A DNA stretch of 64,000 nucleotides from an uncultured archaeon (GTDB lineage Archaea > Iainarchaeota > Iainarchaeia > Iainarchaeales > VGJJ01): the NCBI GenBank assembly GCA_964480125.1, contig CAYZNV010000001.1, positions 3,736 through 67,735 on the forward strand. Reading direction: 5' to 3'. The translations under genes and the position numbers were made by a program. Below are positions 1 through 64,000 of the stretch, piece by piece. Below the pieces are notes generated by a model, which was given only the letters and a program-made list of their open reading frames with translations, made no database searches and had not been told where the DNA came from. Positions within the stretch are counted from its first letter, which is position 1; each line of letters starts with the position of its first letter.

Positions 1-1453
1 ACAAGCGTATTGTCTCCGATCGAAACGTGAGTCAACTCTTCGTCGTTCTCGAATCCGTTAAAGGTCACGCTGAAGAAGTCTTCTCCCAACGCACCGGTTC
101 CGTCCAAGAAGCTGAAAGAGCTAGGACCGTCTTCTCCGGCTTCCGTCAAGGGATTCCACTTGGAATACAATGGCGTGTCGTCGTCAAAGACTGAAGCACC
201 CCAGGTGTCAACCAATTCGCCGGATGTGGACTCGTCTCCCACATCTTTCTGCTGATTGGCAATGACAATCGAGGTCAACTTGTTGGTGTCCGTGCTTTCG
301 ACCAACGTAACGTCGTAGGGCCCGTCCACATTATCTTCGTCCACCTGTTCGTTGTAAGGATAGTTTTCTCCATCCAACAAGCGCACAGAGGAGGTTCCGA
401 CCAAGAGATCAACGGTTCCTTCATTGGTTCCCGTGTTCAAGGATGCGGTGTCCACGTAAATGTCTCCCGAAACGACTTCGTCGCCTTCGGCGTCTTCAAA
501 GTCCACGAAGTTACCGGCTGAAACCGTCTGCGTGTCGATCAAGCTTCCGGAGGCATCGGTCAAGTTGAACTTTGCCTGGTAGCTGGAGGCAGCAGGTCCT
601 GTTGCAACAACCGAGACAACCGTAACGGTCAAAGTCTGACCGGTATACAATCCTTTTCCTTGCATGGTGAAGGTTTCACCGGCAACAAAGGTTTGCTTGG
701 CTTTGTCTTCGATCAAGCGGACTTCCGACACAGCGCGTGCGGAGGTGATGTCCACGGTCTGGACCAAATAGGTCTTTCCGAAGAAAGGAATGCGCACGTT
801 ATCGTCCGAACCATCTGAGAAGTCAGCGGTCGCGGCAGAGGTGCTTCCGATTGGAATTCCTGCTCCGAGGCTCAAGACATAGTTAACGTCCCCTGCGGAG
901 ATTTCGGCTGTCAAGTCGCGAACATCGTCGTCGGTGTTGAACTTGGCGTCCAAGCGTACTCCGATCGTTTCTTTGACGTCGATGGTTTCGCTGGATCCGT
1001 TAAACTTGTAAGAAACAGACTCGTCCTTCAAGAAAGCGAGTGGGTCCTGAGTAATAGACTGACCGTACTCATCCTGACCTGAAATCGAATTCAAGTTGGA
1101 GCTATCAAAGGTCTTTCCGCCGGAAACGGTAACGGTTCCGCCGATAGACAATTTAGCGGCCAAGTCGGTCACCGATGCGGTGCCCAAGCCGGATCCTGAT
1201 CCGGTTCCGTTCCAGGTTTTCTGGACAACGGCTTTCTCAACCACTTTACGGGCAATATTTCCTGCCCACACACCATCAGAGACGTGTGCGTTCTGTCCCA
1301 CCACAATGTTGGCGACAGGGCTCATGCTTGCGTCGTAGACTACGGACTTTACTTCGGTGCTGGTCAAGGCAGAAGCCATGGGGGCCACTGCGGCTCCGAA
1401 TAAAGCTGCTCCGGCTACAACGGCCGCGAGTTTGCGAATTTTCAAACCATTCA
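1..1453 (-). CDS. S-layer / major surface protein (N-terminal 484 aa; C-terminus lies beyond the window start)
   Basis: Reverse-strand ORF open to position 1. Not in the supplied track because it has no in-window stop. N-terminus MNGLKIRKLAAVVAGAALFGAAVAPMASA is a classic signal peptide. The remainder is T/S/G/D/V-rich with regular beta-strand-like periodicity and several N-x-T/S sequons. GGTGA sits 7 nt upstream of the ATG at 1453-1451. Confidence 0.6.
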
Positions 1454-1520
1454 TTTGTGTTTCACCTCACGATAACACACGAGCATAAACCAATACAACA
1501 CTAAAATCGACACTCGGTAT
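1454..1520 (-). promoter_or_regulatory. 5' region of the surface-protein gene: GGTGA ribosome-binding site and TTTATG TATA-like element
   Basis: Reverse complement reads ...GGTTTATGCTCGTGTGTTATCGTGAGGTGAAACACAAATG. Confidence 0.35.
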
Positions 1521-1708
1521 TGGTGTCTGGCTCTTGAACCAGAACATGCTTCAAGCCCTTTAAATATGTTTCGAGGATTGTCCGGCTCCTACATACCGAG
1601 TATATTAAGCCCCAGCCCAAAAGGGGGGAACAATCGCCGATGAATGGTTCGGCAATCGCCATAGAAATTATTCGCTGCTTGCCGTGCTATTGAACAAAAA
1701 AATGCGCT

Positions 1709-2458
1709 TTACCCATGGGTCGCATGGTCTTTTGAGTGGGTTTCCGCAGGGGGAGAAGCCTTGTTTTTTTGTATTTCCGCTTGGAGCGCAGCCGTATTCC
1801 CAAGCGACTGATAGAGGCGCTGATTGAATTCCTCGACTTGCTGGCGCGAGAGAATCCCCATAATATACTCAGCGTAGCCATGGACCATCTCACTCATGTC
1901 CACGAGCCCATTCTGGAAGTCATCCATGGTGAATTTGATTTCCTTGGGCTTGATGACCTCCACAGAAGTAGGACCATAGAAGAACATCAGTCGCACGAGG
2001 GCGCGGAAGTCGCGCACGGAAAGGTTTACCTCTAGGAATGTCGAATACCGCTCGCCCACTTTCTCAATGGGAGCAGACGAATGCGCGTAGATGCGGAAAT
2101 AAGGCTCTTTTTCCATCGTGGCAAGGACCTTTTCGAGTTGTTTTTTCAATAACTCTTCTTCCACGGCCTGGATCTCAATAATCACTTGGATGCGGAACGC
2201 ATTATCGTCTTCCTGCTCGATGGCTTTTCTACGACGCAACTCGGAAGCGATTTCCTCTTTCAATGAATATTCTTTCGTAGAGGGATTGTGCGTGATGAGT
2301 TTCAATTGTTGAAAGAATTGCACTTCCGTAAGCAATTCGGCTTTTGGAATGCTCGTGCGCTCGGCGAGCAACTCAATCGTCGCGGGAGCAGACAATAACG
2401 ACTGCGCGATCTTCTTTTGCAATTCCGTGAATTTCAGTGCCATACCCAAAAAAGGCAA
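1709..2458 (-). CDS. Hypothetical protein with N-terminal winged-helix-like region
   Basis: 249-aa ORF with dense coding periodicity. N-terminus LKFTELQKKIAQSLL...IELLAERTSIPKAELLTEVQ looks like a wHTH. No family recognised. Confidence 0.45.
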   Translation of the reverse strand: MPFLGMALKFTELQKKIAQSLLSAPATIELLAERTSIPKAELLTEVQFFQQLKLITHNPSTKEYSLKEEIASELRRRKAIEQEDDNAFRIQVIIEIQAVEEELLKKQLEKVLATMEKEPYFRIYAHSSAPIEKVGERYSTFLEVNLSVRDFRALVRLMFFYGPTSVEVIKPKEIKFTMDDFQNGLVDMSEMVHGYAEYIMGILSRQQVEEFNQRLYQSLGNTAALQAEIQKNKASPPAETHSKDHATHG

Positions 2459-2546
2459 AGAAAGGCTTAATTAGGGATACACCCACCCAAGAAAATCCAA
2501 AATAAAAGGGGCATTAAAATAGGACAAAAGACAGGCATATGGGCAT

Positions 2547-2885
2547 ATGACTCTGCTTTCCACTATCCTACTCCAACCCGCGAATGCCATTGCTGATACC
2601 GCTGCTGGCACTATCGGAGCCAGTGGCATCGTGCAGAATGCCATCTCAGGAAATATTTCCTGGTTGCTCGTGGGAATTGCATTCTTTGTGGTCGCGGCCA
2701 TGCTATTCTTTTATTTGAAAAATTTAGTTGTGAATACCATTTTGGGAATGATTGGGTGGGCCGTGCTCACGTATATCTTCCAATTGCAACTCCCATTCTG
2801 GGCGAGCCTCATCGTGTCGGCGATTTTTGGATTGGCAGGATTGGGAGTAATGGTTATTCTCGCATTCCTGGGAATTGTGCGCTAG
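2547..2885 (+). CDS. Small integral membrane protein (3 predicted TM helices)
   Basis: 112-aa ORF made of hydrophobic helices (LLVGIAFFVVAAMLFFYL, ILGMIGWAVLTYIF, SAIFGLAGLGVMVILAFLGIV). Confidence 0.4.
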   Translation: MTLLSTILLQPANAIADTAAGTIGASGIVQNAISGNISWLLVGIAFFVVAAMLFFYLKNLVVNTILGMIGWAVLTYIFQLQLPFWASLIVSAIFGLAGLGVMVILAFLGIVR

Positions 2886-3469
2886 GCCCGTTCGCTGAAT
2901 TGCTTCTGAAGTCGCTCTGCGCGACGCCGTACTTTCAATCCAGAGAAATATTTTGAGCGTAACCAAAATTGCCAGCGTGCACTGTGGGGGCCCATTGACT
3001 CATAGTCTACTAGCACCGGAATCCAATTTGTTGGAGAAACACGTTTCACTAAAATATTTTTTGAACTAAAATCATAGAATGGAATATGTGCACGGACAAG
3101 TTCGTCCACCATTCTCTGAAATGATTTCCAGAAATGGGCATTGGCGATTTTTCCGGTTGCTTCAATGGTGCGCGAAATGGAGCCGTTGAAGTCTTTCACA
3201 AGACGTATCTGATGCATCACGTGACCATCTTTTATTTTTCGACGCGAAATAGGCGCGATGTGTTGACGCAAAGATGCAGGTGCGTTTTGAAAGTAGCGCT
3301 GAAAATTTGCCCACTCTAACTCATTCGGGCTTTTCCCGTGCGCAGTTGGATTCATTTCCACTTTCAACGCGCGATTATGACCCACGAGAAGAACTGCGCG
3401 CCGCTTACCTCTTCCAAGGATTTGGCGTGAGCGAAGGTGGGCAGGAATTCCGTATTTCTCCGAGGGCAT
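2882..3469 (-). CDS. Small atypical protein-kinase-like protein (RIO/Bud32/Kdo-kinase-like fold)
   Basis: Glycine-rich loop ILGRGKRRAV followed by an ALKV lysine. Catalytic-loop-like YDFSSKNILV (D...N). VLVDYE resembles a DFG-equivalent. About 195 aa, similar in size to minimal kinases. Confidence 0.45.
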   Translation of the reverse strand: MPSEKYGIPAHLRSRQILGRGKRRAVLLVGHNRALKVEMNPTAHGKSPNELEWANFQRYFQNAPASLRQHIAPISRRKIKDGHVMHQIRLVKDFNGSISRTIEATGKIANAHFWKSFQRMVDELVRAHIPFYDFSSKNILVKRVSPTNWIPVLVDYESMGPHSARWQFWLRSKYFSGLKVRRRAERLQKQFSERA

Positions 3470-3510
3470 GGGATAGCAAGGCGTGAACGGGAATTTATTA
3501 CGTGCAGTAA

Positions 3511-4284
3511 TTATCGCACATAAGGCAAATCGCCTTTCTTTTCTTTGGCCTCTTCATTGTGCACCGTGTCCGCGAGCTTCTTGAATGCCGTTTCAATTTG
3601 CTTTGCTTCCGTGTCCATCTTTTCCATCTTAATCTTGAACTTGTATTTCTTGATGAGCAAATCAATGACTGCTTTCGAGGCGCCGGGATCCCCATACACG
3701 AGTTTTCCGGAAGTCTCTCCCATCAAGCACGCGCCGGGAATGCCTTGGGTCTTACCGATTCCCAATAGCATGCCCGCAACACCCCATACCATTCCTTCAG
3801 GCTGATCGGATTTCGCGCCGAGCTTCTTCCATTCCGCCAACGTCTTGTTGTCTGTAGCGGAAATGACCACTTGCGGCTGGTGCGTCATGCGCTGATCCGT
3901 GTGCAATCCTGCGAGCGTATAAATTTCTTGAATCTTCAATTCTTTGAATGCCGTAATCAGCGTGCGCGCAAAATCATACTGTGCATCCGTGCTCCCGCTT
4001 CCCTGATCCCAATTAGGTTGTACAGGCCCGGAAAGAATATAGAAATCCTTTCCCGCGTGCGTGAAGTGATGAATCTCGTCCTTGAACAAATCAATGAGGC
4101 CATTTTTCGTGAGGACTGCGGCGGGGAAGGCATCGCACGTGATCTCTGCAATCTTGGTGGGCTTCAATTCTTTCACCAAATAATCCACGACAATTTTTCC
4201 GACTAATCCAATTCCGGGCAAACCAACGAAGATAACTCCGGGTTTCTGTGAAGGTTTTTTGTGGATCCAGACTTGTGTGACCAT
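3511..4284 (-). CDS. PAC2-family (proteasome assembly chaperone-like) protein
   Basis: 257 aa. N-terminal VIFVGLPGIGLVGKIVVDYLVKEL and overall length match the archaeal PAC2 family. Call made from memory of that family. Confidence 0.45.
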   Translation of the reverse strand: MVTQVWIHKKPSQKPGVIFVGLPGIGLVGKIVVDYLVKELKPTKIAEITCDAFPAAVLTKNGLIDLFKDEIHHFTHAGKDFYILSGPVQPNWDQGSGSTDAQYDFARTLITAFKELKIQEIYTLAGLHTDQRMTHQPQVVISATDNKTLAEWKKLGAKSDQPEGMVWGVAGMLLGIGKTQGIPGACLMGETSGKLVYGDPGASKAVIDLLIKKYKFKIKMEKMDTEAKQIETAFKKLADTVHNEEAKEKKGDLPYVR

Positions 4285-4346
4285 GGGGAGTTCCTCGCGA
4301 TAATGAATGGAATAATGAATGAATCTCTAGTCGCTCGTTTATGAAG

Positions 4347-5252
4347 TTATTCCTCGACGCGCGCCAGGGAGTAAGTCCCCTGCGTGCCCAAGAGCTTCTT
4401 CATCTTCTCTTGCATCTCACTCAGTGCGCGCTCGGCGATCTTGAAATCAAACGAAGCAACTTTCAATTTGTATTTCCCCGCGCCCAAGTAGGAAATGGTA
4501 ATGACTGCATTCTTGGCAGACTTGGGAGACTCCAATAAGGCCTGCTTGATGATGTCCACGCCATTCGGAGCAGTAGAAGTAAGCGTGATCGTTCCGCGGA
4601 TGGCTTTCTCTTGCACCTTCACATTCTTCTGCACCACGTCCACGATAATGGGAATCCAACTCGGATTCAATCCCTCGATGTCATTCAGTGCAGCCTTTCC
4701 CTCAATGGAAATGGCCTCGAAAGCGCTTGAAACGGTTTCATATGCATTCGCCAGGGGATCGGCAATCTCCTTCCACCCTTGCTCCATCGTCTTCTCTTGC
4801 GTCTTGGCCATTTGTTCGATGAGCTTTTGGTTACGCTTCAATTGCTTATACTCTTCAATGCGCAAGCGCTGTTGTCTTTCTCCTACTTTTGTAAGAGAAA
4901 GATCAATCTGCAATTTTTCAAAATCAATTTTCTGCACCACTGCCGCGCGCATCTGGCCTTCTTTCACGTAATTGCGAATATTTTTGATCCACGAAGAAGC
5001 GACTTGGGAGATGTGCACGAACCCGGTTGCTCCAGAGTATTCGAGCAAGGAGCAAAAGACACCATAATCCAATACCTTGTCGACATTGACCACGACAATC
5101 TCCCCCACTTGGGGCCACTGCTTCACATTCTTGTTGCGAGAGTTAGCGGCAGGAGAAGGGTTTGCACCCGGAGCAGAACCCCCTGGACGAGGAGAAAAAT
5201 CTCTACGCGGTCCATGGAAAGCAGGACGCGGACGGGGATTTTCAAACGGCAT
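4347..5252 (-). CDS. eif2a: Translation initiation factor 2 alpha subunit (aIF2-alpha). The ATG-defined ORF is given; a GTG start at 5119 is more likely
   Basis: S1 domain VGEIVVVNVDKVLDYGVFCSLLEYSGATGFVHISQVASSWIKNIRNYVKEG matches aIF2-alpha. A 40-aa R/P-rich N-terminal extension with no internal Met is probably not translated. Confidence 0.8.
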   Translation of the reverse strand: MPFENPRPRPAFHGPRRDFSPRPGGSAPGANPSPAANSRNKNVKQWPQVGEIVVVNVDKVLDYGVFCSLLEYSGATGFVHISQVASSWIKNIRNYVKEGQMRAAVVQKIDFEKLQIDLSLTKVGERQQRLRIEEYKQLKRNQKLIEQMAKTQEKTMEQGWKEIADPLANAYETVSSAFEAISIEGKAALNDIEGLNPSWIPIIVDVVQKNVKVQEKAIRGTITLTSTAPNGVDIIKQALLESPKSAKNAVITISYLGAGKYKLKVASFDFKIAERALSEMQEKMKKLLGTQGTYSLARVEE

Positions 5253-5357
5253 ACAAGAGGAAAGACGGCTAAATCCTTATAAATGAAGGGCGGAACCCAG
5301 AAGGAAGGAAAGCCCCGCTTGCAGAGATTGTATGCGCGCTACTCTCAGAAAGGCACT

Positions 5358-6155
5358 TTAGCTATTCGCCTCACCGAGTTTGCGAGAAATAAATAATTGT
5401 GCGATCTTTTGGGGCAGCTCCACGACTTGTTCGGGCTTGTAGGGGCCATACTCCTTCATGTCCGTCCCCACAAACGAAGGAATCTCTGAAAGGATACGGA
5501 TGCGCTGCACCACGGCCTGCGCCGGAGCCGCGAGCGGAGTCGAAGTGGGGGAGCCACTCTCTGTGTGCGCAGAAGAAGAAATTGATTCCCCTCCTGCGGC
5601 AGCAACAGCCACGCGCGCACGCGGCATTTCTTCTTGCTTGTACGTCTCGCGCACGCGATCAATATTTTTTTGCGCATCGCTGTGCTCGCTCAAGAGACTC
5701 GCGTCCTGGCGCAACTCCTCTTTCTTCTCCACATGAATTTTTGGGGGAATGGAAATGGTTTTGCTCGAGGAAAAATCCCCATTCGCATCCAAGGCCTTCT
5801 GCGTGAGCGTGCGATGCGCAGAGAGAGAATTGAAAAGCAAGTGGAATAATTCCTTTTCCTCTTTAGCCATGTGCGCATCATCGGCTTCTTGCAAGCGCGT
5901 GGAAACCAGCACGGCATTGAGGAGTTTCTTTTCACGAATCGAAAAAAGTTCTTCCACGAGTTTTTTTAGATTAGAAAAGTCCCGCGCCTTGTTGGTGTTT
6001 AGATCTGCGAGAGAATCCAAGTAGTTTTTCCTCTCGACATCGATGAGATTATTCACTTGATAGAGAAAGTCGTCCGGCACGTCCACGAGACGCGAAGTCG
6101 CTTTCTCTAATCGGTAAATGCGGCGCATTTCCTCGTAATCGAATCCCATACCCAA
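5358..6155 (-). CDS. GINS subunit Gins51 (Gins15-type) with a low-complexity linker insertion
   Basis: Helical N-terminal A-domain. C-terminal B-domain VQRIRILSEIPSFVGTDMKEYGPYKPEQVVELPQKIAQLFISRKLGE matches the archaeal Gins51 B-domain signature (YGPF...LP...A..L). Immediately downstream of priS, as in many archaea. An A/S/P-rich spacer lies between the two domains. Confidence 0.65.
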   Translation of the reverse strand: MGMGFDYEEMRRIYRLEKATSRLVDVPDDFLYQVNNLIDVERKNYLDSLADLNTNKARDFSNLKKLVEELFSIREKKLLNAVLVSTRLQEADDAHMAKEEKELFHLLFNSLSAHRTLTQKALDANGDFSSSKTISIPPKIHVEKKEELRQDASLLSEHSDAQKNIDRVRETYKQEEMPRARVAVAAAGGESISSSAHTESGSPTSTPLAAPAQAVVQRIRILSEIPSFVGTDMKEYGPYKPEQVVELPQKIAQLFISRKLGEANS

Positions 6156-6211
6156 CCACTCATTATGTTGATTCCGAACCTATTTATTGCTAGGGGTTCC
6201 ATTCCCAAAGC

Positions 6212-7447
6212 TCAACGGATTTCCGCTGCCCCCCATCCTACAAGGAAAACAGCCACGGGAGCAGAGGCCACTAATTCTTTTTCCTGCATTGGTTCTAAGA
6301 TCTCACTCCCTATCCTAATACGCGGCGCCTGATGCACAAAAATCTTCCGTTCTTTTTCTCCCGAAAAAGCAATGGCATCCGAGAAGGGATCGAATTGCTC
6401 CCATGTCTCCAACGAAAGCGATTTGGCAACAAAACCAGTCGAACCATGAACCGTATCGGGAACGCGGAGCAGCTTGTAGATGTCCCCCGACGTAGAACGA
6501 TCGATCGGCAAGCGCAACCGTTCCGCAATAGAAGAAAGAATACCATTCCAGAACAGCTCTGTTTTCGTGCTTTTTCCAGGAACAGCAGGAAGCGTGCCGT
6601 GCTGCAGCTCATTGTACATGCGCTGCCGGTTCTCCAAGAATGACTTGAGCGCGCGCATGGGCATTCCCGTGAGAATGAACCATTCCTCTTCCGTCCCCAC
6701 TTCCACGAGGCGAAGGATTTCTTGCATCACTCGCTGCGCATTCCCCTTTGCTTGAGCAAAATGAGGACAACGGAATTGTTTTCCATCAAAAACAAATCCA
6801 AGCGAAGGCCAATCCAGTTCATGCAACGAAAGATAATCCATCAACTCGATGCGCGCATGCTTCTGCAATGAAAAAATTTCTTTTTGGCGAACGTGGACGT
6901 GAAAGCCCTTGCTGCCGGAAAAATTCACATGCAAACCATTCAACTGAAAATCATCCTGGAGAATCTTAATGAGTTGTTTTGTTTTTTCTTTTGTGGCATG
7001 CAAGCAAACATCACACGTCCACTCGTCCAAGTCCACTCCCTTTCCGCATGAGGTGCATTTGAGCAAGTGCCCTTTTCCTTGCGCACCGCAATGCGTGCAC
7101 TTCCACGAGTCATGGGTCTGCTTGCAATCGGTCTGCAGATCGTCCGCATCAAACTCATAAATCAAATCACTCCCTAACCATTGTTTTTTCTCCATGGGTT
7201 GCGCGGAAGGAAACGCATACTCCGAGATGCTCCCCGAAAAATACAATGGAAGGTTGTTGCGCAGGTATTGATTCATTTCCTGCACGCTCTCAAAGCCCAC
7301 GTGACGTGAATCTATTTTCTTGATGTTACCAAAACCAAATTCTCTCTTGGAGACATCATAAGGAGGAACGACGAGGTGCGCGGCATAATACTTGCGCAAT
7401 AGCCCCTTCAACCATAATGATTCATTTTGCCCAATGCCCATCCGCAT
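6212..7447 (-). CDS. priS: DNA primase small (catalytic) subunit PriS
   Basis: LIYEFDADD catalytic acidic motif. Zinc knuckle CKQTHDSWKCTHCG...CTSCGKG...CDVCLH. Conserved REFGF and YFSGS. Start taken at MRMGIG; the track ORF extends 15 codons further. Confidence 0.8.
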   Translation of the reverse strand: MRMGIGQNESLWLKGLLRKYYAAHLVVPPYDVSKREFGFGNIKKIDSRHVGFESVQEMNQYLRNNLPLYFSGSISEYAFPSAQPMEKKQWLGSDLIYEFDADDLQTDCKQTHDSWKCTHCGAQGKGHLLKCTSCGKGVDLDEWTCDVCLHATKEKTKQLIKILQDDFQLNGLHVNFSGSKGFHVHVRQKEIFSLQKHARIELMDYLSLHELDWPSLGFVFDGKQFRCPHFAQAKGNAQRVMQEILRLVEVGTEEEWFILTGMPMRALKSFLENRQRMYNELQHGTLPAVPGKSTKTELFWNGILSSIAERLRLPIDRSTSGDIYKLLRVPDTVHGSTGFVAKSLSLETWEQFDPFSDAIAFSGEKERKIFVHQAPRIRIGSEILEPMQEKELVASAPVAVFLVGWGAAEIR

Positions 7448-7578
7448 CCCCTTCCAATCCCAGTGCCCACATTTCGTGTAATGATTATGCATTACCCTCC
7501 CCGCGGCATTATAACCATACTTTTTCTTTCGCCAAGAATTGCCATGCTTTTAAAGCCAGGAATCTTTCTCCCCCTGTT

Positions 7579-10254
7579 ATGCCCGAGTTCTATCAGCAGC
7601 CCATCGACGAGGTGCTGCGCGGATTGAAAACCAGCACGAATGGGCTCAGCACCACCGAGGCCCAACGCCGACTCGGCATCTATGGCAAGAACAAAATCGC
7701 CGTGGAAAAAAAAATCAACGTCATAGGAATGCTCATCGGACAATTCACCGAGCTCCTGGTCCTCATACTCATCATCGCGGGAATACTCTCTGCGCTGTTC
7801 GGGGACATTACTGACACCATTGCTATTTTCGCCATTGTCATACTGAATGGAGTGCTAGGATTCCTGCAAGAATACAAAGCCGAAAAAGCCATCGAGGCAC
7901 TCAAAAAAATGGGCGCGCTAAAGGCGACGGTGCGACGCGATGGAAAATTGGTTGAAGTCGAAGCTGAGGACGTGGTGCCAGGAGACGTAGTGGTATTAGA
8001 AGAAGGAACCAAACTCCCCGCCGACGTGCGCTTTCTCGAAGTCGTGGATGCGGAAGTGGACGAAGCCATTCTGACGGGAGAATCCCACTCCGTGTCGAAG
8101 AACTTGGACGTGCTGACGGGAATGAAAGCCGTCGCGGACCGCAAGAACATGGGATTCGCCAACACCTCGATTGTGCGCGGGCGCGGCGTCGGAGTAGTCG
8201 TGGGGACGGGAATGCAGACCGAGTTCGGAAAAATCGCCAAGTCATTGGAAGAAATCCAAGATGAAGAATCTCCATTGAAGAAACAACTCGAAGTACTGGC
8301 GCGACAGCTCACCATTGGAGTGGTGGGAATCATTGCACTTCTTTTCATCATCGGATTCGTCATCGAACAACGACCGTTTGTGGAGATGTTCCTGCTCGCA
8401 ATCTCGCTAGGAGTCGCCGCCATCCCCGAAGGACTGCCGGCGATTACGACGATTACGCTTGCGCTCGGAATCCAACAAATGGCCAAAAAAAATGCCCTCG
8501 TGAAACACCTTCCATCGGTGGAGACGCTGGGAAGCACCACTGTCATTTGCTCCGACAAAACCGGAACGCTCACCAAGAACGAAATGACCGTTGAATACGT
8601 GTACGCGGACGAACGCCTCGTGCAAGTGACAGGAGTAGGATATTCTGCGCAAGGACAATTACAATGGAATAATCAACCCATTGCGTTGGACGAGGACACT
8701 ACTGAAGGAATGCAACGCACCATCGAGAATGGAATGTACTGCAACAACGCGGAATACAATCCCAAAACCGAAAGCATGATTGGGGACCCCACCGAAGGAT
8801 GTATGCTCGTGCTCGCACACAAAGCACGCGTGCAATCTCTTTCCAAGCGCGTGCGCGAAATACCATTTTCCTCCGAGAGAAAGCGCATGAGCGTGGTCGT
8901 GCAGCTATCCGAGAGAAATTATCGCGTGTACAGCAAAGGAGCCATTGAAAAAATAATGGAATCATGCACCTATGCATTAGAGCATGGGAAACGAATCCCA
9001 TTGACGCAAGTCAAGAAAAACCAATTCCTGCAGCAGGCCGAGACATTATCAAAAGCCGCTTATCGCGTGTTGGCATTCGCATACAAGGATGCCAGTAGCG
9101 CAGAAGGAGAAATGGAAAACAACCTCATCTTGACAGGACTCATGGCGCTACGCGATCCCCCACGCGAAGAAGTCAAGCAAGCCATTGCATTATGCCTGCA
9201 GGCAGGGATTACCGTAAAGATGGTCACGGGAGATAACCCCATTACTGCGCAAGCGATTGCCCAAAAGCTAGGAATGAATGGAAAGGTCATCACGGGAATG
9301 GAACTCAATTCCCTCTCTGAACAAGAATTCCAGCAAGCCGCGACAACTTATTCGGTCTTCGCGCGCGTGGACCCCGAACACAAATACAAAATCGTTCAAG
9401 CGCTGCAAAAAAAAGGTGAGATTGTCGCCGTCACAGGGGACGGAGTCAACGATGCCCCTGCTCTGAAGAAAGCCGACATCGGAATTGCCATGGGAATCAA
9501 GGGAACGGACGTCGCAAAAGAAGCATCCGATGTCGTGCTGAAAGATGATAACTTTGCCACGCTCGTGAATGCAGTCGAGCAGGGAAGAACCATCTATCAA
9601 AATCTCCAAGGGTTCGTGCGCTATTTGTTGGCAGCGAATCTGGGGGAGGTCATGATTGTTTCATTAGGATTCTTCTTGAAATCAGGAGAAATCCTTTCCC
9701 CCATCCAGTTGCTGTGGATCAACCTCGTCACGGATGCACTTCCCGCGCTCGCGCTAGGAGAAGACCCCCCATCCAAGGATGTGATGCAACGCAAGCCCCG
9801 TGATCCACGCGCAGGAATACTCAACCAAATGCCCTCATTCATCATCCTCGCAGGAATCGCGAGCACCATTGTGACGTTCGCGGCATATTTCTATGGACTG
9901 CAGACGAGCCAAGTGTATGCACAAACCATGGCATTCACCGCGCTCGTGGTATTCGAGCTCATGCTCGTGTTCAATTCACGCCAACAAGGAAAGAGCTGGC
10001 TGCAAGTATCTCCATTCAACAATATCTGGCTCGTCATCGCCGTCATCGTTTCTTTTTCCGTTCAGCTATTAGCGTTATACACCCCCTTGCTGCAGGGCAT
10101 CCTACAAACCGTCCCATTGAATGCAGAGGACTGGCTCGTCATCGCGGGAATGAGCTTCATCGCCGCCACGCTCATCCCCTACTTGAATGCCGTGTGGCTG
10201 CGATTCCATCACAACGAAAAACTCGACGCCACGCAGGGCATTCCACTCATGTGA
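7579..10254 (+). CDS. P-type ATPase, type II (SERCA-like cation-transporting, probably Ca2+)
   Basis: CSDKTGTLT phosphorylation motif, PEGLPA, TGDN and GDGVNDAPAL motifs, 10-TM topology. Start set at MPEFYQQ (7579); the track ORF has a 54-codon upstream extension overlapping priS. Confidence 0.9.
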   Translation: MPEFYQQPIDEVLRGLKTSTNGLSTTEAQRRLGIYGKNKIAVEKKINVIGMLIGQFTELLVLILIIAGILSALFGDITDTIAIFAIVILNGVLGFLQEYKAEKAIEALKKMGALKATVRRDGKLVEVEAEDVVPGDVVVLEEGTKLPADVRFLEVVDAEVDEAILTGESHSVSKNLDVLTGMKAVADRKNMGFANTSIVRGRGVGVVVGTGMQTEFGKIAKSLEEIQDEESPLKKQLEVLARQLTIGVVGIIALLFIIGFVIEQRPFVEMFLLAISLGVAAIPEGLPAITTITLALGIQQMAKKNALVKHLPSVETLGSTTVICSDKTGTLTKNEMTVEYVYADERLVQVTGVGYSAQGQLQWNNQPIALDEDTTEGMQRTIENGMYCNNAEYNPKTESMIGDPTEGCMLVLAHKARVQSLSKRVREIPFSSERKRMSVVVQLSERNYRVYSKGAIEKIMESCTYALEHGKRIPLTQVKKNQFLQQAETLSKAAYRVLAFAYKDASSAEGEMENNLILTGLMALRDPPREEVKQAIALCLQAGITVKMVTGDNPITAQAIAQKLGMNGKVITGMELNSLSEQEFQQAATTYSVFARVDPEHKYKIVQALQKKGEIVAVTGDGVNDAPALKKADIGIAMGIKGTDVAKEASDVVLKDDNFATLVNAVEQGRTIYQNLQGFVRYLLAANLGEVMIVSLGFFLKSGEILSPIQLLWINLVTDALPALALGEDPPSKDVMQRKPRDPRAGILNQMPSFIILAGIASTIVTFAAYFYGLQTSQVYAQTMAFTALVVFELMLVFNSRQQGKSWLQVSPFNNIWLVIAVIVSFSVQLLALYTPLLQGILQTVPLNAEDWLVIAGMSFIAATLIPYLNAVWLRFHHNEKLDATQGIPLM

Positions 10255-10258
10255 ATGA

Positions 10259-11350
10259 TTATTCTTTCGATTCAAGCGATTCTTTTTCTTCTGACGTTTT
10301 TTCTCGAGTAGAAGGATTACTTTCACGCGTGTAGAATTGAAGGGGATGCATCACATTGCACGTGCGCGAGATGCACAACCCGTGCTCGCGTACTTTCGCA
10401 CACGAAGGAGCAGAGTATTTCTTCCCGCTCGTTTTCCCAGAAAGATTATCCACATGATAGCGTGTGGTACGCTCGTCATAATTCGGTGCCTTGGAAAAAA
10501 GAGTAATGATATCGGGATGGGGCATCTCGATATTCACGAGGAAAGTGGCTAAATCAAATCGCGCCATGTGCGGGAGGTTAACTCCAGAAGAGAGATCGGA
10601 ATACAATTTATCCATGCACGGGGGAAAGGCCTGGATGTTCACCACTCCCAATGCAACTGCTTTCGCTTGGGTTGTTTGGATCTCGCGCAACTTCTGCTGC
10701 AACTGCGAGGCTTTTTCCTCAAACACGGAAGGAAGACCCTTGGTGTCCACGGGCAACGAAGCAAGGATTTGCGCATGCGCCACTTCCGCGAGCCAGCGAC
10801 AGGCGGCATTGATGTCGAGGATGATGAAACCCTTATCCACGCGCTGGTTCACCAAATGCAACTGCGCATCGCGCAGGGGAAATGCAATGTATTGCGTGAG
10901 GGGAATCGCGATCCACTGCAGATGTTCTTCCTGCCTCAAATCCACGCGCAACTTCAATCCCTGCGCGAGATCCAAGAAATTGGAGAGCTTTTCTTTTTCA
11001 TTCACCAAATACTCAAACGTCAAATCCCCCATCAGCCCAGCAAAGCGCTCGAATGCAGAGGGGTTGCGCTGGAACGAAAGAAGAATTTTTGCAATAGGAA
11101 ATGCAATCACATCCTGCACCAAAAACTCCTCATAAGAGAGTTCGCGCTGCTTGAGATGAGAAGAAATGAAGGCTTGTTGCTGCTTGCCATTGGAAGTCAA
11201 TGCCACAATGGCCAACTCAAACGCCCGGAGGAAAACCCCCTCATTGAGTTGCTCCATGTTGGGGGCCAACTGCTTCAGCACATTCTTCCCCTGCTGCGAG
11301 AAAGGATATCGACGCGCATACTGGAGCTGTACGATAGGAACCGAAGGCAT
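10259..11350 (-). CDS. priL: DNA primase large subunit PriL
   Basis: 363 aa, helical. C-terminal cysteine cluster PPCM...SAPSCAKVREHGLC...CNVMHPLQFY fits the Fe-S domain of PriL. Divergent from the GNAT/PCNA block and near priS/gins. Confidence 0.7.
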   Translation of the reverse strand: MPSVPIVQLQYARRYPFSQQGKNVLKQLAPNMEQLNEGVFLRAFELAIVALTSNGKQQQAFISSHLKQRELSYEEFLVQDVIAFPIAKILLSFQRNPSAFERFAGLMGDLTFEYLVNEKEKLSNFLDLAQGLKLRVDLRQEEHLQWIAIPLTQYIAFPLRDAQLHLVNQRVDKGFIILDINAACRWLAEVAHAQILASLPVDTKGLPSVFEEKASQLQQKLREIQTTQAKAVALGVVNIQAFPPCMDKLYSDLSSGVNLPHMARFDLATFLVNIEMPHPDIITLFSKAPNYDERTTRYHVDNLSGKTSGKKYSAPSCAKVREHGLCISRTCNVMHPLQFYTRESNPSTREKTSEEKESLESKE

Positions 11351-11395
11351 ACCTATTTTGCTACGGGAGAGAAACTTAAAGCCAGGGGGAAAAAG

Positions 11396-11980
11396 TCACT
11401 TCTCTGGAACGTGGTATTCCATCTCATACCCCACAATCGCGCCCGTGTTCTCATGTGCATAAATATTTTCCATTATTTTGAAGCCGAATTTTTTATAATA
11501 TTCCGCTAGCTTGGGATTGCACCTCAAGACGATACGATCCAACCCATTCTTCTTGGCGGACTCAATGGCAAAATCAAGGATTGCACGAAACATCTGAATT
11601 CCGCGCGTCCCACGAATGTGTGTGCGCTCTTCGGTTGTGCGAAGCAGGGATTGATCTTTCCGCACCTGGTGAATCTCAATGGCGTGCTTTTCTTTGGAAT
11701 AATGCAGAATCCCTTCACCCAGATAGTTTTCTTTTCCCGTGGCGGGGTTTATCTCATACACCAAAATGGGAGAAGCATGCCTCATTGAAAATGAAGGTTG
11801 CTTCGTAGCGAAAAGCTTCCCGGCACGATTGGAATAGAAACGATGATAGTAGTTCTGGATGGATGCTGGAAGAAAAGAAACGCCACGCAATGGATGCATC
11901 GCACGCTGCCGCCTGATGGCTTCCGCCTTCTCTCTCCAACGGCTAGGCTTGCGAGAGGAATGAGGAGGTGGAAAGGGCAT
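11396..11980 (-). CDS. GNAT-family N-acetyltransferase
   Basis: Motif A region RGTRGIQMFRAILDFAIESAKKNGLDRIVL and ...YYKKFGFKI. Confidence 0.6.
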   Translation of the reverse strand: MPFPPPHSSRKPSRWREKAEAIRRQRAMHPLRGVSFLPASIQNYYHRFYSNRAGKLFATKQPSFSMRHASPILVYEINPATGKENYLGEGILHYSKEKHAIEIHQVRKDQSLLRTTEERTHIRGTRGIQMFRAILDFAIESAKKNGLDRIVLRCNPKLAEYYKKFGFKIMENIYAHENTGAIVGYEMEYHVPEK

Positions 11981-12009
11981 ACGCTCACAACACCATCCAA
12001 AAACTTAAA

Positions 12010-12537
12010 TTATTTGGTTCGACGCTTAGGGACAGGATGAATAGAATGAACCAAGCGCTGCAATCCCTTCGAGTCAGGTTTTTTCTTGCGCTTGAATCCA
12101 TGCGAGATGTAATATTGCCGCAAGCGCAGAGGACCAGCCTGCAATGCAATGCGCTGCATCCCTTTCTTTTTCGCGATTACAATTGCCTCATTCATGAGCA
12201 CGCGAAAAAAACCAATCCCCTTAGAGGAAGGAGGTTTTGTCCGCGCGGGAAATTTTTCCCCATGATGCCCTTCGAACAAGAACAACTCGGACTCTCTCTC
12301 CAAAAATTGCAAGCGCGCCCCCGCCACCATTTCACGCTTTTTGTTTTTTGGGTCCAAGCGCAGCAAAACTAAGCGCTGTACCGCATCCCCTGCCGCGCGG
12401 AGTTGTACCCCATAGAGCTGCCCACTCCCATCCATGTAGAAGCGACGCAGAAGAGGAAAGAGTTGCTGATAGTGTTTCTGCGTTTCCGGCGATAACGGAC
12501 GCACCATCGGAGAAGCGGGAGAAGACATACCCCTCAC
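12010..12537 (-). CDS. GNAT-family N-acetyltransferase, tandem paralogue
   Basis: SSKGIGFFRVLMNEAIVIAKKKGMQRIAL...YYISHGFKR parallels the neighbouring GNAT. Confidence 0.5.
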   Translation of the reverse strand: MRGMSSPASPMVRPLSPETQKHYQQLFPLLRRFYMDGSGQLYGVQLRAAGDAVQRLVLLRLDPKNKKREMVAGARLQFLERESELFLFEGHHGEKFPARTKPPSSKGIGFFRVLMNEAIVIAKKKGMQRIALQAGPLRLRQYYISHGFKRKKKPDSKGLQRLVHSIHPVPKRRTK

Positions 12538-13265
12538 AAAATCATGTGGGCTAAATAATACTGCAGCTTGGTCTTGCCAATCTCATAGCTGATGCGCAAC
12601 GGAGCATCGGATTTGAGTTCTAGCGCAATGATTGAATCATTATCCGCTTCCTTAATGACATTCGAAAGATAGTTCAGAGAATATTTTGAGGTCACATCCA
12701 CCCCATGCTTCACGGAAATCAGCTTGCCTTCTTTTGAAACAGTACGCAACGTTCCCTGCGACCCCTTTGCTTCGATGTGGAACTGCTTGTTCTGCACGCG
12801 CAACGTCACGCTGCTCCCAAAGATGTGCGCATCCTTCAGGGCTTCCTTCAAGAGGCGGGCGTTGATCTCAATGCGGGCATCGAATTTATTCTCGGGGATC
12901 TTAATCTCTTTTTCTCCATCCGAGACATCAATTAATGGCAATGAAAAGTTGCGCGTGAAATCTCCTTCCAATTTCAATTCCAGCTCGGAATCCAGCACAT
13001 CCAAATAGAGCTTATCCGTGGGCATGCTTCTCGCCAGCATGCGAGCCAACTCCACAACATCCACTCCCACCATTGCCGGTTCGATTTGGTATTGCGAGAA
13101 AGCCGATTTGTCGATAAAGCAATCCACCAGCACAATCTGGGAAGGATCCACTGCCCGCAAGGAAATCCCTTTCTCCGAGAAGCGAAAGTTTCCCTCGGAG
13201 ATAAAGGAAGCAATCGCATCCACGGTTCGCTTTACCTGCGTCGCATCGGGAGATTCTATCATACA
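12534..13265 (-). CDS. pcn: DNA polymerase sliding clamp PCNA (paralogue 1)
   Basis: About 244 aa with the two-domain PCNA pattern, ending in YYLAHMIL. LPLIDVSDGE loop region. Start chosen at MIESPDAT; the track ORF begins 17 codons upstream. Confidence 0.85.
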   Translation of the reverse strand, partial: CMIESPDATQVKRTVDAIASFISEGNFRFSEKGISLRAVDPSQIVLVDCFIDKSAFSQYQIEPAMVGVDVVELARMLARSMPTDKLYLDVLDSELELKLEGDFTRNFSLPLIDVSDGEKEIKIPENKFDARIEINARLLKEALKDAHIFGSSVTLRVQNKQFHIEAKGSQGTLRTVSKEGKLISVKHGVDVTSKYSLNYLSNVIKEADNDSIIALELKSDAPLRISYEIGKTKLQYYLAHMIL

Positions 13266-13306
13266 CTTACTACGGCGGTGCAGATTTATATGGGAAATGC
13301 TTCCTC

Positions 13307-13888
13307 GTGCGTGCAATCACCCAAAAAAAGAGGAATCACATGAATGGCGGAAGGATTATCGCGCTCGGGTTGAGGGGAGTACTCTTACTCGGAATCATAT
13401 GGGCACTACTCCAAGGACGACTGGATTATGTGGGAATACTCGGCGTCAGCGTCATCGCCTCCGCCATCGTGGGATGGATCCAACGCCGATTCTTCGGGCC
13501 CATGGGGATCTACTTGGATGTATTGTTTGCGCTCCTGATTGTATTCAACAATCTCTTCGGGTTAGTGCTGGACTACTACCACACCGTCCCGGGATGGGAC
13601 ATTGCCACGCACTACACGACAAGCCTCTTTCTTGCCGTGAGCGCGTTGGTGGTGTTGGAGCGAGGATATTCCCAAATGCTCAAGCAAGTACCCAAGCTTG
13701 CCGTGGTGTTTGCCGTCACATTATTTGCGCTGGGATTAGGGGGATTATGGGAAATAGGAGAATTCGCATCCGATTACTTGCGCGGAACTGATTTCCAGCA
13801 GGGACTTACCAACACCATGCAAGATTTAATTGTTGACTTGGCAGCCGGAATCGTCGTTGGAAGCGCGTGGGCGTGGAAGAGAAAATAG
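13307..13888 (+). CDS. Integral membrane protein (5-6 TM), function unknown
   Basis: 193 aa with hydrophobic helices throughout. No recognisable motif. Confidence 0.45.
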   Translation: MRAITQKKRNHMNGGRIIALGLRGVLLLGIIWALLQGRLDYVGILGVSVIASAIVGWIQRRFFGPMGIYLDVLFALLIVFNNLFGLVLDYYHTVPGWDIATHYTTSLFLAVSALVVLERGYSQMLKQVPKLAVVFAVTLFALGLGGLWEIGEFASDYLRGTDFQQGLTNTMQDLIVDLAAGIVVGSAWAWKRK

Positions 13889-13992
13889 ATAATGGCAACC
13901 AGTCAATCCAACTCGGAGAAAATGGTGAAAGCCATATCGGGTGTCGCGCAAGCGATACCCGTTCTCGGCGCGCGCGGTCGAAACACGCGCAG

Positions 13993-14739
13993 CTATGCCG
14001 TTTCAATTCTTGGGGCCAAAAAGTAACGCAGTTTGGCTTCGCCGATGTGATAGTTTAATTCCACCGGGGCGTTTTCTTTCAGCTTCAATGTGAGGTCGGT
14101 TTCGGAGTTGGCTGCTTTGAGCATGTCCGAGAGATAGTCCAATGGAAACATAGACTTACAATCGCGCTTCAAGGAAAAATCAACCATCGAAGTAGCGTCT
14201 TTGGCGGTTTCGTTTGACAATTCTCCTTTCGAAGAAGTGGCACGCACATAAAATCCATCCGCTTTGGCTCCAAGCGTGAGATGTGTCGAGAGAAGAGAGG
14301 CATCCTTCAATGCATCCTGCAATACGGTTGCTTTCATCTTCACCGTTGCATCGAATTCAATCTTGGGATTGGGCAATTCCCCGGAGGAAATATCAATCAA
14401 AGGAACGGAAAAACTTCGCGTGGAAGAACCCTTGAACGTAATGGACATTTTCGTGTCATCGTTGTCTAGTTTGAGATGCACTTCATCGGTGGGCTTGGCA
14501 CGCGACATGACTTGATTGAGATAATCGAGATCCAACCCTAGTTTGAGAGTCCCATCCACGTGGAATTTCTTGAAGGCTTTCTTCTCGTACTCAAAATCCA
14601 CCATGGAAATCTGAGAGGGATCGGTGGCTTTCAACGAAAGGCCTTTTTCTGAAACCTCAAACTCGGCTTCATCAATCAGCACGGCAATCGCATCAATGCT
14701 GCGCTTCAATACATCGGCTTTTTCGATTATGAGTTCCAT
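13993..14739 (-). CDS. pcn: DNA polymerase sliding clamp PCNA (paralogue 2)
   Basis: MELIIEKADVLKRSIDAIAVLIDEAEFEVSEKGLSLKATDPSQISMVDF...VPLIDISSGE...LRYFLAPRIE is canonical PCNA. Start chosen at MELIIEK. Confidence 0.85.
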   Translation of the reverse strand: MELIIEKADVLKRSIDAIAVLIDEAEFEVSEKGLSLKATDPSQISMVDFEYEKKAFKKFHVDGTLKLGLDLDYLNQVMSRAKPTDEVHLKLDNDDTKMSITFKGSSTRSFSVPLIDISSGELPNPKIEFDATVKMKATVLQDALKDASLLSTHLTLGAKADGFYVRATSSKGELSNETAKDATSMVDFSLKRDCKSMFPLDYLSDMLKAANSETDLTLKLKENAPVELNYHIGEAKLRYFLAPRIETA

Positions 14740-14819
14740 CATATGCAATCCCAACCCTCAAACAATACACTATAATGCGCCCTCGGACAGCTTTAAAGGT
14801 TGCGGGGTTTCAGAGAGAA

Positions 14820-15587
14820 TCACACGAAAGGGAAGCCCATTACCTTCTTCCCACTCAAAAGAGAAGGCAAGTCATCAAACAAGAAGAGCTTCACATACCC
14901 CACATAGGGCAACCAACCCAACGCCTTTCCTTTTACCAATTCCATGGAAATGGGATAGGGAGAAGGGCATAGCTTTTGAGTAGAAATCAAACCCGGAATC
15001 GCCTCATCCACTTTACCACAGTCTTGGTCCAAGGAAAGATTATTGTCGCCTTTCGTGAGCAAGTAATACTTTCCATTCGAACGAATCTTAGCCACGGCGC
15101 GATGGATAATCTCAATTCCGCGCTGCTTGGAAACATACACCACAATGTCACTCGTGCCTTGTTTTGGAATTTGAATGGATTGATTCGTAGACTTGAATGT
15201 GAGTTGCCACACTCCATTGCCAAGTGGTTGAATTGTTGCTAAATCCTGCAATGAAGTCTTGGAGACATCCACGCCATCCAATACAACCTCTTGCACATTC
15301 AATTCTGCCCCACTCACGCCGTGCAATAACACCACATCCCCGCGCGCCATCGTTGGAAGCATGCTCCCGGAGACAACAATAACAAGAGGAGAAGCCGTCT
15401 GCAACAGAAAACCAATTCCACTATAGAGGGCAAACGCAAAAATGAACGAGAATGCCAAATAGATAATCCATGAAAGCGCGGCGTTATCCCAGGGATTCAA
15501 AATAGGCATCAAGTGCGCATCCACATAATAGAAAGGATCCAATTTTTCCCAGAAAGAAGGAGGAGAAGATTTCTTTTGCACCGGCAT
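14820..15587 (-). CDS. Signal peptidase I (archaeal/ER type, S26B)
   Basis: N-terminal TM anchor. VVSGSMLPTMARGDVVLL box B with catalytic Ser. KGDNN motif. Confidence 0.75.
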   Translation of the reverse strand: MPVQKKSSPPSFWEKLDPFYYVDAHLMPILNPWDNAALSWIIYLAFSFIFAFALYSGIGFLLQTASPLVIVVSGSMLPTMARGDVVLLHGVSGAELNVQEVVLDGVDVSKTSLQDLATIQPLGNGVWQLTFKSTNQSIQIPKQGTSDIVVYVSKQRGIEIIHRAVAKIRSNGKYYLLTKGDNNLSLDQDCGKVDEAIPGLISTQKLCPSPYPISMELVKGKALGWLPYVGYVKLFLFDDLPSLLSGKKVMGFPFV

Positions 15588-15675
15588 GATGAGAACACAG
15601 AAACGGTTTTGATGTTATAAATGAAATGGAAAACAGAGGAAAAAGGCATGCACCCGAAGGCGCATGTAATCGGAA

Positions 15676-15951
15676 TTATTTGAGTGCTTTAGAGAAAGCG
15701 CTCTTCAAATCCCCTAGTTCTTCGTGCAAGTGCTTGGCGGCTTCCACTAACACACTTTTTGCGGACTTGCCCTTTGTCTTCAACACGAACAACGCATCCT
15801 TATCCTGGGGGTGCTCTAATTTGTACGCGACAAACTCAACGGAAGGATCATTGGCCAATTGGGCTTTCAACAAATTCGCAAAGGTATGCGTTTCCCCAAC
15901 GAGTTTGAATTCCACGTGATTGGCTGCTTTCTTGATGAATTCGAGTTCCAT
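15676..15951 (-). CDS. rpoL: DNA-directed RNA polymerase subunit L (Rpo11)
   Basis: 91 aa. MELEFIKKAANHVEFKLVGETHTFANLLKAQLANDPSVEFVAYKLEHP matches RpoL. Confidence 0.75.
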   Translation of the reverse strand: MELEFIKKAANHVEFKLVGETHTFANLLKAQLANDPSVEFVAYKLEHPQDKDALFVLKTKGKSAKSVLVEAAKHLHEELGDLKSAFSKALK

Positions 15952-15969
15952 GTGATTTCCCCCAATAGG

Positions 15970-16509
15970 TTAGTGGCGCGATGGCTCCACGTTTTTCTTA
16001 ACGGCAAACTGTTCATTTCCCGCGACGAGTTTCTGGATGATGGTGTCGCCCGACGCGATACCACCTACTCCATCCTCATTCGTGGCGAGCTCCACGCCAT
16101 AGGAGTTAACATCTAGCACGCGCGCCTTCACATAATCCCCAATCTTGAAGAAATCCCCAAGCGAGCGAACGTACTGCGAAGAAACACGAGAAATATTGAT
16201 GGTCGCGGAAGAATCAAAGATACGCTTCTTCTTCCCATCTTTTTCTGCAAGCGCCATTCCTACGACGACGACAGAATCTTTTACCAAAATCACGCGACCA
16301 TACACAATGGCACCGGTCTCGAGACCATTCACTTGTCGCCCGACTTGCTGCACGTGAGCCTCGCGCGAATTCTCATCGAACTCGGCGCTGCCAATTACGT
16401 TCGCCACCACGTTGCCATTGTCATCCACGAAAACGTTCTTTCCAGCAGCGAATTCTTCTTCCACTGTCAATGGAGAACCGGGGAAAACAAGGGAGTCTTT
16501 CTTAGCCAT
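15970..16509 (-). CDS. csl4: Exosome subunit Csl4-like S1-domain protein (no zinc-ribbon cysteines)
   Basis: S1 fold GDYVKARVLDVN...VELA. csl4-rpoL adjacency is conserved in archaea. The usual C-terminal 4-Cys ribbon is absent. Confidence 0.55.
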   Translation of the reverse strand: MAKKDSLVFPGSPLTVEEEFAAGKNVFVDDNGNVVANVIGSAEFDENSREAHVQQVGRQVNGLETGAIVYGRVILVKDSVVVVGMALAEKDGKKKRIFDSSATINISRVSSQYVRSLGDFFKIGDYVKARVLDVNSYGVELATNEDGVGGIASGDTIIQKLVAGNEQFAVKKNVEPSRH

Positions 16510-16606
16510 ACGTTTTACACCAATAATTACGCCAATATAAGGGCAATATTACCCAAAAGTCCCAGAATGGGTTTATATACCCAAACGCCCGCCTCCTCGT
16601 GAGACC

Positions 16607-17590
16607 ATGGTTTTAGAGAATATTTTATCCCCTACGACAGCGAGGGAAAAACCCTATTACATGGGAATTATCGCCTTTCTTTTCACCATTGTAGGGCTGT
16701 GGTTGGCCTATTATTTATTTCCAAACTCCGCCTCCATCCTCACGCTGGCATTCATTGTGATCGCGGCCGAACCCATTATCCGCTCCACATTCCAGCAAAC
16801 CGAAGAAGAAGAAGCCGATCGCCCAGGAAAAGCATCCACTTTTTTGGAGAGACATTTTGATTTAGTGAAAATCTATTCCTGGTTCTTTTTGGGATTAGTA
16901 CTGGCATTTGCCACGTGGTATATCATTCTCCCAGAGACCGCGCAAGGAAATTGCGCACTCGGGGACATCTGCAAGCAACTCCCCTCGCGCGGGAGCATCT
17001 ACGAAGAGCAAGAGCATCAGCTGCGTGGAATCGGAGAGCTACGCGCACAATTGCAAAGTGAAAGCACCCCCATCACAGGAAACGCAACCGCAGGATACAA
17101 CATCGGAGGCAACGTGGAATCACCACCCACTTCAACAACGAAAGACCGAGACTTTTGGAGCGTGGTGGGATTCTTGTTCAGCAATAATGCAACCGTACTT
17201 CTTTTGGCCATCCTATTTTCATTCTTGTTTGGAGAAGGAGCGCTGTTTTTGATTTCATGGAACGCCAGCATCATCGGAACCGTCATCGGAAAAATCTCCG
17301 CACAGACACTTGCCACCATGCCCACGCACGATATCTTTTCCGTCATTTACTCACTAGGAATGGGCGTGTACCAAGGAATCGGATTCATCCCGCATGGCAT
17401 TCCCGAGATTGTGGCCTACTACATCGGCGCCATCGCCGGAGGAATCATCTCCGTGAGCATGGCCAAAGAAGTGTATAAGACAAACGAATTCGAAACCATC
17501 GCCAAAGATGCCGGTGCGCTCGTGATCACTGCAGTCATTGTGCTGTTCATTGCCGCACTCATCGAAGGATATCTGTGGTTGTACACCTGA
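16607..17590 (+). CDS. SpoIIM/DUF95-family membrane protein with a low-complexity insertion
   Basis: Signature IPHGIPEIVAYYIGAIAGG resembles LPHGIFELPA. Multi-pass membrane topology. A 60-aa Q/E/T-rich insert interrupts it. Confidence 0.55.
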   Translation: MVLENILSPTTAREKPYYMGIIAFLFTIVGLWLAYYLFPNSASILTLAFIVIAAEPIIRSTFQQTEEEEADRPGKASTFLERHFDLVKIYSWFFLGLVLAFATWYIILPETAQGNCALGDICKQLPSRGSIYEEQEHQLRGIGELRAQLQSESTPITGNATAGYNIGGNVESPPTSTTKDRDFWSVVGFLFSNNATVLLLAILFSFLFGEGALFLISWNASIIGTVIGKISAQTLATMPTHDIFSVIYSLGMGVYQGIGFIPHGIPEIVAYYIGAIAGGIISVSMAKEVYKTNEFETIAKDAGALVITAVIVLFIAALIEGYLWLYT

Positions 17591-17648
17591 ATTAAGGAAC
17601 AAATAATAACATTCATCTAAGTATTACCTACATCGGAGGCCATACTCT

Positions 17649-18377
17649 ATGAAATACAAAATCCAAGGAGACATCATGCAAACCGCCAGCGTAGCGCTGC
17701 AGTCGGAAGAAAAAATCTACGCCAGCGCCTCCGCCATGCAATGGATGACGGACAACGTTGAAATGAAATCAAAAATGCGCGGAGGACTCGGAGCAGGAAT
17801 CGGAAGAATGTTCACGGGAGAAAGCCTCTTCCTTAATGAGTTCCAAGTCAAAGAAGGAGAAAGTGGAATGATCACATTCTCCTCGGACTTCCCAGGAAAA
17901 ATACTCGCATTCGATTTGAAAAAAGGACAAACTATTATCGCCCAGAGCACGGCATTCCTCGCAGCAGACGATTCAGTCGAGATGCAGGTGCACTTCCAAA
18001 AGAAACTCGGCGCGGGATTCTTTGGAGGAGAAGGATTCATTCTCCAAAAGATAACCGGGCCAGGAAAAGTACTGTTGAGCTTGGATGGAGAAATCACCAA
18101 ACTCGAATTAGAAAAAGGACAACGCATCCTATGCGATCCCGGCAGCGTTGCCATTGTCGATCCCAGCGTTGGATTTGATATCCAGCGCGCCGGAGACATC
18201 AAGACCATGCTCTTTGGGGGAGAAGGATTATTTTTAGCGAGCCTAGAAGGACCAGGCGAAGTCCACTTGCAGAGCATGCAACTCGCTGACTTGGCACAAA
18301 AGATTGCCCCTATGGTCGCACAATATATCCCACGCGGTGGAAGCGGCGGCGGAATGAACATCAACTTGGGGAAGTGA
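17649..18377 (+). CDS. AIM24 / TIGR00266-family protein
   Basis: 242 aa with repeated G-x-G beta-strand pattern (GESGMITFS, GEGFILQKITGPGKVLL, GGEGLFLASLEGPGEV) typical of DUF124/AIM24. Confidence 0.65.
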   Translation: MKYKIQGDIMQTASVALQSEEKIYASASAMQWMTDNVEMKSKMRGGLGAGIGRMFTGESLFLNEFQVKEGESGMITFSSDFPGKILAFDLKKGQTIIAQSTAFLAADDSVEMQVHFQKKLGAGFFGGEGFILQKITGPGKVLLSLDGEITKLELEKGQRILCDPGSVAIVDPSVGFDIQRAGDIKTMLFGGEGLFLASLEGPGEVHLQSMQLADLAQKIAPMVAQYIPRGGSGGGMNINLGK

Positions 18378-18381
18378 GAAG

Positions 18382-18591
18382 ATGGAAGCAATGCTCGCCG
18401 GAATCGGAATCATCCTTGTGCTCGCAATAATTGCACTCATTATTTTTCCAATCCTATTGGGAGGAGTGCTATTGTTGGCCATGATTGGAATTATTGTTTT
18501 GGCGATTGGAGTAGCTGCGCACCACCTACTCAAACCCACTCCCAAAATATCCAATCGCAATCCAAAAATAAAAATCAAAGAAGCCAAGTGA
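18382..18591 (+). CDS. Small membrane protein
   Basis: 69 aa. Two hydrophobic helices, basic C-terminus. Starts 4 nt after the AIM24 stop. Confidence 0.35.
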   Translation: MEAMLAGIGIILVLAIIALIIFPILLGGVLLLAMIGIIVLAIGVAAHHLLKPTPKISNRNPKIKIKEAK

Positions 18592-18629
18592 GGCGCGCAC
18601 TCACTTCTTCTTGCATTATTTTTTATCCA

Positions 18630-19625
18630 CTATTTCTTCTTGGCTTTCTTCTTATTGTCTAAGTACTGCTCTAGCATCGGAGCGTATTTCTCAAACAAGC
18701 TATCTAATCCCTCATCCGAGGACGCGCGCTTGGTGGACTTGGCAAGCGAGTGAATCAAATTGGTCAGCTCCAAGGGCAAAATAAACTTCGAGCTCTGGCC
18801 TTCTCCCAATTTCTCGAGGGTGCGCATATAGAAATAACTCAAGGACTTGTCATCCAGCTTCTGCGCGGCCTCGCGAATGGCATCAATTTCTCCTTGAATT
18901 CCTAAAGCCGTTTGCACGCGCGCGAGACGATTCTGTTCCGCTGCTGTCCTGGCTGAAAAAGCCGTCTCGACTTCTTTGGGAACTTGCAAGTTTTGGATTT
19001 CAACGCTTTCCACGGCAACACCCCAATTGCGGGCAATGATCTCCAGTTCTTTTTTCAGGATAGAATTCAACTTACCCACATCCGAGATGAGCTCGGGCAG
19101 GGTAAGGGATCCAGAAACATCACGAATCTTTGCCTGCACAAATTGCGAAGCCGCGTTGCGAAAGTCATCCACTTCCACGACCGAATTAATCACACTCTGC
19201 GGGTCCTTGCGCACGAGGAGATAGATGACAGCATCAATGGACACAACAACGTTGTCTTTCGTAATCACGCTCTGGGGCTTGACATCTAATGTCTGCGTGC
19301 GCAAATCCACGAGCTTAAAACTTTCCACAACGGGAATCACAAACGTCCAGCCAGGACCGCCCACGCGATTGACTCTTCCCAAGCGAAAGACTACCGCGCG
19401 CTCATATTCTTTCAGCGTGATGAGGAAATCATACGTCGCAACTAAAAAGAAAAACACCGCCAGCGCGCCAATCGTAAAGAGACCCACTCCAATAATCGCG
19501 GAGTTGCTCAAAATCAAAAAAATAGTAATCGCAACCAATAGCACAACGAAGGCGAAAACGGCCTGTTTGACCTTATAGGATTCCACTTTTCCCAAGCGCT
19601 TGACCATAATTCCCTCAAATCCCAA
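18630..19625 (-). CDS. SPFH/band-7 (stomatin-like) membrane protein
   Basis: N-terminal TM helix, then AVVFRLGRVNRVGGPGWTFVIPVVESFKLVDLRTQTLDVKPQSVITKDNVVVSIDAVIY and a coiled-coil C-terminus. Confidence 0.8.
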   Translation of the reverse strand: MGFEGIMVKRLGKVESYKVKQAVFAFVVLLVAITIFLILSNSAIIGVGLFTIGALAVFFFLVATYDFLITLKEYERAVVFRLGRVNRVGGPGWTFVIPVVESFKLVDLRTQTLDVKPQSVITKDNVVVSIDAVIYLLVRKDPQSVINSVVEVDDFRNAASQFVQAKIRDVSGSLTLPELISDVGKLNSILKKELEIIARNWGVAVESVEIQNLQVPKEVETAFSARTAAEQNRLARVQTALGIQGEIDAIREAAQKLDDKSLSYFYMRTLEKLGEGQSSKFILPLELTNLIHSLAKSTKRASSDEGLDSLFEKYAPMLEQYLDNKKKAKKK

Positions 19626-19700
19626 AAAAAGCCCTTTCGGAGCCCATTACCCATTGGGAAGGCACATAAGTTAATATTATCCCCCCTTTATAAATAACCT

Positions 19701-20957
19701 ATGGCGCAGCGAGCCTTAGCCATCGTGTGCGTGGACCGAGACAATGATTTCGGCCGCAAAGCAGGAGTGGAAGGACCCATTATCGGAAGAAAAGAAAACC
19801 TTCGAGCAGCGGTCAAGCTCGCGCTCGCCGACCCCGAAGACAGCGATGCCAATTGTCTTTTTGCCGCACTAAAACGCTACGACGAGCTCAAAGACCAATA
19901 CGACAAACTCGAAATCATCACCCTCGTTGGAGCAAGTAAATTCGGATTCGAATCCGATAAACGCATTGCGGAACAACTCGAAGCGTTCATGGAAATATTT
20001 CCCGCAGAACAATTTGTTTTAGTGACTGACGGCGCGGAAGACGATCAAATCGCACCCCTTATCCAGAGCCATGGCCCCATTATTTCCAAGTACACGGTTA
20101 TCATCAAGCAAGCCAAGGAAGTGGAAAGCACATTCTACACCATCAAAGAAGCACTCAAAGACCCTTTTCTCGCACGATTGGTGTTTGGGATTCCTGGAAT
20201 TGTCATCTTATTGTATTTGCTGTTGCCCTCCATCGGATTACAACTCGTCGCAGGAGTCATGGGCGCTTACTTGATATTGAAGGGATTCGGACTGGAAGAA
20301 AAAATATTCGGAAGCATCGAAGTCATGGGCAGCTCCATCAATGCGCAGCGCGTGAGCTTCCCATTCTACATTGCTACTATCCTCTTAGGAGCATTCGGAA
20401 TCTTCTCCGCTGCACCCCAACTCTATAGCGCAGGATTGGCATTCCAGTTAGGGGATTTAACAAATGCATTCAACCAATCCAGCGTGGGAATTGATTTCAT
20501 CCTCATGTTCGGTGCTGCAGGAATGTTCTTGTTCTGGTTCGGCAAGAGCGCCGATGCGATACAGCTGAAAAAAGCATATCTCATCCGCACGTATGTGCTG
20601 AGCACGATTGCCGTACTGCTCGGAGCCATTCTCCTGGGAACGGCCAAAGGCGTCTTGATTGGAACCACTTCCCTGAATTGGTTCTTGGCGTTAATCCCTA
20701 TCTCATTCGCAGTATTCTACATCACCTACAAAGCAACGGCCATCCTGGACATCCGAAAGAAAGTGACCACGCTTCTGATTGGACTCCCCATCTATTCGCG
20801 CACGGGCAAATGGTTAGGTAAAGTAGAAGCCATTCACAAGGAAAAAGGACTCGTGGAGTTCTCGCTCAAAGCAAAGAAAGTAGAACTAGGAATGGAAGAC
20901 TTCTCCCTACAGAATGGAAAATTATTAGTCCGAAAGAGCTTAGGCAGCAAAGCATGA
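19701..20957 (+). CDS. DUF373-like archaeal membrane protein (soluble N-domain plus 6-7 TM)
   Basis: N-terminal soluble domain IVCVDRDNDFGRKAGVEGPIIGR...LVTDGAEDDQI, then a polytopic region and a small C-terminal beta domain. Confidence 0.5.
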   Translation: MAQRALAIVCVDRDNDFGRKAGVEGPIIGRKENLRAAVKLALADPEDSDANCLFAALKRYDELKDQYDKLEIITLVGASKFGFESDKRIAEQLEAFMEIFPAEQFVLVTDGAEDDQIAPLIQSHGPIISKYTVIIKQAKEVESTFYTIKEALKDPFLARLVFGIPGIVILLYLLLPSIGLQLVAGVMGAYLILKGFGLEEKIFGSIEVMGSSINAQRVSFPFYIATILLGAFGIFSAAPQLYSAGLAFQLGDLTNAFNQSSVGIDFILMFGAAGMFLFWFGKSADAIQLKKAYLIRTYVLSTIAVLLGAILLGTAKGVLIGTTSLNWFLALIPISFAVFYITYKATAILDIRKKVTTLLIGLPIYSRTGKWLGKVEAIHKEKGLVEFSLKAKKVELGMEDFSLQNGKLLVRKSLGSKA

Positions 20958-20965
20958 ATGAAAAC

Positions 20966-22081
20966 TCATCTGCTCACCGCTTCACGCTCCCCAAGCAAGA
21001 GAAGACGCAACCCCTCGGTCAAGTGGCCCTTCCTCAAGTAGTCACGGTACATGGACTTTCCCTGCTTCGTCAAGCGATAGACCACGATATTGTGCGGAAT
21101 TCCCCTACGATCGACTTTTTGTGAGACGACTGCTTTCGCAATACCTGCTCCCGCAAAATAATCCAAAATCTCGACGACTCTCTCACGGCCAAATACGGCC
21201 TTCGGATTACCGATCACGATGCCAACATTATTAGGGGTTGGCACGACCATGGGCTTATACAATTCCGCACGATCTTTGGGTCCTTCATGCAATTGTTGCA
21301 GCAAATACATCCCAATATTTGGATATTTTATTTTCGGGGAATGGTATTGCGCATGCGCCCACATGGAAAGAGGAACCTGCAATGACATCGGAGGCAGTTT
21401 TTTGACCAATTTGCACACTTCTAACAATTGCATCGCACAATTAATATTATTCATCACGCGCTCATTCCATTCCATCCCCAGGGAGGCAGCAATTTCTTTG
21501 CTGGACATTTCACGTGCAGACCCTTCCTGTTCGCGCCGACGCAACAATAGCTCAATCTCTGACGGGAGGTTGTGTGAAGAATTTCCAACCTTAAACCGTA
21601 GCATTGTAAGAATATTGCTAGCTGTCCCTTCCCATAATTTTTTTGCTTGTTGACGATCGACAGACCGCAGCGCGGCCACGAAAGAAAGAAGATTAGGAGA
21701 GTCCAAACCACTACGCAAAGCCCTTGCCGCCACCACCTGATAGATGGTTGGCTTTCGCCCCAGGTATCTCCCGTCGCGCAGCACGGATGCGACAACACGC
21801 GTTTTCGCCAGGAGTTTATTCAATTTCTTGGTCGATGTCTTTTTCCCCCTCAAAGACCTAATTTCATCCACGTAACGCCTGAGTAGATCCGCTTCCCCCG
21901 AACCACGGGGAATGCTTCCAGGCTGGTGCAGTTTGATATTGCGACCAAAACGTACTGTCCCCGCCACCAGGTGCAGCAACCGCTCATGCACTCTGCCACG
22001 CGAAAGATTTTTCTCCGGTCGCAATAAACGCTTTGAGGAGCCCATGAGAAGAGTAGAAAAACAGACGAATATAATAGGCAC
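20966..22081 (-). CDS. Hypothetical protein with C-terminal winged-helix (wHTH) domain
   Basis: 371 aa. C-terminal VEILDYFAGAGIAKAVVSQKVDRRGIPHNIVVYRLTKQGKSMYRDYL is wHTH-like. The rest is unrecognised. Confidence 0.4.
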   Translation of the reverse strand: MPIIFVCFSTLLMGSSKRLLRPEKNLSRGRVHERLLHLVAGTVRFGRNIKLHQPGSIPRGSGEADLLRRYVDEIRSLRGKKTSTKKLNKLLAKTRVVASVLRDGRYLGRKPTIYQVVAARALRSGLDSPNLLSFVAALRSVDRQQAKKLWEGTASNILTMLRFKVGNSSHNLPSEIELLLRRREQEGSAREMSSKEIAASLGMEWNERVMNNINCAMQLLEVCKLVKKLPPMSLQVPLSMWAHAQYHSPKIKYPNIGMYLLQQLHEGPKDRAELYKPMVVPTPNNVGIVIGNPKAVFGRERVVEILDYFAGAGIAKAVVSQKVDRRGIPHNIVVYRLTKQGKSMYRDYLRKGHLTEGLRLLLLGEREAVSR

Positions 22082-22084
22082 ACA

Positions 22085-24115
22085 TCACTGCACGCTTGGA
22101 GGGAGCGGAGGCAATGCTTTTTCCACTAATTCTTTCACGGGCTTGGCAATGTTGAATTCGATGAGCTTGTTGAGGCTGCGCAGCAATGAATCCGTCTTGC
22201 CGCCTTTCACTAATGCGATATTCAACACCTCTGCGAGCGTCGAGACCGGGATTACTTTCACGTTATTCAATTCCTTCTTGGACAACACTACATCCGCAAT
22301 ATTGGATTTGGGAATAATCACTTCCTTCAATCCTGCCTTCACTGCAGCCTGCACCTTATCCGTAATTCCTCCAACGGGCAACACCTCACCGCGCACCGAT
22401 AAGGAACCCGTCATAGCAATATCTTGGCGGATAGGAATTCCCTCCATGGCCGAAATGACTGCCGTTGCAACAGACACCGAAGCAGAATCCCCTTCCACTC
22501 CCTCGTGGGATTGCAAGAACTGAATGTGGATGTCGTGCGTGGCAATGTCTTTGCCCGAGAGCTTCTTGATCAGTGCCGAGACATTCTGCACGGCCTCGCG
22601 GGCAATCTCTCCCAGCTTCCCGGTCGCAATAATCTTTCCCTCACTACTGCTCTGCGCCGGAGCGACTTCGGCTTCGATGGGCATAATCATCCCCGCATTT
22701 CCTTCAGCGAAGACCGCGAGACCATTCACTCTTCCCACTTGCGCGCCGGAGAACTTGAAGATGTCATAGTCCTTCTTCATGTCCAATACTTTCGAGAGCA
22801 TCTGCTGTTCCAATGTGCGTGCGGTCATGCGCGCCTCGAAGACATCGTCTGCGGTAACGAGAGAATGATTTTTCGCGCGAGCCAAATCCCCGGAAGCGCG
22901 CACCAACCCACCTAAATCGCGCAGCTTGAGCGTGAGTTTATTCTTTCTTCCCGCGCGGCGCTTGGCCTCATACAGAATAGATTGAACGGCTTCCTTGGAG
23001 AAATGAGGAATCTTCGCATCCTTGCGCACTTCCTGCGCAACGAATTGGGCGATCTTGGTGCGATTCGCAGGGGTGTCTTCCATGTCCAAGTTCAGATAGA
23101 CCTCATACCCATAACCCCTAATGCGCGAGCGCAGTGCCGGGTGGACGTGCTGTAGATCCTCATAGTTTCCTGCAGCCACGAGAACGAAGTCGCACGGAAC
23201 GGGCTCGGTTCGCGTCATCGCGCCGCTGGACATCTCGCTCTGTCCCGTAATGGAATATCTCTTTTCTTGTAGCGCAGTCAAAAGCTCCTGCTGGGACTTC
23301 ATGTTGAGCGTGGAAATCTCATCCAAGAACAACACTCCACCATTGGCGCGGTGAATCATTCCAGGTTCCACGCGCAAGTGCGCCGGAGTCCCGAGACCGC
23401 CACTCTGAAGAGGATCGTGGCGCACATCCCCAAGTAGTGCACCCGCTCTTGCGCCAGTCGCTTCATTGAAAGGAGCCATGCGCTTGTTGGCGTTGTCGAT
23501 GAGGAGCTTGGGGGTGAGTTTCACCGTAGGACGATTCATTTGGGCGCCTAATGCAAAACCAAACACCAGCATCCCGCCGAGGATAAGTGTAGCGGCATAA
23601 ATGATATCCGAAATCCACTTGAAATTCCACGCCAGATACGCAAGCAAGAACCACCCAATGGGAAAAAGCATCCCCATGAGGCGCATGTTGTCCTCTGCCT
23701 TCTGCGCTTCAAGGCGTGTGTGATAGAGAATGTGCTTTCCTTCTCCTGCTCTCACAACGCGGATCTTGGGCTGATTGGCATCCTCATCGTTGGGATATAC
23801 CAAAATATCATGGAGCTTGGAGACAGGAAGAATCTCCGCCATGGCCTGCGCCAGCATCGACTTTCCAATCCCGGGAACGCCAATCAAGAGCACATTTCTC
23901 TTCTGCGCTGCCGCTTTACGCGTGATTTCAACGGCATTATCTTGCCCAATGACTTGCTCAATGAGCGTTTTGGGTACCTCAATCTCTTCGGTGGAATTGA
24001 AATCCAGGGGAATAGAAACGTCTTGTAGCTCATCCGTATCCAACACCTTTTCCAACGCATGCGCGGAAACGGGCTTTTGGGCGGAAGAAATAGGCTTTCG
24101 AGGCATAGAATACAA
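22085..24115 (-). CDS. lonB: Archaeal membrane-bound Lon protease (LonB)
   Basis: Walker A GVPGIGKS. Membrane insertion ([16 protein letters not shown]...) inside the AAA+ domain. Protease domain with GDSASV catalytic Ser and downstream Lys. Confidence 0.9.
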
Positions 24116-24134
24116 TACACATGGTGCGATTTGA

Positions 24135-24144
24135 TTTTATAAAT
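24135..24144 (-). promoter_or_regulatory. TATA-like box for lonB (leaderless geometry)
   Basis: TTTATAAA centred about 25 nt upstream of the lonB ATG on the minus strand. Confidence 0.4.
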
Positions 24145-24220
24145 GAGTGGCGATAGAACGGAGAAAAGCTCACACCCACCTAACTCTAGAACGCAACACG
24201 CTCAAAGAAGACACCCCTGA

Positions 24221-24229
24221 TTTATAAGG
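24221..24229 (+). promoter_or_regulatory. TATA-like box for rnz
   Basis: TTTATAAGG about 27 nt upstream of the ATG at 24251. Divergent from the lonB promoter. Confidence 0.4.
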
Positions 24230-24250
24230 GATTTTTCTCCGAATAAGGAT

Positions 24251-25234
24251 ATGAGCGTCCACCTTACCTTTCTCGGAACCAGCTGTTCCACTCCCACTAA
24301 AGAACGCAATTTGAGCAGCGTGGCGCTAGGATTCCGCGGCGAATGGTTTCTCTTCGACACGCCAGAAGGAATCCAACAACAATTGATGCGCACGCATTTG
24401 TCACACTTTACGCTCGAGCACATCTTTCTTTCCCATTACCACGCGGATCATACGCTGGGGTTGCCGGGAATTATTGCAACAATGACCATCCATGAAAGAA
24501 AACAACCCCTCTATGTGTGGGGGCCACGCGGAATTGAAACAAAACTAAAACAAGGAATTGGATACGCGGACTTCTTTCCCGGATTTGAAGTCATCCCAAA
24601 AGAAATCGAGGAAGGCGTTTTGGTGGACACGGAAACGTACACGATTTCCGCCGTCAAGCTGAATCACTCGTGCCTGTGCTATGGATTTGTATTCGAAACA
24701 AAAGGAAAAAAAGGAACATTTTTGCGCGAGAAAGCGCTGAAACTCAAAATCCCCGAAGGACCACTGTGGGGAAAACTCCAGAAAGGAGAAACCATTTCAC
24801 ACGCGGGAAAAAAATACACCCCCGAAATGGTCATGGATTATACCCAGAGCAAGCGCGGCACCAAGATAGGATTCGTCATGGACACTTTTCCGCATAACCA
24901 CTACGTGGAATTCATGCAAGGAAGCGATGTGCTGATCCACGAAGCCTCTTTCTTGGAATCGGAAAAAGAACGCGCGTGGGACGTCAAACACTCCACTGCA
25001 AAAATGGCCGCAGAGATTGCTAAAAAGTTGGGAGTGAAGCAATTATTCTTAACGCACTTTTCTCCACGCTACCCGGATGGAAAGGATATGCTCGCAGAAG
25101 CAAAACCCATATTCAAAAACACCATTGCAGCACATGATTTGATGAAAGTGGAGTTAGAAGAAAGTTATTCAAACGAAAAAGAAAAGAAAACGAAAAACAT
25201 CTCCAAAGCAAAACCAAAGAATAAAAAGAAATGA
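24251..25234 (+). CDS. rnz: Ribonuclease Z (tRNA 3' endonuclease)
   Basis: MBL fold with SHYHADH motif. About 300-aa core. Lys-rich C-terminal tail. Confidence 0.85.
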   Translation: MSVHLTFLGTSCSTPTKERNLSSVALGFRGEWFLFDTPEGIQQQLMRTHLSHFTLEHIFLSHYHADHTLGLPGIIATMTIHERKQPLYVWGPRGIETKLKQGIGYADFFPGFEVIPKEIEEGVLVDTETYTISAVKLNHSCLCYGFVFETKGKKGTFLREKALKLKIPEGPLWGKLQKGETISHAGKKYTPEMVMDYTQSKRGTKIGFVMDTFPHNHYVEFMQGSDVLIHEASFLESEKERAWDVKHSTAKMAAEIAKKLGVKQLFLTHFSPRYPDGKDMLAEAKPIFKNTIAAHDLMKVELEESYSNEKEKKTKNISKAKPKNKKK

Positions 25235-25255
25235 AAACCAAGATTGGAAAAAAAA

Positions 25256-25963
25256 TCAGCGTGCCAATTCTTTGGGGGCATTGAATTCGTGTTTCTCGTT
25301 GGGGGCCAACACAATGGCTTTGGTCTTGAGATTGCTTTTTTCAATTTTTCTCGCAAACTCCTCAGGAGAAGCCTGACAAATCTCGAATGTATTGTAGTGC
25401 ATGGGCACCACCATGTCGGGCTTCAACACCTTTGTTGCTTTTACGGCGTCCACGAGATCCATGGTAATATTTCCCCCAATGGGCAACAGCGCCACATCGG
25501 GTTTCAAATCGGAAGGATATTCCTCGAGCAAGTGTGAGGCACCCGCGTGATAGACCGAAACATTATCCCCGGTCACAACGTAGGACATCGGATAGAAGGA
25601 TTGAGGATGATGCGAGAGATGCACTTTCACATTCACCCCACGCACATTGATGTGGGCATTCGCCGTTACTCCGCGCTTGCAGCGCAACGGAATATTCAAC
25701 TCAGAAAGAACGGAGTCGTGCGCCACCACGCATGAATTATCACGCGCCACAATCTCCTCAATGGCCTTCTTATCAAAATGATCTTCGTGCTCTTGCGTGA
25801 TAAGAATTAAACCCACCGGGGGCAAATCGCTTGCCTTGATGGGAGCAGGTACCATGCGGCGATACCTCCCAAGAGAAACACAATTGAAATTGGGATCAAT
25901 CAACACGTTTCCGGAGGAAAACTCCAGGAGAAAAGAAGAATGCCCCAAAAAACGCACGTGCAT
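25256..25963 (-). CDS. Metallo-beta-lactamase-fold hydrolase (UPF0173-like)
   Basis: HVRFLGHSSFLLE...ILITQEHEDHFD...PMHYNTF pattern. Confidence 0.7.
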   Translation of the reverse strand: MHVRFLGHSSFLLEFSSGNVLIDPNFNCVSLGRYRRMVPAPIKASDLPPVGLILITQEHEDHFDKKAIEEIVARDNSCVVAHDSVLSELNIPLRCKRGVTANAHINVRGVNVKVHLSHHPQSFYPMSYVVTGDNVSVYHAGASHLLEEYPSDLKPDVALLPIGGNITMDLVDAVKATKVLKPDMVVPMHYNTFEICQASPEEFARKIEKSNLKTKAIVLAPNEKHEFNAPKELAR

Positions 25964-26068
25964 AAATCAGTACTAACGCACTTGGGGTATAAAAGCGCCC
26001 CTGCCACGTGGACTTTCCAACTAAAAAAACGGAATTCATTATAAGCAGGATAAGAAAAGTAATAGTAT

Positions 26069-26902
26069 ATGCGCATCGAATGGGTAATCGTCATCGGCAT
26101 GCTCCTCGTGATTCTCGCCGGCAGCGCGGCAGCACAAACCATCATCCCGCGCGTCACGGAAAATAGGGTCAGCTTCCATAATATCGACATCTATGTCAAC
26201 GAAGATGGCTCATCGCGCGTGATCGAACAATTCTTCTTCAGTTTTTTTGCGGACGAAGCCACGCAATTGGAAAAAGATTTTGAAGAAAATACGCCGAGCC
26301 TGTTCGAGTGGAAGAGAGACTATCCCTTCATCCACCCATATATTGGAATCGAAAGCCAAGCAGAGAACTTGGAATTTTTTTTACGCCAAACGGTTTCAGG
26401 ACAACCCACGCTCGAACTCTCATATAGTTATCCAACAGGACTCACGCAAAAAATAGCCACGGAAAACCAAGGAAGAACCGCACGATGGAAATTCTCGGAC
26501 TCAGCACTATTGAATTTCATCTCCGCAGGGAGCATCAGCATTGACGCAAAAACCCAAATCAAAATCCATTTGCCCAAAGGAGTAGTAGTCGATAAGCGAT
26601 TACTACAGCAAGGACTTTTGGATGGAAGCAACATCATTACTCTTACGAACTTCCAATCCAACGCACTAAATGTACAGTACACCATCCTCACTCCCATCGC
26701 CGACCCCATTGACACGAGTAAATTTATCTCAGATATTGTGGGAAGCCCATTATTCTTCTTCCTCGTCGTCGCGCTCGTGCTCGCAGGGATTTATGCATAC
26801 TTGAATCGCGAAGCACTATCCGAAAAAATAGAAAACTACATCATCGAGCACTCCGAGTTCAAAACGAATAAAGGACCGGAAGTCGACAATGACATCGAAT
26901 AG
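26069..26902 (+). CDS. Cell-surface protein: signal peptide plus C-terminal TM anchor
   Basis: MRIEWVIVIGMLLVILAGSAAAQ signal peptide. C-terminal LFFFLVVALVLAGIYAYLN anchor. TATA-like box near 25990. Confidence 0.5.
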   Translation: MRIEWVIVIGMLLVILAGSAAAQTIIPRVTENRVSFHNIDIYVNEDGSSRVIEQFFFSFFADEATQLEKDFEENTPSLFEWKRDYPFIHPYIGIESQAENLEFFLRQTVSGQPTLELSYSYPTGLTQKIATENQGRTARWKFSDSALLNFISAGSISIDAKTQIKIHLPKGVVVDKRLLQQGLLDGSNIITLTNFQSNALNVQYTILTPIADPIDTSKFISDIVGSPLFFFLVVALVLAGIYAYLNREALSEKIENYIIEHSEFKTNKGPEVDNDIE

Positions 26903-26956
26903 CTCTTTTGGAATCCGCTCCTAAACCATTAAATTCCCCATTGCGTTGCTGGAAGC

Positions 26957-27463
26957 ATGGCGCACCACCCCCCAACACCGCTGATCCTCACACTCATCGC
27001 GAGCATCGGAACAGCCATCTTTGCGGGATTCCAATCGGGAGGAGAACCAGTTATCATCCTCATTATCCCATTCACCGTGCTGGCCGCATTCCTCTTTGGA
27101 GTGGACGCGGGAATCATTGTGGGAGTGGGAAGTGGAATCATCACTGCACTTTTGTTGAATGAACTGCAGGGGTGGGAAGTCGTCGTATACACGCTTGGCG
27201 CAGGCGTAGTGGGATATGTGACCGGGACGTATGCGACAAAGAAACACGACACCCCGCAATTCCTCGTTTTTGTGTTTGTGGGAACGCTGATATTGGAGAT
27301 CATGCTCAACGTCTACGCGGGAAAACCATTCTTCTTGCGCAGTGAGGAATATTTAGGAACGAGCGCCACATCGGGACTGCGATTAATCATCAATTTGATT
27401 ATTGGAGGACTGCTCGCCGCATGGTGGCTGCCCGACATGGCTCCGGCGCCAGCGAAAAAATAA
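26957..27463 (+). CDS. Polytopic membrane protein (possibly an ECF-transporter S-component-like protein)
   Basis: 168 aa, about 5 TM helices, glycine-rich helix packing motifs. Confidence 0.4.
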   Translation: MAHHPPTPLILTLIASIGTAIFAGFQSGGEPVIILIIPFTVLAAFLFGVDAGIIVGVGSGIITALLLNELQGWEVVVYTLGAGVVGYVTGTYATKKHDTPQFLVFVFVGTLILEIMLNVYAGKPFFLRSEEYLGTSATSGLRLIINLIIGGLLAAWWLPDMAPAPAKK

Positions 27464-27478
27464 TATTAATAAAAAAAA

Positions 27479-27700
27479 CTAATTCAATCCAAACTCAAAG
27501 CGACCCAACAAGAGATTCGACCAATCTGCTGAGGTTAGGTGCATGAGGAAGTTGAGCGAGAGAACGATCAGCACAGCATACAACCACTTGTTGGGGACTT
27601 TCTCATAGGCTAATTGGATAATGAGATACGCAATGATGAGCTCAACAATCAAGCTACCGCCAAAAATACCCTCAATCATAGAAGAAATATCCAGCCACAA
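27479..27700 (-). CDS. Small membrane protein
   Basis: 73 aa, two hydrophobic helices. Confidence 0.3.
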   Translation of the reverse strand: MWLDISSMIEGIFGGSLIVELIIAYLIIQLAYEKVPNKWLYAVLIVLSLNFLMHLTSADWSNLLLGRFEFGLN

Positions 27701-27733
27701 AGCCTAAAAGACTCACTAAAAAAAGTGAAAGAA

Positions 27734-28162
27734 TTACTTCTTTTGACGAGTTTGAGGGAATTTAGTGAACGACTTCTTCTTCGTAATGCCCTTTTGGAGA
27801 ATCCCTTGGAATGGAATCTTTCGCCATTTCAAGAGGTTTTGGAGCGAATAATCATCCGTGCAAACGCATACTTTTTCCTTGCGATCCGCAATCTCAAGCG
27901 CTAAAGCCAACACACTCTCATCCGCATCCGAGAGGCGCGCATCCCCGTGCTTCTTTGCGAGCGCACGCGCGACTTGAATGGAAGCCGGGCAGGGATCGGT
28001 AATGGAAAGCCTCCCCTCATGGAATGCAGCTTCCAATCGCATCTTCGCAGTCAGCTCTTTCACTTCCGCCTCACAAAAAGAAGTCATTACGTAATGGTTT
28101 TTGCTGGAAAAAGGAAAAGAAGACGCGTTGATGAAAACCGCCGAGTCGAGGATGTAATGCAT
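27734..28162 (-). CDS. PIN-domain ribonuclease (VapC/Fcf1-like), with no partner gene
   Basis: ILDSAVFI at the N-terminus (first acidic residue), LSDADESVLALA, and CTDDYSLQNL (C-terminal acidic residues). Confidence 0.55.
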   Translation of the reverse strand: MHYILDSAVFINASSFPFSSKNHYVMTSFCEAEVKELTAKMRLEAAFHEGRLSITDPCPASIQVARALAKKHGDARLSDADESVLALALEIADRKEKVCVCTDDYSLQNLLKWRKIPFQGILQKGITKKKSFTKFPQTRQKK

Positions 28163-28242
28163 ATAACTCCAAAAGAAAGGTATCCTTCAAAAATAAGGAG
28201 GTTTAGAAAAAAACTTAATAGTCATGCATCCCTGTATCATGG

Positions 28243-28824
28243 ATGACTGAACAACAAAGGCTTGAGGGAATCGTACTCCATGTGACTACGACCAAAACAG
28301 GCAATGAAGAAACCCATTACAAAATTTCTCTGCGGATAGGCCATTTTATTCAAGGAAAACCATTCGTTACTTCTTCTGCCATTCGAAGAGCCATCCAAAA
28401 AACAAAACTACCTGAAAATAGGCCAATTGGGAGAATAGAATTCTACGCGGATCATGCCAGGAAAGTAATCGTATCCCATGAAGTTTTCCCCACCTCTTTA
28501 TTGTTCGGAAAAAAGAAAGAAGCATTCCAAGGAATAGGGCTCTCCACGCTGGTCGACCTCGCAGCAGAACGATTATTCAGAAATGTATTCCCTGATTATT
28601 TTATCCGTTCAACGGCAAACCCAAAAGAAGAACGAAGAAAGCAATTGCTCAAACGCCAACGTGAAATCGGAAAGCCCATCCCAATCCATGAAGCACACGC
28701 ACGCACAAAAGAACAAGTCGTTGCGCATTTCAGAAAAAACCTCGAAGCAATAAAGAAACTAAGATCCAGAGAAAAACGCAGAAACCGCTTGATGGCATCC
28801 ATGAACAGACGCAGACCCATTTAA
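28243..28824 (+). CDS. Hypothetical basic protein (weak GNAT-like QGIGLS motif)
   Basis: 193 aa. FQGIGLSTLVDLAAE resembles GNAT motif A. Arg/Lys-rich C-terminal tail. Confidence 0.35.
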   Translation: MTEQQRLEGIVLHVTTTKTGNEETHYKISLRIGHFIQGKPFVTSSAIRRAIQKTKLPENRPIGRIEFYADHARKVIVSHEVFPTSLLFGKKKEAFQGIGLSTLVDLAAERLFRNVFPDYFIRSTANPKEERRKQLLKRQREIGKPIPIHEAHARTKEQVVAHFRKNLEAIKKLRSREKRRNRLMASMNRRRPI

Positions 28825-28846
28825 ACTGTATGAGCAAGGATGAAGT

Positions 28847-29701
28847 ATGCCTTCATTCAAACAACAAATGCAAGCCAAACTCCATGCGGCGCTTTCTTCT
28901 GAGGAACGAGAAAAGATCCCAGCAGGATTTCAACGCTTAGGGCATATTGTGATATTGCGCTTGCATCCTTCCTTGGAAAGCAAAAAACAACTCATCGGAG
29001 AAGCCGCTCTTACGTGTGTTCCCGGAGCAAAAACCGCGTGCAATTATGCCGGAAAAATTTCCTCCGAATACCGAGAGCCCGTGATTGAATGGGTGGCGGG
29101 AGAACACAATACTATTGTCAACCACTTCGAACACGATTGTGTGTTTCGCTTTGATGTCACGAAATTGATGTGGTCGCAAGGCAACATGAATGAACGCAAA
29201 AGAATGTACTTGAATGTCAAAAAAGGAGAAGTCGTCGTGGATTTCTTCTGCGGATTAGGGTATTGGAGCATCCCCATTGCCAAGCACGCCTCTCCCGCGC
29301 ACGTGTATGCGATTGATGCGAATGAGAATGCAATCAATGCCATTCAAGAAAACAGAACCCTCAACAAAATACCAAAATCCGTCCTTACTATCATTCACGG
29401 GAATTGCGAAGTCGTGGCTCCCACGCTTGGAAAAATAGCCGATCGTGTAATCATGGGATATTTACCCGCGCCGCAATTTGCATTACCGGCCGCAATGCAT
29501 GTACTGAAGGATAGTGGAGGAATTGTGCACTACGAAGGAATGTGCCCGCAAGGAGAATATGAGACGCTCGTGGAAGAAGTAAGAAAAGTCGCCACCCAAT
29601 ATGGAAAACAAGTCGAATTGATTCACGCGCAAGAAGTCAAGAGCATGGCACCGAGAAAATATCACTATACTCTGGACTTGAAGATCAGCCCCATCAACTG
29701 A
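28847..29701 (+). CDS. Trm5/Taw2-family class I methyltransferase-fold tRNA-modification enzyme (wyosine pathway candidate)
   Basis: VVDFFCGLGYWSIPIAKHASPAHVYAIDANENAINAIQENRTLNKI...ADRVIMGYLP matches the Met-10+/Trm5/TYW2 fold. Confidence 0.65.
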   Translation: MPSFKQQMQAKLHAALSSEEREKIPAGFQRLGHIVILRLHPSLESKKQLIGEAALTCVPGAKTACNYAGKISSEYREPVIEWVAGEHNTIVNHFEHDCVFRFDVTKLMWSQGNMNERKRMYLNVKKGEVVVDFFCGLGYWSIPIAKHASPAHVYAIDANENAINAIQENRTLNKIPKSVLTIIHGNCEVVAPTLGKIADRVIMGYLPAPQFALPAAMHVLKDSGGIVHYEGMCPQGEYETLVEEVRKVATQYGKQVELIHAQEVKSMAPRKYHYTLDLKISPIN

Positions 29702-30382
29702 TCACCGAGGGACGAATCTCCAACCACGATAGGCAAAACCCGGCATGGGCGATGCATGCAACAACAACCCCATCTGACGCAGCTCACGCACGAGCCCAAA
29801 GAATTCGAGATATTCCTCTACCGCCTTATTACGGATAGAAGCCAATACCCGAATTCGATTGTAGATACGCATCAGCGATGAATCCTTTTTCCGCGCCAAT
29901 GCATATAATTTCCCACGCGCACGAATGCTGACATATCCCTTGACCCGTCCTCGCTCATCCAAAATCACCAAGTGACGGGTCTTGAGGGAAGGATTTTTCT
30001 CTGAGAACAAAAAATAATCAAAATAACGCCTCATATCCGAAGCCGAAAAAAAATCATGCGGCACCGGGTGCGGATGCGAATGGATTTCTGAACGAAACGA
30101 TGGAAGCGGTAGCCTACGCTCAACCGTATCAGCCGAACGATTCACCGAAGCAGGGATGAGCTCCCCCGGACGACCGCGCTCCTTGTACCATGACTCCTCA
30201 TGCGTCGCAATGCGTGGCGTCGACTCGATGACCGCTCGCGCCGAACGGCCGCGCGTGGGATGGCGATGAGCGAAATCACCAGGAGAAGGAGGAGCCATTG
30301 CGCACCCCTGCAAAAAAGAAGCCAATCCAGCTGAGCCAAGGATTTTCACGAATGCACGACGCGAGGGAAGGCGAGAGGGCAT
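29702..30382 (-). CDS. JAMM/MPN+-motif protein with a Tat-like and lipobox-like N-terminus
   Basis: EIHSHPHPVPHDFFSASD gives HxH-x7-S-x2-D. Upstream GELIPAS is paralogous to the JAMM gene at 62866-63246. N-terminus SRRAFVKILGSAGLASFLQGCA has twin-arginine and LQGC features. Start assumed at MPSRL; the ATG ORF extends to 30463. Confidence 0.4.
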   Translation of the reverse strand: MPSRLPSRRAFVKILGSAGLASFLQGCAMAPPSPGDFAHRHPTRGRSARAVIESTPRIATHEESWYKERGRPGELIPASVNRSADTVERRLPLPSFRSEIHSHPHPVPHDFFSASDMRRYFDYFLFSEKNPSLKTRHLVILDERGRVKGYVSIRARGKLYALARKKDSSLMRIYNRIRVLASIRNKAVEEYLEFFGLVRELRQMGLLLHASPMPGFAYRGWRFVPR

Positions 30383-30410
30383 GCCACTACCAGCGTTCGA
30401 AATAATATAA

Positions 30411-31214
30411 TCATTCTTCTTCCGCGCGCAACGTGAAAAGAAGCAATTCCTGTTCAATGACACACTTATTCCCTTTCACGTGCGCATAGAGGAAGGCCTT
30501 CACTTCATTCAATTGCACTGGATTCATTTTCTTGGACAAAAACGTATTAAGGAAAACTTCTGCCGCCCATTCAGGGGAACGGAACTCAAACTGCAAGGGA
30601 ATACGCTTCAGCTCGACTTTCCACCCTTGCTCCTGACACCACTTATGGAATTGAATGGCGAATTCTTTCGATTTAGAAGCAAAATCCAGCTTACCGATCT
30701 CCTCAAGCTTAGGAAGATCCTTTTCCCCGGAAGCAAAACCAATTACTACTGGCGCACCCGGATGCGTCACGCGAATAAGCTCTTTTACTATCTTTTCCCA
30801 ACGCGATTTTTCATGAGAGATGGCACCCATGCAATACGTGGACTCGGAAACCCCATCATCCACGGGAATGGAAACCAAAGGGCATTGGATGGTTTGGACT
30901 TTATCCTTCAAGCGCTTTTCCTTAATCAAATCCTGTACCACGCCAATGCACCAATTATTCTCATCCACTGCCGTAATCGTTTCTACGAGACGCACTAGGG
31001 GCAAAATCAATCTCCCGGGACCACAACCCACATCCATGACATGCTTTCCCTTCACTTGCGCAGCCTCAATCAATGCAGGAATCTCGCGCGTATCGCGATA
31101 GACTGAGGCTTTCACCAGCTCATCCCAGTAATCCCAATACTTCTCTTTCTTCTCCTGCTTCCGCTGCTCAGGGGACTTATTGACGCGGGGAGTGGAATAG
31201 TGATCACGAGCCAT
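30411..31214 (-). CDS. Class I SAM-dependent methyltransferase
   Basis: Motif I HVMDVGCGPGRLILPLV. Confidence 0.7.
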   Translation of the reverse strand: MARDHYSTPRVNKSPEQRKQEKKEKYWDYWDELVKASVYRDTREIPALIEAAQVKGKHVMDVGCGPGRLILPLVRLVETITAVDENNWCIGVVQDLIKEKRLKDKVQTIQCPLVSIPVDDGVSESTYCMGAISHEKSRWEKIVKELIRVTHPGAPVVIGFASGEKDLPKLEEIGKLDFASKSKEFAIQFHKWCQEQGWKVELKRIPLQFEFRSPEWAAEVFLNTFLSKKMNPVQLNEVKAFLYAHVKGNKCVIEQELLLFTLRAEEE

Positions 31215-31217
31215 CTA

Positions 31218-32189
31218 CTATGACCTCGCCACCATTTTGACCATCAAGCCATGCTGCATACGACCATTATGGGCGTCGATGGCCTCTTTAACCGCCGGGT
31301 TTAGAATTGAAATAGGAACGGGCCCATAATGCATTAACACTAATGGATCCACCCACTTTACTTTCCAACTCAGCCGAAAATCAAAATCATCGCTTCGAAT
31401 GGCATCAAAATTCCCATTCAATAATGCGAGTTTGGACTGTATCAATGGATTTTGAGCCAACCGCAATTTTTCCAACACCTCCTCATCACTCGTATGCAAA
31501 TCCGCGCGCGAAATAATCCCTAGCGCAACCGCTTCCTTTAGAGCATCCGCAAACACACGATAGCCCGTCGCAAAACGAGGGCTGCTCCAAATGAGATCAT
31601 CCATATGCAAATACTGCAACGCAAATTCGGCCGCGAGTTGAGGCGATGCAAAGACGAATTCCCCATCATGCACGCGCAAGTCTTCCCACCAACGTCTGAT
31701 AGTGGAGGCATCCAATGAGTAAAGAGAATCCCTGAACGTATAATCAATCCGATCCGCACAAAGCCTTGGAGAAGGACGCTCGAGCAAACCAAAGGATTTC
31801 TTTTCAACTACTTTCTTCCAATCAAAACCATATTTCTCATAAATGGAGGGAATTTCAGAATTGGCAATTAATTCACCCAAATGCGCATCATCAAAATTAT
31901 GATCATATTGAGGAAATACCAAATCCAACACATGCGAAAACGCTCCATGCCCCACATCATGCAACAAGCCCGCAGCCTGCTCCTCTAGGCTTGCCCCTGC
32001 GCCACGCAGCAAAAGCATCACGCCCACGCAATGAGTATAGCGCGTACCCGTTTGTTTTGGATCAATTAAATAATTAGCCCCCGCTTGGTGAATACCCTTC
32101 ATTCGCTGAAGAGGAGCGCTAACCAACAACTCTTCAATGAAAGGCTCATCCAGCTCAACCACTCCATAAATAGGATCTGCCAAGCGCAT
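31218..32189 (-). CDS. HD-domain phosphohydrolase
   Basis: THCVGVMLL...LLHDVGHGAFSH...D. Start chosen at MRLADPIYG; the track ORF extends 156 codons upstream without conserved features. Confidence 0.6.
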   Translation of the reverse strand: MRLADPIYGVVELDEPFIEELLVSAPLQRMKGIHQAGANYLIDPKQTGTRYTHCVGVMLLLRGAGASLEEQAAGLLHDVGHGAFSHVLDLVFPQYDHNFDDAHLGELIANSEIPSIYEKYGFDWKKVVEKKSFGLLERPSPRLCADRIDYTFRDSLYSLDASTIRRWWEDLRVHDGEFVFASPQLAAEFALQYLHMDDLIWSSPRFATGYRVFADALKEAVALGIISRADLHTSDEEVLEKLRLAQNPLIQSKLALLNGNFDAIRSDDFDFRLSWKVKWVDPLVLMHYGPVPISILNPAVKEAIDAHNGRMQHGLMVKMVARS

Positions 32190-32241
32190 AACCAGTATCC
32201 ACGCCCACGGATTATAAGGAAAATGGTGCCTTGCTTCCAGT

Positions 32242-32853
32242 ATGACACCCTTTGAGCAGCGCGCCGCTGCTGCGCGATTCCGCATGGTAAAAGAACGCCA
32301 CCAAAAGAGCCTCGAGACTGCTATCGCCGAGAAGAAAATAGACCCCCTCATGGTGCCCATTTCCAAATTCATCGCGGGAACAAAAGAATACTTCACCACT
32401 TCCACGTGTTCGGGGCGCATTACCCTAATGGACTTGGATTCAACCGAAATGAAACGCGAAGGCGCCTTTTTTAGAAAATGGCATCGAACCGTCACGGCAA
32501 AAGAAGTGTGGGAAGGAATTGAAGATGAAAGCAATACCGGGAATCTCTGGTTCAAGCAAGACGGATTAGTCATGCTGCTGGGAACCCATTCCATGGAGAA
32601 TGCCAAGCACGTATTGGATGTGGTACACAACTTGGGAATGAAACGCATCGGAATCAATCATTTTGAACCCGGAAAAATCCACATCGAAATATTTGGAACG
32701 CACCATATGAGCGTTCCCGTGAAGAGTGGGAAAAAAATACTCGTGGAAAAAGAATACGTCAAAGAACTCGTGAAATTAGCCAACAAGAAATGGAAAATGA
32801 ACCACCAAACACTCAAAAAACTCTGCGCAGCGTTGAAAAAAGAACTCAAATAG
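32242..32853 (+). CDS. taw3: tRNA wyosine-derivative methyltransferase Taw3 (TYW3 family)
   Basis: TSTCSGRI matches the TYW3 S[ST]CSGR signature. About 200 aa. Confidence 0.65.
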   Translation: MTPFEQRAAAARFRMVKERHQKSLETAIAEKKIDPLMVPISKFIAGTKEYFTTSTCSGRITLMDLDSTEMKREGAFFRKWHRTVTAKEVWEGIEDESNTGNLWFKQDGLVMLLGTHSMENAKHVLDVVHNLGMKRIGINHFEPGKIHIEIFGTHHMSVPVKSGKKILVEKEYVKELVKLANKKWKMNHQTLKKLCAALKKELK

Positions 32854-32885
32854 AAATAAAACAAAAAAACGATGCTTTTGCAATA

Positions 32886-33983
32886 CTATTTCTCCGCAAC
32901 ATAGATTGGCGGAACATCCCGCGAGAGATTCCACGCGAGCTCGGTGCAATAAGCGCCCACATTCTCCACTGCAATCAAATCCCCACGCGCCAACTTAGCA
33001 AAAATACGCGCAAACTCATCACTCCCAAACATCGAGGGACCGCACAAAAAGAAGTTGTGCTTTTTTTCTCCACTTTCTTGCAAGGGAATGAAACGCAGCG
33101 GGGACATGGTGAGCTTGGAAAGCACATTCATGCCAGAATCCATCAACGCATAATGCGCATCATTGCCTTCTTTGACATGCTGCACTTGCAGGATTAGATT
33201 CATGGAATCCTCCACCAAATTCCTACCTACTTCAAAGACTACCTCTACTTTGGGAAGAAATTCCCCTAGTGTTTCATGGACCAATTCCATATAGGCATTA
33301 ATGCTGGTCTTGCGCATGCGGAGATTCTCATTCCCGGGGAATCCACCGCCCAAATCCAAGATGCGAATGGGAGGAAAGTCCAATAACAACCCATGCACGC
33401 GATTCAAGAAATTATGATAATCCTGCAGGGTTTGATTTGTTCCCGCGTGCGCGTGCAACGCGACTATATTCAAACCCAATTCCCCTAGTTCGCTGATGGC
33501 CTCTTTAATTTCTTGAGGAGAAAAACCAAAACGATGCGAGTCCATGCGCACACGAATGCCTACTTCCAATTTCTTGCCTTTCAGCAGGGAATGCAATAGC
33601 TGCGCTTGCGAGAGATTATCAATGATGATCAAACATTTCTGCTCGAGCGCCTCGCGCAATTCCGCTTCGGTTGCCGCAGGGGAATTGAGGATTTTCTTCC
33701 CGGAAAAAGGCTTTACTGCATGCAATTCGCGCAAGGACACTAACTCCATCCCTATTCCAGACTTATCGAGTGCTTGCAGAATGCGCGGATGCGGATTGGT
33801 CTTCACGGAATAGTACACCTGACTTTTTTTGAACTGCTTTTTGGTCGCGGAAAGAAATGCAGAGGCATTATCCTTTGCCGTTTCTGGAAACAAAACAAAA
33901 AAAGGACTCGCGTGTTTGGAGATAAAAGCATTTAATGCTTGCTGTCGCGCGGGGAGCATACGCATAAACGAAGGGGAACCCAT
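32886..33983 (-). CDS. PLP-dependent group IV (Orn/DAP/Arg-type) decarboxylase
   Basis: YYSVKTN carries the PLP-lysine. LDLGGGFPG glycine motif. C-terminal beta domain with CGPS...D. Confidence 0.75.
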   Translation of the reverse strand: MGSPSFMRMLPARQQALNAFISKHASPFFVLFPETAKDNASAFLSATKKQFKKSQVYYSVKTNPHPRILQALDKSGIGMELVSLRELHAVKPFSGKKILNSPAATEAELREALEQKCLIIIDNLSQAQLLHSLLKGKKLEVGIRVRMDSHRFGFSPQEIKEAISELGELGLNIVALHAHAGTNQTLQDYHNFLNRVHGLLLDFPPIRILDLGGGFPGNENLRMRKTSINAYMELVHETLGEFLPKVEVVFEVGRNLVEDSMNLILQVQHVKEGNDAHYALMDSGMNVLSKLTMSPLRFIPLQESGEKKHNFFLCGPSMFGSDEFARIFAKLARGDLIAVENVGAYCTELAWNLSRDVPPIYVAEK

Positions 33984-34014
33984 TTAAGGGCATTTCCTTG
34001 GATGCATCTAGTGT

Positions 34015-34503
34015 ATGGCCTTTACTTTCCGTCGCACCACGCGCGTTTCATCCAGCGTCGTTACTGCTAATCAGCCGGACGCCTGCCACGTGTTCATGAA
34101 TCACTTGCGCAGAGAATCCAGCGCCACGGGAAACCGACAGGGAATGGGAAAAGCATTGCGGGAAATCTATCGCATCGCGGGAAGACAGTCATTCTTCGAG
34201 CGCTTGCTGAATCGCAATCCCACTATTCGCGTGGGAAACGGAACTATTACCAAATCCCAACTCAAAAAAATAGAACATTTACTTGCGCGCGAGGGATTTG
34301 AAACCACCCTCATGCATATTTCAACGCCACACCCCATGCTCGCGGACTTATTCCAAGACAAAGAACAATACGCCGAGTTCGTTGCCCAAATACCCGAAAA
34401 GAAATGGCAACAAGTATTGGCGCCATTCGTTGCACATCCTAACCAGCAGCTGCGCGCGATGGCATTATTGGTATTCTTGCAGAATGCGCGCGGGACGAAA
34501 TAA
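34015..34503 (+). CDS. Hypothetical protein
   Basis: 162-aa ORF. Only weak evidence. Confidence 0.3.
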   Translation: MAFTFRRTTRVSSSVVTANQPDACHVFMNHLRRESSATGNRQGMGKALREIYRIAGRQSFFERLLNRNPTIRVGNGTITKSQLKKIEHLLAREGFETTLMHISTPHPMLADLFQDKEQYAEFVAQIPEKKWQQVLAPFVAHPNQQLRAMALLVFLQNARGTK

Positions 34504-34535
34504 TTTCAGTATTTACAATACAATCCAAAAAAGCT

Positions 34536-34955
34536 TTATGCTGCGGATTGACCAGTACAATGAAAAATAATTTCTGAATTTTCGACTACTACTGCAGTAT
34601 AACCAACTGTGCCCAACTCTTTATCTTTGAATTTACCTGCAAATAAAACTTGATTAATTTCCCCAAGATACGCACACCCACTTCCGCCACACTCATTACT
34701 GTAATGCTGAAATTTTTTATCATCATGGGATATAACTGACAAGAATGTTTCACTTCCATCTGCTAATATTTTGAACTCATCTGAATTAACTGAACTCAAA
34801 CTTGCCCCAACCCATTCTGTGCACATAAAATCAGTAGTACTAATGTTACTAGCAGGGGATGGCCCAATAGTCACTCCAAAAAACCAAAATAAAAATAATC
34901 CAATACTAAGAAACAAAACTATGATTGACCAGTTTAGTTTAGTTTTTTTAGTCAT
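34536..34955 (-). CDS. Small secreted/anchored Cys-containing protein
   Basis: N-terminal signal anchor IIVLFLSIGLFLFWFFGV. First gene of the secreted island. Confidence 0.45.
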   Translation of the reverse strand: MTKKTKLNWSIIVLFLSIGLFLFWFFGVTIGPSPASNISTTDFMCTEWVGASLSSVNSDEFKILADGSETFLSVISHDDKKFQHYSNECGGSGCAYLGEINQVLFAGKFKDKELGTVGYTAVVVENSEIIFHCTGQSAA

Positions 34956-35008
34956 GCCAATTCACTCCCAACTTGCAAGTGTATGAACTACTGTTAATAA
35001 ACGCAAAA

Positions 35009-35359
35009 TTATCGTAGTATTCCTTGCATTACACCAATAGGTTGAAGTGTGGCCAAATAAAATCCTAGAACAATTAACAAAAAAATGACGACCGGTTTAG
35101 CTTGGCTTTTTCCAAAAATCTTGCTAGAGATCTCAAATAAATTTAAGCCAAGTATCGAACCTAAGCCAATCATTAATCCGCCAATCATATTTACTACAAA
35201 ACTGTCCGCAGAAAAGAAAATTGTGGAATTAGGATTTTGAGCATCACTAATCGTTTGAGAGTACCACCCATAACTAGAATAAATGTAATATATACCAAGA
35301 AGTAAAAGAATGCCAAAAATTATTTTGTATGCAGTGCTATTCGCCATGTAAAACCCCAC
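35009..35359 (-). CDS. Small membrane protein
   Basis: 116 aa, 3 TM helices. The stop overlaps the start region of the metalloprotease gene. Confidence 0.4.
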   Translation of the reverse strand: MGFYMANSTAYKIIFGILLLLGIYYIYSSYGWYSQTISDAQNPNSTIFFSADSFVVNMIGGLMIGLGSILGLNLFEISSKIFGKSQAKPVVIFLLIVLGFYLATLQPIGVMQGILR

Positions 35360-38066
35360 CTAATTGACATATATAATTATTACTCATAATCCGACCAACT
35401 GGTTGCGGTAAAAGAGCATAGCTGGTTGAATAGTTTGAACTTGATACCTCCCCACCAGCATAACCCAAACTATATTGAATAGTAACTAAAAGATGGCTGA
35501 TATCATAAGATAGCACATTATTCTGATTTCTATCAACGATATTAACAACATCTACGTCTTGGAAATATGGAATTGCAAGAGCAAAGTTCCTGTCACTTGT
35601 AACAAGCGAATTGGCTTCAGGTAAAATGGAGCCATTACTATCATGAAGTGGCGCCCCTAAAATTCCAATTGGCGGGCTGTAGTTATAATCATACAAGAGG
35701 TTGCCATCACTTGATTTAAGTTGAATTGAATAATTTGCATCATCCGATTGAGGAATCTCTCCAGCAATACCAGGAACAAGCGATGCAGCCAACACAGTCA
35801 TTTGACCATCCTTTTGCATAATGGAAAGAACGAATGTGTAAAAATCCTTAATGAGTGGAGATGTAGGTGGATAAAAAGTAATGTCGGCTAGTAGCTCATT
35901 TTCATTTACTTGGCCAAATTCATGACGCGGATTGAAATGACTACCCATTAATGTATTGGTATCATACGCTCGATACCAAGAATCGAAATAACAGGGTGAA
36001 AAACAACCTGTGCCTGGAATTGAAGACCATTTTGAACAAACAGGCGATTCAGTACAATTCGCCAATGTACCTGCCGATACGTTCGTAGTGTTACCCGTCC
36101 AATATTCATCCCACAATCCGCCAAAACTATGACCAAACTCGTGACTAAAAACGCGTTGTAACTCATCTATATTATCTGCTATACCAAAACATCCAGCTGT
36201 TCCGCTTCCATTACAGTCTGGATTTGAAAGATTAACATCTACTGGAAAATTACATGTTCCTGCAAATTCACATCCTAATAGTACATAATTCATATGCGTT
36301 CCATTACTTGTAATATTTCGTAAAAAGTCAACTTCTGGGGGCAAACTATACGATCCAAAGCGCGGAGTTAATGAAAGAAGTGAAAATTCATTTCCAAAGG
36401 GACAAACTTCTTTGGCACGGCCATTTACTATTGCATTGTTAAAATGGCCAGAACCGTCTAATTGATAGGCATTGTATTCATCTACCATCCAGACGTTGAA
36501 TTTTGTTTTATTTGATTTAAATGGTTCAAAGGAAAATAGACCATTTTGATCGCTACTGTAATTAATAACATAATTTATTGCGTATTCGAATTGGTTTTTA
36601 TCTTCAAATCCACTTCCAATGAAAACCAAATCAATTTTTTGAGACGGTTCACCGTTATTGATTACTTGTCGACACAGAGTATTATCAGAAAATCTGGGAC
36701 TGTAATATCTGAAATTATCTAATGCGACAACGGAGTAAGTGGAAGTCACATAGATACTGCCGCTCTGGTTTGGAATGATAAAATTAATATCATTCTGGAC
36801 AGGCAAACTCGAGAGCAACCCCCCATAGATTTGAGTATCAGGCGACCCATCGCTGGGATCAAAATAAATCCTGAACGTACAATTAGCTGGATTAAAGTGA
36901 TTACAGCTCTTGTGAATAACGTCAAAGAACATTCTCCCACCATTCATTGTGTAACTTGAACGCAATGAATCGGAAGTCGTAGTACTATCCCCCATTGCCA
37001 CAAAAAAACGACCATCATCCACATACATATGATTGGGGATTTTTTCACGAACAAACTTAACAACGCCACTAGCCACCGTCCAACCACTAGGAGGAGTCTG
37101 AGTATACCCCAGCGTACCACCCATCGTGTAAACTCCGCCATACGTGTCCGGAATAACTCCCTCAAATGAACCGCTTAGAATTGCAGTATGACGATTCACA
37201 TGAACAGTATTTTGACCATACAAATCACGATTGGAAACTCCATCACACGAAACATAATAACTCACATCCCGAGAATCACCGCTAGTAATGTCCAACGAGA
37301 TATTGCCTGTACGATAGATTTCATTCCCAACATAAGAAGTAGAATGCGATAAATTATCTGTTTCATTGAACACCGTGCAAGTAGCCCCAGAGGGATAATT
37401 TACATCAATCGTAAAAGACTCTCCTGCTTCAATATGGTCTACAAAAGGACTAGAATCATTATCAACTAACAAGGGATAACGCTGAAAGCGAAAATTATCC
37501 AACGCGAAATTAACTAACGTAAATGTTCCTCCAGAACGAAATGCCGCAAGCGAGAATCGACCATCAACATTGGGAAAATTGACGTCGTATGTTTGTTTTG
37601 GGCTCGCATTGGTCAACACCAAGACAGTGAATGAATCTGCTTTATTCGCATCTACTGGATTGTAGTTGAGTCTCAGTTGAGAAGTACTATTCCAAAAGCT
37701 GCTATTTCCGATTCCATTCAAATCAAATAATATTCTTCCAGCCCTAAAGATATCGGGGTGAGATAATACGGTGAAGTTATTGCTGGTGGTACTCGTAGTC
37801 CCACACACAAAAATATTTCCGTCAGTTGGATAGCTCCCTGCATTGCGATCAAAATAACGAATGTGTGTGCCACCAACACTTTCACCATCAACCCAAGTCG
37901 AAACCGTTTCACAAAAAGGCTTATTGGAAACCAAACTCCCGCAGCTTTCAGCGCTAGCCGTTGAACATGACTCAAATGAACCATTTGTGATTAATGGATA
38001 TGGCTGGGCAAAAGCACTGGAAGAAAAAATAAAGATGAATAAGAAAAATAACCAATAACCCTTCAT
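35337..38066 (-). CDS. Large secreted zinc metalloprotease (HExxHxxGxxD type; M64/snapalysin-like motif)
   Basis: Signal peptide MKGYWLFFLFIFIFSSSAFAQ. VFSHEFGHSFGGLWDEY zinc-binding motif. 909 aa, rich in N-x-S/T sequons, with predicted beta-rich repeats. Confidence 0.7.
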   Translation of the reverse strand: MKGYWLFFLFIFIFSSSAFAQPYPLITNGSFESCSTASAESCGSLVSNKPFCETVSTWVDGESVGGTHIRYFDRNAGSYPTDGNIFVCGTTSTTSNNFTVLSHPDIFRAGRILFDLNGIGNSSFWNSTSQLRLNYNPVDANKADSFTVLVLTNASPKQTYDVNFPNVDGRFSLAAFRSGGTFTLVNFALDNFRFQRYPLLVDNDSSPFVDHIEAGESFTIDVNYPSGATCTVFNETDNLSHSTSYVGNEIYRTGNISLDITSGDSRDVSYYVSCDGVSNRDLYGQNTVHVNRHTAILSGSFEGVIPDTYGGVYTMGGTLGYTQTPPSGWTVASGVVKFVREKIPNHMYVDDGRFFVAMGDSTTTSDSLRSSYTMNGGRMFFDVIHKSCNHFNPANCTFRIYFDPSDGSPDTQIYGGLLSSLPVQNDINFIIPNQSGSIYVTSTYSVVALDNFRYYSPRFSDNTLCRQVINNGEPSQKIDLVFIGSGFEDKNQFEYAINYVINYSSDQNGLFSFEPFKSNKTKFNVWMVDEYNAYQLDGSGHFNNAIVNGRAKEVCPFGNEFSLLSLTPRFGSYSLPPEVDFLRNITSNGTHMNYVLLGCEFAGTCNFPVDVNLSNPDCNGSGTAGCFGIADNIDELQRVFSHEFGHSFGGLWDEYWTGNTTNVSAGTLANCTESPVCSKWSSIPGTGCFSPCYFDSWYRAYDTNTLMGSHFNPRHEFGQVNENELLADITFYPPTSPLIKDFYTFVLSIMQKDGQMTVLAASLVPGIAGEIPQSDDANYSIQLKSSDGNLLYDYNYSPPIGILGAPLHDSNGSILPEANSLVTSDRNFALAIPYFQDVDVVNIVDRNQNNVLSYDISHLLVTIQYSLGYAGGEVSSSNYSTSYALLPQPVGRIMSNNYICQLGGVLHGE

Positions 38067-38884
38067 GCAACCACCTTCTCAATAGAGGGTCTTGCGACAT
38101 AGCACGCAAGCAATAGCAACCCCATTAGTCCAAACAATAGCATTCCCTCGTTTTTTTCGAGAGTGATTCCGGGAATGATTTGAGAAGAGCCATTGTAATC
38201 CAAATTCCCGCGCACGCTGATGATATGCGGAGAAGCAGAGGAATTATAGAAACGCACATTCGTGTCCACTAACGAATGATGCGTGCCGGCTTGGATAACA
38301 TAATTATCATTAACCATTACTTCATTGTCATGAAACAAGCAATCGGCATCAAAACCAAAATCACCCATAGGATTAGGAAAGCACAAATCACTCGAATAGG
38401 TGTGCAACTTGACCTGCTTCGAAATCTGATTTAAACCAGGATTCTGCCCCTCACGAAAACCACACGCAATCGAATGAGTCACATCCGCAACACTCGTAAG
38501 AGACTGAGAAAAAGACTTATCCTCGTTCGGGCGACCAGGAGTGGCGCACCAAGCACCGCTACAATCAATATCCACCCCACTCGTTTGAGGAACTTGACTC
38601 AAAACGTTAAAATCGCCATTCTGAAAAACATTTGTCATCCAAACCCCATAACAATTCAAGTCCCCCTGCGAACAAGAACAACTCGTACTGGGCGCAGGAT
38701 CAAACGACCATTTACACGTCACAGTAACAGTATCCCCCGCAAGCACGCCATAATCCACATCCGTATATTGGACTAGGCCACCACCGCTAAGGCTGATATT
38801 GATATCAGGCACACTACACGTACCCGCAAAAACTCCCATTGAAAAAAACAAGAGGAAAATAGCAATCAAGAAAAAACGAATCAT
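38063..38884 (-). CDS. Secreted cysteine-rich protein with C-terminal TM anchor
   Basis: Signal peptide MIRFFLIAIFLLFFSMGVFAG. About 14 Cys. C-terminal LLFGLMGLLLLACYV anchor. Overlaps neighbouring genes by 4 nt. Confidence 0.5.
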   Translation of the reverse strand: MIRFFLIAIFLLFFSMGVFAGTCSVPDINISLSGGGLVQYTDVDYGVLAGDTVTVTCKWSFDPAPSTSCSCSQGDLNCYGVWMTNVFQNGDFNVLSQVPQTSGVDIDCSGAWCATPGRPNEDKSFSQSLTSVADVTHSIACGFREGQNPGLNQISKQVKLHTYSSDLCFPNPMGDFGFDADCLFHDNEVMVNDNYVIQAGTHHSLVDTNVRFYNSSASPHIISVRGNLDYNGSSQIIPGITLEKNEGMLLFGLMGLLLLACYVARPSIEKVVA

Positions 38885-39660
38885 GGGAGAAGACCCCCAT
38901 TCTGCTGATCGGAAATCAGGGCACACAAAGCTAGGGCAGTTGCATGCGACGACGTAACATTACGCGAGACATCAAAATCACTCGACCAACCCCCATCCAA
39001 CTGCTGATACGAATAAATTTCATCACGCTGCGCAGAAGTCAAAGGAACCCCATACAAGCCCAACACACAAAAACGCTCTAATTTTTCATCAAGCGTCGGG
39101 GCAGCAGGTTGCGCAGATAATTCCTGGACTTTTGATTGAGTCAGCGCAGCCAATTCAGGAGCAGTTGCGTTCGCGTTCGGACATTGCGCATATAGGTGCA
39201 ATAACAGCAAGGCATGCTCATCATTGTAATTACCAAACTCCTCTGCAGGGTTATCCGAGTAACCACCAAGTGAAGCAATCACCTCATTCGTCAAAGGCTC
39301 GCATGAAAACGCACGAGCATAACCCAGATTGTATTTGAGATTTGTTTCAAATTCGCTAAGCTCACTCACCAAAATAGGCTCGCCAAGCACCCATTTCCTC
39401 CACATTGCGTGCTTGGAATCCAATAACTCCACACGCTGAACGGCTTTCTGCTTGAATTGATAGTTGGGTGCGATAGAGTCAAGTATTGCAATGACCGAAA
39501 TGTCAGTGGCGTCATAGTTTTCCTGCGAATCAAGAAAAGCAACTCCATTGTTAACGGCCGTTTGGAGCTGCTCATTCGCAACGAGCTGCGCATGCACCCC
39601 AAAGCCTGCGAATAAAAGGATTGCAAGCCCTATGCCGATGGCTATGAATTCCCGATTCAT
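38881..39660 (-). CDS. Secreted protein with prenyltransferase/terpene-cyclase-like (QxxDGGW) repeat
   Basis: Signal peptide MNREFIAIGIGLAILLFAGFGVHA. YQQLDGGWSS resembles the squalene-cyclase/prenyltransferase alpha-toroid repeat. Confidence 0.45.
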   Translation of the reverse strand: MNREFIAIGIGLAILLFAGFGVHAQLVANEQLQTAVNNGVAFLDSQENYDATDISVIAILDSIAPNYQFKQKAVQRVELLDSKHAMWRKWVLGEPILVSELSEFETNLKYNLGYARAFSCEPLTNEVIASLGGYSDNPAEEFGNYNDEHALLLLHLYAQCPNANATAPELAALTQSKVQELSAQPAAPTLDEKLERFCVLGLYGVPLTSAQRDEIYSYQQLDGGWSSDFDVSRNVTSSHATALALCALISDQQNGGLLP

Positions 39661-39661
39661 A

Positions 39662-40321
39662 CTAGCAGTTCACCTGGATGTTGATTGCGTTATTGACATC
39701 ATCCCAATAGATGCGACCACAACCTAGCTGAATATCTCCCCCCACATTCAAATCATTGCGGACTTGAAGATAGTTCACGTCTAAGGGGGTTGACACATTC
39801 CCATCGAATAGTTGCTCTGAATGCACTTCTCCTTGGCCGCCGCGGAAGGTTTGAGGACCCGAAAGCTGCTCCCCATTCACATAGAGGCACATAAAATAGT
39901 CCTGATTGAAATTGAGCTTCAGCAAATCATTCTGATCCCCTAACAATAAATTGAACGCCCCGTCTTGGATGACATTAAAATAATTATAATCGAAGAAAAT
40001 TTTTTGAGTGCAAGAACTGATATCGCTAATCTTCACGCCCAAATTACCATCATCAATGGGGGTGTTATTGAAATCAGTAACTTTCCCTTGGAGACTCATC
40101 TTGGTGGGAATGGAATTGTGCGCGATATCCGTATAGCCGGAACTCACTGCAGAATCAAATCGCTCGAATTGCGAAGGAGAAGAGGAGGAAAGAGAGCGCG
40201 AAGAAGAGGAAATATCAAACAGCGACGGGATTGGACTTACCCACGCATGCAAAAGAAAACCTACACCAAAAGCCACAATGGCTAAACCAATAATAAATAC
40301 TTTTTCCATCCCAACCCACAC
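39662..40321 (-). CDS. Secreted hypothetical protein
   Basis: Signal peptide MEKVFIIGLAIVAFGVGFLL followed by a Ser-rich linker. Confidence 0.45.
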   Translation of the reverse strand: MWVGMEKVFIIGLAIVAFGVGFLLHAWVSPIPSLFDISSSSRSLSSSSPSQFERFDSAVSSGYTDIAHNSIPTKMSLQGKVTDFNNTPIDDGNLGVKISDISSCTQKIFFDYNYFNVIQDGAFNLLLGDQNDLLKLNFNQDYFMCLYVNGEQLSGPQTFRGGQGEVHSEQLFDGNVSTPLDVNYLQVRNDLNVGGDIQLGCGRIYWDDVNNAINIQVNC

Positions 40322-40414
40322 TCCTCGCGGGTATTATGCGCAACTTCATTAAAAAGCTATGTAGAATTTTCAGTGAAATAGAACAGGAGAGAATAACGAG
40401 AAGGAAAAAAAGCT

Positions 40415-41899
40415 TCACCCACCAAAGAAACTATTCAAGGACGTCTGCTTCTTTTTTTGAGTGGATTCTTCTTTTTCTTCCATTGCTGCGGCGATTGACT
40501 CTTTTGCGCCTGCTTTTATGCGCTTGGATTTTGTTTTGGATTCAGATTCTGTTTCCACTGCAAGCGGAATAGAAGAAGTAACGTCTTCGCTTGCCGTGTG
40601 AGCGCGGATTTCCCCTCCGCGATGCGCACGCGGAGCAAGACGTTCTTTTAATTCTGCAACCTTGAGCATGAATTTTTTTATTCTAACAGAATCCGCGCTC
40701 GTGTCGAACAAATACGCCATATCATCTTCGTCCAACTCATAATACGCTGCAACGGATTCAGCGAATGCAGGATTTTCCACTAACATCTCCCAATACCCCA
40801 TTTCTTTTCCCCAGCGAGACTTGGAAGAATGAGACTTTTCAGCAATCTTTGTAACGATTACCTTTTTCTGCGAATCCCGCTTCATCGCGAGCTGCTTTAG
40901 AATAGTGGGAAACTGATAGGGAATGAAACCATGCGCACGCTCGCTTGTTTTGAGGCCAACGGTTGAGACTAACTCCCCGGAATAGCGCAAAAAACCATAA
41001 TGCTGTCTTCTAAAAATACGCCCATCAAAGATATCCCCACGCGAAAGCTGATCGAATGCAATGGCTTGCGATTCGAGCTGTGGAAACTGACGCGGAATAT
41101 TTTCTTCTACCCATTTTTTCATCAAATCATGATCCATATCCAACGTAAAGCGCGCGCGACGGATTTCGGAAAGCGAAGTAGAGGTGTAAAGGGTTCGAAT
41201 GACGTTGAAGATATTATCTACACGCTCGCGATAGCCGCTGCGCTCCACATCTTCCAACGTGAGCTTCTTTCCCTTGTTGGAGAGCGTCTCCAAATCCATC
41301 AGGGCCGCACGACAATCCCCTCCGGAGTTTTTAGCAAGTAATTGGATGGAACGCGCATCATAATCAATGCCTTCCTTATCCGCAATATCTCCTAACCACT
41401 TTCCAATGCTGGGAAAAGGAACTTTTTTGAATTGCACAATCTTAGCAAAACTTCTTACGCTTGCGAGCTTCTTGTCCGCATAAATGTCGTTCGCCGTGAG
41501 GATGAGTGGGTTCTGCGCGTGGCGCATGATTTCGAGCAACGCGGAAAGGCCTCCCTTGTCTTCTCTTCCATGAATGGCGTCAATCTCATCAATCAACACC
41601 AATCGACGCTTGCCATCAAAGCCACTATTGTATGCTGCGCCTGCGATTGATTTCTCCATAGACTCTTTATCGCGCACGTCCGAGGCATTGAACTCTACGA
41701 GGGTCCAACCGAATTCTTTCGCACACGCATACGCAGTAGCGGTTTTTCCCACTCCGGGAGCGCCCGCGAGAAGAAGGGGCTTCTGGTTCTTTCCCTGCTG
41801 CCAGGCCTGCGCCCACATGCGCACTTCCGCGATGCAGTCGGAATTCCCAATGACTTCCTGCAGGGAAGAAGGAACATACTTGTCGATGAACATAGGCAT
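40415..41899 (-). CDS. rfcL: Replication factor C large subunit (RfcL) with C-terminal PIP box
   Basis: AAA+ Walker A GAPGVGKT. LVLIDEID Walker B. C-terminal Q-T-S-L-N-S-F-F fits the PCNA-interacting-peptide consensus. Confidence 0.85.
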   Translation of the reverse strand: MPMFIDKYVPSSLQEVIGNSDCIAEVRMWAQAWQQGKNQKPLLLAGAPGVGKTATAYACAKEFGWTLVEFNASDVRDKESMEKSIAGAAYNSGFDGKRRLVLIDEIDAIHGREDKGGLSALLEIMRHAQNPLILTANDIYADKKLASVRSFAKIVQFKKVPFPSIGKWLGDIADKEGIDYDARSIQLLAKNSGGDCRAALMDLETLSNKGKKLTLEDVERSGYRERVDNIFNVIRTLYTSTSLSEIRRARFTLDMDHDLMKKWVEENIPRQFPQLESQAIAFDQLSRGDIFDGRIFRRQHYGFLRYSGELVSTVGLKTSERAHGFIPYQFPTILKQLAMKRDSQKKVIVTKIAEKSHSSKSRWGKEMGYWEMLVENPAFAESVAAYYELDEDDMAYLFDTSADSVRIKKFMLKVAELKERLAPRAHRGGEIRAHTASEDVTSSIPLAVETESESKTKSKRIKAGAKESIAAAMEEKEESTQKKKQTSLNSFFGG

Positions 41900-41928
41900 T
41901 TTATAGCCCCGAACGCATTAAAGCAAGT

Positions 41929-42312
41929 ATGGCCGAGCCACGAAGAAAACAACGCGCGCGACAAACAGCGCCTTTGCGCCTCAATCGATTGCCCGTGCGG
42001 AGACCGCCCCTGCGCATCGTGCAGCGACCCATTACTAGCAGTCCCAAAGCCGTGGCAGGGCATCGTGTCACGAATATCGTGCAATTCAAGAGCAAGAGCA
42101 CGGGAAGATATCTCGTCGCGGTTTATACCCAAAATCCACGCACCAAAAAAGAAGAACGCGTGATTGTGGATCCCAAAACACTTTCAACGGAAAAATTAAA
42201 CCAACTCAAAGCATGGCATGCCCACCACAAATCAAAAGGAAGCTGGGTCCACGCCATCGCCACGGACCCACACACCTGGGCGACGATTGGAAAAATATTA
42301 TTAGCGGGATAA
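41929..42312 (+). CDS. Hypothetical basic protein (doubtful)
   Basis: 127-aa ORF in an otherwise empty 490-bp gap. Composite element C begins 13 nt after its stop. Confidence 0.25.
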   Translation: MAEPRRKQRARQTAPLRLNRLPVRRPPLRIVQRPITSSPKAVAGHRVTNIVQFKSKSTGRYLVAVYTQNPRTKKEERVIVDPKTLSTEKLNQLKAWHAHHKSKGSWVHAIATDPHTWATIGKILLAG

Positions 42313-42320
42313 AAAAACAT

Positions 42321-42384
42321 CAACTGAAGATGTGAAACATCTTCCAAGTTGTTCTCGGGGCGCCGGACGAAAACGGCCCGAAAC
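42321..42384 (+). repeat. Composite intergenic element, copy C: hairpin plus TTCTCGG-N5-CGGACGAAAAC motif
   Basis: GAAGATG-TGAAA-CATCTTC hairpin (42327-42345), then TTGTTCTCGGGGCGCCGGACGAAAACGGCCCGAAAC. Related to copies A and B. Confidence 0.4.
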
Positions 42385-42387
42385 TGG

Positions 42388-42759
42388 CTAGAGGAATTCC
42401 ACATCCCCAGTGGACTTTCCCTTTAATGATTTCAAGCGCTCCGCCAGCTGTTGCGCGCCGGCATTGCTGGGAACTAATTTGGGAGTAGAAGGCGCGCCAC
42501 TATTACTAGGAAGCAACCCACTCAACCCCCCTGCAGAGGCTGCTGAAGCAGAAGTGGAAGGAGACGGATTTGCAGAAGGCAAACCCATTGCAGGAGCAGC
42601 ACCCCCACGATAGCGCTTTCGCACTTCATTGATGCGATCCATGCTCCCATGGTCCATGGGACCCAAATAGTTGCAGCGGCGACACTTATCCCCGGCTTGC
42701 GCGGGAGAGATTTCCATCCCTCCACATTGTGGGCAGAATTTCAGTTGCATGGCATCCAC
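42388..42759 (-). CDS. Zinc-ribbon protein with long A/S/P-rich linker
   Basis: CPQCG...CRRC ribbon at the N-terminus. 16 nt downstream of the Lys-rich repeat gene. Confidence 0.5.
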   Translation of the reverse strand: MDAMQLKFCPQCGGMEISPAQAGDKCRRCNYLGPMDHGSMDRINEVRKRYRGGAAPAMGLPSANPSPSTSASAASAGGLSGLLPSNSGAPSTPKLVPSNAGAQQLAERLKSLKGKSTGDVEFL

Positions 42760-42775
42760 ATCCTCAGCATTACAC

Positions 42776-43975
42776 TTATTCTCTCATCGAAGGAAAGAGC
42801 TGGGCTTTGCTTTCTCCACCGAGCTTACTCTCTTCTTTCTCCACGATACGGCGCATGACTTCCAATTCCTTCTCGCGATGCTTCAAGCGCTGCAAGCAAT
42901 AGAAGTAGGCGTTGATGATGGAATCAAAGTCCAAGCTGCGTTTGAAACCCAAGCGCGCAATTTCCTCAAAATAGAGTTTAACGAGTTGTGCTGCCACTTG
43001 CTCGTCTGGCATACCACGATCTGCAACCATTTCCATCACCTTCTGCGTGTGCGATGACACTTTCTCTGAAACTAAACGCGAATCCGACTTGGAATCGGAA
43101 CGAACACTACTCGACTGCACGTGCGAGGAAGCGGACTTACTCATGTCCTTCTCCATCGCATGCATCTCATCCTTAATCGCAGAGAGTTCGCGACGAACCG
43201 CATTCATTTGCGTATTGCTGTTCACGCTGCCCAAAATCTCTTTTTTGAGAGACTCTAGCTGCTGCGCGGTCTTGGTGTCTGTTGCGGGAATGCGCTTGAT
43301 GATGGTGCGCGTCTTCACGACGGGAACATTCTTCACAATCGTGCGCGTTTTTGTCACGGGAACACGCTTGATGATGGTTTTCGTTTTGGTAATGGTGCGC
43401 GTCTTCACATTAGAGCGCGCCGCATCGGGATTCTCCAAAATCTTCTTGGATTTCTTCCATTGCGAAACGGCTTCCTCAAATGTCTTACCGCTTCGGATCT
43501 GCTGGCGCACGAAGAGATTGTACATGGATAACTCTCTCTTCTCCACGGGCTTCTTGCGATTGGTCTTCAAACCCGTAATGGCTTCCTTCAATTTCTCCAA
43601 TTCGGATTTGATTTCGGTATTTTGGGTTGAAAGTTTTTTCGTGGAAGACTGCAAGGACTTCGAGAGACGCTTATTTCCCTTAGAAACATTTTCCTTGACA
43701 TCCTGCACGTCCGATTTCACGGATTTCACTTGCTTCGAGACACCCTTGTTCACGGCCTTTGCGGCTTTCGTCGCGGACTTTACCGCTTTCGTCTGTTCAG
43801 CTACATTTGTCTTGACCGCTTGCACGTCCGATTTCACGGACTTCACTTGACGCGTGACACCCGATTTCACTTCTTGAACATCGGACTTCACACCCTTCAA
43901 TTGCTTTCGGATGACCTTTCCCGCAACTTTACCGGGTTTCTTATCCGCTTTTTTAGCCATAATGAGACACTCCAC
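42776..43975 (-). CDS. Lysine-rich tandem-repeat protein with HMG-box-like motif (candidate nucleic-acid/chromatin-binding protein)
   Basis: 11-aa VKSVKSDVQxVK repeats and 12-aa KTRTI[IV]K[RN][VI]P repeats, both visible as DNA repeats. Central KRELSMYNLFVRQQIRSGKTFEEAVSQWKKS resembles HMG-box helix 1/2. Coiled-coil segments. Confidence 0.55.
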   Translation of the reverse strand: MECLIMAKKADKKPGKVAGKVIRKQLKGVKSDVQEVKSGVTRQVKSVKSDVQAVKTNVAEQTKAVKSATKAAKAVNKGVSKQVKSVKSDVQDVKENVSKGNKRLSKSLQSSTKKLSTQNTEIKSELEKLKEAITGLKTNRKKPVEKRELSMYNLFVRQQIRSGKTFEEAVSQWKKSKKILENPDAARSNVKTRTITKTKTIIKRVPVTKTRTIVKNVPVVKTRTIIKRIPATDTKTAQQLESLKKEILGSVNSNTQMNAVRRELSAIKDEMHAMEKDMSKSASSHVQSSSVRSDSKSDSRLVSEKVSSHTQKVMEMVADRGMPDEQVAAQLVKLYFEEIARLGFKRSLDFDSIINAYFYCLQRLKHREKELEVMRRIVEKEESKLGGESKAQLFPSMRE

Positions 43976-44048
43976 CTAATGCAGGAATAAGCGCCTCGCA
44001 GGTTTAAAAGAAATAGCTTAAAATGCCCCAGAATACCCAATCAGAGAT

Positions 44049-44669
44049 ATGCCATCCCCCCGAGGAAGACCGAATCCAAAGGTGCACCTGGAACATCAAG
44101 TTGGGACAATAGAACGCAAAAGAGTCAAAAGTTATGGTAATTTGGGAATTGAATCGGTAGTGATTCCGCGCACGCGCATCAGTGAGCTCATAGCCGAATG
44201 GATAGAAAGCCAACCAAAAAAAGCAGTTCTTGTCCCACTTCCTGGAAGCAAGCATAAACGATTGGTGCTCACACCCGCAGGGAGATATGATTTAGCTACA
44301 TTCCACCCCATCTCCAAAAAAATAGGAGAACTAACCGAATCCCAAAAACAACGCTATGCCAAACGATTTATCCTCCGAGCGCGGCAAGAAAGCCGACGCG
44401 ACAGCGTCCTGCGGAGATCGCATGTCAGGCAAGGGCAGCTTGGACCCAAAAGCTACTCGTGGAAAAAAATATTGGAGGATAAAATGAAATTCGCCCAATC
44501 TATGCAACGCGTCGTCGAAATGAATGCACGCACATTCGAACGAAGAATGCCGGATGGAAAAATGGGAGAGGTATTGGAAGCCGAAGTGCGACGCACTATC
44601 CAAGGATGGAAAAACCTCGCAGACATGCTCAAATATACAATTGAACAGTACGGAAATAAGGTGGAGTAA
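44049..44669 (+). CDS. Hypothetical basic protein
   Basis: 206 aa, Arg/Lys-rich. The stop overlaps the start of a zinc-ribbon miniprotein. Confidence 0.45.
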   Translation: MPSPRGRPNPKVHLEHQVGTIERKRVKSYGNLGIESVVIPRTRISELIAEWIESQPKKAVLVPLPGSKHKRLVLTPAGRYDLATFHPISKKIGELTESQKQRYAKRFILRARQESRRDSVLRRSHVRQGQLGPKSYSWKKILEDKMKFAQSMQRVVEMNARTFERRMPDGKMGEVLEAEVRRTIQGWKNLADMLKYTIEQYGNKVE

Positions 44670-44777
44670 ATGCAATCCTTCGCGTGCGCGCAGTGCAATA
44701 CAGCGATGTACGAGGCCAAGTGCAAGACCATCTGCCCTAATTGTGGAAACAAAATGGACTGCTCGGACCTATTCTAG
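44670..44777 (+). CDS. 35-aa zinc-ribbon miniprotein (CxxC-x11-CxxC), translationally coupled
   Basis: MQSFACAQCNTAMYEAKCKTICPNCGNKMDCSDLF. The ATG abuts the upstream TAA (TAAATG). GGTGGAG sits 8 nt upstream. Absent from the supplied track because it is under 60 aa. Confidence 0.45.
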   Translation: MQSFACAQCNTAMYEAKCKTICPNCGNKMDCSDLF

Positions 44778-44825
44778 TAAAAAAAAAGGAATTCCATTAT
44801 TAAAGCCAAGAAGAATGCTCCAACT

Positions 44826-45467
44826 ATGGTTTCCACACAAGCGCTTGCGATTATTTTCTTAGGAGTATTATTCGCAGGGGCATTTTTTGTGTATCCATTA
44901 CTCCCTCCAACCATTGCCGTACACTGGAATGCTTTAGGGGAAGCGGATGGGTTCGCGAGCAAAGAAGCCGGAGTCGCATTACTTCCACTCATCACTTTTT
45001 TCGTGGGAATTATTCTGTTTTTCGTCCCAAAACTCAAGGGAATGCAACGCATCATGCAATCATTCCAGCGCGAATATGATTTGTTCGCGCTCACATTCAT
45101 TTTGTTTTTGGGATACCTATTCATGCTCACCACGCTATGGAATCTAGGCTATCGATTCGAATTTGTTTCCGCGCTCGTGCCGGGAGTCGCGGTGTTGTTC
45201 TTGGTATTGAGCCACTTGCTCGAGAAAAGCAAACCCAATCCATTTGTGGGAATACGCTTGCCTTCCACGCTGAAGAACCCAAAAATATGGAAGCAAGTCC
45301 ACGTGCGCGCTGGAAAAAGACTGCGGGGTGGAACGATCATCATGCTCATCGGAATTTTCATTCCCGATTATGCAGTGGCATTCATTCTATTACCCTTGCT
45401 GTATTTCGTGGCCGATAGCATTTGGTATGCACAGAAACTGCAAGCCAACGAAAAGAAAACAGCCTAA
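44826..45467 (+). CDS. SdpI/YhfL-family membrane protein (DUF1648)
   Basis: P..HWN..G..D N-terminal motif. PNPFVGIRLPSTL resembles the NxxxGxRxPWT SdpI motif. 4 TM helices. Confidence 0.5.
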   Translation: MVSTQALAIIFLGVLFAGAFFVYPLLPPTIAVHWNALGEADGFASKEAGVALLPLITFFVGIILFFVPKLKGMQRIMQSFQREYDLFALTFILFLGYLFMLTTLWNLGYRFEFVSALVPGVAVLFLVLSHLLEKSKPNPFVGIRLPSTLKNPKIWKQVHVRAGKRLRGGTIIMLIGIFIPDYAVAFILLPLLYFVADSIWYAQKLQANEKKTA

Positions 45468-45538
45468 TTTTTTGGACACAGCATCCTTCCAGCGATGCAC
45501 CAAAACACTTAATCAATCCCCTGCACAAGCATAGGAGC

Positions 45539-46165
45539 ATGGATGCCATTATCCTCGCAGGAGGAAAAGGACAACGCATGTCCCAAGAGGTACCAAAACC
45601 CCTCGTTCTCGCGAGAGGAAAAACCATCATTGAAAGGCAAATCGAATACCTCTTACCACATGCAGAAAAAATCATTATTTCTTTGGGACATCGCGCTGGA
45701 GAAATAGAAGCGTTTGTTCATGAACGATTTCCGAATGAAAATATTACATTCGCAGTGGAAAAAGAACCGCGAGGAACTGGAGGAGGATTACGCCTCGCAA
45801 TGCAACAATCACACGCGGGAAAAGTAGTCGTAGTGAACTGCGATGACATCACGGATATTTCTTTACAAGAATTACAAGCAAAAAATAAGCACACCATTTG
45901 CGTGGCACACCCGCGACTGCCATTTGGGTTAGTGAAAGAAAAAAATGGATTCGCCATTTTTGAGGAAAAACCACTATTGAAAGAATGGGTGTCGTGCGGA
46001 TGGTATGTGTTCATGCGCGAGGAATTGATGCCGCTGCTGCCCGAAAAAGGAAGTTTAGAGTATGAAGTGTTCCCGCGCATCCAGCTACGATTACACCACC
46101 ATGAAGGATTCTGGAAACCACTCAACACGCCAAAGGATTTAGAAGAATATGAGAAGATGGAATAG
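45539..46165 (+). CDS. Sugar-phosphate nucleotidyltransferase (NTP-transferase family)
   Basis: MDAIILAGGKGQRM...KPL glycine-rich loop. EKEPRGTGGG. AGGAG immediately upstream. Start set at 45539. Confidence 0.7.
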   Translation: MDAIILAGGKGQRMSQEVPKPLVLARGKTIIERQIEYLLPHAEKIIISLGHRAGEIEAFVHERFPNENITFAVEKEPRGTGGGLRLAMQQSHAGKVVVVNCDDITDISLQELQAKNKHTICVAHPRLPFGLVKEKNGFAIFEEKPLLKEWVSCGWYVFMREELMPLLPEKGSLEYEVFPRIQLRLHHHEGFWKPLNTPKDLEEYEKME

Positions 46166-46183
46166 GGTGATAAGATAAATAAT

Positions 46184-47302
46184 TTACTTCAACGCATCCT
46201 CGGGAAGCAAAACAGTAATATTTTTGGTGCGGCCCCTTCCTGAAGTGTCGGTTTCGGTGCGGAGCAATTTCTTTACTTCTAATTCAACGACAATCTCTCT
46301 CACTCTTCTATCGCTCAACTCAAAACCCATTCGAGCCATTTGCCCATACAACGCGTTCGAGGGAATGTTTTTCCCACCGAGCTTGAAGAGAGCCTGCAAG
46401 ACTTGCTTCTGGGGAATCTGCAAGAAAGGAACGGCACGCATCACCGCAATCACTTCACGGTCCTCAAATGCCTCTTTCGCGTGCTCCACTTCAATTTTAT
46501 TCGCGTTCTTGCGCTCGGCAATCTTACCGGCTTTCAGCAGGGCATCCAATCCCTTCCGACAATCTCCCCCATGCTTGGCCGCGTGGCCGGCAATAAGAGA
46601 AATAATATCCTCCGAAATCGCATCCGGGTGCATCGCCATCTTCGCACGTTCGCGAAGGATATCCTTCAATTGTGGCGGCGCATATTGTGGAAATTCCACC
46701 GCCTCATGAGAAAAAGAACTACGAACGCGATCATCGAGCTTGCTAGGGATGCTAGTGTCATTGGAAATGAGAATAATAGGAATGGCCTTCCTCCCATGCT
46801 CGGGCAAGCGAAGCAAATCATACAATAACTCATTCCCATCATTCGCGAGCAGCTGATCGAACTCATCAAACACTAAAACAGGAACAAACGAAGCAAACTT
46901 CATCCCTTCCAATACTTTCGCATACAACTCATTCGTGCTCATTCCCCGCGCAGGAACGGGGCGCTCAACGACACGCGTTAACTCCGCAAGAACGGCTTGG
47001 CGAGAATTCAGGGCAAAACAATTAATGTAAACCGGCTTCACGCGCGCAGAAAAATCCTTCAACTGCTGCATCACAAACTTCAGCGTGACCGTCTTTCCCG
47101 TGCCAGGGGGACCAAACACAAAAACGTGCGAGGCATTCCCTCCCTCTGCAAGGGGCTTCAGCGCATATACGAGGGTTTGGATCTGCGTATCGCGGTGGGG
47201 AAGCACCTCGGGGAGATATTCGGGAGAGAGGGCCCGCTCATCCTTGAAAATAGCATGCTCCTTGGAAGCGCGCGCAAACACATTATCCTTCATCATGCAC
47301 AT
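46184..47302 (-). CDS. orc1: Orc1/Cdc6 replication initiator
   Basis: Walker [16 protein letters not shown] Walker B. C-terminal winged helix ...GRGRTKNITV. Confidence 0.9.
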   Translation of the reverse strand: MCMMKDNVFARASKEHAIFKDERALSPEYLPEVLPHRDTQIQTLVYALKPLAEGGNASHVFVFGPPGTGKTVTLKFVMQQLKDFSARVKPVYINCFALNSRQAVLAELTRVVERPVPARGMSTNELYAKVLEGMKFASFVPVLVFDEFDQLLANDGNELLYDLLRLPEHGRKAIPIILISNDTSIPSKLDDRVRSSFSHEAVEFPQYAPPQLKDILRERAKMAMHPDAISEDIISLIAGHAAKHGGDCRKGLDALLKAGKIAERKNANKIEVEHAKEAFEDREVIAVMRAVPFLQIPQKQVLQALFKLGGKNIPSNALYGQMARMGFELSDRRVREIVVELEVKKLLRTETDTSGRGRTKNITVLLPEDALK

Positions 47303-47430
47303 AAAACGCCGCCATTGGTTATAAGGAAAGCGTTTTTCACGGCGGAGCCGCGGGGGCCTGCAAAAGGATATAGCACTGGGAAAGCACGAACATAGTTACC
47401 TCAAACTGAGGGAAGGACGGTGAAACGCAC

Positions 47431-47643
47431 ATGACGGCCACACTCAAAAGCCTGCTTGAATCCCAAAAAATGGAGATTCTCCACGCACGCAAGAACGCAT
47501 TATTCAACCTATTGCCGGATGCCCCGGACTTCCGCCTCGCACGGATTGAATTGTTTGATTTGCTTACCCAAATCGAGCGCAGCAAACATTTTACCATGCC
47601 AGAAGTACCCCACTTCAATTTGGGAATTCCCAGCATGGCATAG
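47431..47643 (+). CDS. Small hypothetical protein (70 aa)
   Basis: GGTGA 7 nt upstream of the ATG, the same RBS geometry as the surface-protein gene. Helical sequence. Confidence 0.3.
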   Translation: MTATLKSLLESQKMEILHARKNALFNLLPDAPDFRLARIELFDLLTQIERSKHFTMPEVPHFNLGIPSMA

Positions 47644-47697
47644 ACACTTACAAGAGAAAATGAACAAAAAAAGGCTCACAATCCAGAAATAACATCA

Positions 47698-47742
47698 GGT
47701 ATTGCTTGCAATACCTGTTCTCGGTCCGCACGGACGAAACCG
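47698..47742 (+). repeat. Composite intergenic element, copy A: palindrome GGTATTGC-TT-GCAATACC plus ORB-like CTCGGTCCGCACGGACGAAACCG, in the orc1/cdc6 upstream region
   Basis: 23-nt motif matches copy B at 22 of 23 positions in reverse complement. Dyad GTCCG-CA-CGGAC followed by GAAAC recalls the archaeal origin-recognition-box architecture. Confidence 0.45.
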
Positions 47743-47813
47743 TGCTCTAACACTAACCCATTCCTCCATTTGGGTTAATTCAGCATTGCGGCTTCGCCCG
47801 CATGCTATCCCCC

Positions 47814-48002
47814 TTATTTTTTGCGCTTATTCTGCAATAACTCTCTTTCCCCAAACATCAAAATAAAGAAAATAGTAATCACGCTCAAACCCGTTGAGAA
47901 ATAGTGCAAGGGCAAGCGAAACGTCGTGAAAATAACCGCCCACCCAAAAAGAATAGCAATCGTAATGAGTGCGGCCCGCATCGCGGCATGGAGTTTCTGC
48001 AT
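47814..48002 (-). CDS. Small 2-TM membrane protein (doubtful)
   Basis: MQKLHAAMRAALITIAILFGWAVIF... inner start of a longer track ORF that otherwise overlaps the neighbouring gene. Confidence 0.25.
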   Translation of the reverse strand: MQKLHAAMRAALITIAILFGWAVIFTTFRLPLHYFSTGLSVITIFFILMFGERELLQNKRKK

Positions 48003-48087
48003 AGGTGGAAAGAACAAAAGGGGGAATAAAAGCTTTCTCAAAAAATTCTCCCTAGGTTTAAAGCCGTTCTGGGAAAAACAAAGAAGC

Positions 48088-48666
48088 ATGCGCGGGTTCG
48101 TTTCATTCGTGTTGCTCGTGTTAATCGCAAGCGTGGGAATCAGCCAATACGCCCTACAATCCACGCATCACGCCCCTCTAACAAAGGGAATAGAAATACA
48201 ATCTCTCGCAGCCCAGCGAAGCCAACTTGAACAAGGAATGGATCGCATCATCACCGAAGAACTACGCACAGGGATGCAACAACAATTACCCTCCGAGCAA
48301 ATCAAAACCCACATCAATAGCGCGCTCGCACTTTACCTCTACGAGCAGCAGCAACACATCTCACTTCCTATGCGCATGCAAGCAGGATTTGCAACGATGC
48401 AAACCACCCATTATCTTTCACTTGCACAAGCGCCATTACAACCCCTTTCAACCCAAACCCTCAACGCGTACTCGCATGTGTTTGTTCTTCCATTGAATCA
48501 AACCCAGCAGTATGGAGAATATACCTACACCGGAGGCGCGTTTGGCACAAACATTTTGCTGGCAAAACTCACCACAGCCGAAAGCGCAACCATTGCGGCA
48601 TTACCGAGCGGGTATCGCATTTGCGTGCTTGATGCAATCGGAGAAGTCCCCTGCGTTGCAGGATAA
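48088..48666 (+). CDS. Class III signal peptide (type IV pilin-like) protein
   Basis: MRG-FVSFVLLVLIASVGI: charged N-terminus, Gly, then a hydrophobic stretch. Start chosen at 48088 inside the longer track ORF. Confidence 0.4.
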   Translation: MRGFVSFVLLVLIASVGISQYALQSTHHAPLTKGIEIQSLAAQRSQLEQGMDRIITEELRTGMQQQLPSEQIKTHINSALALYLYEQQQHISLPMRMQAGFATMQTTHYLSLAQAPLQPLSTQTLNAYSHVFVLPLNQTQQYGEYTYTGGAFGTNILLAKLTTAESATIAALPSGYRICVLDAIGEVPCVAG

Positions 48667-48677
48667 GAGGAAAAAAA

Positions 48678-48956
48678 ATGCACACGCTCGAAACCATCCT
48701 CTGCGCATTGGCACTCATGGCTTGTTTAGGATTACTCGCAGAACCCATTCTTTCCCACCAAGCAAAACTCACTCAAGCGAAAAATGCAATGGAATCACGC
48801 TATGAAGCACTCCAGTGCAGCGCGGAATGGGATTATGCACTCGCGTCATTTGTGCAAACAACAACAGGAGGATGTAGCGATTATTCCTATGCCCTGCACG
48901 CGAATGGAAACCCATTCACCACCCTAATGGGAGGAGACTCCAACCACTATGAATAG
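48678..48956 (+). CDS. Small hydrophobic-N-terminus protein, possibly pilin-like
   Basis: MHTLETILCALALMACLGLLA. Confidence 0.3.
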   Translation: MHTLETILCALALMACLGLLAEPILSHQAKLTQAKNAMESRYEALQCSAEWDYALASFVQTTTGGCSDYSYALHANGNPFTTLMGGDSNHYE

Positions 48957-49434
48957 TCACATTCACAAAAACGAACAACGAGGACAATTCCACGCGCTTG
49001 AAATTATCCTCGTATTCTTGGGATGGATGATATTACTTGCTGGAGTATGGAGTAGTAGCACCACCATCCTTCACCAGCAAGAAAATCAATTCCTCCAAGA
49101 AAAAGCATTCGCACGCGCCCAAGCCCAAGCACACACGCTTATCGAGCAGCATCATACGAATCCCTGGAACGGGTGTGCATTATTTGATCATGCAAAGAAA
49201 CGCACGCGCGGACATATTATCGAAAAAACATGCATGCAAGAACTTACCCCCACTACTCCCACGCAAGGCGTACGCGAAGTATATGTGCGAACGCAAACGG
49301 GAAAAGAAATATTCTTCGCCGTGTCCACCATATCGCCCACACAAGAAGAAAATTGCGCCGCAATTGAACGAATTATACGCATCCACGAAACGAATGAGAT
49401 TGCATTGCTGGGAGTGATCAGCTGTGCCGAATGA
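48949..49434 (+). CDS. Class III signal peptide (pilin-like) protein
   Basis: ...EQRGQFHALEIILVFLGWMILLAGV. Confidence 0.4.
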   Translation: MNSHIHKNEQRGQFHALEIILVFLGWMILLAGVWSSSTTILHQQENQFLQEKAFARAQAQAHTLIEQHHTNPWNGCALFDHAKKRTRGHIIEKTCMQELTPTTPTQGVREVYVRTQTGKEIFFAVSTISPTQEENCAAIERIIRIHETNEIALLGVISCAE

Positions 49435-49741
49435 AAAAGGAATATTCTGGGCATTCGAATTAGGAATAGGACTACTCATCCTGAGCACGCTCTTCATTGC
49501 ACAACCCACCCAAACGCCATCGCACGCAGCAGAGCTCGCAGGCCAATTATGCCTTGATTTGCAGGAAATGTGGATGCAAGGAGAAGAGCTTGAAGCTGTC
49601 ATCCAATCCTATTTCCCTGAAAAAAACATCACCATCTCACCAGGGGCAATTTCGAGCATGGAGAACAATGCCGCTATGTGCGAGGCCACGCGCGTGCGCA
49701 ATGGGATTGTGGAAAAACAATTCATTGCGATTGAATGGTAA
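49424..49741 (+). CDS. Class III signal peptide (pilin-like) protein
   Basis: MPNEKGIFWAFELGIGLLILSTLFIA. Confidence 0.4.
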   Translation: MPNEKGIFWAFELGIGLLILSTLFIAQPTQTPSHAAELAGQLCLDLQEMWMQGEELEAVIQSYFPEKNITISPGAISSMENNAAMCEATRVRNGIVEKQFIAIEW

Positions 49742-50129
49742 TCCCATTTTCTGCGCGGGTGATGATGAGAGAAGAAAATGAGGGATTCAGCGAAGTGGAA
49801 ATAGGAATAGGGCTTTTGGCGATGAATATTTTTGGAGCAAGAAATGAAGCGTGTGTCAATTGCAATTCCAAGTCATTCCCACTAACGGAAAACTCATTGC
49901 TTGCGCTGCTGCTCCATTTGTAGATTATTTTACTCCCAGGGGCTTGGAAGGAAAGAGAATGAAAAATTGATTCGAGCTGCTGCGCATGAGATTTCAATTC
50001 CAACACTTGCTCTTGCAACGCATACGCTTGCATGAGATTGGAAAACGCAGGCGTGAATAAGGCCAGCGCCCCCGCGAGCGCAGCCCAAATCAACAAACTC
50101 TCCAATGACACTTGGCCTTGATTATTCAT
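49722..50129 (-). CDS. Archaeal type IV pilin (DUF361/Pilin_N-like)
   Basis: MNNQGQVSLESLLIWAALAGALALF matches the archetypal [KQ]GQ[VI]S[LI]E class III signal peptide. Confidence 0.6.
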   Translation of the reverse strand: MNNQGQVSLESLLIWAALAGALALFTPAFSNLMQAYALQEQVLELKSHAQQLESIFHSLSFQAPGSKIIYKWSSSASNEFSVSGNDLELQLTHASFLAPKIFIAKSPIPISTSLNPSFSSLIITRAENGITIQSQ

Positions 50130-50131
50130 GG

Positions 50132-50308
50132 TTACTCGATCTGATCAATCTTCGCAAAAACATCCTGTGTTTTCTGCTCGAGCTTCTGCACGCCGCTCGC
50201 GGAAGAAGACTGGAGTTGCGTGACCAACAACAATACCACTGCCACTACTGCCGCCATCACAATAATCAACTCAATCGAAATCTGAGCCTTTGAGTCCAAT
50301 CTACGCAT
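50132..50308 (-). CDS. Small archaeal type IV pilin (58 aa)
   Basis: MRRLDSKAQISIELIIVMAAVVAVVLLLV. Start chosen at MRRLD. Confidence 0.55.
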   Translation of the reverse strand: MRRLDSKAQISIELIIVMAAVVAVVLLLVTQLQSSSASGVQKLEQKTQDVFAKIDQIE

Positions 50309-50433
50309 GCAACACCACTCCTTCCCACAAAGGAAATAATGGCGAAGTGCGCCCAAAAATGCTTTAAAGCTAGGGAAAATTTTTCAAAAAAGAAGCCATT
50401 TGGCGTTCCACTCAAGGGGGATTTATAGGGATT

Positions 50434-51024
50434 TTGGCATTCTCTCATGAGATGAACAACCGCGAATTAACCGACCTATTGACGAGCTGGATCACCCTCT
50501 CAGCCGCATTTGCATTTGTATTCTCGGGAAGCGGATTCAACCTCACAGGGTTCCTCCCCGCGCTCGCGATTGCAGCTATTGCCGTGGGAACGGGCTTTTT
50601 ACTCCACGAATTGGCACACAAATATGTTGCGATTCATTTTGGAGCCAAAGCCGAATTCCGAGCATGGAATATGGGACTGCTTTTCGCACTCGCGGTTGCA
50701 ATATTTGCACGATTTATTTTCGCCGCACCCGGAGCCGTTTACATTTATGGAAAGCATGTGACGCAAAAAGAAAATGGGATTATCTCCGTTGCCGGGCCTG
50801 CCATGAATATCATTATTGGAATTATCGGAATCATCATTGGAGGCATTTATGCCACGAGCCAAATAGGACTCGTAGCGCAAATCGTGGGAAGCATCAACCT
50901 CTACTTAGCGTTCTTCAATTTACTCCCATTCTTCATCCTCGACGGAGCAAAAGTATTCGCGTGGAACAAAGTAGTGTGGGCCGTGCTATTCATCCCCTTG
51001 CTGGGATACTTGTTCTTTTTCTGA
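50434..51024 (+). CDS. Site-2-protease-like M50-family intramembrane metalloprotease
   Basis: HELAH inside a TM helix (LLHELAHKYVA). Polytopic. A second motif region GPAMN..IG. Confidence 0.55.
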   Translation: MAFSHEMNNRELTDLLTSWITLSAAFAFVFSGSGFNLTGFLPALAIAAIAVGTGFLLHELAHKYVAIHFGAKAEFRAWNMGLLFALAVAIFARFIFAAPGAVYIYGKHVTQKENGIISVAGPAMNIIIGIIGIIIGGIYATSQIGLVAQIVGSINLYLAFFNLLPFFILDGAKVFAWNKVVWAVLFIPLLGYLFFF

Positions 51025-51039
51025 ATCGAAAAACAAGCA

Positions 51040-53292
51040 TTAACCCACATAGTTGGGCTTGAATCCTTGTGGAGACTTTACTTGGCGATATTCCGCGTAC
51101 GCTTCCTGCGCATCCGCGGAGACAGAAGAAACCGTCTTCGCGAGGAGCGTGTCGAAGTGCTTCTTGGTGATGGGAGAGGGCTTGAGATCGTTTTCTTGTA
51201 ATGCCGCTAACGCAGCTTCGCGAATCAATCCAGCAAGATCGGCTCCAGAAAAGCCAGTGGTGCGCTTGGCAATGTCCTGCAAGGAAATACCTTTTGCGAG
51301 TGGAACGCCACGCGTGTGGACTTTGAGGATTTCTTCTCGCGCTTTTTCATCCGGCAATTTCACTTCAATAATTTTGTCAATTCTACCCGGGCGCATCAAA
51401 CCCGCATCAATCAAATCAGGGCGATTCGTGGCCGCGACAAACACCACATCTTTCATGGACTCAATTCCATCCAATTCAGTAAGTAACTGATTGACCATGC
51501 GCTCATTTACCCCAGAGTCATTGCCATACCCGCGCGCGGAAGCAATCGAATCCAGTTCGTCGAAGAACACCACTACAGGCGCAACCTGTCGAGCTTTCTT
51601 GAAAACTTGGCGAATACCCTTTTCACTTTCACCGACCCATTTTGAAACAAGCTCCGGACCCTTAATGGAAATGAAATTAGCCTGTGATTCGGTCGCAATG
51701 GCTTTAGCCAGCAATGTTTTTCCTGTGCCCGGAGGACCATACAACAACACGCCGCGTGGAGGACGAATACCCATTTCCTTGAACGCAGAAGGATTCTTGA
51801 GTGGCCACTCTACGGCTTGCTTCAACTGCGCTTTCACATCCTCCAATGAACCCACATCTTCCCATTTCACGTTTGGAACTTCCACCATGACTTCGCGTAA
51901 TGCTGAAGGCTGAATTTCTTTCAACGCGTCTTCGAAGTCTAATTTGGTGACTTTCATTTTCTCCAATACTTCTTCGGGAATCTTTTCTTCTTCTAAATTA
52001 ATCTCAGGCAAGTAGCGGCGAAGGGCTTTCATCGCGGATTCTTTCGCGAGTGCAGTGAGGTCAGCACCCACAAATCCATACGTAATATCCGCAAAGTGTT
52101 CCAAATCCACCTCGTGCAAGGGCATTCCGCGCGTGTGGATCTGCATAATTTCTAATCGCCCTTCTTTATCCGGAACCCCAATCTCAATCTCGCGATCGAA
52201 TCTTCCCGGTCGGCGGAGGGCTTCATCAATGGAGTTCACGCGGTTCGTTGCCGCAATCACAATCACATTCCCGCGGGCTTCCATTCCATCCATCAAGGAA
52301 AGCAGTTGTGCAACCACGCGGCGTTCCACCTCTCCAATGACTTCTTCGCGCTTGGGGGCAATCGCATCAATTTCATCAATAAAAATAATCGAAGGCGCGT
52401 GCTCATCGGCTTCTTTGAAGATTTGTCTTACTCTTTCTTCCGCCTCTCCAACAAACTTACTCATAATTGAAGGGGCATTTACCGAAATGAAATGCGCTTG
52501 GGTTTCATTCGCAACCGCTTTCGCGAGCAATGTCTTTCCCGTGCCGGGAGGACCATGCAACAACACGCCTTTGGGGGGTTCAATTCCTAAGCGACGGAAT
52601 AGTTCCGGATGACGCATGGGGAGTTCAATCATCTCGCGGACTTTCTGGACTTGGTTGCCTAATCCGCCCACATCTTCATATGCAATATGCGACGTGCCTT
52701 CCACTTCTCCTTTCACGGGCTCATCTTTGAGAACGAATTGGGTTGCATCGGTTACTTTCACAATGCCGCGCGGCGTGGTTTCGATCACGCGATAAATGAA
52801 ACCACTACCAAAAACGGTAATCCACACATTATCCCCGCGGGTTAAAGGACGGCCAATGAATGTTTTTTTGAGAATGCGTTCATAACCCGACGCAATAATA
52901 CGCACGTCCTGCGTGGGAGCAAGAACGACTTTCTGGGCTTCTTTGACTTGCGAAGGTCTTACAACGACCTTTTCTCCAAGCCCCACTCCCGCGTTATGGC
53001 GAATCAGGTTGTCCATGCGAATCATGTCCTTGCCCTCATCCTCTGTGCGGGCAGGCCATACAATCGCGGCTGTTTTCTTTGTCCCTTCAATTTCAACGAT
53101 GTCCCCTGAGGTAATATTGAGGGCTTGCTTGGCTTTGCGGTCTAAGGTGACAATGTTCCTCCCCACATGCGTGGGAGAAGGCTCCTGGACCTTCAGGGAG
53201 ACCTGCTTATTGCTTGCCGGGCCATTCGAGGCATTCGGGGCAGAAGGAGGGCCCAATGGATTTGGAGACGAAGGAGTCGGATTTCCAGCCAT
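51040..53292 (-). CDS. cdc48: Cdc48/VCP-type AAA+ ATPase (two AAA domains)
   Basis: N-domain, then D1 GPPGTGKT and IIFIDEID, then D2 GPPGTGKT and [11 protein letters not shown] regions. Confidence 0.9.
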
Positions 53293-53329
53293 ACTATTGC
53301 AATACTGCAGCCTAAGAGCTTTTTAACCT

Positions 53330-53433
53330 CATTTTTATGGCGAGGCTACATGCGTACCGTTCCGGCGGTACGGTGCGGAGTCGAGGTGCACCGTTGTGCA
53401 CCTCTCAAACTCTTTATGGCGAGGCTACATGCA
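53330..53433. repeat. 20-bp direct repeat TTTATGGCGAGGCTACATGC (two copies) bracketing two perfect hairpins
   Basis: Copies at 53330-53349 and 53414-53433; the second overlaps the stop of the NFACT gene. Between them: GTACCG-TTCCGG-CGGTAC and GAGGTGCAC-CGTT-GTGCACCTC. Confidence 0.45.
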
Positions 53434-54235
53434 GGGAAAGCAGCCCATTAGGAAGCGCAGCCACAATCTCATCCAACGACAACTCTTCCGCGCGCGGGAG
53501 CTTTTTCTGCAACCAGCGCAAGTAGGATTTTCCCACTTCGGTTTTGGTTTTTTCTCCAGGGATGATCTCCGCAATAATAGAGCAGTGCTTTCGAACCGCA
53601 TCAAAGGGACCGGACATAATGCGATTTCCTTCCCCAAATTTTTGCACGCCAATCCCCATGCGCATGGAGGGATCGAACCACTTTCTTTCCCCATAAATCA
53701 TGAACGCACCTTTGCCTAAACTTTCTCCTGCAGGGGCTTTCTTGGAAACCTGTTCATGCGAAACCGAATAGACACGAACGGAAAATAATCCCTTCTTCCA
53801 ACCCGAAGCAAACAGCGCCGCAAACGCAGCCGCATCCTCAAGGTCTTCTTTTTTGCCTTTTACTTTGCCTTCTTTCAACACACAATGCGGCGCCCCATGG
53901 ATGTCCGCGTGAAAATACCAGTCCTTTTCCTCTAAGTGCTTTTTTACCAAAGCCTCATTGGAATGCGTATCCCTTCCCCCAACCACGAGAAGGCCATTCC
54001 GTGTATAGCACCAGTGGAATTTCTCAAACCACTCTTTTTTGCGCACGAGCAGTGGAGATTTCTTTTGAGGCACTTCACCTTTTTTCTTCTCCAATTCCAA
54101 AATCTTTGACTGCACTTTCTGCATTCCTTCTTCGGCACCCTTCATTTTTTGTTTGAGTTTTTTAGCTTGCTCAAAATAATGCAAGGCATTCTGTTGGGCA
54201 GTTTTTGAAAAATCAATAGCGAGTTTCATCATCAA
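53414..54235 (-). CDS. NFACT-R (DUF814) domain protein (short Rqc2/NEMF-like protein lacking NFACT-N)
   Basis: GRDTHSNEALVKKHLEEKDWYFHADIHGAPHCVLKEG is the NFACT-R signature. Coiled-coil N-terminus. Only 273 aa. Confidence 0.55.
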   Translation of the reverse strand: MMMKLAIDFSKTAQQNALHYFEQAKKLKQKMKGAEEGMQKVQSKILELEKKKGEVPQKKSPLLVRKKEWFEKFHWCYTRNGLLVVGGRDTHSNEALVKKHLEEKDWYFHADIHGAPHCVLKEGKVKGKKEDLEDAAAFAALFASGWKKGLFSVRVYSVSHEQVSKKAPAGESLGKGAFMIYGERKWFDPSMRMGIGVQKFGEGNRIMSGPFDAVRKHCSIIAEIIPGEKTKTEVGKSYLRWLQKKLPRAEELSLDEIVAALPNGLLSLHVASP

Positions 54236-56433
54236 ACCTTTTTCACAGGAGTCTTTCGCACACGGGGTTTTGGTGCGGCAGCGAAAGTGGATTTTGGAGT
54301 TGAAGCGCTTGAAGTGCTAGGGGTTGCACTTGCAGTAGCGGCCTTTTCGGCCTGCTTCTTCTTCCACTCATCTTTCGAGGCGCAATCCATATTCAAGCAA
54401 ATCTCGAGGTTAAATTTCTTCCCGCGAAGCTTGATCATGGGCGCTTTACAAGTAGGACAATTCTTATTCAAGCGCAATAACGAGCCCTTTTGGGGAAGCG
54501 AATACGTTTGAGTACAATTAGGATAATTCCCACACCCCAAAAAACGCTTCCCACTCGCCGCGGCCTTGCGCATGAGCATATTCCCTCCATCGCGAGGGCA
54601 TATGGCCAGCACATCCTGGTGGGTAAAGGCCTTGCGCAAGTCGCTAGCAACTTCCATCTTGTGCACGAGGAGTTGCTCGAGGACTTCCAACAACAACTTG
54701 CGCGAGTCATCCACGACTTTGATTTTTTTCTGCTTCCCTTCTGCCACTAAATCCATTTCCTTTTCCAATTCTGCCGTCATCTTGGGTTCGGTCACAATAT
54801 GGCAGTGCTTTTCCAGGGAATCAATCACCGCAAATGCAATCTGATTCGGCTCAATGCTCTTCAAACCCGAAATGTAGCCGCGCGCATACAGCTTGTTGAT
54901 GATTTCCGCACGCGTGGCTTTTGTTCCCAAATTAAGCTCTTCCATCAACTTCAACAAAGCCGATTGCGAGTAGCGCACAGGCGGTTGGGTTTCTTTCGCC
55001 AGCAAATCCACTTTCTTAACCGGCACAAGCTCGCCTTCCTTCAATAGGGGAAGAATGACCTCATTGAGTTGCGAATACGGATAAACGGCTTTCCATCCAG
55101 GAGAAATAATAGTCTGCCCCGTTGCAACAAAGGGCTCGCGATGAATATCCAATTCCACCGAAACATTTTCCGTGAGCGCATCATCCATGAAAGTAGCCAA
55201 GAAACGGCGCGCAATCAACTCAAACACTTTCCATTCTTTCTCCCCAATACTGCGTGGCGGGACGCGCGTGGGATGAATGGGAGGATGATCTTTTGTCTCG
55301 GTCCCACGCGAAGGATTCAGGGGCTTTGAGAGAATCTGCTTCACAAATGGAACGTAATCCGGATTCGCATTCATCGCTTCCAATAGCTCACGCAGATCCA
55401 ACGTAGAAGGATACGCCGAACAATCCGTACGAGGATAGGAAATAAACCCCTGCATGTAGAGGGTTTCCGCCACATGCATGGCTTGGCCGGCCGTAAGACC
55501 TAATCCTGTGGCGGAGCGCAGGTATTGCGTGGTGTTGAAGGGAATGGGCCTTGCAAGGGAACGCGTTTTCTTTGAAACGCTTTTCACTAAAGCTTCTTTT
55601 GCGCCCTTTACTTTTTCAAAAATAGCTTTTGCTTTGGGCTCTTCCCAAAACTTTCCTTCTTTATGAGAAGCTTCAAATGAAACTTTTTCTTTCTCCAATT
55701 GCGCAACAATTTCCCAATAGGGCTTTTTCTCAAAAGCAATACGCTCTTTTTCACGATTCACGATGAGCGCGAGCACAGGGGTTTGCACGCGTCCTACGGA
55801 AATGAAATCCTTCCCCATGCGATTGCCCATAATGGAAACATAGCGTGTAAGAACCGCGCCCCAGACCAAATCAATTTCTCTCCTCGAATCCGCGGAATCC
55901 GAGAGATTGTAATCCACCCCCACTAATTCCGAAAAACTCTTCTGTAATTCTTTGGGAGTCATTGCGGAAAAGTACGCACGATCTACTTTAGCAGTAGGAT
56001 TCGTTTCTTGCATGATGCGCAGGGCTTCCACGCCAATACTCTCTCCTTCGCGATCGGCATCCGTTGCAATGGTAACGGTTTGGGCATCCTTTCCTAAGTT
56101 TCGCAATAAATGCGCAATTTCAGGTTCAGAGGGATTGTAGTCAATGGGGGCATTCACGAGTTCTTTCAAATCCGTGCCCTTCCAATAACTATACTTCTTT
56201 GGAAAATCCACTTCAACGACGTGCCCTTTCAATGGCAAGACAATCGTGGGTTTTTTCTTGAATTCTAATTCAAAATAACGCGCTCTACCATGGGATTTGG
56301 TAATCACCTTTGAATCCGCAAGAATCTGAGCAATTCTCTCTCCGGCAATGGACTTTTCCGCGATAATGATGTGCATACTACTCCTATGGCAAAAACCATT
56401 ATAATAAGAGAAACTATTTCTTAGGAATGCCAA
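54232..56433 (-). CDS. topA: DNA topoisomerase IA (TopA/Topo III-like) with C-terminal zinc ribbons
   Basis: TOPRIM N-terminus MHIIIAEKSIAGERIAQILA. Type IA core. C-terminal C4 ribbons (CPRDGGNM...CGNYPNC, CPTCKAP...C). Confidence 0.85.
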   Translation of the reverse strand: MAFLRNSFSYYNGFCHRSSMHIIIAEKSIAGERIAQILADSKVITKSHGRARYFELEFKKKPTIVLPLKGHVVEVDFPKKYSYWKGTDLKELVNAPIDYNPSEPEIAHLLRNLGKDAQTVTIATDADREGESIGVEALRIMQETNPTAKVDRAYFSAMTPKELQKSFSELVGVDYNLSDSADSRREIDLVWGAVLTRYVSIMGNRMGKDFISVGRVQTPVLALIVNREKERIAFEKKPYWEIVAQLEKEKVSFEASHKEGKFWEEPKAKAIFEKVKGAKEALVKSVSKKTRSLARPIPFNTTQYLRSATGLGLTAGQAMHVAETLYMQGFISYPRTDCSAYPSTLDLRELLEAMNANPDYVPFVKQILSKPLNPSRGTETKDHPPIHPTRVPPRSIGEKEWKVFELIARRFLATFMDDALTENVSVELDIHREPFVATGQTIISPGWKAVYPYSQLNEVILPLLKEGELVPVKKVDLLAKETQPPVRYSQSALLKLMEELNLGTKATRAEIINKLYARGYISGLKSIEPNQIAFAVIDSLEKHCHIVTEPKMTAELEKEMDLVAEGKQKKIKVVDDSRKLLLEVLEQLLVHKMEVASDLRKAFTHQDVLAICPRDGGNMLMRKAAASGKRFLGCGNYPNCTQTYSLPQKGSLLRLNKNCPTCKAPMIKLRGKKFNLEICLNMDCASKDEWKKKQAEKAATASATPSTSSASTPKSTFAAAPKPRVRKTPVKKV

Positions 56434-57209
56434 CCCCGCCGCGCCGAATACGCAATATGAACGCTCGTCGACTCGAAGAGAGAAGACGAAAACAATGGAA
56501 TGCAGAACCGTATCAAAGAGATGACGGAATGAGCTATTCCAAACCCATTGATGAACACCATGGAATCAGAAAAAAACTCAATGTATTACCCCCATTATTC
56601 AAACAGCTCGAAGAAAGAGGTTTTATCGGAAAAGTCATCCTAGATGTGGGCAGCGCAAAACGAAGCGTGTCTGATGAATACTTTCAACGACAGAGCCGAT
56701 TATTCTATCCCACTACTGGAAAAAAAATTATTCGTGTCGACGTTGGATTTGAAAAATTAGCGAGTGAAAAAGAAGGAATATTGGATTTGCAAGCCGATAT
56801 CGAAGACAATTCAACTGATTCCACCATACAAAAGAAACGATTACTTCATGCAGCACGTTATCTTGGAGTTGACCCAAGGAAAAAAATCCCCCAAGTAGAT
56901 ACGCTCGTTTTCTCGGATGTACTCAACTATGTCGATTACCGCCGCTCCATTTTACGAATGAGTCGATTTTTGAAAATTGGAGGGAGAATTGTTATCTTTA
57001 ACCAACCAGGACATGGAATGGGAGATAAATTTCATCCCAAAAGAGGATTAACAGACAACCATCGACTCCTGCAATTATTGGAGCGAATGGGATTTTCAGT
57101 CGAGCACCAGGAGCCAGTCAGTTACAGCCCAAGTACCCCATTATACCCAACTGTCAAACCAGTCACCCCTAATGACCGCGTGTTGATTGTCGCACGACGA
57201 ATTAAATAA
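56427..57209 (+). CDS. Class I methyltransferase-like protein
   Basis: VILDVGSAKRS...DTLVFSDVLNYVD...LKIGGRIVIFN pattern. Start uncertain. Confidence 0.45.
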   Translation: MPTPPRRIRNMNARRLEERRRKQWNAEPYQRDDGMSYSKPIDEHHGIRKKLNVLPPLFKQLEERGFIGKVILDVGSAKRSVSDEYFQRQSRLFYPTTGKKIIRVDVGFEKLASEKEGILDLQADIEDNSTDSTIQKKRLLHAARYLGVDPRKKIPQVDTLVFSDVLNYVDYRRSILRMSRFLKIGGRIVIFNQPGHGMGDKFHPKRGLTDNHRLLQLLERMGFSVEHQEPVSYSPSTPLYPTVKPVTPNDRVLIVARRIK

Positions 57210-57215
57210 AGTAAA

Positions 57216-57698
57216 TTATTCCGCAAACAACTTCTTCTGCAGGGGGATTGCGGGCAAAGAATTGGTCTTGCGCGTTTCAGAAAGAACGGCCATGGAATTG
57301 ATCTCCAACACCCCATCCAATTTACCCAAATCCTCCACCATCTTCTTGGCTTTAGGAAAATCAGGCACTAACAACTTCAACACAAAATTATGATTCCCCA
57401 GCACGTGCGCATACTCAAGAACAAAATCCATATCCGCGAACTTTCTCTCCAACGAAGTAATCTTCGCAGGGTCGGCTTTCAGCAGCGCATAAATGGGTTT
57501 AGAATAACCCAACGAATCATAATTCAACTCGGCACGAACCCCATGAATGAGATTCTGGCGCTTCAAGCGCTCAAAGCGTTTCTTGATTGCCACATCCGTG
57601 AGCTTTGTTTCTCTAGCAATCTGAGAAAAAGAAGCACGACCATCTTCCATGAGACGCTGCAAAATCAACTTATCAATGCGATCAAAGGAAACCATAGC
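57216..57698 (-). CDS. lrp: Lrp/AsnC-family transcriptional regulator
   Basis: HTH ...ASFSQIARETKLTDVAIKKRFERL and a RAM domain. Start set at MVSFDRIDK; TTATATT box about 28 nt upstream. Confidence 0.8.
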   Translation of the reverse strand, partial: AMVSFDRIDKLILQRLMEDGRASFSQIARETKLTDVAIKKRFERLKRQNLIHGVRAELNYDSLGYSKPIYALLKADPAKITSLERKFADMDFVLEYAHVLGNHNFVLKLLVPDFPKAKKMVEDLGKLDGVLEINSMAVLSETRKTNSLPAIPLQKKLFAE

Positions 57699-57760
57699 AG
57701 GATAGAAGCAGCACAGAAATATAAGTGGAGCGGATGCATGGTTCGGATTCCAAACCTGCC

Positions 57761-57810
57761 CGGTTTCGTCCGGGCGGACCGAGGAAGGGTTATTGCAACT
57801 GCAATAACCC
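57761..57810 (-). repeat. Composite intergenic element, copy B: ORB-like motif plus palindrome GGTTATTGCA-ACTG-CAATAACC, upstream of lrp
   Basis: Reverse complement reads GGTTATTGCAGTTGCAATAACC-CTTC-CTCGGTCCGCCCGGACGAAACCG, collinear with copy A. The palindrome arms are lengthened but remain symmetric. Confidence 0.45.
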
Positions 57811-57840
57811 AACAATTTTTCTTTTTTGAATGGGCGACTA

Positions 57841-57868
57841 CTTTTTTCTTTTTTAAAAAGAAAAAAGG
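57841..57868 (-). terminator. T-rich palindromic terminator downstream of the 57876-59399 gene
   Basis: CTTTTTTCTTTTT/AAAAAGAAAAAAG perfect 13-nt inverted repeat beginning 8 nt after the stop. Confidence 0.45.
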
Positions 57869-57875
57869 AGTGCGA

Positions 57876-59399
57876 TTAGTTATAGATTGGGTAGCAGCTG
57901 TTGGCGCTGAAATTCAAGGTCTGGCTTCCATTCGCTGGAACGGAAATCACAAACTCAAATGTCTGCGCATCCTTCACCGTGTAGGGGAAGTTATTGTTGC
58001 TAATCGTAGTATCCCCATACGTGTGTTCTACTACCTTCACGCTTTCCGCCTTGGATTTGGCATTAGTCAATTTGACTTCTACGCGATTCAAGGTACAATT
58101 CTTGGAAGGATAACTCGTGTCCAAGACCTTTCTTTCTCCACGAACATCGAACACTTCACCGATGTCCAATTTTACTTCTTTGTCTGCGGGAGTGTTATCA
58201 ACGCTATCTTCTCCCACAAAGGTCTGGCCGAAATTAGCAACGGAGGCATACACACGAGCTGTTCCCGCGGGCAATGCAACGCCTAATCCCTTGGACTTTT
58301 CATTCTTGAAAGTCAGTGTTGCTTGAACGGCCCCAGCGGAATAGGAATCAAAGACCAATTCACGCGTCACGGGAATATTCTCTGCCTCCAAGAGGTTCAA
58401 CTGCTGAGAAGAATGACTCTTGATGGTAGTGGGAAAAGCCAAGTCATAGCGATGATACTCACTCACGCCAGCGGAATCAAATGCCGGTGCAGGAGCCGAA
58501 GCCTCAGCCGTTGCTCCGCCATATCCATCCGAGTACAGGGCTTTCTCGCGATAATAGTAAGGAGAGACCGAGAGCGCACGATTAATCGTCCCCGCTACGA
58601 GGCTCAACTTAGCGTTATCGAAGGCAAAGTCCGTATTATTAGAGACATCCGCCCACGCGCGCAAATCAATCGAGGAAGTGTCCTCATCATAGTCAATGGC
58701 ATAATTGGTCTGCCAATCCACGCCATTCGTGAGATATGAAAGATTCAGGGACTGGGTTCCAGGAGACGTAGAACGAATATCCCACACCAACGAAGGCTGC
58801 GTGCTCAAATTAGAAGAATCCGAGAAGCGCGTGCTCACAATACTACTGCGCGCAATGCTCTGAATCCCATTCGAAGTCTCGAGGATGATGTCCCCTTGAT
58901 AGGAGCGCAGGATGCCCGTAACTTCTTGCACGGTGCTGCCATTATCAATGGAGAGCGTAATGCTCTTACCCAAGTGGCGTTGGAGTAATGCCTCGGAGGA
59001 AAAAGTGTCAAAGAGATATTCTTGCTTCAGAATTTGGGTTCCGGGATTGGAAGCCAACACAAACACGCTCGCAGGAATAATCTGGGAAGGAATCTGTGTG
59101 AACGAAATAGAATTTTCTCCCGAAGTCAGTTGCGCATCAAAGGACTGCGAGACGCTGGCGAGATTGCCATTATAGATCGTCAGATAGGGAGAAGCAGAAG
59201 CCGACTGGAAATTCGCCTGCTGCGAGGAATCAGCGAAATTGGAATAGACGAGGCGCGGTTGCGCTGCGGGAAGGATGGGGTTATCCAGCGTGAACTCATT
59301 CTGGAAAACAAAAATAACCGCTGCGATAACGGCCAATCCCACGATGGCAGCAGCGAGCATGGGGATTGGTTTTTTGGAGGAAGAAGGTTTAGTAGTCAT
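57876..59399 (-). CDS. Membrane-anchored extracellular protein (possibly DUF4139-like)
   Basis: MTTKPSSSKKPIPMLAAAIVGLAVIAAVIFVF signal anchor. About 500 aa, beta-rich, S/T/N-rich. Confidence 0.45.
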   Translation of the reverse strand: MTTKPSSSKKPIPMLAAAIVGLAVIAAVIFVFQNEFTLDNPILPAAQPRLVYSNFADSSQQANFQSASASPYLTIYNGNLASVSQSFDAQLTSGENSISFTQIPSQIIPASVFVLASNPGTQILKQEYLFDTFSSEALLQRHLGKSITLSIDNGSTVQEVTGILRSYQGDIILETSNGIQSIARSSIVSTRFSDSSNLSTQPSLVWDIRSTSPGTQSLNLSYLTNGVDWQTNYAIDYDEDTSSIDLRAWADVSNNTDFAFDNAKLSLVAGTINRALSVSPYYYREKALYSDGYGGATAEASAPAPAFDSAGVSEYHRYDLAFPTTIKSHSSQQLNLLEAENIPVTRELVFDSYSAGAVQATLTFKNEKSKGLGVALPAGTARVYASVANFGQTFVGEDSVDNTPADKEVKLDIGEVFDVRGERKVLDTSYPSKNCTLNRVEVKLTNAKSKAESVKVVEHTYGDTTISNNNFPYTVKDAQTFEFVISVPANGSQTLNFSANSCYPIYN

Positions 59400-59467
59400 A
59401 CTCTCCACTAAGAATGGGGCTTTTAATATGCATATCGGCATGCATAGGCAATAGCCTGGGAAATACT

Positions 59468-60880
59468 ATGTGTTCCATCATCGCAATCCATTCAACAAAA
59501 CCCATTCCAAGCAGCGAAATCATTCATTACGCCCAACGCCTGCGCCACCGCGGACCGGATGGGATTGGATTCGCAGGGGAAACACTCCAATGCTTTTCAC
59601 GCACCTATGAAAGCACAGCGCTAAAAAATCTCAGCACCACCTCGCCATGGTGGATCGCCAATGGGCTGCTGTCCCTCACGGGAAAAGGAAGCCCCCCCTA
59701 CACTCGCGCAACGCACAAAGGAAATATCACGCTAGCACACAATGGAGAAATATACAATTACCACGAGCTCGCCAAGAAATACTCCATCCCCATTTCAAAG
59801 GACAGCTCGGACGCGGAATTGCTATGCGCGCTCATCGCAAAATGGAGCGAAAAACAACCCATTGCTCAAATTGCCACACGACTCCAGCAGGAAGTACGTG
59901 GGAGTTATGCGCTGGCGATTCAATTCCAAGAAAAAACATATGCATTCCGCGATGCACTGGGAAAAAAACCCATTTGGGTAGCGGAAGAAAAAAATAAAAT
60001 CATATTTTCCTCAGAACCCATTCATCCACGTGCGTTTTTGCTTCCTCCCACTCAACTCGCAACCGCGCAAAAGGGAAAATTACACCTCACTCCAATTATT
60101 CCCCATAAAAAAATCACCTCACACTCACTCGCACAGGAATGGAAGGAAAGCATGGCGCTTCGCACGAATGGGAAGCAGCGCATCGCCGTCAGCTTTTCAG
60201 GAGGAATCGATTCCGCGCTTGTCGCTTATACTGCCAAGCAACTCGGAAAAAAAGTCATTGGAATCGGCGTCGGAATCAAGGGAAGCCATGATGAAATCCA
60301 AGCCCGAAAAGCCGCAAAAGAAATTGGAATCACACTCAAGTGGAAAACACTCACAACAAAAACAATCCACCAACTAGCCAAAGAAGTGACGCACATCCTG
60401 CAGACGCAAGACCAGCTCCAGCAGCGCATTGGCATTGTCAATGCGGCAACCGCCCACTATGCGCACCAACTGGGATTCCGCTTCTTGCTCTCTGGAACGG
60501 GAGCCGATGAACTCTTTTGTGGGTATGGGGAGTTTGAACGCATGCGAGGAGAAAAAAAAGAAATCAACAAATTACGAGAAAAACGCATGCACGAAATGTG
60601 GAAACAAAATCTTTGGAGAGAAGACGCATGCACTATGCGATTTGGCGTAGAGCTACGCACCCCCTACTTGGACCAATCATTCGTAGCTGCTGCGCTTGCA
60701 ATCCCTGCGTGGGAGAATTTAGAAGGAGAAAATGGAACGCTACGCAAGAACGCACTCCGCCGCCTCGCAATCACAGAGGGATTACCCAGAGAAATAGCGA
60801 TGCAACCCAAGAAAGCCATGCAATATGGAAGTGGTGTCGCAAAGGTAATGGAAAAAAACATTACGTCAAAACATGACTGA
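59468..60880 (+). CDS. asnB: Asparagine synthetase (glutamine-hydrolysing), AsnB family
   Basis: N-terminal Met-Cys (MCSIIAIHS) Ntn amidotransferase domain. SFSGGIDSALVA PP-loop. Confidence 0.8.
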   Translation: MCSIIAIHSTKPIPSSEIIHYAQRLRHRGPDGIGFAGETLQCFSRTYESTALKNLSTTSPWWIANGLLSLTGKGSPPYTRATHKGNITLAHNGEIYNYHELAKKYSIPISKDSSDAELLCALIAKWSEKQPIAQIATRLQQEVRGSYALAIQFQEKTYAFRDALGKKPIWVAEEKNKIIFSSEPIHPRAFLLPPTQLATAQKGKLHLTPIIPHKKITSHSLAQEWKESMALRTNGKQRIAVSFSGGIDSALVAYTAKQLGKKVIGIGVGIKGSHDEIQARKAAKEIGITLKWKTLTTKTIHQLAKEVTHILQTQDQLQQRIGIVNAATAHYAHQLGFRFLLSGTGADELFCGYGEFERMRGEKKEINKLREKRMHEMWKQNLWREDACTMRFGVELRTPYLDQSFVAAALAIPAWENLEGENGTLRKNALRRLAITEGLPREIAMQPKKAMQYGSGVAKVMEKNITSKHD

Positions 60881-61466
60881 CTTCCACAATAGAAGGGGAA
60901 GGAATATTATCACTCACCATCACACGGCATGAAGAAGAAGGCGCATCCCAACTCAGCACAATCAGCTTATTCAGTGTAAAAGGAAAAGCCAATTGATGCA
61001 ACCTTCCATTACTCGCTTGCTTGGAACACGTGAGCGAGACCAATACATCCTGCCCTGAGATGACATCCCCATACGGCGCACAAGCAGAACCACACGCACT
61101 ACTTTCAAGGGAAGGAGAAATAATGGCTTGGCAATTCACATCCAACTGCTGCTGGAGAAAGAGATTCACATCATTCCAGCGCAACCCCACTGCCGCGGAG
61201 AAATCCGCGCCCACAGGACCATTCGGACACGTTGCAGCGGAAAAAGGACCACTCATCTGCACATCCATCGCTTCCGCAATCGCATCCGAGGCAAATTGAG
61301 AATACGCCTGCCGTGCGAGTGACCACTCCTTGGAAAGAGACTGCTGCACAATCAACGAGCGCATCGACTCCTGCTCTGAAATCACTTGGCTCTGCTGCGC
61401 ATAGAAGATGGCAATCAACAGAATGACCGCCATCCCCACTACAACGGTAGAAAAAAAGCCCCTCAT
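60861..61466 (-). CDS. Class III signal peptide (pilin-like) protein
   Basis: MRGFFSTVVVGMAVILLIAIF. Cys-rich C-terminal domain. Confidence 0.4.
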   Translation of the reverse strand: MRGFFSTVVVGMAVILLIAIFYAQQSQVISEQESMRSLIVQQSLSKEWSLARQAYSQFASDAIAEAMDVQMSGPFSAATCPNGPVGADFSAAVGLRWNDVNLFLQQQLDVNCQAIISPSLESSACGSACAPYGDVISGQDVLVSLTCSKQASNGRLHQLAFPFTLNKLIVLSWDAPSSSCRVMVSDNIPSPSIVEVSHVLT

Positions 61467-61771
61467 GGCATCGCCTCGCAGGATTGTAATATAGACCAAC
61501 TACTTGGAAGAGAAGGAAGTTGGAGTGAAGTAGAAGAAACACGCTCGAATACAGAGGCACACGCAAACGCGCCCGCCGTGGAAGGAATCGGAGGAGTTGC
61601 TCCTCCCCCAAAGACACGCATCAACGCAGCATCCCGCGCATGCATCGAAAGCACGGCATCCGCGGAAGAAGGGCTCGAAGACTGCTGCAGGGCGAAACCA
61701 ATCAACACCAGCGCAGCCATAATCGCCGTGGCGGCAAACACCATGTCCAACGAAAAAATAAAACCCCGCAT
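61463..61771 (-). CDS. Class III signal peptide (pilin-like) protein
   Basis: MRGFIFSLDMVFAATAIMAALVLIG. Confidence 0.4.
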   Translation of the reverse strand: MRGFIFSLDMVFAATAIMAALVLIGFALQQSSSPSSADAVLSMHARDAALMRVFGGGATPPIPSTAGAFACASVFERVSSTSLQLPSLPSSWSILQSCEAMP

Positions 61772-62325
61772 TAGGAATCCCTCCACACGGAAATGCGAAC
61801 GGACTGGATATTGTTGGGACACCCATTCACAAAGCAACTCGAAATCATCCCCGCGCTCGGATTCGAAGCAAAAATGAGCATATTGCGATCCACCGAAGCA
61901 AACGCCTTATTCGCAGGAACCTGTTGCCCTGAAGGAAGCACGAATGGGGGATTAGAGAATGCAATGAGAAAACCATACCCAGCAGGAATGCCCAATCCAG
62001 AAGAAGAAATGGAATAATTTTTGGAGGAATCAAACCACGCGCAGTTTTCCACCCAGGAAATATCATTATGCGCCGCCCATTCAGCAGGAGCGCAGCGCAG
62101 GTTCACTACTCCAACGCCATCGCTCGCGGAAAGAATGGGGTTACTCACCAGCGCATTCGAGGCCAGCAAGCTCATCGCATGCAACTCCGCGGTCTCACGC
62201 GATTGATGCTGTGAGGAAATCCATAACTCGGATTGACCCAAAAGAAGGCCGAGCACCAATGTGAAAAGAACCGCCCCTAGGATAATGTCAAGAGAAAATA
62301 ATTGCCCGCGCTGCGAAGCCATCAT
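61771..62325 (-). CDS. Class III signal peptide (pilin-like) protein
   Basis: MMASQRGQLFSLDIILGAVLFTLVLG. Confidence 0.45.
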   Translation of the reverse strand: MMASQRGQLFSLDIILGAVLFTLVLGLLLGQSELWISSQHQSRETAELHAMSLLASNALVSNPILSASDGVGVVNLRCAPAEWAAHNDISWVENCAWFDSSKNYSISSSGLGIPAGYGFLIAFSNPPFVLPSGQQVPANKAFASVDRNMLIFASNPSAGMISSCFVNGCPNNIQSVRISVWRDS

Positions 62326-62828
62326 GGAACCACGCTCACGGGGAGATCACACGAATCCAATACCACTCGCGACGGAGACGCAGGAATGGTTTGAGGGACA
62401 AATGCGGGAAAGGAAAGAGGAAGAAAAACAGGAAATGAAACCACTACATCACGAGAAAAAGAGGTCTCGGCAGAAGAAAGAGACAACACCACATTCGCAT
62501 CCGCACTCGCGAGCGAACGCTCAAGCGAGGGAATACACGACAAGGATTGTTCTTGTCCAAAGCTACGCGGGGAAAATAACTCCTCTTGACTCGCAAAAAA
62601 AGCAAATGGACGATAGGCTGCTTGAGCAGGAGCCGGGGGAAAATACCACCCTGCCTGCGTGAGCAAAAAAGAAACACTACGCGCGTTCGCATGCAATTGG
62701 GATTGTGTTGTGAGCAATCCCTGCGATGACATGAAACGCGATTGCACGGAAGAAAAGACCGCCAGCACCGTGAGAAGAAAAACAATGGCCAGCACCATAT
62801 CCATCCCACTCTGTCCACGCGCGCGCAT
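62322..62828 (-). CDS. Class III signal peptide (pilin-like) protein
   Basis: MRARGQSGMDMVLAIVFLLTVLAVF. Confidence 0.4.
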   Translation of the reverse strand: MRARGQSGMDMVLAIVFLLTVLAVFSSVQSRFMSSQGLLTTQSQLHANARSVSFLLTQAGWYFPPAPAQAAYRPFAFFASQEELFSPRSFGQEQSLSCIPSLERSLASADANVVLSLSSAETSFSRDVVVSFPVFLPLSFPAFVPQTIPASPSRVVLDSCDLPVSVVP

Positions 62829-62865
62829 GCATAGGTGCAAGGAAGAGCCGTATTTAATGCTGATT

Positions 62866-63246
62866 TCAGACGAGGCGCAAGGGAATACGCTTCCCCTTTG
62901 CGTTGAACGCGCGCACGCTAGATGGAGTATAAGGATACGCCAGGATGAGATGGAACTCCCCCATCCGAGAAAAAGTCATCAAATCCTGGGAAGAAGGATA
63001 GGGAGAAGGAGTGGGATGCGAGTGCACCGTACCCACAATCAATGGATCAAAGGGAATCAACTCCGAGTGGAGCGCAGCATAGTCTCTTCCTGAAATCGCG
63101 GGAATCACCACTACCTCTCCCACCACCAAACTATCCCTTTCGAGCGTGGAAAGAAGCGCAATAAATTCATTCGGGTGCGCACGCTTCGAGGCGTGCAACA
63201 AATCCTTCAACAGGATGGAGGAAATCATCCATTCTTTTTGGGGCAT
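62866..63246 (-). CDS. Minimal JAMM/MPN+ zinc metalloprotease (desampylase/deubiquitinase-like)
   Basis: GEVVVIPA... then VHSHPTPSPYPSSQD gives an exact HxH-x7-S-x2-D. About 126 aa, as in stand-alone archaeal JAMMs. Start set at MPQKEW to avoid a 165-nt overlap. Confidence 0.6.
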   Translation of the reverse strand: MPQKEWMISSILLKDLLHASKRAHPNEFIALLSTLERDSLVVGEVVVIPAISGRDYAALHSELIPFDPLIVGTVHSHPTPSPYPSSQDLMTFSRMGEFHLILAYPYTPSSVRAFNAKGKRIPLRLV

Positions 63247-63263
63247 ACCACACGCTACACCGC

Positions 63264-63995
63264 TCAAGAATAAAACCACACAATAGGGGGAATCAACACC
63301 AACAACCCCAGCGAGGGAAAAACACCCCATTCGTGCGCGGCACGCGACCACGCCAGGGCCGCAACCACCAGCAATAGCGTGGAAGCACTCCCCAAAAAAA
63401 TGAGCGCCACCACATGCAAGAAAGACCAAAAAGAAAGAGGAAGAGAAAAAGAAAACAACGGAAGCAATTGCTCAAATCCCCACGCCATAAACACCCCACT
63501 TACGATGACCAAAAAAATTTCATTCCAACCCAGCGCAGTACTCGATAACAATTCTGCCGGAACGCTCCGGATTTTACCCGAGAGAGCCACATAGCCCAAA
63601 CTAAAAATAAGATTAGCAATCCCCATGAAAGGAGAAAAGTGCGGCGAACCCCACCATACTCCCATTAATCCCGGACCCAACCCCGGAAGAATCCCAAGAA
63701 TCACCCCCACCACACTTTCACGCAGTGGATGCAATTCCTCTGCGGCGTGGGGTTGTCTTTGCTCCACGCTTGAAAAGCCAAATAATCCCAACAGCAACGC
63801 CGGAAGCGCAAGAGGGATCGCCCACACATGCAAGGAAAACCACCCCAACACTAGTGCTAACACCCCACACCCAATCACTAGGATGCGCGCCCTACCCCCG
63901 TGTGAAGAAAAGAACAACACCCATAGCACAGCCACCACCAACAGCGGGGCAATGATTCCTTCTACCAAAAACAAAAACGGTAAAGCCCATTCCAC
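63264..63995 (-). CDS. Polytopic membrane protein (7-8 TM) containing no Asp residues
   Basis: 243 aa, hydrophobic throughout. Immediately upstream of the JAMM gene and the four-pilin run. Confidence 0.45.
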   Translation of the reverse strand: MEWALPFLFLVEGIIAPLLVVAVLWVLFFSSHGGRARILVIGCGVLALVLGWFSLHVWAIPLALPALLLGLFGFSSVEQRQPHAAEELHPLRESVVGVILGILPGLGPGLMGVWWGSPHFSPFMGIANLIFSLGYVALSGKIRSVPAELLSSTALGWNEIFLVIVSGVFMAWGFEQLLPLFSFSLPLSFWSFLHVVALIFLGSASTLLLVVAALAWSRAAHEWGVFPSLGLLVLIPPIVWFYS

Positions 63996-64000
63996 TAAAC

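Follow-up and report, generated by a model that had tools for sequence, protein, structure and literature searches.

The window analysed here is a stretch of 64,000 nucleotides from an uncultured archaeon of the Iainarchaeota (contig CAYZNV010000001.1). On its minus strand an open reading frame of 253 amino acids, beginning with GTG, occupies positions 29702-30463. The initial annotation had described this reading frame, its N-terminal string SRRAFVKILGSAGLASFLQGCA and its core GELIPAS...IHSHPHPVPHDFFSASD, and all three are present in the sequence and the ORF listing. The GTG lies upstream, overlapping the preceding methyltransferase gene, and the probable start is ATG 30382, which gives a product of 226 amino acids with the N-terminus MPSRLPSRRAF.... 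The gene is real, and its product is a very divergent, predicted metal hydrolase of the JAMM/MPN type. The features of the locus are listed in Table 1.

Table 1. Features of the JAB/MPN-like gene and its surroundings, with the canonical JAMM gene of the same window as comparator (window positions)
Feature	Coordinates	Strand	Remarks
JAB/MPN-like protein CDS	29702..30382	-	ATG 30380-30382, stop 29702-29704, 226 aa; ORF listing and sequence
Predicted signal peptide, residues 1-26	30305..30382	-	n-region MPSRLPSRR, h-region ILGSAGLASFLQG, c-region ending in lipobox-like L-Q-G
Twin-arginine motif S7-R8-R9-A10-F11-V12-K13	30344..30364	-	fits S-R-R-x-F-L-K consensus
Lipobox-like L24-Q25-G26-C27	30302..30313	-	Cys27 is the candidate lipidation/cleavage site; PROSITE-style rule
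Internal ATG, Met29	30296..30298	-	start of the public 198-aa call P0001; no TATA-like box ahead; relatives called with RR region
MPN/JAB-like core domain, residues ~44-155	29918..30253	-	
JAMM-type signature E62 ... H101-S-H103 ... S113-A-S-D116	30035..30199	-	near-invariant in 80 relatives
Family-specific C-terminal extension, residues ~157-226	29705..29914	-	alignment and model
TATA-like box ATTATATTATTT (coding strand)	30400..30411	-	18-29 nt before ATG 30382; putative leaderless-transcript promoter; overlaps upstream methyltransferase stop
Variable cassette (promoter and gene)	29696..30410	.	between TYW2 and methyltransferase stop codons; hyper-divergent or missing in related genomes
Canonical cytoplasmic JAMM, AfJAMM orthologue	62866..63246	-	comparator, outside the feature; PF14464 E 2.6e-13; AfJAMM 1OI0/1R5X E 2e-29

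A divergent JAMM-type signature on a predicted MPN fold

An exhaustive HMMER search identified 81 relatives (cluster representatives), and the 226-aa protein scores 186.8 bits against the resulting family HMM. Across 80 relatives, the conservation of E62, H101, H103, S113 and D116 is 94% or more. With E53, R82, H137 and G149 included, conservation is at least 90%, and it holds in both subfamilies. AlphaFold2 run with the family alignment gave a model with a pLDDT of 88.3 and a pTM of 0.80, the single-sequence run being uninformative (pLDDT 46). The top 30+ PDB matches of the model in Foldseek are mostly Jab1/MPN domains, which points to an MPN alpha/beta fold. In the model, HxH forms the end of strand 96-103 and SxxD the start of helix 114-125, a predicted placement like that in JAMM enzymes. 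The order E...HxH...SxxD likewise reads as that of a JAB/MPN protein, with nine residues between HxH and the serine instead of the canonical seven. This shift in register had been noted in the initial annotation and is borne out by the count; across the family the spacer is mostly 7-31 residues. The C-terminal extension is predicted to consist of helices 157-164, 168-181 and 188-203, then three short strands, and carries a conserved GL..R.TPMPGY motif. The domain is very basic, with a pI of about 10.7, and the core has a pI of about 10.

The family is previously undescribed, and the five members for which source or context was examined are all archaeal. The family alignments contain no stretch of 7-10 residues that is conserved throughout. 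Scans of the 226-aa protein with the Pfam, NCBIfam, PADLOC and PHROG models gave no match, and this includes the Pfam JAB model PF01398 at E<=1. The JAMM HMM PF14464, a lack of hits to which had been named beforehand as counting against the assignment, does not match it even at E<=1, and touches five of the 80 relatives, all below threshold (best E 0.0036). The weak HMM matches among the members are to Prok-JAB (5/80), to DUF4329 (2/80, E ~0.09) and to PADLOC JAB models. Comparison of the family profile with PDB sequences found no JAB, the CBS-domain matches being due to chance only. The assignment of the protein to the JAMM type is one of predicted fold and motif, not of HMM membership. A word-index homologue search returned the protein itself alone, the family profile version returned two proteins only, and a single-protein search of GTDB genomes and viral contigs returned nothing. 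As a set of 81 representatives without a Pfam or NCBIfam model, the group is definable as a new family.

When the window is translated in six frames, only two ORFs of 100 aa or longer contain the pattern H[ST]HP-x(5-10)-S-x2-D, namely 29702-30463 and the bona fide JAMM gene 62866-63246. The two had been described as paralogues sharing a core GE[LV][IV].[IP]A[SI]. Both motifs exist, but the literal expression requires a one-residue gap (GELI-PAS versus GEVVVIPAIS). The paralogy itself is wrong, the 62866-63246 product being the AfJAMM orthologue and having no match to the family HMM at E<=1. Paralogues were sought with this HMM in the window and in all retrieved loci of relatives, and none was found. 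The direct resemblance between the two products is weak (BLASTP, 27 residues, E=0.015). At the family level, hhalign aligns 45 columns around the motif with the AfJAMM-like family (E=1.8e-5, probability 78%), pairing IPAS with IPAI.

The protein shares with archaeal and prokaryotic JAMM/MPN+ enzymes (PF14464; AfJAMM 1R5X and 1OI0; Pyrococcus furiosus JAMM1 5LD9; 62866-63246) the MPN-like alpha/beta fold, a Glu about 40 residues before HxH, an HxH that ends a strand and an SxxD that opens the next helix. It differs from them in HMM membership and spacer length, in the additional invariant residues E53, R82 and H137 of its family, and in a 70-residue C-terminal extension of helices and strands, with a pI of ~10.7. 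It also differs in having a twin-arginine signal, whereas the known members are cytoplasmic and target ubiquitin-like proteins such as SAMPs.

The variable cassette and its neighbours

Nucleotide alignment to the related locus L005 fails over exactly 29696..30410, with flanks that are 77-82% identical. In related Iainarchaeum genomes the flanking genes are 75-93% identical, whereas the gene itself shows 35% identity in one of them and is not present in another. In CP064981.1 TYW2 and the methyltransferase have their stop codons 4 nt apart, and the junction lacks the gene. No flanking repeats were seen at the cassette junctions. The gene is therefore a dispensable, very fast-evolving cassette.

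The 3' end of the gene abuts the TYW2 stop, tail-to-tail, and there is thus no downstream partner gene. The wyosine-pathway neighbourhood recognised in the initial annotation is real, containing TYW2, TYW3, the methyltransferase and an HD gene, but it is incidental. A functional link to wyosine biosynthesis is rejected because the related complete genome CP064981.1 does not have the gene at this junction, and other members of the family are found in unrelated contexts. Comparison of the relatives' loci showed no conserved neighbourhood beyond that of the close orthologue. A toxin-immunity pair with the neighbouring hypervariable ORF193 was also considered, and rejected since each is found without the other (the gene without ORF193 at L001, ORF193 without the gene at L012).

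The N-terminus as a candidate export signal

The twin-arginine motif lies between the n-region and the h-region, where S/T-R-R-x-F-L-K is expected in a Tat substrate, and S-R-R-x-F-L-K is the Tat consensus (PMC7317946). The predicted h-region is likewise of the type expected, being an uncharged, moderately hydrophobic, Gly/Ala-rich stretch of at least 12-13 residues. Residues I14-G26 are 13 uncharged residues, with three Gly among them. The mean Kyte-Doolittle value is 1.35 over the first 15 uncharged residues and 0.82 over the full 22-residue stretch, which is 50% Gly/Ala/Ser/Thr. AlphaFold2 gives a pLDDT below 55 across residues 1-30, as is expected of a signal peptide. This N-terminus alone in the window has a consensus twin-arginine motif with an uncharged stretch after it. 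Of 419 Met-initiated N-termini in the window, no other fits a PROSITE-style lipoprotein rule that allows Gln at -2. In the lipobox [LVI][ASTVI][GAS]C, for which a Cys at position 15-35 is expected, the -3, -1 and +1 positions fit, while the Gln at -2 departs from the strict [ASTVI] of that consensus (quoted in PMC12462473). The TAT_signal HMMs PF10518 and TIGR01409 do not match the protein at E<=1; among the 80 relatives there are 13 (Pfam) and 11 (TIGR01409) matches, below or near threshold.

A hydrophobic N-terminal extension is present in 33 of 80 members. The other 47 have no signal and no upstream room for one, so the chemistry of the family does not require an extracytoplasmic location. 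The motif could be scored in 27 long-form members, and all 27 have RR, the logo being [IVL][ST]RRx[FL][LVI]K; the h-regions are 45-72% Gly/Ala/Ser/Thr in all but one. Less than half of the long forms carry a candidate Cys, the count lying between about ten and fourteen of 33 according to how it is defined. In 14 relatives a [GASC]-C dipeptide follows the RR motif at any distance, not specifically where the h-region ends, and in about ten, from direct reading of the sequences, L-x-[SGA]-C closes the h-region. The twin-arginine and lipobox-like N-terminus first reported for this gene is thus upheld, with the twin-arginine motif conserved in relatives.

Similar signals are found in haloarchaeal Tat lipoproteins such as Haloferax volcanii HVO_B0139 and HVO_1705, which are lipidated through AliA/AliB (PMC12462473, PMC2945643) and share the basic n-region with RR, the moderately hydrophobic h-region and a terminal Cys, the latter in a lipobox-like context here. 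The protein differs from these in its DPANN/Iainarchaeota origin, where Sec is predicted to be dominant, in the Gln at lipobox -2, and in that the passenger is a JAB-fold enzyme rather than a substrate-binding protein or redox enzyme. Lipoproteins and the lipidation enzyme AliA have been reported as prevalent in DPANN archaea, with gaps for AliA (PMC12462473).

The twin-arginine signal, the lipobox-like Cys and the fast-evolving, dispensable cassette together suggest that the enzyme works at the cell surface and not in the cytoplasm. It is reasonably likely that the 226-aa protein is the precursor of a Tat-exported, membrane-tethered JAB-fold zinc hydrolase. Such a protein would fold and take up metal in the cytoplasm, Zn2+ by analogy, with H101, H103 and D116 as putative ligands, and the folded protein would be exported through the Tat pathway. 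It would then be cleaved and lipid-modified at Cys27, or be held by an uncleaved signal helix. At the outer face of the membrane E62 would activate a metal-bound water and S113 would help to stabilise the intermediate, leading to hydrolysis of an amide bond, either peptide or isopeptide. Judging by the reactions of the JAMM enzymes characterised so far, the most likely substrates would be peptide or isopeptide bonds in material of the cell envelope or of a host surface; the very basic domain (pI ~10.7) would also allow a nucleic-acid substrate.

The AmiA and AmiC proteins of E. coli are Tat-exported, zinc-dependent cell-wall amidases of the Amidase_3 fold that act on murein and are soluble in the periplasm. 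They are a functional analogy, not homologues, of the proposed enzyme, following the same logic, in which a metal-dependent amide hydrolase acquires its fold inside the cell and then reaches the envelope through Tat. They differ in their unrelated fold, in their bacterial murein substrate, and in being soluble, as against the candidate lipid anchor here.

Export of the same outside-facing enzyme without Tat is unlikely, although it is the most probable of the rival readings. This would involve a Sec signal peptide or an uncleaved N-in/C-out anchor, with Cys27 not lipidated. No TatA or TatC was found among 10 membrane ORFs examined in the window or in the contig flanks, together ~80 kb and less than 10% of the genome. 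Lipoprotein export in non-halophilic archaea is reported to be mainly by Sec (PMC12462473) and Sec is predicted to dominate there (PMC12462473, PMC6098224), Tat and Sec signals overlap in function (PMC7317946), and the atypical lipobox -2 residue and the lack of the Cys in most long-form relatives are consistent with an unlipidated protein. Sec would not, however, need the invariant RR, nor the whole S/T-R-R-x-F-L-K motif that is kept over the 27 highly divergent relatives. The h-regions are Gly/Ala-rich and just moderately hydrophobic, and the mature N-terminus is Arg-rich (R40, R44, R46, R49), which would be expected to disfavour Sec.

Secreted JAB domains, the start codon and implications

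An exported JAMM had been put forward as novel. This needs qualifying, in that a study of 2012 had already predicted Tox-JAB-1 and Tox-JAB-2 as secreted toxin domains of the JAB type (Zhang et al., PMC3482391), Tox-JAB-2 being DUF4329 (PF14220). Like the present family, these domains are divergent members of the JAB type that carry E, H[ST]H, S and D, and they have in common with the proposed enzyme an action outside the producing cytoplasm, rapid diversification and viral or phage relatives. They are C-terminal modules of large RHS/delivery proteins, with an adjacent immunity gene and export by T2SS, T6SS or T7SS in bacteria. In contrast, the 226-aa protein is stand-alone and archaeal, with a Tat signal and a putative membrane tether, and none of its neighbours resembles an immunity gene.

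That the protein is an effector or toxin of this type, secreted or at the surface, acting on nucleic acids or on another organism, whether host or competitor, and not on the cell's own envelope, is improbable. Tox-JAB-2, with its identical signature and delivery outside the cell, is a proposed nuclease and is also found in large DNA viruses and phages (PMC3482391). Besides the two relatives that weakly match DUF4329, the best viral-model matches are minor capsid proteins of siphoviruses and uncharacterised proteins from large DNA viruses. The core has a pI of about 10, and a hypervariable, dispensable cassette is often seen for conflict genes. Set against this, PF14220 does not match the 226-aa protein, there is no fusion to RHS or another delivery domain, and no small immunity candidate is adjacent, the gene abutting TYW2. 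No close relatives were found on viral contigs, and a lipid or membrane tether would argue against release.

In the public annotation the protein begins at Met29 and is a 198-aa cytoplasmic protein, so that the Tat/lipobox-like string would be an untranslated chance resemblance. The gene caller picked ATG 30298, which has a Shine-Dalgarno-like AGGGGTG 4 nt before it, and 47 relatives are genuinely without a signal. The genome, however, seems to be largely leaderless: an AT-rich octamer at -36..-24 precedes 24 of 34 confident window genes but 17.7% of all ATGs, and Shine-Dalgarno-like strings are few among the 34 upstream regions (read by eye, uncounted). Of the two ATGs, 30382 is preceded by the octamer and 30298 is not. 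The 28 upstream codons are in frame and encode the sole sequence of the window that conforms to both the RR and the lipobox rules, and the same motif is encoded by the orthologue and 26 other scored relatives. Orthologues starting downstream of the motif would have spoken against an export signal; the syntenic orthologue P0002 begins upstream of its own RR motif. The TATA-like box at the genome-typical spacing and this orthologue with its RR region favour ATG 30382, and Met29 is probably not the true start. That the public call is right is very improbable. The suspicion of a mis-called start in the initial annotation was justified, but in the opposite sense, since it is the public call that is too far downstream and removes the signal. 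The case illustrates a systematic error of annotation, in that callers favouring Shine-Dalgarno-like starts can strip signal peptides in a largely leaderless genome.

A degenerate gene had also been suggested, and decay, or a pseudogene or spurious ORF, is hardly credible: although it belongs to no database family, has only 35% identity to its positional orthologue against 75-93% for its neighbours, and is missing from a related genome, the reading frame is unbroken, four metagenome assemblies carry it with 100% identity, every family-invariant residue is kept, the fold prediction is confident and the TATA-like promoter is intact.

To our knowledge, JAMM/MPN+ proteins are cytoplasmic proteases of ubiquitin-like proteins, and the extracytoplasmic JAB proposals so far are limited to bacterial polymorphic-toxin modules. 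A JAB-fold enzyme that stands alone and has a Tat signal of the consensus type, together with a candidate lipid anchor, would widen where JAB chemistry is used. It is a concrete candidate for a surface enzyme in a DPANN archaeon, a group thought to be contact-dependent and with surface proteins that are mostly unannotated. As read from its N-terminus, the protein would imply Tat export, and possibly Tat lipoproteins, in its lineage.

A broader and more tentative possibility is that the family is an unrecognised DPANN group of JAB-fold hydrolases, one branch of which has reached the surface by gaining a Tat signal, whether or not a lipid anchor is also present. Its cassette would be hypervariable and dispensable because the enzyme acts at the symbiont-host, or virus, interface. 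Such enzymes may cut isopeptide or peptide cross-links of the host envelope, or degrade extracellular nucleic acid for scavenging. If this is true, the Tat-signal-bearing branch, with the 226-aa protein in it, would provide the first JAMM-type enzymes that are both stand-alone and extracytoplasmic, and would be evidence of functional Tat export and of Tat lipoproteins in a non-halophilic DPANN lineage.

Gene start and export signal

The minus-strand gene ending at position 29702 is a real gene encoding a JAMM-like, probably active protein with a real export signal. Four independent metagenome assemblies carry the gene with the same DNA throughout (100% identity). The first ATG of the ORF, at 30382, gives a product of 226 aa (MPSRLPSRRAFVKILGSAGLASFLQGCAMAPP...). 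The public call of exactly this sequence (P0001) begins at the next Met (MAPPSPG, ATG 30298) and has 198 aa, with the Tat-like region entirely lost.

A TATA-like AT-rich octamer is present 24-36 nt 5' of the ATG in 24 of 34 confident genes of the window, against 17.7% of all ATGs, and Shine-Dalgarno-like strings are seen in few of the 34 upstream regions (read by eye, uncounted). This suggests that transcripts of the window's genes are mostly leaderless. ATG 30382 is preceded by such a box, whereas none is found at the corresponding distance from ATG 30298. A Shine-Dalgarno-like AGGGGTG lies 5' of the latter and probably drew the gene caller there. TATA-like boxes also precede the long starts of P0002, the syntenic orthologue, and of four other relatives, and the RR motif lies inside the P0002 protein as called. 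On these grounds the 226 aa form is very likely the true product. The mis-called start considered in the initial annotation thus applies to the database call, which starts too far downstream, and not to the target gene, for which the upstream ATG is favoured. Boxes resembling TTTATAA or TTATAA are found 5' of most genes (for example 4347-5252, 24251-25234, 26069-26902 and 32242-32853), and many window proteins begin with Met-Pro.

Of the 80 members of the family alignment, 33 (long forms) are extended at the N-terminus by a segment that includes a hydrophobic stretch. The Tat motif could be scored in 27 of these, with positions counted relative to RR. RR is present in all 27, preceded by S or T at -1 in 22 and followed by F or L at +3 in 21, by L, V or I at +4 in 23 and by K at +5 in 17. 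Gly, Ala, Ser and Thr make up 45-72% of the h-region in 26 of the 27; richness in these residues is expected of Tat signals. The motif of these long forms corresponds to the canonical S-R-R-x-F-L-K (PMC7317946). No scorable RR is present in four others: the called starts of P0007, P0028 and P0080 fall inside the hydrophobic stretch, and P0061 has a second hydrophobic segment downstream, preceded by RR. These four starts may be mis-called, like that of P0001.

A [GASC]-C dipeptide follows the RR motif in 14 long forms by a test blind to its position, and in about ten of these, when read, L-x-[SGA]-C closes the h-region, often with a polar -2 residue. The target has L-Q-G-C27. The Tat-like, lipobox-like N-terminus proposed initially is genuine. 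The n-region, unlike the C-terminal flank, is strongly basic, so by the positive-inside rule the catalytic domain would be expected to face outward under any translocon.

The 47 short forms (about 185-210 aa) have a Lys/Arg-rich tail directly 5' of the core. Room for an upstream signal is absent in the two loci L008 and L010, where the open frame begins 6 and 8 codons, respectively, before the called ATG. Long and short forms are mostly apart in a rough neighbour-joining tree, but do not differ in how well the catalytic-type residues are conserved.

Predicted catalytic domain and family

Window-wide scans confirm the initial observation as more than chance; its interpretation is partly supported. 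When every ORF of 100 aa or more in the six frames is counted, H[ST]HP-x(5-10)-S-x2-D occurs in exactly two, the target and the gene at 62866-63246. The target N-terminus alone combines a consensus twin-arginine motif with a following uncharged stretch, and no other among 419 N-termini beginning with Met fits a PROSITE-style lipoprotein rule.

The description of the target as a paralogue of the 62866-63246 gene was too strong. The latter matches PF14464 (E 2.6e-13) as a canonical Prok-JAB, is orthologous to AfJAMM (E 2e-29) and is 81% identical to a 'Candidatus Iainarchaeum archaeon' protein. BLASTP aligns 27 residues (E 0.015) and profile-profile comparison 45 columns (E 1.8e-5, probability 78%), all within the motif region, and the target-family HMM does not detect this second JAMM. 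Their sequences relate the two at superfamily level only.

A word-indexed homologue search returned nothing beyond the target itself. From 1.8 billion cluster representatives, exhaustive phmmer retrieved 81 proteins at E<=1e-3, with 21 at E<=1e-10. E53, E62, R82, H101, H103, S113, D116, H137 and G149 are near-invariant in the 80-sequence alignment. The family has no model of its own in Pfam, NCBIfam, PADLOC or PHROGs and lies outside PF14464 by HMM criteria; scattered sub-threshold matches are to Pfam TAT_signal (13/80 members), TIGR01409 (11/80), Prok-JAB (5/80), PADLOC JAB models (about 5/80) and DUF4329 (2/80).

An AlphaFold2 model made with this alignment has mean pLDDT 88.3 and pTM 0.80; pLDDT is 83 over residues 41-50 and 90 or higher beyond them, and residues 1 to 30-40 are disordered. 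Foldseek matches in the PDB are nearly all Jab1/MPN domains (Prp8 MPN, Rpn8/Rpn11, NPL4, CSN5, BRCC36), with modest scores (best E 4e-4). E62 stands just before strand 64-68, strand 96-103 ends in H101 and H103, and helix 114-125 opens with S113 and D116, which in the model is the JAMM active-site arrangement. The HxH-to-S spacer is 9 residues in the target and mostly 7 to 31 across the family, so the 2-residue register shift that had caused concern sits in an insertion-tolerant loop. It is likely, on this model, that the target belongs to the JAB/MPN+ superfamily and is active. It is placed in a new family there, with an unusual predicted location.

Genomic setting

Features in and near the window
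Feature	Coordinates	Strand	Remarks
Segment missing from L001 and L002	28164-28845		680 nt
Hypervariable accessory gene	28243-28824	plus	193 aa, no Pfam match
TYW2	28847-29701		neighbour of target
Target ORF as listed	29702-30463	minus	GTG start overlaps 3' end of upstream methyltransferase gene
TATA-like box ATTATATTATTT	30400-30411	minus	-29 to -18 from ATG 30382
Class I methyltransferase	30411-31214		neighbour of target
HD protein	about 31218-32189	minus	neighbour of target
TYW3	32242-32853		neighbour of target
Low G+C region	34001-38000		G+C 0.39, about 0.48 elsewhere
ORF in low G+C region	35337-38066		909 aa, signal-peptide-like N-terminus
Pilin-like small proteins	48678-50356 and 60861-62840		one weak Class_IIIsignal match
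Second JAMM	62866-63246	minus	canonical Prok-JAB
ORF pair, L008	4407-4982 and 5001-5588		preceding ORF 191 aa; follows Nop5 and fibrillarin
ORF pair, L006	282-962 and 1027-1818		preceding ORF 226 aa
Prepilin peptidase (Peptidase_A24/Arc_PepC), L018	1407-2537		few kb past window end

The wyosine neighbourhood of TYW2, methyltransferase, HD and TYW3 genes is present as first noted, but the target is not functionally tied to it. The flanks are 77-82% identical to a related genome (L005) in nucleotide sequence and the alignment ends exactly at the gene borders, with nothing aligned over 29696-30401. Protein identity to L005 is 75-93% for twelve neighbours and 35% for the target. In the complete related 'Candidatus Iainarchaeum archaeon' genome CP064981.1 (1.05 Mb), whose TYW2 is 94% identical to the window copy, the TYW2 and methyltransferase stop codons are 4 nt apart and the cassette of promoter and gene is absent. 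The identities of TYW2 and of the second JAMM assign the window to a DPANN (Iainarchaeota) archaeon. Other family members adjoin AlaRS, Nop5/fibrillarin or SOD/TldD. A link to wyosine synthesis is rejected on these three grounds. The target is a dispensable cassette that diverges very fast yet has retained signal, fold and catalytic residues.

On the far side of TYW2 lies another hypervariable accessory gene. The genes in the same position in L005 (181 aa) and L012 (170 aa) share 33-35% identity with it, against 75-95% for neighbours. Its occurrence is independent of that of the JAB gene, and its segment is missing from two otherwise 99.5-100% identical assemblies. The HD gene is shared with L005 (82% identity) and missing from CP064981.1, where the methyltransferase-TYW3 gap is about 80 nt; the TYW3-Orn/DAP decarboxylase gap there holds ~1.85 kb of extra DNA with a ParA/CobQ-like ORF and a 283-aa ORF. 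In two unrelated loci, L008 and L006, an ORF without Pfam match lies directly 5' of a family member on the same strand; neither is matched by the family HMM.

Runs of genes beside the second JAMM encode small proteins whose N-termini resemble those of pilins, such as MMASQRGQLFSLDIILG... Together with the prepilin peptidase, these runs have the look of type IV pilus-like gene clusters of archaea. The low G+C region, which also holds several small membrane ORFs, is possibly an island of foreign DNA or of surface-protein genes.

Possible function

The precursor would fold and take up metal in the cytoplasm, leave in folded form through Tat, be tethered to the membrane by Cys27 lipidation or an uncleaved signal, and hydrolyse an amide bond outside the cell. 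H101, H103 and D116 would hold the metal, E62 would act as the general base and S113 would assist at the oxyanion. Tat is a plausible route because the domain would be metal-dependent and because its extreme basicity (pI 10.7), with several Arg near the mature N-terminus, would disfavour Sec. Lipoproteins and AliA are reported to be prevalent in DPANN, and non-halophilic archaea are predicted to export lipoproteins mainly by Sec (PMC12462473).

Peptide or isopeptide bonds are the favoured substrate, by analogy with characterised JAMM enzymes. The substrate may instead be nucleic acid, a reading consistent with the high pI, with the short forms' basic tails and with the Tox-JAB precedent: Zhang et al. 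introduced the toxin modules Tox-JAB-1 and Tox-JAB-2 (E, H[ST]H, S, D) as an exception and suggested a nuclease role as possible for both (PMC3482391). The target family shares this signature and fast evolution with Tox-JAB-2, and likewise has proteins of large DNA viruses and phages among its structural neighbours. Unlike Tox-JAB-2, its members are stand-alone archaeal proteins with a Tat signal and no immunity-like neighbour.

In a largely leaderless genome, Shine-Dalgarno-biased gene callers may choose wrong starts, as for the target. The target itself bears on archaeal cell surfaces, DPANN biology and JAB enzymes.

Follow-up and report, generated by a model that had tools for sequence, protein, structure and literature searches.

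The 64-kb window (the whole stretch of archaeal DNA analysed here) contains four copies of an intergenic element of ~50 nt, which consists of a first hairpin (HP1, 7-11 bp), a linker containing UYUCG, and a second hairpin (HP2, 5-6 bp) capped by the loop NCGAAA. The family to which these copies belong is found in one Iainarchaeum-like clade of DPANN archaea, to which the source of the window also belongs, and its appearance is that of a structured RNA not described before or of a REP-like repeat. The reading that we prefer, with about even confidence, is that of a dispersed structured RNA module that would lie mostly in 3' UTRs and be REP-like in behaviour. DPANN archaea have tiny genomes with very short intergenic spacers, and to our knowledge almost no non-coding RNA biology has been described for them. 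With its gene boundaries kept while its stems are rewritten, its copies homogenised, and its core common to Iainarchaeia and Nanoarchaeia, the element is therefore a concrete, testable candidate for marking, protecting, or regulating DPANN transcript ends, or alternatively a candidate archaeal counterpart of REP elements.

The initial annotation of this DNA had described three copies, A, B, and C. On re-reading the window, all three were found at their noted places with the quoted sequences correct, but a fourth copy, D, had been overlooked. The exact string CGGACGAAAMC occurs three times in 64 kb, only at the A, B, and C sites, and the A/B pair forms the longest inverted repeat of the window (33 nt at 85%). 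A covariance model, which the initial annotation had proposed as a check, was built of the linker and hairpin 2 (model R1), and it recovers copies A (46.5 bits), B (45.3 bits), C (14.6 bits, E=0.009), and D (19.8 bits, E=2e-4) as well as copies in relatives. Copy D was also picked up by a structure descriptor scan with a chance expectation of 0.22 hits per 64 kb.

Table 1. Coordinates and anatomy of the four element copies in the window.
Feature	Position	Strand	Description
Copy A	47696-47745	+	Intergenic two-hairpin element; predicted RNA fold z=-3.7
Copy A HP1	47696-47717	+	CAGGTATTGC-TT-GCAATACCTG
Copy A linker	47718-47727	+	TTCTCGGTCC
Copy A HP2	47728-47745	+	GCACGG-ACGAAA-CCGTGC
Copy B	57758-57810	-	Two-hairpin element; predicted fold z=-4.2
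Copy B HP1	57810-57787	-	GGGTTATTGCA-GT-TGCAATAACCC
Copy B linker	57786-57776	-	TTCCTCGGTCC
Copy B HP2	57775-57758	-	GCCCGG-ACGAAA-CCGGGC
Copy C	42326-42379	+	Diverged family member; predicted fold z=-3.2
Copy C HP1	42326-42344	+	GAAGATG-TGAAA-CATCTTC
Copy C linker	42345-42358	+	CAAGTTGTTCTCGG
Copy C HP2	42359-42379	+	GG(C)GCCG-GACGAAAA-CGGCCC
Copy D	13938-13990	+	Fourth copy; predicted fold z=-3.3
Copy D HP1	13938-13961	+	CGGGTGTCGC-GCAA-GCGATACCCG
Copy D linker	13962-13969	+	TTCTCGGC
Copy D HP2	13970-13990	+	GCGCG(C)GG-TCGAAA-C(A)CGCGC

Copies A and B do share a 23-nt block with a single mismatch, as had been reported, but the dyad GTCCG-NN-CGGAC that was read in it is not the conserved second structure, which is instead the hairpin GC[A/C]CGG-ACGAAA-CCG[T/G]GC. 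Because the mismatched position is base-paired inside HP2 (GCACGG/CCGTGC in A vs GCCCGG/CCGGGC in B), the sole difference between the two blocks is a compensatory change. Likewise, the palindromes of A and B have symmetric arms of differing length, but they are homologues, GGT(T)ATTGC(A), set apart by paired insertions, and not independent of one another. In all 14 distinct copies, pairing is 100% at the 7 basal HP1 pairs and the 5 loop-proximal HP2 pairs, with 14 extra pair types in HP1 and 7 in HP2; shuffling partners (2000 trials) gave mean paired fractions of 0.65 for HP1 and 0.61 for HP2 and a maximum never above 0.80, pairing statistics that carry an ascertainment bias since the stem arms were chosen by complementarity. 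RNAalifold recovers HP2, with compensatory changes in three of its six pairs, and two hairpins are predicted in every orthologue with fold z of -3.1 to -5.0. HP1 varies among copies in its loop (2-5 nt) and arm (7-11 bp), a variation that fits a hairpin and that a fixed-spacing dimer site would not tolerate. Across homologues, then, the pairs are held by compensatory substitutions, as is generically looked for in a structured RNA, and the original suggestion of a structured RNA or hairpin is borne out, since four related genomes keep both hairpins at syntenic sites with numerous compensatory substitutions. G.U pairs number 3 vs 1 for A.C, too few cases to tell the strand.

Absence from syntenic positions had been named as a result that would speak against the element. 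Relatives of the same clade (78-90% protein identity) retain copies at matching gene boundaries, B at four loci and A and C at one each, and the stems of these orthologous copies are rewritten yet always paired, with the linker UCG and the loop CGAAA retained. The B orthologues lie in the DUF4139-lrp spacer of loci L137, L138, L139, and L140, with stems that differ but pair. The orthologue of copy A in CP064981.1 (L137 21281-21331, - strand) has the rewritten stems CAGGTGCAA/TTGCACCTG and ACACCG-TCGAAA-CGGTGT. At the syntenic site of copy C in CP064981.1 (L141 1-145, - strand), two tandem family members (R1 20.2 bits) are followed by the same CGAAACTGGCT tail as at copy C. Copy A is missing from L138, and 103 kb of sequence from relatives further away holds no copy, the element being absent beside their orc1. 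CP064981.1 holds 6 copies in the 41.5 kb sampled, all of them intergenic as in the window.

Paralogues are closer to each other than orthologues are. The identity of copy A is 79% with copy B and 94% with L069a (L069 6770-6820), a copy that is not its orthologue, whereas copies A and B are 67% and 50% identical to their respective orthologues. These identities show homogenisation of the copies inside a genome. In a pattern scan of a genome collection, loci L012, L024, L041, L069, and L080 were genuine among the matches listed, and the remaining matches listed were mostly chance ones in GC-rich bacterial coding DNA. A metagenome scan gave 7 genuine matches and 3 by chance, a scan of viral sequences gave one match, by chance and in coding DNA, and a word search of the literature for such an element returned nothing relevant.

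Nanoarchaeia-like contigs share the core YCUCGGUGU-NNNCGG-ACGAAA-CCGNNN, and 18 core nucleotides are invariant and common to the two DPANN classes, Iainarchaeia and Nanoarchaeia; R1 gives 42-55 bits for copies of the Nanoarchaeia type and 45-47 bits for those of Iainarchaeum. Upstream of the Nanoarchaeia-type element is an A/T-rich sequence that resembles a TATA box, and the element often ends at a Shine-Dalgarno sequence or start codon, its HP2 adjoining GAGGUGA and the start codon in L126, L133, L131, and L012 and overlapping the atpD ATG in L124 and L132. In L128, a T-run follows HP2, and the position of this copy is incompatible with co-transcription. An upstream GUUGACA could pair with UGUCAAC in competition with HP2, and this pairing co-varies once, as GUUAACA/UGUUAAC. 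The genes downstream (atpD, moxR, rrp4, and those for a TPR protein and S3Ae) have no common pathway, and two copies are antisense to flanking operons, grpE-dnaK and CDC48-gatD. At some loci, the Nanoarchaeia-type element looks like an independent small-RNA gene. A small ORF within it (MKLFRKKFLGVNGRNR, ending in a stop) was considered and rejected, being broken in L131 and L124.

Copies A, B, and C had been reported to sit 3' of a stop codon on their own strand, and this holds, with A, B, C, D, and L069a all placed 13-65 nt after such a codon. A conserved 70-aa gene (47431-47643, +) has its stop 53 nt before the start of copy A, and ORF 47926-48666 (+) follows downstream in tandem arrangement. 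Copy B, which starts 65 nt past the stop codon of the DUF4139 gene (57876-59441, -), is upstream of the lrp TATA box, and lrp is apparently leaderless (ATG at 57695). ORF 41929-42312 (+), whose stop is 13 nt before the start of copy C, converges with a TFS/Rpb9-like gene (42388-42759, -), and copy D lies between the convergent ORF 13307-13888 (+) and PCNA gene (13993-14754, -), so that both C and D face convergent genes. Replication genes are abundant in the window. Copies other than A adjoin PCNA, a tRNA gene, the 23S leader, atpD, ftsZ, and other genes, and the one Iainarchaeum copy in a 23S leader (L069) is 3' of a TATA box. A same-strand stop codon precedes the element at 5 of the 7 non-orthologous sites examined, and where genes stand in tandem, 8 of the 10 independent placements run in the direction of transcription and the other 2 are antisense. 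As the element occupies only 2 of the ~17 convergent gene junctions of the window, it is not a general terminator.

Under the transcript-end reading that we prefer, the element would act in RNA, within untranslated transcript ends. Its usual place would be the 3' UTR of the gene before it, with one copy in a pre-23S leader. A short linker-loop pseudoknot, pairing UCG with CGA and leaving AA free, may lock both hairpins together; it is suggested by the invariant bases and one suggestive co-change. The only copy with a different loop, L141 C'1, has the loop UUGAGAA and a linker UUCUC complementary to its GAGAA. The locked fold would withstand nucleases or be bound by a factor, and transcript ends would thereby be marked or protected, as is done by bacterial REP elements. 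The invariant nucleotides would then either form a tertiary core or be what a conserved partner touches.

The patchy distribution and the homogenised paralogues would suit a mobile DNA repeat equally well. Bacterial REP/BIME sequences are repetitive extragenic palindromes mobilised by RAYT transposases, and REP elements have a role at transcript 3' ends similar to the one proposed here. Like them, the present family consists of many short, imperfect palindromes in intergenic DNA, chiefly at the 3' ends of genes and at convergent junctions, with tandem arrangements and homogenisation within a genome. Unlike them, it is archaeal, has a core common to DPANN classes and some relatives that resemble independent RNA genes, and combines two different hairpins with an invariant linker and loop where REP is a single GTAG-flanked palindrome. 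A REP- or MITE-like repeat, whose hairpins would be recognised as single-stranded DNA by a genome-encoded RAYT/Y1 or other HUH-type nuclease that spreads the element among intergenic sites by copying or conversion, with any RNA effect secondary, is a possible explanation, if an unlikely one. The copy numbers in the window and in CP064981.1, the tandem duplication at the copy-C site, the relation of paralogues to orthologues, the presence or absence of copies among relatives, and the occurrence of the Nanoarchaeia type in both orientations are all consistent with it. However, no RAYT-like gene and no transposase, Y1/HUH, or integrase domain occurs among the ~70 ORFs of the window, and no target-site duplication is visible at the presence/absence boundary of copy A. 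Moreover, orthologous sites keep their copies with compensatory evolution, the 18 core nucleotides are common to two classes, and in four gene contexts a Shine-Dalgarno sequence stands exactly where the Nanoarchaeia-type copy ends.

It is rather improbable that the family represents a cis-regulatory or independent small RNA, be it a leader that acts like a riboswitch or binds a protein, or an sRNA acting in trans. On this view, the copies in the window would be a reduced form of the Nanoarchaeia-type RNA. The TATA-like upstream sequence, the T-run and position of the L128 copy, the fit of HP2 to the Shine-Dalgarno sequence and start codon or to the atpD ATG, the competing pairing with its one co-variation, and the leader copy behind a TATA box all point this way, but the downstream genes lack a common pathway, copies C and D face convergent genes, and copy B, being upstream of the TATA box of an apparently leaderless gene, is not in the lrp mRNA. 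Nor does any known riboswitch or sRNA family in Rfam match. On the strength of the 18 shared nucleotides, the resemblance of the Nanoarchaeia type to an independent RNA with its own promoter, the placement of HP2 at the ribosome-binding sites or start codons of housekeeping genes, and the pre-23S leader copy, one might go further and see in the element the iainarchaeal form of a deeply conserved, previously undescribed DPANN RNA class with an activity of its own, such as ligand or protein sensing or self-processing, which we consider distinctly improbable.

Comparison to known RNAs yielded resemblances in part. Rfam 15 gave no match at the gathering score in the window, and at E<=10 nothing relevant on copy A, the Nanoarchaeia-type loci, the L069 leader, or L128. 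The string GUCCG..CGGAC-GAAAC of copies A and B resembles the CUGAUGA-stem II-GAAAC arrangement of the hammerhead, a reading that was rejected because both the CUGAUGA core and stem III are missing and other copies do not keep the pairing. Similarly, GGACGA..CC resembles the ACGR-capped GC hairpin of the guanidine-II (mini-ykkC) riboswitch, but here a single hairpin bears the loop, and that loop is the hexaloop NCGAAA. The succession of hairpin, conserved single-stranded box, and hairpin, with one copy in an rRNA leader, recalls the boxB-boxA signals of lambda nut and rrn antitermination; there is, however, no sequence similarity, most copies are at 3' ends with some facing convergent genes, and archaea are not known to have NusB. 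RNase P, SRP, and 5S were rejected for the L069 leader and the long Nanoarchaeia form, with no model match and unconvincing partial resemblances, and the sequence requirements of K-turn, BHB, and T-loop motifs are unmet by inspection.

The initial annotation had also proposed that copy A is an ORB-like Orc1/Cdc6 site marking an origin beside orc1 and that the palindrome of copy B is an Lrp operator, readings that are scarcely credible, being unsupported and contradicted by the comparative data. Copy A does lie 394 bp from the orc1 start codon in a window rich in replication genes, and the A and B blocks can be written GTCCG-NN-CGGAC-GAAAC, a short dyad followed by GAAAC as in ORB and mini-ORB sites, but the conserved 70-aa gene intervenes and the position is not conserved, the element being missing beside orc1 in seven related loci (L138, L003, L004, L005, and L134-L136). 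The dyad is replaced in orthologues and Nanoarchaeia-type copies (e.g., ACCACACCGTCGAAAC and GTGTCAACGGAC), and stem covariation with variable loop lengths does not fit duplex recognition by Orc1. Copies C, B, and D lie 5, 10, and 33 kb from orc1, respectively, and copies elsewhere have unrelated neighbours. No array flanks an AT-rich unwinding element (45900-48100 has no repeat array), the canonical TTCCA-N(0-4)-TGGAA occurs in the window at chance level, only at 154 and 14940 and thus not near orc1, and the cumulative GC skew, in which an inflection near 47.7 kb was to be sought, has no turn there. A false origin call is thereby very probably removed, as the sequence by orc1 does not look like an ORB. 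The Lrp-operator reading fails because the B palindrome is entirely rewritten in orthologues (CAGGTGGT.., GGGCTGCTGC.., and CAGGTGTTGC..), HP1 being wholly different in L137, L138, and L139. The dyad that is conserved in sequence by the lrp TATA box is GGTTTGGAATCCGAACC (57756-57740), which is distinct from the B palindrome.

The three copies (A, B, and C) of a composite intergenic element described in the initial annotation were confirmed in the window sequence, and that finding is real and non-random. Across the whole window, exact matches to CGGACGAAAMC are confined to these three sites, and no inverted repeat in the 64 kb is longer than the A/B pair. Folding yielded two hairpins per copy, HP1 and HP2, separated by a linker. 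HP2 of A and B reads GC[A/C]CGG-ACGAAA-CCG[T/G]GC, so that the single difference in the 23-nt block shared by A and B is compensated three bases past the end of the block. The dyad GTCCG-NN-CGGAC of the initial annotation is an alternative pairing available to A and B only. With a covariance model covering the linker and HP2 (R1), A and B scored 45-47 bits and C 14.6 bits, and a fourth copy, D, not seen previously, scored 19.8 bits. A structure-descriptor scan recovered A, B, and D; by chance, 0.22 matches per 64 kb would be expected.

Positions of the element copies and of associated features in the window and in other loci
Feature	Locus	Position	Strand	Context
Copy A	window	47696-47745	+	follows conserved 70-aa gene, same strand
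Copy B	window	57758-57810	-	follows DUF4139 gene, same strand; precedes TATA box of apparently leaderless lrp
Copy C	window	42326-42379	+	follows same-strand gene; between convergent genes
Copy D	window	13938-13990	+	between 193-aa ORF and convergent PCNA gene
Replication gene cluster	window	5358-14754 and 40415-47302		GINS51, PriS, PriL, PCNAs, RFC large subunit, Orc1
PCNA paralogues	window	12534-13316 and 13993-14754		
orc1 promoter inverted repeat	window	47306-47345		immediately 5' of orc1 start
orc1 promoter inverted repeat	L003	about 3120-3175		
orc1 promoter inverted repeat	L004	about 9950-10000		
Module immediately 3' of copy A	window	47752-47822	+	
lrp-topA gap	window	56434-57215		~780 bp
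260-aa ORF	window	56427-57209	+	in lrp-topA gap; no Pfam match
lrp TATA box, TTATATTT	window	57723-57716		
Palindrome GGTTTGGAATCCGAACC	window	57740-57756	-	between copy B and lrp TATA box
A/T-rich palindrome CTCCTTTTTTCTTTTTAAAAAAGAAAAAAG	window	57826-57870		3' of DUF4139 stop codon
Recurring upstream hairpin	L141	1-145	-	5' of one copy
Recurring upstream hairpin	L137	21330-21390	-	5' of a different copy
~155-nt Nanoarchaeia-type form	L128	2772-2925	+	
~155-nt Nanoarchaeia-type form	L041	948-1105	+	
~155-nt Nanoarchaeia-type form	L080	1484-1645	-	

Closer relatives, including the complete genome CP064981.1 (loci L137, L069, and L141), were found through their DUF4139 and RFC proteins (78-90% identity) and show synteny with the window. 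Four loci (L137-L140) retain copy B in their DUF4139-lrp spacer, where HP1 is wholly different each time (CAGGTGGT-GAAA-ACCACCTG, GGGCTGCTGC-GCAA-GCAGTAGCCC, and CAGGTGTTGC-AAG-GCAACACCTG) and HP2 is likewise rewritten (C(A/G)CCC-UACGAAAU-GGG(U/C)G). Copy A is retained in L137, with HP1 CAGGTGCAA-CCGC-TTGCACCTG followed by GATATCGAACC and ACACCG-TCGAAA-CGGTGT, and is missing from its site in L138. The copy-C site of CP064981.1 holds two tandem members and then an CGAAACTGGCT tail identical to that of the window. Two more copies lie in L069, the first 3' of a GNAT-like gene and convergent with tRNA-Cys, the second ~350 nt upstream of the 23S rRNA and downstream of a TATA-like box. The two-hairpin fold is present in every copy from the relatives, with z-scores of -3.1 to -5.0. 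We also observed that a CP064981.1 hairpin, GAACCC-TTGAGAA-GGG(T/C)(T/C)C followed by ATC(C/G)AAGGA, recurs 5' of two different copies, suggesting that this genome has an extended repeat unit or hairpins in tandem array.

Among 14 distinct copies, the seven basal pairs of HP1 and the five loop-proximal pairs of HP2 are standard in 14/14, with 14 further pair types in HP1 and 7 in HP2, whereas shuffling of partners left means of 0.65 (HP1) and 0.61 (HP2) paired and a maximum of at most 0.80 in 2000 trials, figures that are somewhat overstated because arms were picked by complementarity. The different yet perfect hairpins at orthologous sites are independent of this bias. The linker UCG is invariant (14/14), and the HP2 loop carries CGAAA in 13/14; the exception, L141 C'1, has the loop UUGAGAA and a linker UUCUC complementary to GAGAA. 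Judged by predicted folds, the comparison establishes a dispersed structured element selected for two hairpins and a few invariant unpaired bases.

Window copy A is 79% identical to its paralogue B and 94% identical to the non-orthologous first copy of L069, the flanks of which are unrelated, while orthologues share 67% (copy A) and 50% (copy B). The CP064981.1 copies have CAGGTG...CACCTG bases and GAT(A/T)TCG(A/G)ACC linkers in common. This pattern points to within-genome turnover or gene conversion, or to co-evolution with a genome-specific partner. The comparison shows that the element keeps its places at gene boundaries by vertical descent and is homogenized within genomes.

No copy tested gave an Rfam match at either the gathering score or E<=10, and literature word searches turned up no account of the element. 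It resembles the hammerhead (stem II-GAAAC) and the guanidine-II hairpin (ACGR) but matches neither in its defining features. This is a structured DPANN repeat, new and so far uncatalogued. Five window-clade copies follow a same-strand stop codon and one lies in an rRNA leader, with 8 co-directional versus 2 antisense orientations overall; from this placement and orientation, we infer that it acts in RNA, at transcript ends. The element may form a compact hairpin-pseudoknot fold, which would resist exonucleases or bind a conserved factor in the way that bacterial repetitive extragenic palindromes (REPs) do; these come closest to the element in behavior. The main rival is a REP/MITE-like DNA repeat handled by some enzyme; within the window, no transposase-like gene was seen. 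The variable HP1 (loop 2-5 nt, arm 7-11 bp) speaks against a dimeric DNA site of fixed spacing.

Copies of a second type suggest a riboswitch-like or sRNA function, a poor fit to the copies in the window. In pattern scans of collections of genomes and metagenomes, the core turned up, among the matches listed, in AT-rich Nanoarchaeia-like contigs (L012, L024, L041, L080, L124-L126, L128, and L131-L133), where R1 scores 42-55 bits. Before this core, YCUCGGUGU-[Y]AACGG-ACGAAA-CCGUU[R], come GAAACUUUUU-loop-AAAAAGUUUC and, in most cases, a further hairpin, and conservation ends precisely at the end of HP2. Directly 3' of HP2 stands GAGGUGA plus a start codon in L126, L133, L131, and L012; in L124 and L132, HP2 is overlapped by the atpD ATG, and in L128 a T-run follows it. 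The flanking genes are functionally unrelated (upstream/downstream: FtsZ/TPR protein, DUF7502/MoxR, unknown/Rrp4, AtpB/AtpD, and GyrB/S3Ae). The element is antisense to its neighbors in L128 (grpE-dnaK) and L024 (CDC48-gatD) and would thus require its own promoter there. A small ORF within it was rejected, as its frame is broken in L131 and L124. The longer form, with two extra 5' hairpins, one of which covaries (GGTTTCGC/GCGAAACC versus GTTGTCGC/GCGACAAC), behaves like an independent, uncatalogued sRNA gene, and a YGCC/GGUG helix could enclose its middle hairpins.

The window, from an Iainarchaeum/Diapherotrites-like DPANN archaeon by its Orc1 homologues, is a replication-gene island (GINS51, both primase subunits, two PCNAs, RFC large subunit, Orc1, and TopA), with TopA and CDC48 close to the replication-gene cluster. 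The proposal that copy A is an Orc1 site resembling an archaeal origin recognition box (ORB) is contradicted by the comparative data, by the absence of an ORB consensus or array, and by a flat GC skew, and the label should be dropped. No element was found near orc1 in six loci of more distant relatives (L003, L004, L005, and L134-L136; Orc1 identity 65-70%, or 86% where synteny is broken); L004 has a GC hairpin and T-run, nothing more, at the copy-A position and a 1-bp spacer at the copy-C position. Separately, an inverted repeat in the orc1 promoter, CGCCGCC(A/G)TTGG...C(A/T)CGGCGGA, brackets a TTATAAGG-like box, is conserved in L003 and L004, and may be an Orc1 autoregulatory site. The module beside copy A has a 29-nt block, CTAACCCATTCCTCCATTTGGGTTAATTC, that shows no difference between the window, L137, and L138 (which has the block without copy A), followed by a covarying hairpin (TGCGG..CCGCA) and CCCCTTATTTTTT. 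CCUCC is exposed in its first hairpin loop, and the module may represent a small RNA or a terminator distinct from the element; no conservation of the opposite-strand ORF MEEWVSV... was found there.

The reading of the copy B palindrome as an Lrp operator does not survive its complete rewriting in orthologues. As an Lrp autoregulatory operator, the more plausible candidate is the GGTTTGGAATCCGAACC palindrome of the window, whose sequence is kept in L137 and, apart from one substitution (GGTTCGGAATCCGAACC), in L138. On the other side of copy B, the A/T-rich palindrome has a close variant, CTCCTTTTTTCTTTTGAGAAAAGAAAAAAG, in L139 and L140. L137 and L138 have lost it by deletion, and their copy B begins ~20 nt past the stop. 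The lrp-topA gap is only ~44 bp in CP064981.1 (L137) and L138, and the extra DNA in the window is a lineage-specific insertion.

Follow-up and report, generated by a model that had tools for sequence, protein, structure and literature searches.

What does a strongly basic, repeat-bearing protein do when it is encoded near the replication initiator gene of an archaeon? The window, a 64-kb stretch of DNA from an uncultured member of the Iainarchaeota, contains an open reading frame of 399 codons (42776..43975, minus strand) when read mechanically up to a GTG at position 43975. The real start is likely the ATG at 43960, which gives a gene at 42776..43960 (minus strand; stop codon 42776-42778) and a protein of 394 aa beginning MAKK. 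An identical 394-aa protein is present in public data (P0001), and every homologue begins MAKK or MAxK. A candidate archaeal TATA box (TTTTAAA; 44003..44009, minus strand), 43 nt upstream of the ATG, and a possible Shine-Dalgarno-like sequence (GGTGGA; 43971-43976, minus strand) can be read from the sequence. P0001 and 46 further proteins make up 47 close homologues, with identity as low as 29%, and these share conserved domain blocks. The earlier note described this ORF as lysine-rich and repeat-bearing; it does encode a real and conserved protein of that kind, and hence is not spurious.

The protein has a high lysine and arginine content, a net charge of +43 and only one cysteine. From the N- to the C-terminus it consists of a cationic amphipathic helix, a short helical hairpin, 12-aa repeats, a short helical or coiled-coil segment, a serine-rich linker and a three-helix C-terminal domain (C-domain). 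Around half of its length is predicted by AF2 to be single helix or disordered. The full protein gave no significant match to Pfam, NCBIfam or PDB sequences, just coiled-coil noise below the cut-offs, and a Foldseek comparison of the full AF2 model with the PDB returned no match at E<=0.001 and no HMG structure.

The C-domain (42779..43024, minus strand; EEVAxxLxxLYFEEIARLGFKRxLDxDxIINAYxYxLxRL) defines the family. It is the most conserved block of the alignment, and its core is modelled by AF2 with a pLDDT of ~97. Searching 1.84 billion (1.84e9) proteins with it yielded 175 cluster representatives at E<=1e-3, and genome matches of the family are essentially all from Iainarchaeota (Diapherotrites, DPANN). 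It is also the constant element across loci: 36 encode the long protein together with a small paralogue, 15 the small protein only, and 12 the long protein with a zinc-ribbon protein. In most lineages, a stand-alone C-domain paralogue is encoded immediately downstream of the long protein. Searches of Pfam, NCBIfam, the PDB and known folds found no relative of the C-domain. It appears from these comparisons to be a new domain, and one that merits definition as a family. We had considered that it might be an MIT bundle because the tail of the neighbouring zinc-ribbon protein looks like an MIM1 ligand, but hhalign gave a probability of 0.3% and there was no Pfam or fold match.

In the window, orc1/cdc6 (46184..47302, minus strand; Pfam Cdc6_lid and AAA) lies upstream of the basic-protein gene, and the gene for the large subunit of RFC (40415..41899, minus strand; Pfam AAA, Rad17 and RFC lid, with the PIP-box-like end QTSLNSFF) lies downstream. 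Across 71 species-level loci, orc1/cdc6 is upstream on the same strand at 66, with a gap of no more than 300 nt at 46 of the loci (median 116 nt), and the RFC large subunit is downstream on the same strand at 56. This phylum-wide linkage is a new finding, and the family concerned is uncharacterised and restricted to the phylum. Neither the linkage nor the C-domain was seen in the earlier note. Iainarchaeota are archaea with very reduced genomes. A family that follows orc1/cdc6 in nearly all of them is an obvious candidate when looking for a lineage-specific factor, so far missing, that serves replication or organises the chromosome. Should the link to replication not hold, the family would still mark the phylum cleanly and offer a tractable target for tests of DNA binding and interaction in vitro.

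How far can gene order be trusted as a guide to function? The haloarchaeal oapABC cluster is likewise a lineage-wide set of genes of unknown or unexpected function that adjoins an origin-associated orc/cdc6 gene (PMC7002104). The oapABC genes are transcribed divergently across the origin, whereas the Iainarchaeota family is co-directional with orc1 and downstream of it, and the two have no sequence relationship. OapA, named for its association with the origin, is a small GTPase that is now tied to vesicle formation (PMC10927574), a caution that a gene's position is by itself a poor basis for assigning function; by analogy, conserved adjacency to an orc gene does not prove a role in replication. 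The linkage to orc1 could thus be no more than inherited gene order, with a fast-evolving, largely disordered protein that has no nucleic-acid role and whose motif likeness is convergent. The OapA precedent, the extent of predicted disorder and the lack of a significant database match for any module all fit such an explanation. However, adjacency to orc1 is kept even where Orc1 identity has fallen to ~40% and the intervening and flanking genes differ, and both the hairpin and the C-domain are strongly constrained, with invariant aromatic and glycine positions. We consider inherited order alone quite unlikely. Signs of an origin were also sought. No ORB-like repeats adjoin orc1; upstream of orc1 in the window, direct repeats are absent and the inverted repeats are weak; no 11-mers recur upstream of orc1 at related loci; and GC skew does not switch within the window.

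The earlier note proposed that a segment of the protein resembles helices 1 and 2 of an HMG box. The hairpin module (residues 138-182; 43415..43549, minus strand) comprises a basic strand (KKPVEKR), a helix at 146-156 (SMYNLFVRQQI), a turn at Gly158 and a helix at 161-176 (TFEEAVSQWKKSKKIL). Its 35-aa core, the basic strand and helix hairpin at residues ~141-176, is modelled by AF2 with a pLDDT of ~92, and the second helix is followed by a six-residue helix (178-183) and then by disorder. Within the family, only the C-domain is more conserved than the segment KRELSMYNLFVRQQIRSGKTFEEAVSQWKKS. Proteins carry between one and three copies of the hairpin, and among 88 non-redundant copies the Y, G and W of its signature (K/R-x-L-S-x-Y-N-x-F ... 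G ... W) are invariant and the N and F nearly so, with a K/R-rich strand preceding them.

Single hairpin copies gave weak Pfam matches to YABBY (5 of 20 copies) and HMG_box_2 (4 of 20), and no other family recurs. The YABBY matches in hmmscan had E-values of 4.7e-4 to 0.05 and scores of at most 20.9 bits, against a cut-off of 28.6 bits; the best of them (E 4.7e-4) came from a tandem hairpin copy, and the window's own copy had no match. The best single-motif score against HMG_box_2 was 15.9 bits, against a cut-off of 22.4 bits, and came from a distant relative rather than from the window protein. The full basic protein had no HMG match in Pfam at E<=1. The window's own hairpin matched DUF7527 (Pfam) weakly, with an E-value of 0.054. 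Profile-profile comparison points in the same direction. With hand-entered alignments of the two families, hhalign gave the hairpin a probability of 94.7-95.4% against YABBY, with a 10-aa gap, and of 83-87% against HMG boxes, the latter over helix 1 only; both lie well above shuffled controls. The hairpin-YABBY score was 35.7, whereas 200 column shuffles scored no higher than 19.5, and YABBY against HMG, a pair known to be related, scored 39.4. In these alignments, the strand and aromatic positions of the hairpin line up with those of HMG and YABBY. When the hairpin profile was compared with the PDB, box B of TFAM, an HMG box, was the sole family that was not an artefact (E 0.044); polyubiquitin matches were discarded because they arose from 2-bit matches summed over tandem repeats. 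Most of the HMG and YABBY matches extend no further than the basic strand and helix 1, and all fall below curated cut-offs. As judged from profile comparisons, the likeness is reproducible, sub-threshold and specifically to the HMG clan.

What does the hairpin share with these domains, and where does it differ? HMG boxes have the same basic N-terminal strand, the same S-x-Y-N-x-[FY] pattern in helix 1 (RSAYNVYV in TFAM box B, SMYNLFVRQQI in the window), a tryptophan in helix 2 and a strongly basic context. However, the match spans only ~16-20 residues, and the spacing from Tyr to Trp is ~8 residues shorter than in HMG boxes. The hairpin also has no long third helix of the kind that completes the L-shaped box, so it does not qualify as a true HMG box. 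Assessed against PF00505 / PF09011 by gathering score, by the three-helix L-shaped fold of ~70-75 residues and by the strand and aromatic core, it has the basic strand and an aromatic core, with Tyr/Phe in the first helix and Trp in the second, and lacks both the score and the fold. A full HMG box is therefore rejected: there are two short helices with no long helix 3, the HMM scores are below cut-off, and Foldseek returned no HMG fold. The resemblance noted earlier holds at the level of the clan and does not extend to a complete box. YABBY (PF04690), like the hairpin, is a two-helix (helix-loop-helix) HMG-like module. Second hairpin copies in distant relatives read KRRPSAYNQFI, compared with PSAYNRFI in YABBY, and AVxxWK in helix 2, compared with AAKNWA. 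The alignment with YABBY spans both helices but needs a 10-residue deletion in helix 1 and the loop, and the spacing from Tyr to Trp is 8-10 residues shorter in the hairpin than in either HMG or YABBY. YABBY proteins also have an N-terminal C2C2 zinc finger, which the basic protein lacks (in this clade alone, the next gene encodes a zinc ribbon); a scan of 192 family proteins found no CxxC pair in any of them. Lineage and surrounding architecture differ completely.

By the usual view, HMG-box proteins arose in eukaryotes and YABBY proteins in plants, whereas the host of this hairpin is an archaeon. A literature search found no paper that pairs HMG boxes with DPANN, or with both archaea and YABBY, and none that names DUF7527. 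A search of proteins with the hairpin profile for relatives elsewhere returned a single sequence, a fragment of the same family, and a scan of viral contigs for the motif found no relatives. A hairpin of this type, conserved in a histone-bearing DPANN phylum, would bear on the origin of such architectural DNA binders. It is conceivable, though in our view unlikely, that the HMG box and YABBY have a genuine prokaryotic homologue in the 35-aa hairpin, in a minimal two-helix form that is either ancestral or laterally acquired, and that the protein and its stand-alone C-domain paralogue together serve Orc1/Cdc6 as a dedicated partner by bending or bridging DNA at the origin. If so, these archaea would have their own equivalent of HMG-type architectural factors, one that takes part in the initiation of replication alongside histones.

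The restriction of the family to Iainarchaeota, its place after orc1/cdc6 and its HMG/YABBY-like motif together suggest that the basic protein is probably a new DNA-organising protein, with a putative function. Our preferred and more specific reading, to which we assign a probability of roughly 0.45, is that of an architectural DNA-binding protein, specific to the lineage and genetically linked to the replication initiator. Contact with DNA would be made by the hairpin and the basic repeats that flank it, with little regard to sequence, probably through the minor groove and with bending, as in HMG-type proteins; HMG proteins favour four-way junctions or distorted DNA. The long helices and the C-domain may drive oligomerisation or docking to a partner, which might be the stand-alone C-domain paralogue, the clade's zinc-ribbon protein or Orc1/Cdc6 itself. 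Since one set of modules would bind DNA and the other would oligomerise or dock, the protein could be a bridging, architectural component of chromatin that works beside histones, plausibly at replication origins or close to them. Diapherotrites encode histones (PMC6136690), which makes an accessory role plausible.

The same composition invites a different interpretation, in which the protein binds RNA or is associated with the ribosome or another RNP. Basic low-complexity proteins also bind RNA. The lysine-rich helices and the KTRT repeats would then contact structured RNA, and the likeness to HMG would be coincidental; disordered basic repeats with abundant lysine and arginine are a usual feature of RNA chaperones and of the extensions of ribosomal proteins, and none of the HMG-clan scores reaches threshold. 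We find this improbable, as Pfam and NCBIfam contained no RNA-binding family that matched, the adjoining genes concern replication and not translation, no RNA genes were found in the 64-kb window, and the weak matches point specifically to DNA-binding domains of the HMG clan.

The cationic amphipathic helix at the N-terminus (residues 17-136; 43553..43912, minus strand) is modelled by AF2 as a single helix and is a clade-specific expansion of units that contain VKSDVQxVK; in the alignment, most homologues lack it. About five 11-aa units had been proposed here, with a likeness to LEA or apolipoprotein-type amphipathic repeats. We found only three copies of VKSDVQxVK, and sequence identity within the region peaks at lags of 18 (z 7.5), 39 (z 6.5) and 7 (z 5.0) residues, with a lag of 11 outside the top six. 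Hydrophobicity has a period of 3.6 residues (power 150, compared with a shuffle mean of ~10 taken at periods of 3.5 and 3.667), and the power at 3.667 is 5.8 (p = 0.57). Together, the identity lags and the 3.6-residue period rule out an 11-mer repeat of the LEA or apolipoprotein type. At the DNA level, the repeat rests on one 68-nt pair (43686..43870, minus strand) with 81% identity and a separation of 117 nt (39 aa), and on a 21-nt sequence present twice in tandem between the copies. Near-identical DNA repeats, as claimed for this part of the gene, are not what this amounts to.

Could the helix nonetheless define the protein? A 120-residue cationic helix might lie on lipid, as in a phasin, an apolipoprotein or an LEA-like protein, or build a scaffold of coiled coils that serves division or the cytoskeleton, with the C-domain as an adaptor. 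The very strong 3.6-residue periodicity (power 150) is in keeping with a structural or membrane-surface role of this kind, as are weak matches to coiled-coil families (adhesin stalks, Lpp and ZorA) and some relatives, P0046 and P0047, in which the C-domain is fused with a coiled coil resembling prefoldin. It is nevertheless rather improbable, given that the long helix is clade-specific and missing from most of the family, that conservation is found in the hairpin, the basic repeats and the C-domain, that the 11-residue periodicity of LEA proteins and apolipoproteins is absent, and that the protein has no transmembrane segment or signal peptide.

The basic repeats in the middle of the protein (43277..43414, minus strand) were described more accurately. 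Approximately 3.5 copies of KTRTIxKxVPxx are present, where about four had been counted, and they carry a net charge of +12 over 46 aa in a region predicted to be disordered (pLDDT <50). At the protein level, identity at a lag of 12 is 53%, compared with 14% in shuffles (z = 6.7). The corresponding 36-nt DNA repeat family (43275-43387 plus 43386-43408) is real, with identities of 61-91%. Variation in copy number between relatives, which had been suggested as a check, is seen in the alignment of the homologues. The repeats are followed by a helical segment that is predicted to form a short coiled coil (residues 229-276; 43133..43276, minus strand; AF2 helices 229-242 and 248-276), and then by a flexible serine-rich linker (residues 277-312; 43025..43132, minus strand; pLDDT <50 at residues 276-307) that is variable in the alignment.

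The next gene (42388..42750, minus strand), which is probably co-transcribed, encodes a zinc-ribbon protein of 120 aa. The zinc ribbon and A/S/P-rich linker are as the earlier note reported; the knuckles read CPQC...CRRC, and the protein ends in a conserved tail, ELAERLKSLKGKSTGDVEFL. The ribbon, which has the CxxC-x(n)-CxxC pattern, scores 22.3 bits against the RPB9/TFIIS-type family PF02150 (E 1.2e-4; cut-off 25.2 bits) and 15.4 bits against NCBIfam TFS_arch (cut-off 64.75 bits). The reported gap of 16 nt between the two genes applies to a start at GTG 42759; from ATG 42750, the start that homologues support, it is 25 nt. The zinc-ribbon protein has only 15 homologues, all from one clade. 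Its pairing with the basic protein is kept within that close clade and is not family-wide: the gene is present at ~14 of the 71 loci, where it occupies the place taken in other lineages by the stand-alone C-domain paralogue.

The 399-codon open reading frame at 42776..43975 on the minus strand begins with a GTG. Translated from an internal ATG at 43960, which follows a GGTGGA and has a TTTTAAA element 43 nt upstream, the protein is 394 aa long and has the N-terminus MAKK. An identical 394-aa protein is present in public data (P0001), and all homologues share this N-terminus. Our search of 5.8 billion proteins recovered 47 homologues (E from 1e-231 to 1e-10), which carry only the label "hypothetical protein" and come from Iainarchaeum or Diapherotrites MAGs. 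Two blocks are strongly conserved in their alignment: KRxLSxYNLFxRxQxxxGKTFxxAVxxWK, and the C-terminal EEVAxRLxxLYFEEIARLGFKRxLDxDxIINAYxYxLxRL. This is a genuine, conserved and previously unannotated family.

An exhaustive search of 1.84 billion representatives with a profile of the C-terminal domain (C-domain) returned no more than 175 proteins at E<=1e-3. Stand-alone proteins of 60-130 aa account for many of these, and many others carry one to three copies of the hairpin motif alongside basic repeats and either one C-domain or two. Since two homologues, P0046 and P0047, lack the hairpin and have the C-domain joined instead to a prefoldin-like coiled coil, it appears to be a mobile module that also serves in other architectures. 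Both proteins also have a C-terminal motif, FSYTNxKGxxYFLHxRGKLYYFSKDP. A GTDB scan with one genome per species identified 71 family loci. The named records are mostly Iainarchaeum or Diapherotrites MAGs, including AR10 (CP010424) and Forterrea, with one record each labelled Micrarchaeota and Thaumarchaeota; many others are archaeal MAGs. The host organisms are uncultivated.

The gene is flanked by orc1/cdc6 (46184..47302, minus strand) and the RFC large subunit gene (40415..41899, minus strand). In the close relative 'Candidatus Iainarchaeum archaeon' (CP064981), Orc1 is 95% and the long protein 84% identical by tblastn. When the window's neighbours were compared with the 71 loci by tblastn, 66 had orc1/cdc6 upstream in the same orientation, with a median gap to the first family gene of 116 nt (<=150 nt in 40 loci, <=300 nt in 46). 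The RFC large subunit gene followed downstream, again co-oriented, in 56 of 71, a median of ~2 kb past the family genes. The usual order, in 36 loci, is orc1, then the long protein with hairpins and C-domain, then directly downstream a stand-alone C-domain paralogue of ~90-115 aa (for example 7356-7697 in locus L004). In 15 loci the small gene is the only family gene after orc1, so its product may be the ancestral component or the core one. Within the window's clade, orc1 is usually followed by an insertion of one to three opposite-strand genes. What stays constant is the C-domain together with adjacency to orc1, and both the linkage and the novelty of the domain raise the interest of the family.

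What is the significance of this linkage? Gene position is the only basis on which a role in replication is suggested, and our search for a replication origin near orc1 did not locate one. An alternative explanation is that the linkage is inherited synteny and implies no nucleic-acid role; against it, the linkage is retained even where Orc1 is only ~40% identical to that of the window. In haloarchaea, conservation of the oapABC cluster beside orc and the origin is equal to this (PMC7002104), yet OapA drives vesicle formation (PMC10927574). A membrane-surface or scaffold protein is a further rival reading for the family.

AlphaFold2, with a 46-sequence alignment, predicts a long single helix (residues 17-136), a confident hairpin (helices 146-156 and 161-176, pLDDT ~92), then a basic repeat region (187-228) and, after helices at 229-276, a Ser-rich linker, both disordered, and finally a helical C-terminal domain. 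A separate model of residues 298-394 (85 sequences) has three helices with a core pLDDT of ~97. The net charge is +43, of which the N-terminal helix contributes +25 and the repeats +12; the C-domain is neutral. The 12-aa middle repeat described in the earlier note is borne out: the DNA holds three to four copies of a 36-nt family (61-91% identity), and at lag 12 the protein shows 53% identity (z = 6.7), with ~3.5 units of KTRTIxKxVPxx. Copy number differs among homologues. The five N-terminal 11-mers were not recovered, and the suggested likeness to LEA or apolipoprotein repeats is rejected: identity is maximal at lags 18, 39 and 7, and hydrophobic residues recur with a period of 3.6 rather than 3.67. 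The DNA there holds a single 68-nt pair (81% identity, spacing 117 nt) and a 21-nt tandem duplication, and most homologues lack this expansion.

The full-length protein has no HMG match in Pfam. When 20 single motif copies were compared with Pfam, the only recurring families were YABBY (5/20, best E 0.011) and HMG_box_2 (4/20, best E 0.012), all below the cut-offs; the window's own copy matches only DUF7527 (E 0.054), and the tandem hairpin pair of a distant relative matches YABBY at E 4.7e-4. Among all PDB sequences, the sole non-artefact family matching an 88-copy profile was TFAM, whose HMG box B region aligned at E 0.044-0.19 along the basic strand and helix 1; matches to polyubiquitin were an artefact of summed 2-bit repeats. 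Against hand-assembled reference alignments rather than curated profiles, hhalign gave 94.7-95.4% for YABBY (P ~2-6e-8) and 83-87% for the HMG box. In 200 column shuffles the scores reached at most 19.5 and 21.1, whereas the observed ones were 35.7 and 30.2. Reversed profiles scored ~8, and under the same test the accepted relationship between YABBY and HMG reaches 39.4. The YABBY alignment covers both helices but requires a 10-residue gap, whereas that to the HMG box ends after helix 1. The long third helix of the HMG box is missing from our model, and Foldseek found no HMG fold with it. The likeness proposed in the earlier note is hence partly supported: it is specific and can be reproduced, yet stays under the thresholds. 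The hairpin does not qualify as a bona fide HMG box and is a minimal two-helix HMG/YABBY-like module, through either homology or convergence.

We propose, at a probability of about 0.45, that the long protein is an architectural DNA-binding protein that acts in replication or in organising the chromosome. Nucleic acid would probably be bound by its hairpin and basic repeats, and the helices and C-domain would mediate oligomerisation or docking. Binding to RNA remains a rival reading. Because Diapherotrites have histones (PMC6136690), the protein would be an accessory factor. What would be new is a predicted HMG-like architectural DNA binder in this architecture and lineage.

The next gene downstream (42388..42759 from a GTG, minus strand; ATG 42750 is the more likely start, judging by homologues) codes for a protein that combines a CPQC...CRRC zinc ribbon with an A/S/P-rich linker and a conserved tail. 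The two genes are likely co-transcribed, since T-runs are absent between them and present after the second. The zinc-ribbon gene sits where other lineages have the stand-alone C-domain paralogue, and accompanies the long protein in 12 loci; its family has only 15 members, all in the window's clade. Their best-conserved part is the extreme C-terminal tail (42391-42450, minus strand; ELAERLKSLKGKSTGDVEFL), which follows a variable linker and looks like a putative docking peptide for some partner. Its LxxRLxxLK core resembles the MIM1 motif of ESCRT-III tails.

Convergent with this gene is a 127-aa ORF with an Arg-rich N-terminus (41929-42312, plus strand). This is likely a genuine small gene, since ORFs whose N-terminus is similarly Arg-rich lie in the same position in two relatives' loci (L002, 4752-5192; L003, 7511-7921; both minus strand); tblastn at E<=1e-4 gave no link between it and them. 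The divergently transcribed 206-aa ORF at 44049-44669 (plus strand) has no Pfam or NCBIfam match. It is only ~30% identical to its positional counterpart in CP064981, against 72-95% for the flanking genes, and by this comparison the gene evolves strikingly fast although its slot is conserved. Neither tRNA genes nor Rfam families at the gathering threshold were found in the whole window (1-64000). The region ~34000-40300 is likely an inserted island. Its GC content is ~39-45%, against ~48% elsewhere in the window, and it contains three ORFs without a match as well as one of 909 aa that matches Peptidase_M64 in fragments. It separates the RFC large subunit and ornithine decarboxylase genes, which are nearly adjacent in L002 and L003. 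The RFC large subunit itself ends in KKKQTSLNSFFGG (40415-40460, minus strand), a canonical-looking, putative PCNA-interacting (PIP) box of the form QxxLxxFF.

Follow-up and report, generated by a model that had tools for sequence, protein, structure and literature searches.

Six tightly packed pilin-like genes, A to F, with orc1/cdc6 on one side and an M50 protease gene on the other, probably form a stand-alone cassette of subunits for an Epd/Tad-like 'system 1' archaeal type IV pilus, a reading to which we assign a probability of roughly 0.7. The locus is real and, most likely, a surface-filament locus of a fairly ordinary kind in a DPANN archaeon (Iainarchaeota) with a tiny genome. The features concerned, numbered within the window (the whole 64 kb stretch of DNA analysed), are as follows.

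48088-48666, plus strand: gene A, 192 aa, pilin-like (gene calls)
48678-48956, plus strand: gene B, 92 aa, leaderless and pilin-like (gene calls)
48949-49434, plus strand: gene C, 161 aa, class-III-type N-terminus (gene calls)
49424-49741, plus strand: gene D, 105 aa, class-III-type N-terminus (gene calls)
49722-50129, minus strand: gene E, 135 aa, predicted pilin-fold protein and putative minor pilin, transcribed after F
50132-50308, minus strand: gene F, 58 aa (55 aa from a TTG at 50299), short, predicted helix-only Flp/Epd-like pilin
50309-50451: divergent F/M50 intergenic region with a TATA-like block
50452-51024, plus strand: M50 protease gene (PF02163, HELAH and FILDG motifs), constant neighbour of the cassette

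On 13 public contigs of this organism, independent gene calling returned the identical six genes (192, 92, 161, 105, 135 and 58 aa), at the positions given in the preliminary description of this DNA. Three ORF starts had to be moved. The real start of A is at 48088 (MRG|F...) and not at 47926, the upstream extension of the ORF running over a conserved opposite-strand gene of 62 aa (47814-48002); for F the most likely start is 50308 or 50299, not 50356, and for M50 it is 50452 (MNNRELT), as in its orthologs, instead of 50434. The 3′ end of D overlaps the convergent gene E by 20 nt. A Pfam scan confirmed the proposed orc1/cdc6 neighbour, and scans for Rfam families, tRNAs and repeats between orc1 and A revealed no RNA gene and no clear origin repeats. 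On the other side, alignment of the F/M50 intergenic region of the window with those of L007, L008 and L016 displayed a conserved block, CAAAAA.G.TTTAAA.CTAGGGAAAATTTT, and TTTATAG before M50, a putative promoter.

A to F are real genes, conserved as a block and under purifying selection. They stand in one internal order in seven Iainarchaeota (the window, L007, L008, L016, L017, L018 and L019), the block being inverted as a unit in L018 and L019. The cassette was also present at 19 metagenome loci, including the distant L074 and L079, where all six genes carry canonical leaders; its families are restricted to Iainarchaeota-type DPANN archaea. Compared with two other species, pN/pS ranged from 0.32 to 0.43 for A to E (A 0.41-0.43, B 0.32-0.39, C 0.32-0.37, D 0.35-0.43), and for F from 0.035 to 0.069 in three species pairs. 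The putative minor-pilin set is fast-evolving and F is almost invariant: its first 24 mature residues are identical in 7 of 7 species and its first 29 in 5 of 7, even in species where identity of A drops to 39%.

We then considered the N-termini. In the window, A, C, D and F have a [KR][GA] pair followed by a hydrophobic stretch, only four genes as against the six or more class-III-signal ORFs counted earlier: E has Q at -2 in this organism (K or R in most relatives), and B has no leader here, its orthologs in L036, L074 and L079 carrying the leader motif. Of the window's 394 ORF frames with 50 aa or more, 13 have a relaxed form of the motif, 8 of them within the two pilin clusters, an enrichment far above the window background. 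Across the seven species the conserved pattern in each family is [KR][GA], about 20 hydrophobic residues and Glu at +5/+6. Pfam PF04021 (Class_IIIsignal, formerly DUF361) has a gathering cut-off of 23.7 bits; F scored 20.8 bits (E=3.6e-4) and E 12.2 bits (E=0.19), so that the DUF361 match ascribed to both is sub-threshold. No PF04021 hit at all was obtained for A to D in the Pfam scan, and Class_IIIsignal was recognised (E<0.01) in only one of 20 members of the E family. BLASTP among the pilin-like proteins of the window detected no similarity beyond the N-termini; hhalign similarity was mostly N-terminal as well, except between C and the main-locus pilin I (61771-62325; 77% probability over 136 columns).

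None of the six proteins reached a family cut-off in the Pfam and NCBIfam scans, where all matches were sub-threshold; this counts against reading them as pilus subunits. It would suit unrelated small envelope proteins whose N-termini are Sec signal anchors or signal peptides of the ordinary kind, alike to class III signals by coincidence. We regard such a coincidence as most improbable, since five independent families, in many species, have a charged residue plus G or A abutting the hydrophobic stretch and a Glu at +5/+6, E is predicted to have a pilin fold, and an A24 peptidase and a pilus platform lie on the same chromosome, at most 4 kb past the window end. The core of the preliminary description, a second cluster of class-III-signal pilin-like genes near M50 and orc1, is upheld by motifs conserved in seven species, by purifying selection and by the nearby A24 peptidase and TadC genes.

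The cluster at 60861-62828 (minus strand) forms the last part of the main type IV pilus locus, whose features inside the window are listed here.

60861-61466, minus strand: gene G, pilin-like, main locus (motif scan)
61463-61771, minus strand: gene H, pilin-like, main locus (motif scan)
61771-62325, minus strand: gene I, pilin-like, main locus (motif scan)
62322-62828, minus strand: gene J, pilin-like, main locus (motif scan)
62866-63246, minus strand: Prok-JAB gene (Pfam Prok-JAB, 2.6e-13), inside the main pilus locus
63264 to beyond 64000, minus strand: start-truncated gene of a 327-aa multi-pass membrane protein (gene calls on L009 and L014)

Gene calls for the main locus were made on contigs L009 to L013. 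L009 overlaps the window from 58969 to 64000 at 99.96% and extends past its end, where the rest of the 327-aa membrane protein gene is followed by a 103-aa gene and a further two pilin-like genes, and these by an A24 prepilin peptidase, three short pilins (56-58 aa) and TadC. On the overlapping contigs the peptidase lies 1.6 kb and the TadC platform gene 3.4 kb past base 64000. The same genome therefore encodes a cognate A24 prepilin peptidase, of 376 aa (PF01478 and PF06819), with both Asp motifs, TDFKSRIIPD and AGGDVK, visible. In L014, from a sister species and on the same contig as L008, we found one T2SSE ATPase (1.3e-15), as a 172-aa C-terminal fragment only, and two T2SSF platform genes (394 and 310 aa). 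For the organism of the window, the last TadC is the only platform gene seen and the ATPase was seen solely in the sister species, which counts against the pilus reading. In total, the main locus comprises three short pilins (56-58 aa), which judging by length and sequence would be helix-only and which carry QGALEY and QVSLEY sites, and six larger ones; the L014 ortholog of the 56-aa pilin passes PF04021 with 32.2 bits.

Inside the 64 kb window there is no homolog of the local ATPase, of TadB/C or of the A24 peptidase. The reported lack of an assembly ATPase is accordingly correct for the window but is an edge effect, with peptidase and TadC just beyond the end; of the pilB/pilC/pibD loci expected elsewhere in the genome, the peptidase and TadC were located there, and the ATPase and the second platform gene only at the corresponding position in the sister species. 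Two other candidates within the window were discarded. The pair of genes at 20966-24115 (676 and 371 aa), considered as the missing ATPase and platform, consists of LonB and a 371-aa protein with no Pfam match, and the truncated membrane protein at 63264-64000 is not the prepilin peptidase, which lies further out. The pilin complement is rich, as had been remarked, but less unusual than claimed, high pilin counts being described as typical of archaeal 'system 1' loci (preprint 10.64898/2026.04.22.720090).

Protein F (N-terminus ...DSKA|QISIELIIVMAAVVAVVLLLVTQLQ...) has a predicted mature form of 50 residues that, by length and sequence, would be Flp/Epd-like and helix only. Its N-terminus resembles those of the main-locus short pilins in hhalign. 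F homologs form 44 clusters, all from Diapherotrites-type archaea and named 'UPF0333 family' by JGI; a literature search on 'UPF0333' and a PDB sequence search with F both returned nothing. We consider F a candidate major subunit.

The remaining proteins look like minor components. Protein A (MRG|FVSFVLLVLIAS) has no Glu at +5; its [KR]G|F.S motif and a C-terminal Cys pair are both conserved in seven species. The AF2 model (pLDDT 78.7) predicts a TM helix, a helical hairpin and a 7-strand sheet, for which no significant fold match was found in the PDB, including any solved pilin, again counting against a pilus subunit. Homologs of A are confined to 7 clusters among 5.8 billion proteins, and a search of genome contigs with an A profile yielded two species only. 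Since it lacks the +5/+6 Glu, A may sit at the tip and is, by analogy, a candidate tip or cap minor pilin. Protein C (...QRG|QFHALEIILVFLGW) has four conserved Cys and the motif [KR]G|xxxx[LV]E in the seven species, and D (MPNEKG|IFWAFELGIGLL) two conserved Cys and [KR]G|xxxxxE, likewise in seven; the Cys pairs conserved in A to D fit an extracytoplasmic location. In E (MNNQG|QVSLESLLIW) the leader is uncharged in the window organism, a further point against the pilus-subunit reading. Its homologs were gathered by exhaustive search of representative sequences, and a PDB sequence search with the E-family profile found nothing; the model, however confident (pLDDT 91), superposes only weakly on PilX, PilE, FimU, PilV and PulG, but it has the shape of a type IV pilin, and E is thus predicted to have a pilin-type fold.

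Protein B starts MHTLETIL..., with Glu at position 5 counting from Met, and has a conserved GGDSNHYE C-terminus. A GAGG Shine-Dalgarno-like sequence lies 8 nt upstream of its ATG, and the gap to the stop of A is only 11 nt. In hhalign, residue 2 of B (H2) falls on +2 of a processed main-locus pilin, which places Met1 at +1. The genes equivalent to B by position have canonical leaders, LKG|QLSFE in L036 and MKA|QVGIE and MSRG|QYSIE in L074/L079. Judged from these comparisons, B is a leaderless derivative of a pilin-like protein; the missing leader, too, counts against the pilus-subunit reading.

The minor-type look of five of the six proteins, the fold of A without match among known pilins and the leaderless B, similar to uncleaved FlaF/FlaG (PMC4425475), would also suit an arrangement with no external pilus: a short membrane-anchored pseudopilus or envelope scaffold serving secretion, uptake or cell-cell contact, on the pattern of T2SS pseudopili, the Sulfolobus bindosome or FlaF/FlaG-type anchors. 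Non-pilus proteins use class III signals too. We nevertheless hold this to be very unlikely: the architecture and extreme conservation of F are those expected of a polymerising major subunit, Pfam and NCBIfam scans found no substrate-binding or enzymatic domain in A to E, and the machinery associated with the cassette belongs to the Epd/Tad type of pilus.

The neighbouring M50 gene was correctly described as an HExxH-in-membrane protein: it matches PF02163 with 42.9 bits (cut-off 27.2) and carries HELAH and FILDG (NLLPFFILDG) motifs, with 91-94% identity between species. Its constant presence is left unexplained by the pilus-subunit model and counts against it. Of the 40 metagenome loci that extend far enough, 19 have the cassette beside M50. 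Three arrangements occur: F is divergent from M50, A is the gene adjoining M50, or M50, F and E follow one another in the same direction. Adjacency was direct in 7 of 7 genomes examined from the pilin side, and was found in 19 of 19 metagenome loci with sufficient flank and an M50 of at least 48% identity; it survives the three arrangements while the far-side neighbour shifts from orc1 to housekeeping genes. Type IV pilins, moreover, have the membrane orientation that S2P enzymes cut. M50 and cassette could then be one functional module, in which the minimal site-2-type protease acts on cassette proteins, trimming or turning over an N-in/C-out pool of F, clearing cut leader peptides or processing the leaderless B, and adjacency would be selected rather than inherited.

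We think such a module unlikely. Cdc48 is equally constant (19 of 19 cassette loci), and since its adjacency survives too, a functional link between M50 and cassette is unproven. In six loci the M50-Cdc48 pair occurs without cassette or class-III ORF, which indicates that M50 predates the cassette and has another role. The co-directional loci leave 80-630 nt between M50 and F, room for a separate promoter, and the region as a whole, with topoisomerase, NFACT, Cdc48 and M50, forms a conserved syntenic block. We found no literature linking S2P to archaeal pilins; the function of archaeal S2P is listed as unknown. The stricter proposal, that M50 is a dedicated partner controlling the membrane pool of F or handling a 'pre-processed' B that starts at mature +1, is more doubtful still. 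If it is true, an archaeal site-2-type protease would for the first time be assigned a function, and type IV filament biogenesis would gain a new layer of control.

We thus return to the pilus cassette. In the scheme that we favour, prepilins would enter the membrane N-in, the A24 prepilin peptidase would cleave them behind [KR][GA], and the single ATPase and two-TadB/C platform of the main locus, 10-20 kb away, would polymerise them. F would be a tiny helix-only major pilin. The minor pilin-like proteins A to E would initiate, cap or decorate the filament, A perhaps at the tip; B, having lost its leader, may enter uncleaved or stay at the base. One machine serving at least two subunit sets would give a second or alternative filament, which plausibly attaches the small DPANN cell to surfaces or hosts. 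System 1 is described as having two platform genes, many pilins, a major pilin without globular domain and stand-alone pilin loci (10.64898/2026.04.22.720090), secretion ATPases can serve different pilin sets (PMC4858521), and DPANN pilins are typically unrecognisable 'dark matter' (PMC6393860).

The lifestyle generally assumed for DPANN archaea is one of attachment to other cells, with surface filaments as prime candidates for contact; standard annotation misses most of their pilins. For Iainarchaeota the cassette offers concrete, deeply conserved candidate filament subunits, among them the almost invariant Flp-like F, a possible marker or antigen. Two separate subunit sets probably depend on a single pilus machine. 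M50, as the constant neighbour, and the leaderless B provide leads into archaeal site-2 proteases and the entry of minor pilins into filaments, both poorly understood.

Among known systems, the Epd pilus of Methanococcus maripaludis (system 1; clade 1 of Makarova) resembles the present one in its two TadB/C-like platform genes, an A24 peptidase inside the locus, many pilin-like genes, a very short major pilin without globular domain (here F, by prediction) and extra pilin genes at a separate locus. This likeness rests on gene content and architecture; the cassette differs in that its six genes form a fixed block, include a major-type pilin of their own and always have M50 and Cdc48 beside them, and in that its families are confined to Iainarchaeota-type DPANN. 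With bacterial Tad/Flp pili the present system shares tiny Flp-like pilins of 50-60 aa and a split TadB/TadC platform. The Flp processing motif is of the G|xxxxEY type, and the main-locus short pilins carry such a site; F, in contrast, has QISIEL and not EY, the A24 peptidase is archaeal with an Arc_PepC domain, and Tad secretin, RcpA and TadZ are neither expected nor seen.

As in the bacterial priming complexes (GspH-I-J-K, FimU-PilVWX), four to five small pilin-like proteins are encoded together and one member is without the conserved Glu, A here and the pseudopilin GspK there. Sequence homology to these complexes is not detectable, however, and the fold of A was not GspK-like in the searches run; priming-complex roles for cassette proteins would hold by analogy only. 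Finally, the cassette recalls the DPANN 'dark matter' pilin islands, clusters near FlaI/TadC genes in DPANN genomes (Makarova, Wolf & Koonin 2019; PMC6393860), in its small hypothetical proteins with signal-peptide-like N-termini that standard profiles miss. Unlike those islands, it lies about 10 kb of housekeeping genes away from the machinery and is conserved as a unit over deep divergence.

The cassette consists of six small, close-packed genes, A to F, flanked by orc1/cdc6 and a Cdc48 gene.

Cassette genes and their flanks (window coordinates), with N-terminal motifs read from family alignments over seven species
46184-47302, minus strand: orc1/cdc6 (Cdc6_lid, 2.3e-20)
48088-48666, plus strand: A; [KR]G|F.S, without acidic residue
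48678-48956, plus strand: B; 11 nt from A, 8-nt overlap with C
48949-49434, plus strand: C; 11-nt overlap with D; [KR]G|xxxx[LV]E
49424-49741, plus strand: D; 20-nt overlap with E; [KR]G|xxxxxE
49722-50129, minus strand: E; x[GA]|Q[VI]SxE
50132-50308, minus strand: F; 2-nt gap to E; [KR][AG]|Q[IV]SIE
50452-51024, plus strand: site-2-protease-like M50 gene
51040-53292, minus strand: Cdc48 gene (AAA+ ATPase)

A-D and F-E form two convergent operon-like units with overlapping D and E 3′ ends. This overlap (49722-49741) is also retained, at 10-20 nt, in five related loci (L007, L008, L017, L019 and L074), a hint that termination of the two units is coupled or that antisense effects are at work. 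The same six genes were called independently on 13 public contigs that match the window at 99-100% identity. Together with the N-terminal motifs kept in A, C, D, E and F, this bears out the pilin-like cluster claimed in the preliminary description. The start at 47926 given there was rejected as a longest-ORF artefact: the extension overlaps a conserved opposite-strand gene, and A orthologs begin MRGF. That antisense gene (47814-48002, minus strand) encodes a 62-aa protein with two predicted membrane helices and no match in a Pfam scan, 85-92% identical in L007 and L008 (pN/pS 0.10-0.18). The nearest named relative is ‘Candidatus Iainarchaeum archaeon’ (CP064981.1, here L007), a DPANN genome of 1.05 Mb with a nucleotide identity of ~72% across the cassette region.

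On the orc1 side, a 70-aa protein (47431-47643, plus strand; no match in a Pfam scan) is divergent beside orc1 and conserved in L007, L008, L016 and L017. Its likely counterparts in L018 and L019 (61 and 68 aa) stay by orc1 when the cassette is inverted, and it may be origin-associated. The orc1-A intergenic region also carries, at 47696-47742, a perfect palindrome of 22 nt (CAGGTATTGCTTGCAATACCTG) and, after it, a 23-nt element with an inverted 96%-identical copy ~10 kb off (57761-57783), near the DUF4139 gene. Both might serve in origin recognition or as terminators; a search for ORB repeats in this region found none that were clear. A strain-level difference was seen on the other side of orc1 (window 45422-46184 versus 5231-5935 of L001): L001, 99% identical across the cassette, has a NUDIX gene right after orc1, like L007, L008, L016 and L018, whereas in the window an NTP-transferase gene follows directly. 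Elsewhere, the window carries an archaeal LonB protease (22085-24115, minus strand) and a low-GC stretch (34000-40321, minus strand; 0.39 versus ~0.48) with a series of proteins that are secreted or anchored in the membrane, an arrangement kept in L008. One of these, of 909 aa, is a Peptidase_M64-like metalloprotease (7.7e-10) with an HEFGH motif; a Pfam scan of its neighbours gave no matches. tRNA and Rfam RNA scans of the window found none.

In A, C, D, E and F, ~20 hydrophobic residues follow the N-terminal motif. A relaxed motif rule matched 13 of 394 window ORF frames, eight of them in the cassette or in the 60.9-62.8 kb pilin cluster. Conserved cysteine pairs in the seven-species alignments of A-D are as expected of extracytoplasmic proteins. 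The structure model of E, built on a 20-sequence alignment from an exhaustive search, predicted a 52-residue N-terminal helix and a seven-stranded sheet (pLDDT 91.4). That of A predicted a membrane helix, a helical hairpin and a sheet (pLDDT 78.7), with no match among solved structures. Database profiles at curated thresholds recognised none of the cassette families, a known situation for DPANN pilins (PMC6393860).

All six orthologs are retained in two other species (L007 and L008), and pN/pS over three species pairs was 0.32-0.43 for A-E and 0.035-0.069 for F, compared with 0.055-0.10 for M50 and 0.07 for orc1. L016 to L019 likewise have a complete cassette, after correction of several wrongly called starts and of one gene missed in calling. 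In L018 and L019 the entire block lies in reverse orientation between orc1 and M50, so the cassette behaves as a unit.

F has 58 aa and a predicted mature part of ~50 residues, too short for a globular domain. All seven species share the same mature residues 1-24, and five share 1-29, even where identity in A falls to 39%. Such size and conservation would be expected for a polymerising, helix-only major pilin of Flp/EpdE type. A conserved TATA-like block upstream of F, a putative promoter, is compatible with independent expression. B, in turn, carries no leader: it begins MH(T/S)LE, with Glu at position 5 counting from Met, and its ATG lies just past the A stop with GAGG 8 nt upstream. In profile alignment, in which the aligned part begins at B residue 2, B Met1 falls at position +1 of a processed pilin from the main locus. 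More distant relatives have a similar-sized counterpart in the same position with a normal leader (LKG|QLSFE, MKA|QVGIE, MSRG|QYSIE), and the C-terminal HYE motif recurs in L036 and in mid-distance relatives matched by the B profile. From these counterparts we infer that B is a pilin whose leader was lost in this lineage.

The preliminary description had noted the lack of an assembly ATPase. Within the window, searches for ATPase, platform or peptidase homologs indeed found none, but this is an edge effect. A contig overlapping window 58969-64000 at 99.96% (L009) extends 4.1 kb further. Past base 64000 it completes the gene for a membrane protein of 327 aa, followed by a 103-aa gene and two more class-III proteins. 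Next come an A24 prepilin peptidase of 376 aa (PF01478 and PF06819), three pilins (57, 56 and 58 aa) and a T2SSF gene resembling TadC. In the sister species, the contig that bears the cassette (L008/L014) has a further T2SSF gene and the C-terminal part of a T2SSE ATPase. The 60.9-62.8 kb cluster therefore forms the end of a complete locus. Two of its three short pilins (L009 943-1399, ~2.7-3.2 kb beyond base 64000) carry G|xxxxEY-type sites (MDSRG|QGALEY, MDSKA|QVSLEY), the processing motif of bacterial Flp/Tad pilins. Within this locus, between two groups of pilin genes (window 62866-64000, minus strand; L009 3553-5274) lie a Prok-JAB domain protein, the 327-aa multi-pass protein and a small OB-fold-like protein, an arrangement kept in L014. 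Profile comparison showed full-length similarity of C to main-locus pilin I (77%, 136 columns) and likeness of the F N-terminus to the short pilins, which suggests that main-locus subunits were duplicated long ago to give the cassette.

The M50 gene, as described at the outset, encodes a genuine minimal M50 protease (family profile match). A metagenome scan with M50 gave 80 loci, which were searched with HMMs of the six cassette families; adjacency was counted in the 40 in which M50 had 1.2 kb or more of flank on either side. The cassette directly adjoined M50 in 19 of these, and was present at every M50 among them that was at least 48% identical. Its persistence over three arrangements (the window's own layout with F and M50 divergent, n = 8; A beside M50, n = 4; M50, F and E co-directional, n = 7) and over changed far-side neighbours (unrelated housekeeping genes instead of orc1 in L074 and L079) is suggestive, and would favour a dedicated functional link between protease and pilins. 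Such a link nevertheless seems unlikely: Cdc48 is an equally constant neighbour of M50, and gaps in the co-directional loci are 80-630 nt. Six loci retain M50 and Cdc48 even though they have neither the cassette nor any nearby class-III ORF, which argues that M50 predates the cassette and has another role. A literature search found no paper tying S2P proteases to archaeal pilins, and archaeal S2P function is given there as unknown.

Purifying pN/pS, the N-terminal motifs kept across species and the peptidase and platform gene just past the window support the pilin interpretation. We favour, at a probability of roughly 0.7 for the mechanism as a whole, a cassette furnishing a second subunit set to a single pilus machine. 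The A24 peptidase would cut the subunits, and the ATPase and TadB/C platform, ~10-20 kb away, would assemble them. F would make up the body of the filament and A-E a complex acting in priming, at the tip or in adhesion, in which A, lacking Glu, might act as a cap by analogy with GspK. The constant M50 adjacency and the leaderless pilin B are modestly new leads.

Archaeal ‘system 1’ (Epd-like), reported in methanogens, Thermococcales and DPANN, is defined by two platform genes and a dedicated peptidase, with short pilins that lack a globular domain, numerous additional pilins and stand-alone pilin loci (preprint 10.64898/2026.04.22.720090; PMC4858521). Shared here are two platform genes with an ATPase fragment (in the sister species), the A24 peptidase, short pilins and a separate pilin set. 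The cassette is a lineage-specific, deeply conserved example of a known system, the stand-alone pilin sets of archaeal system-1 pili.
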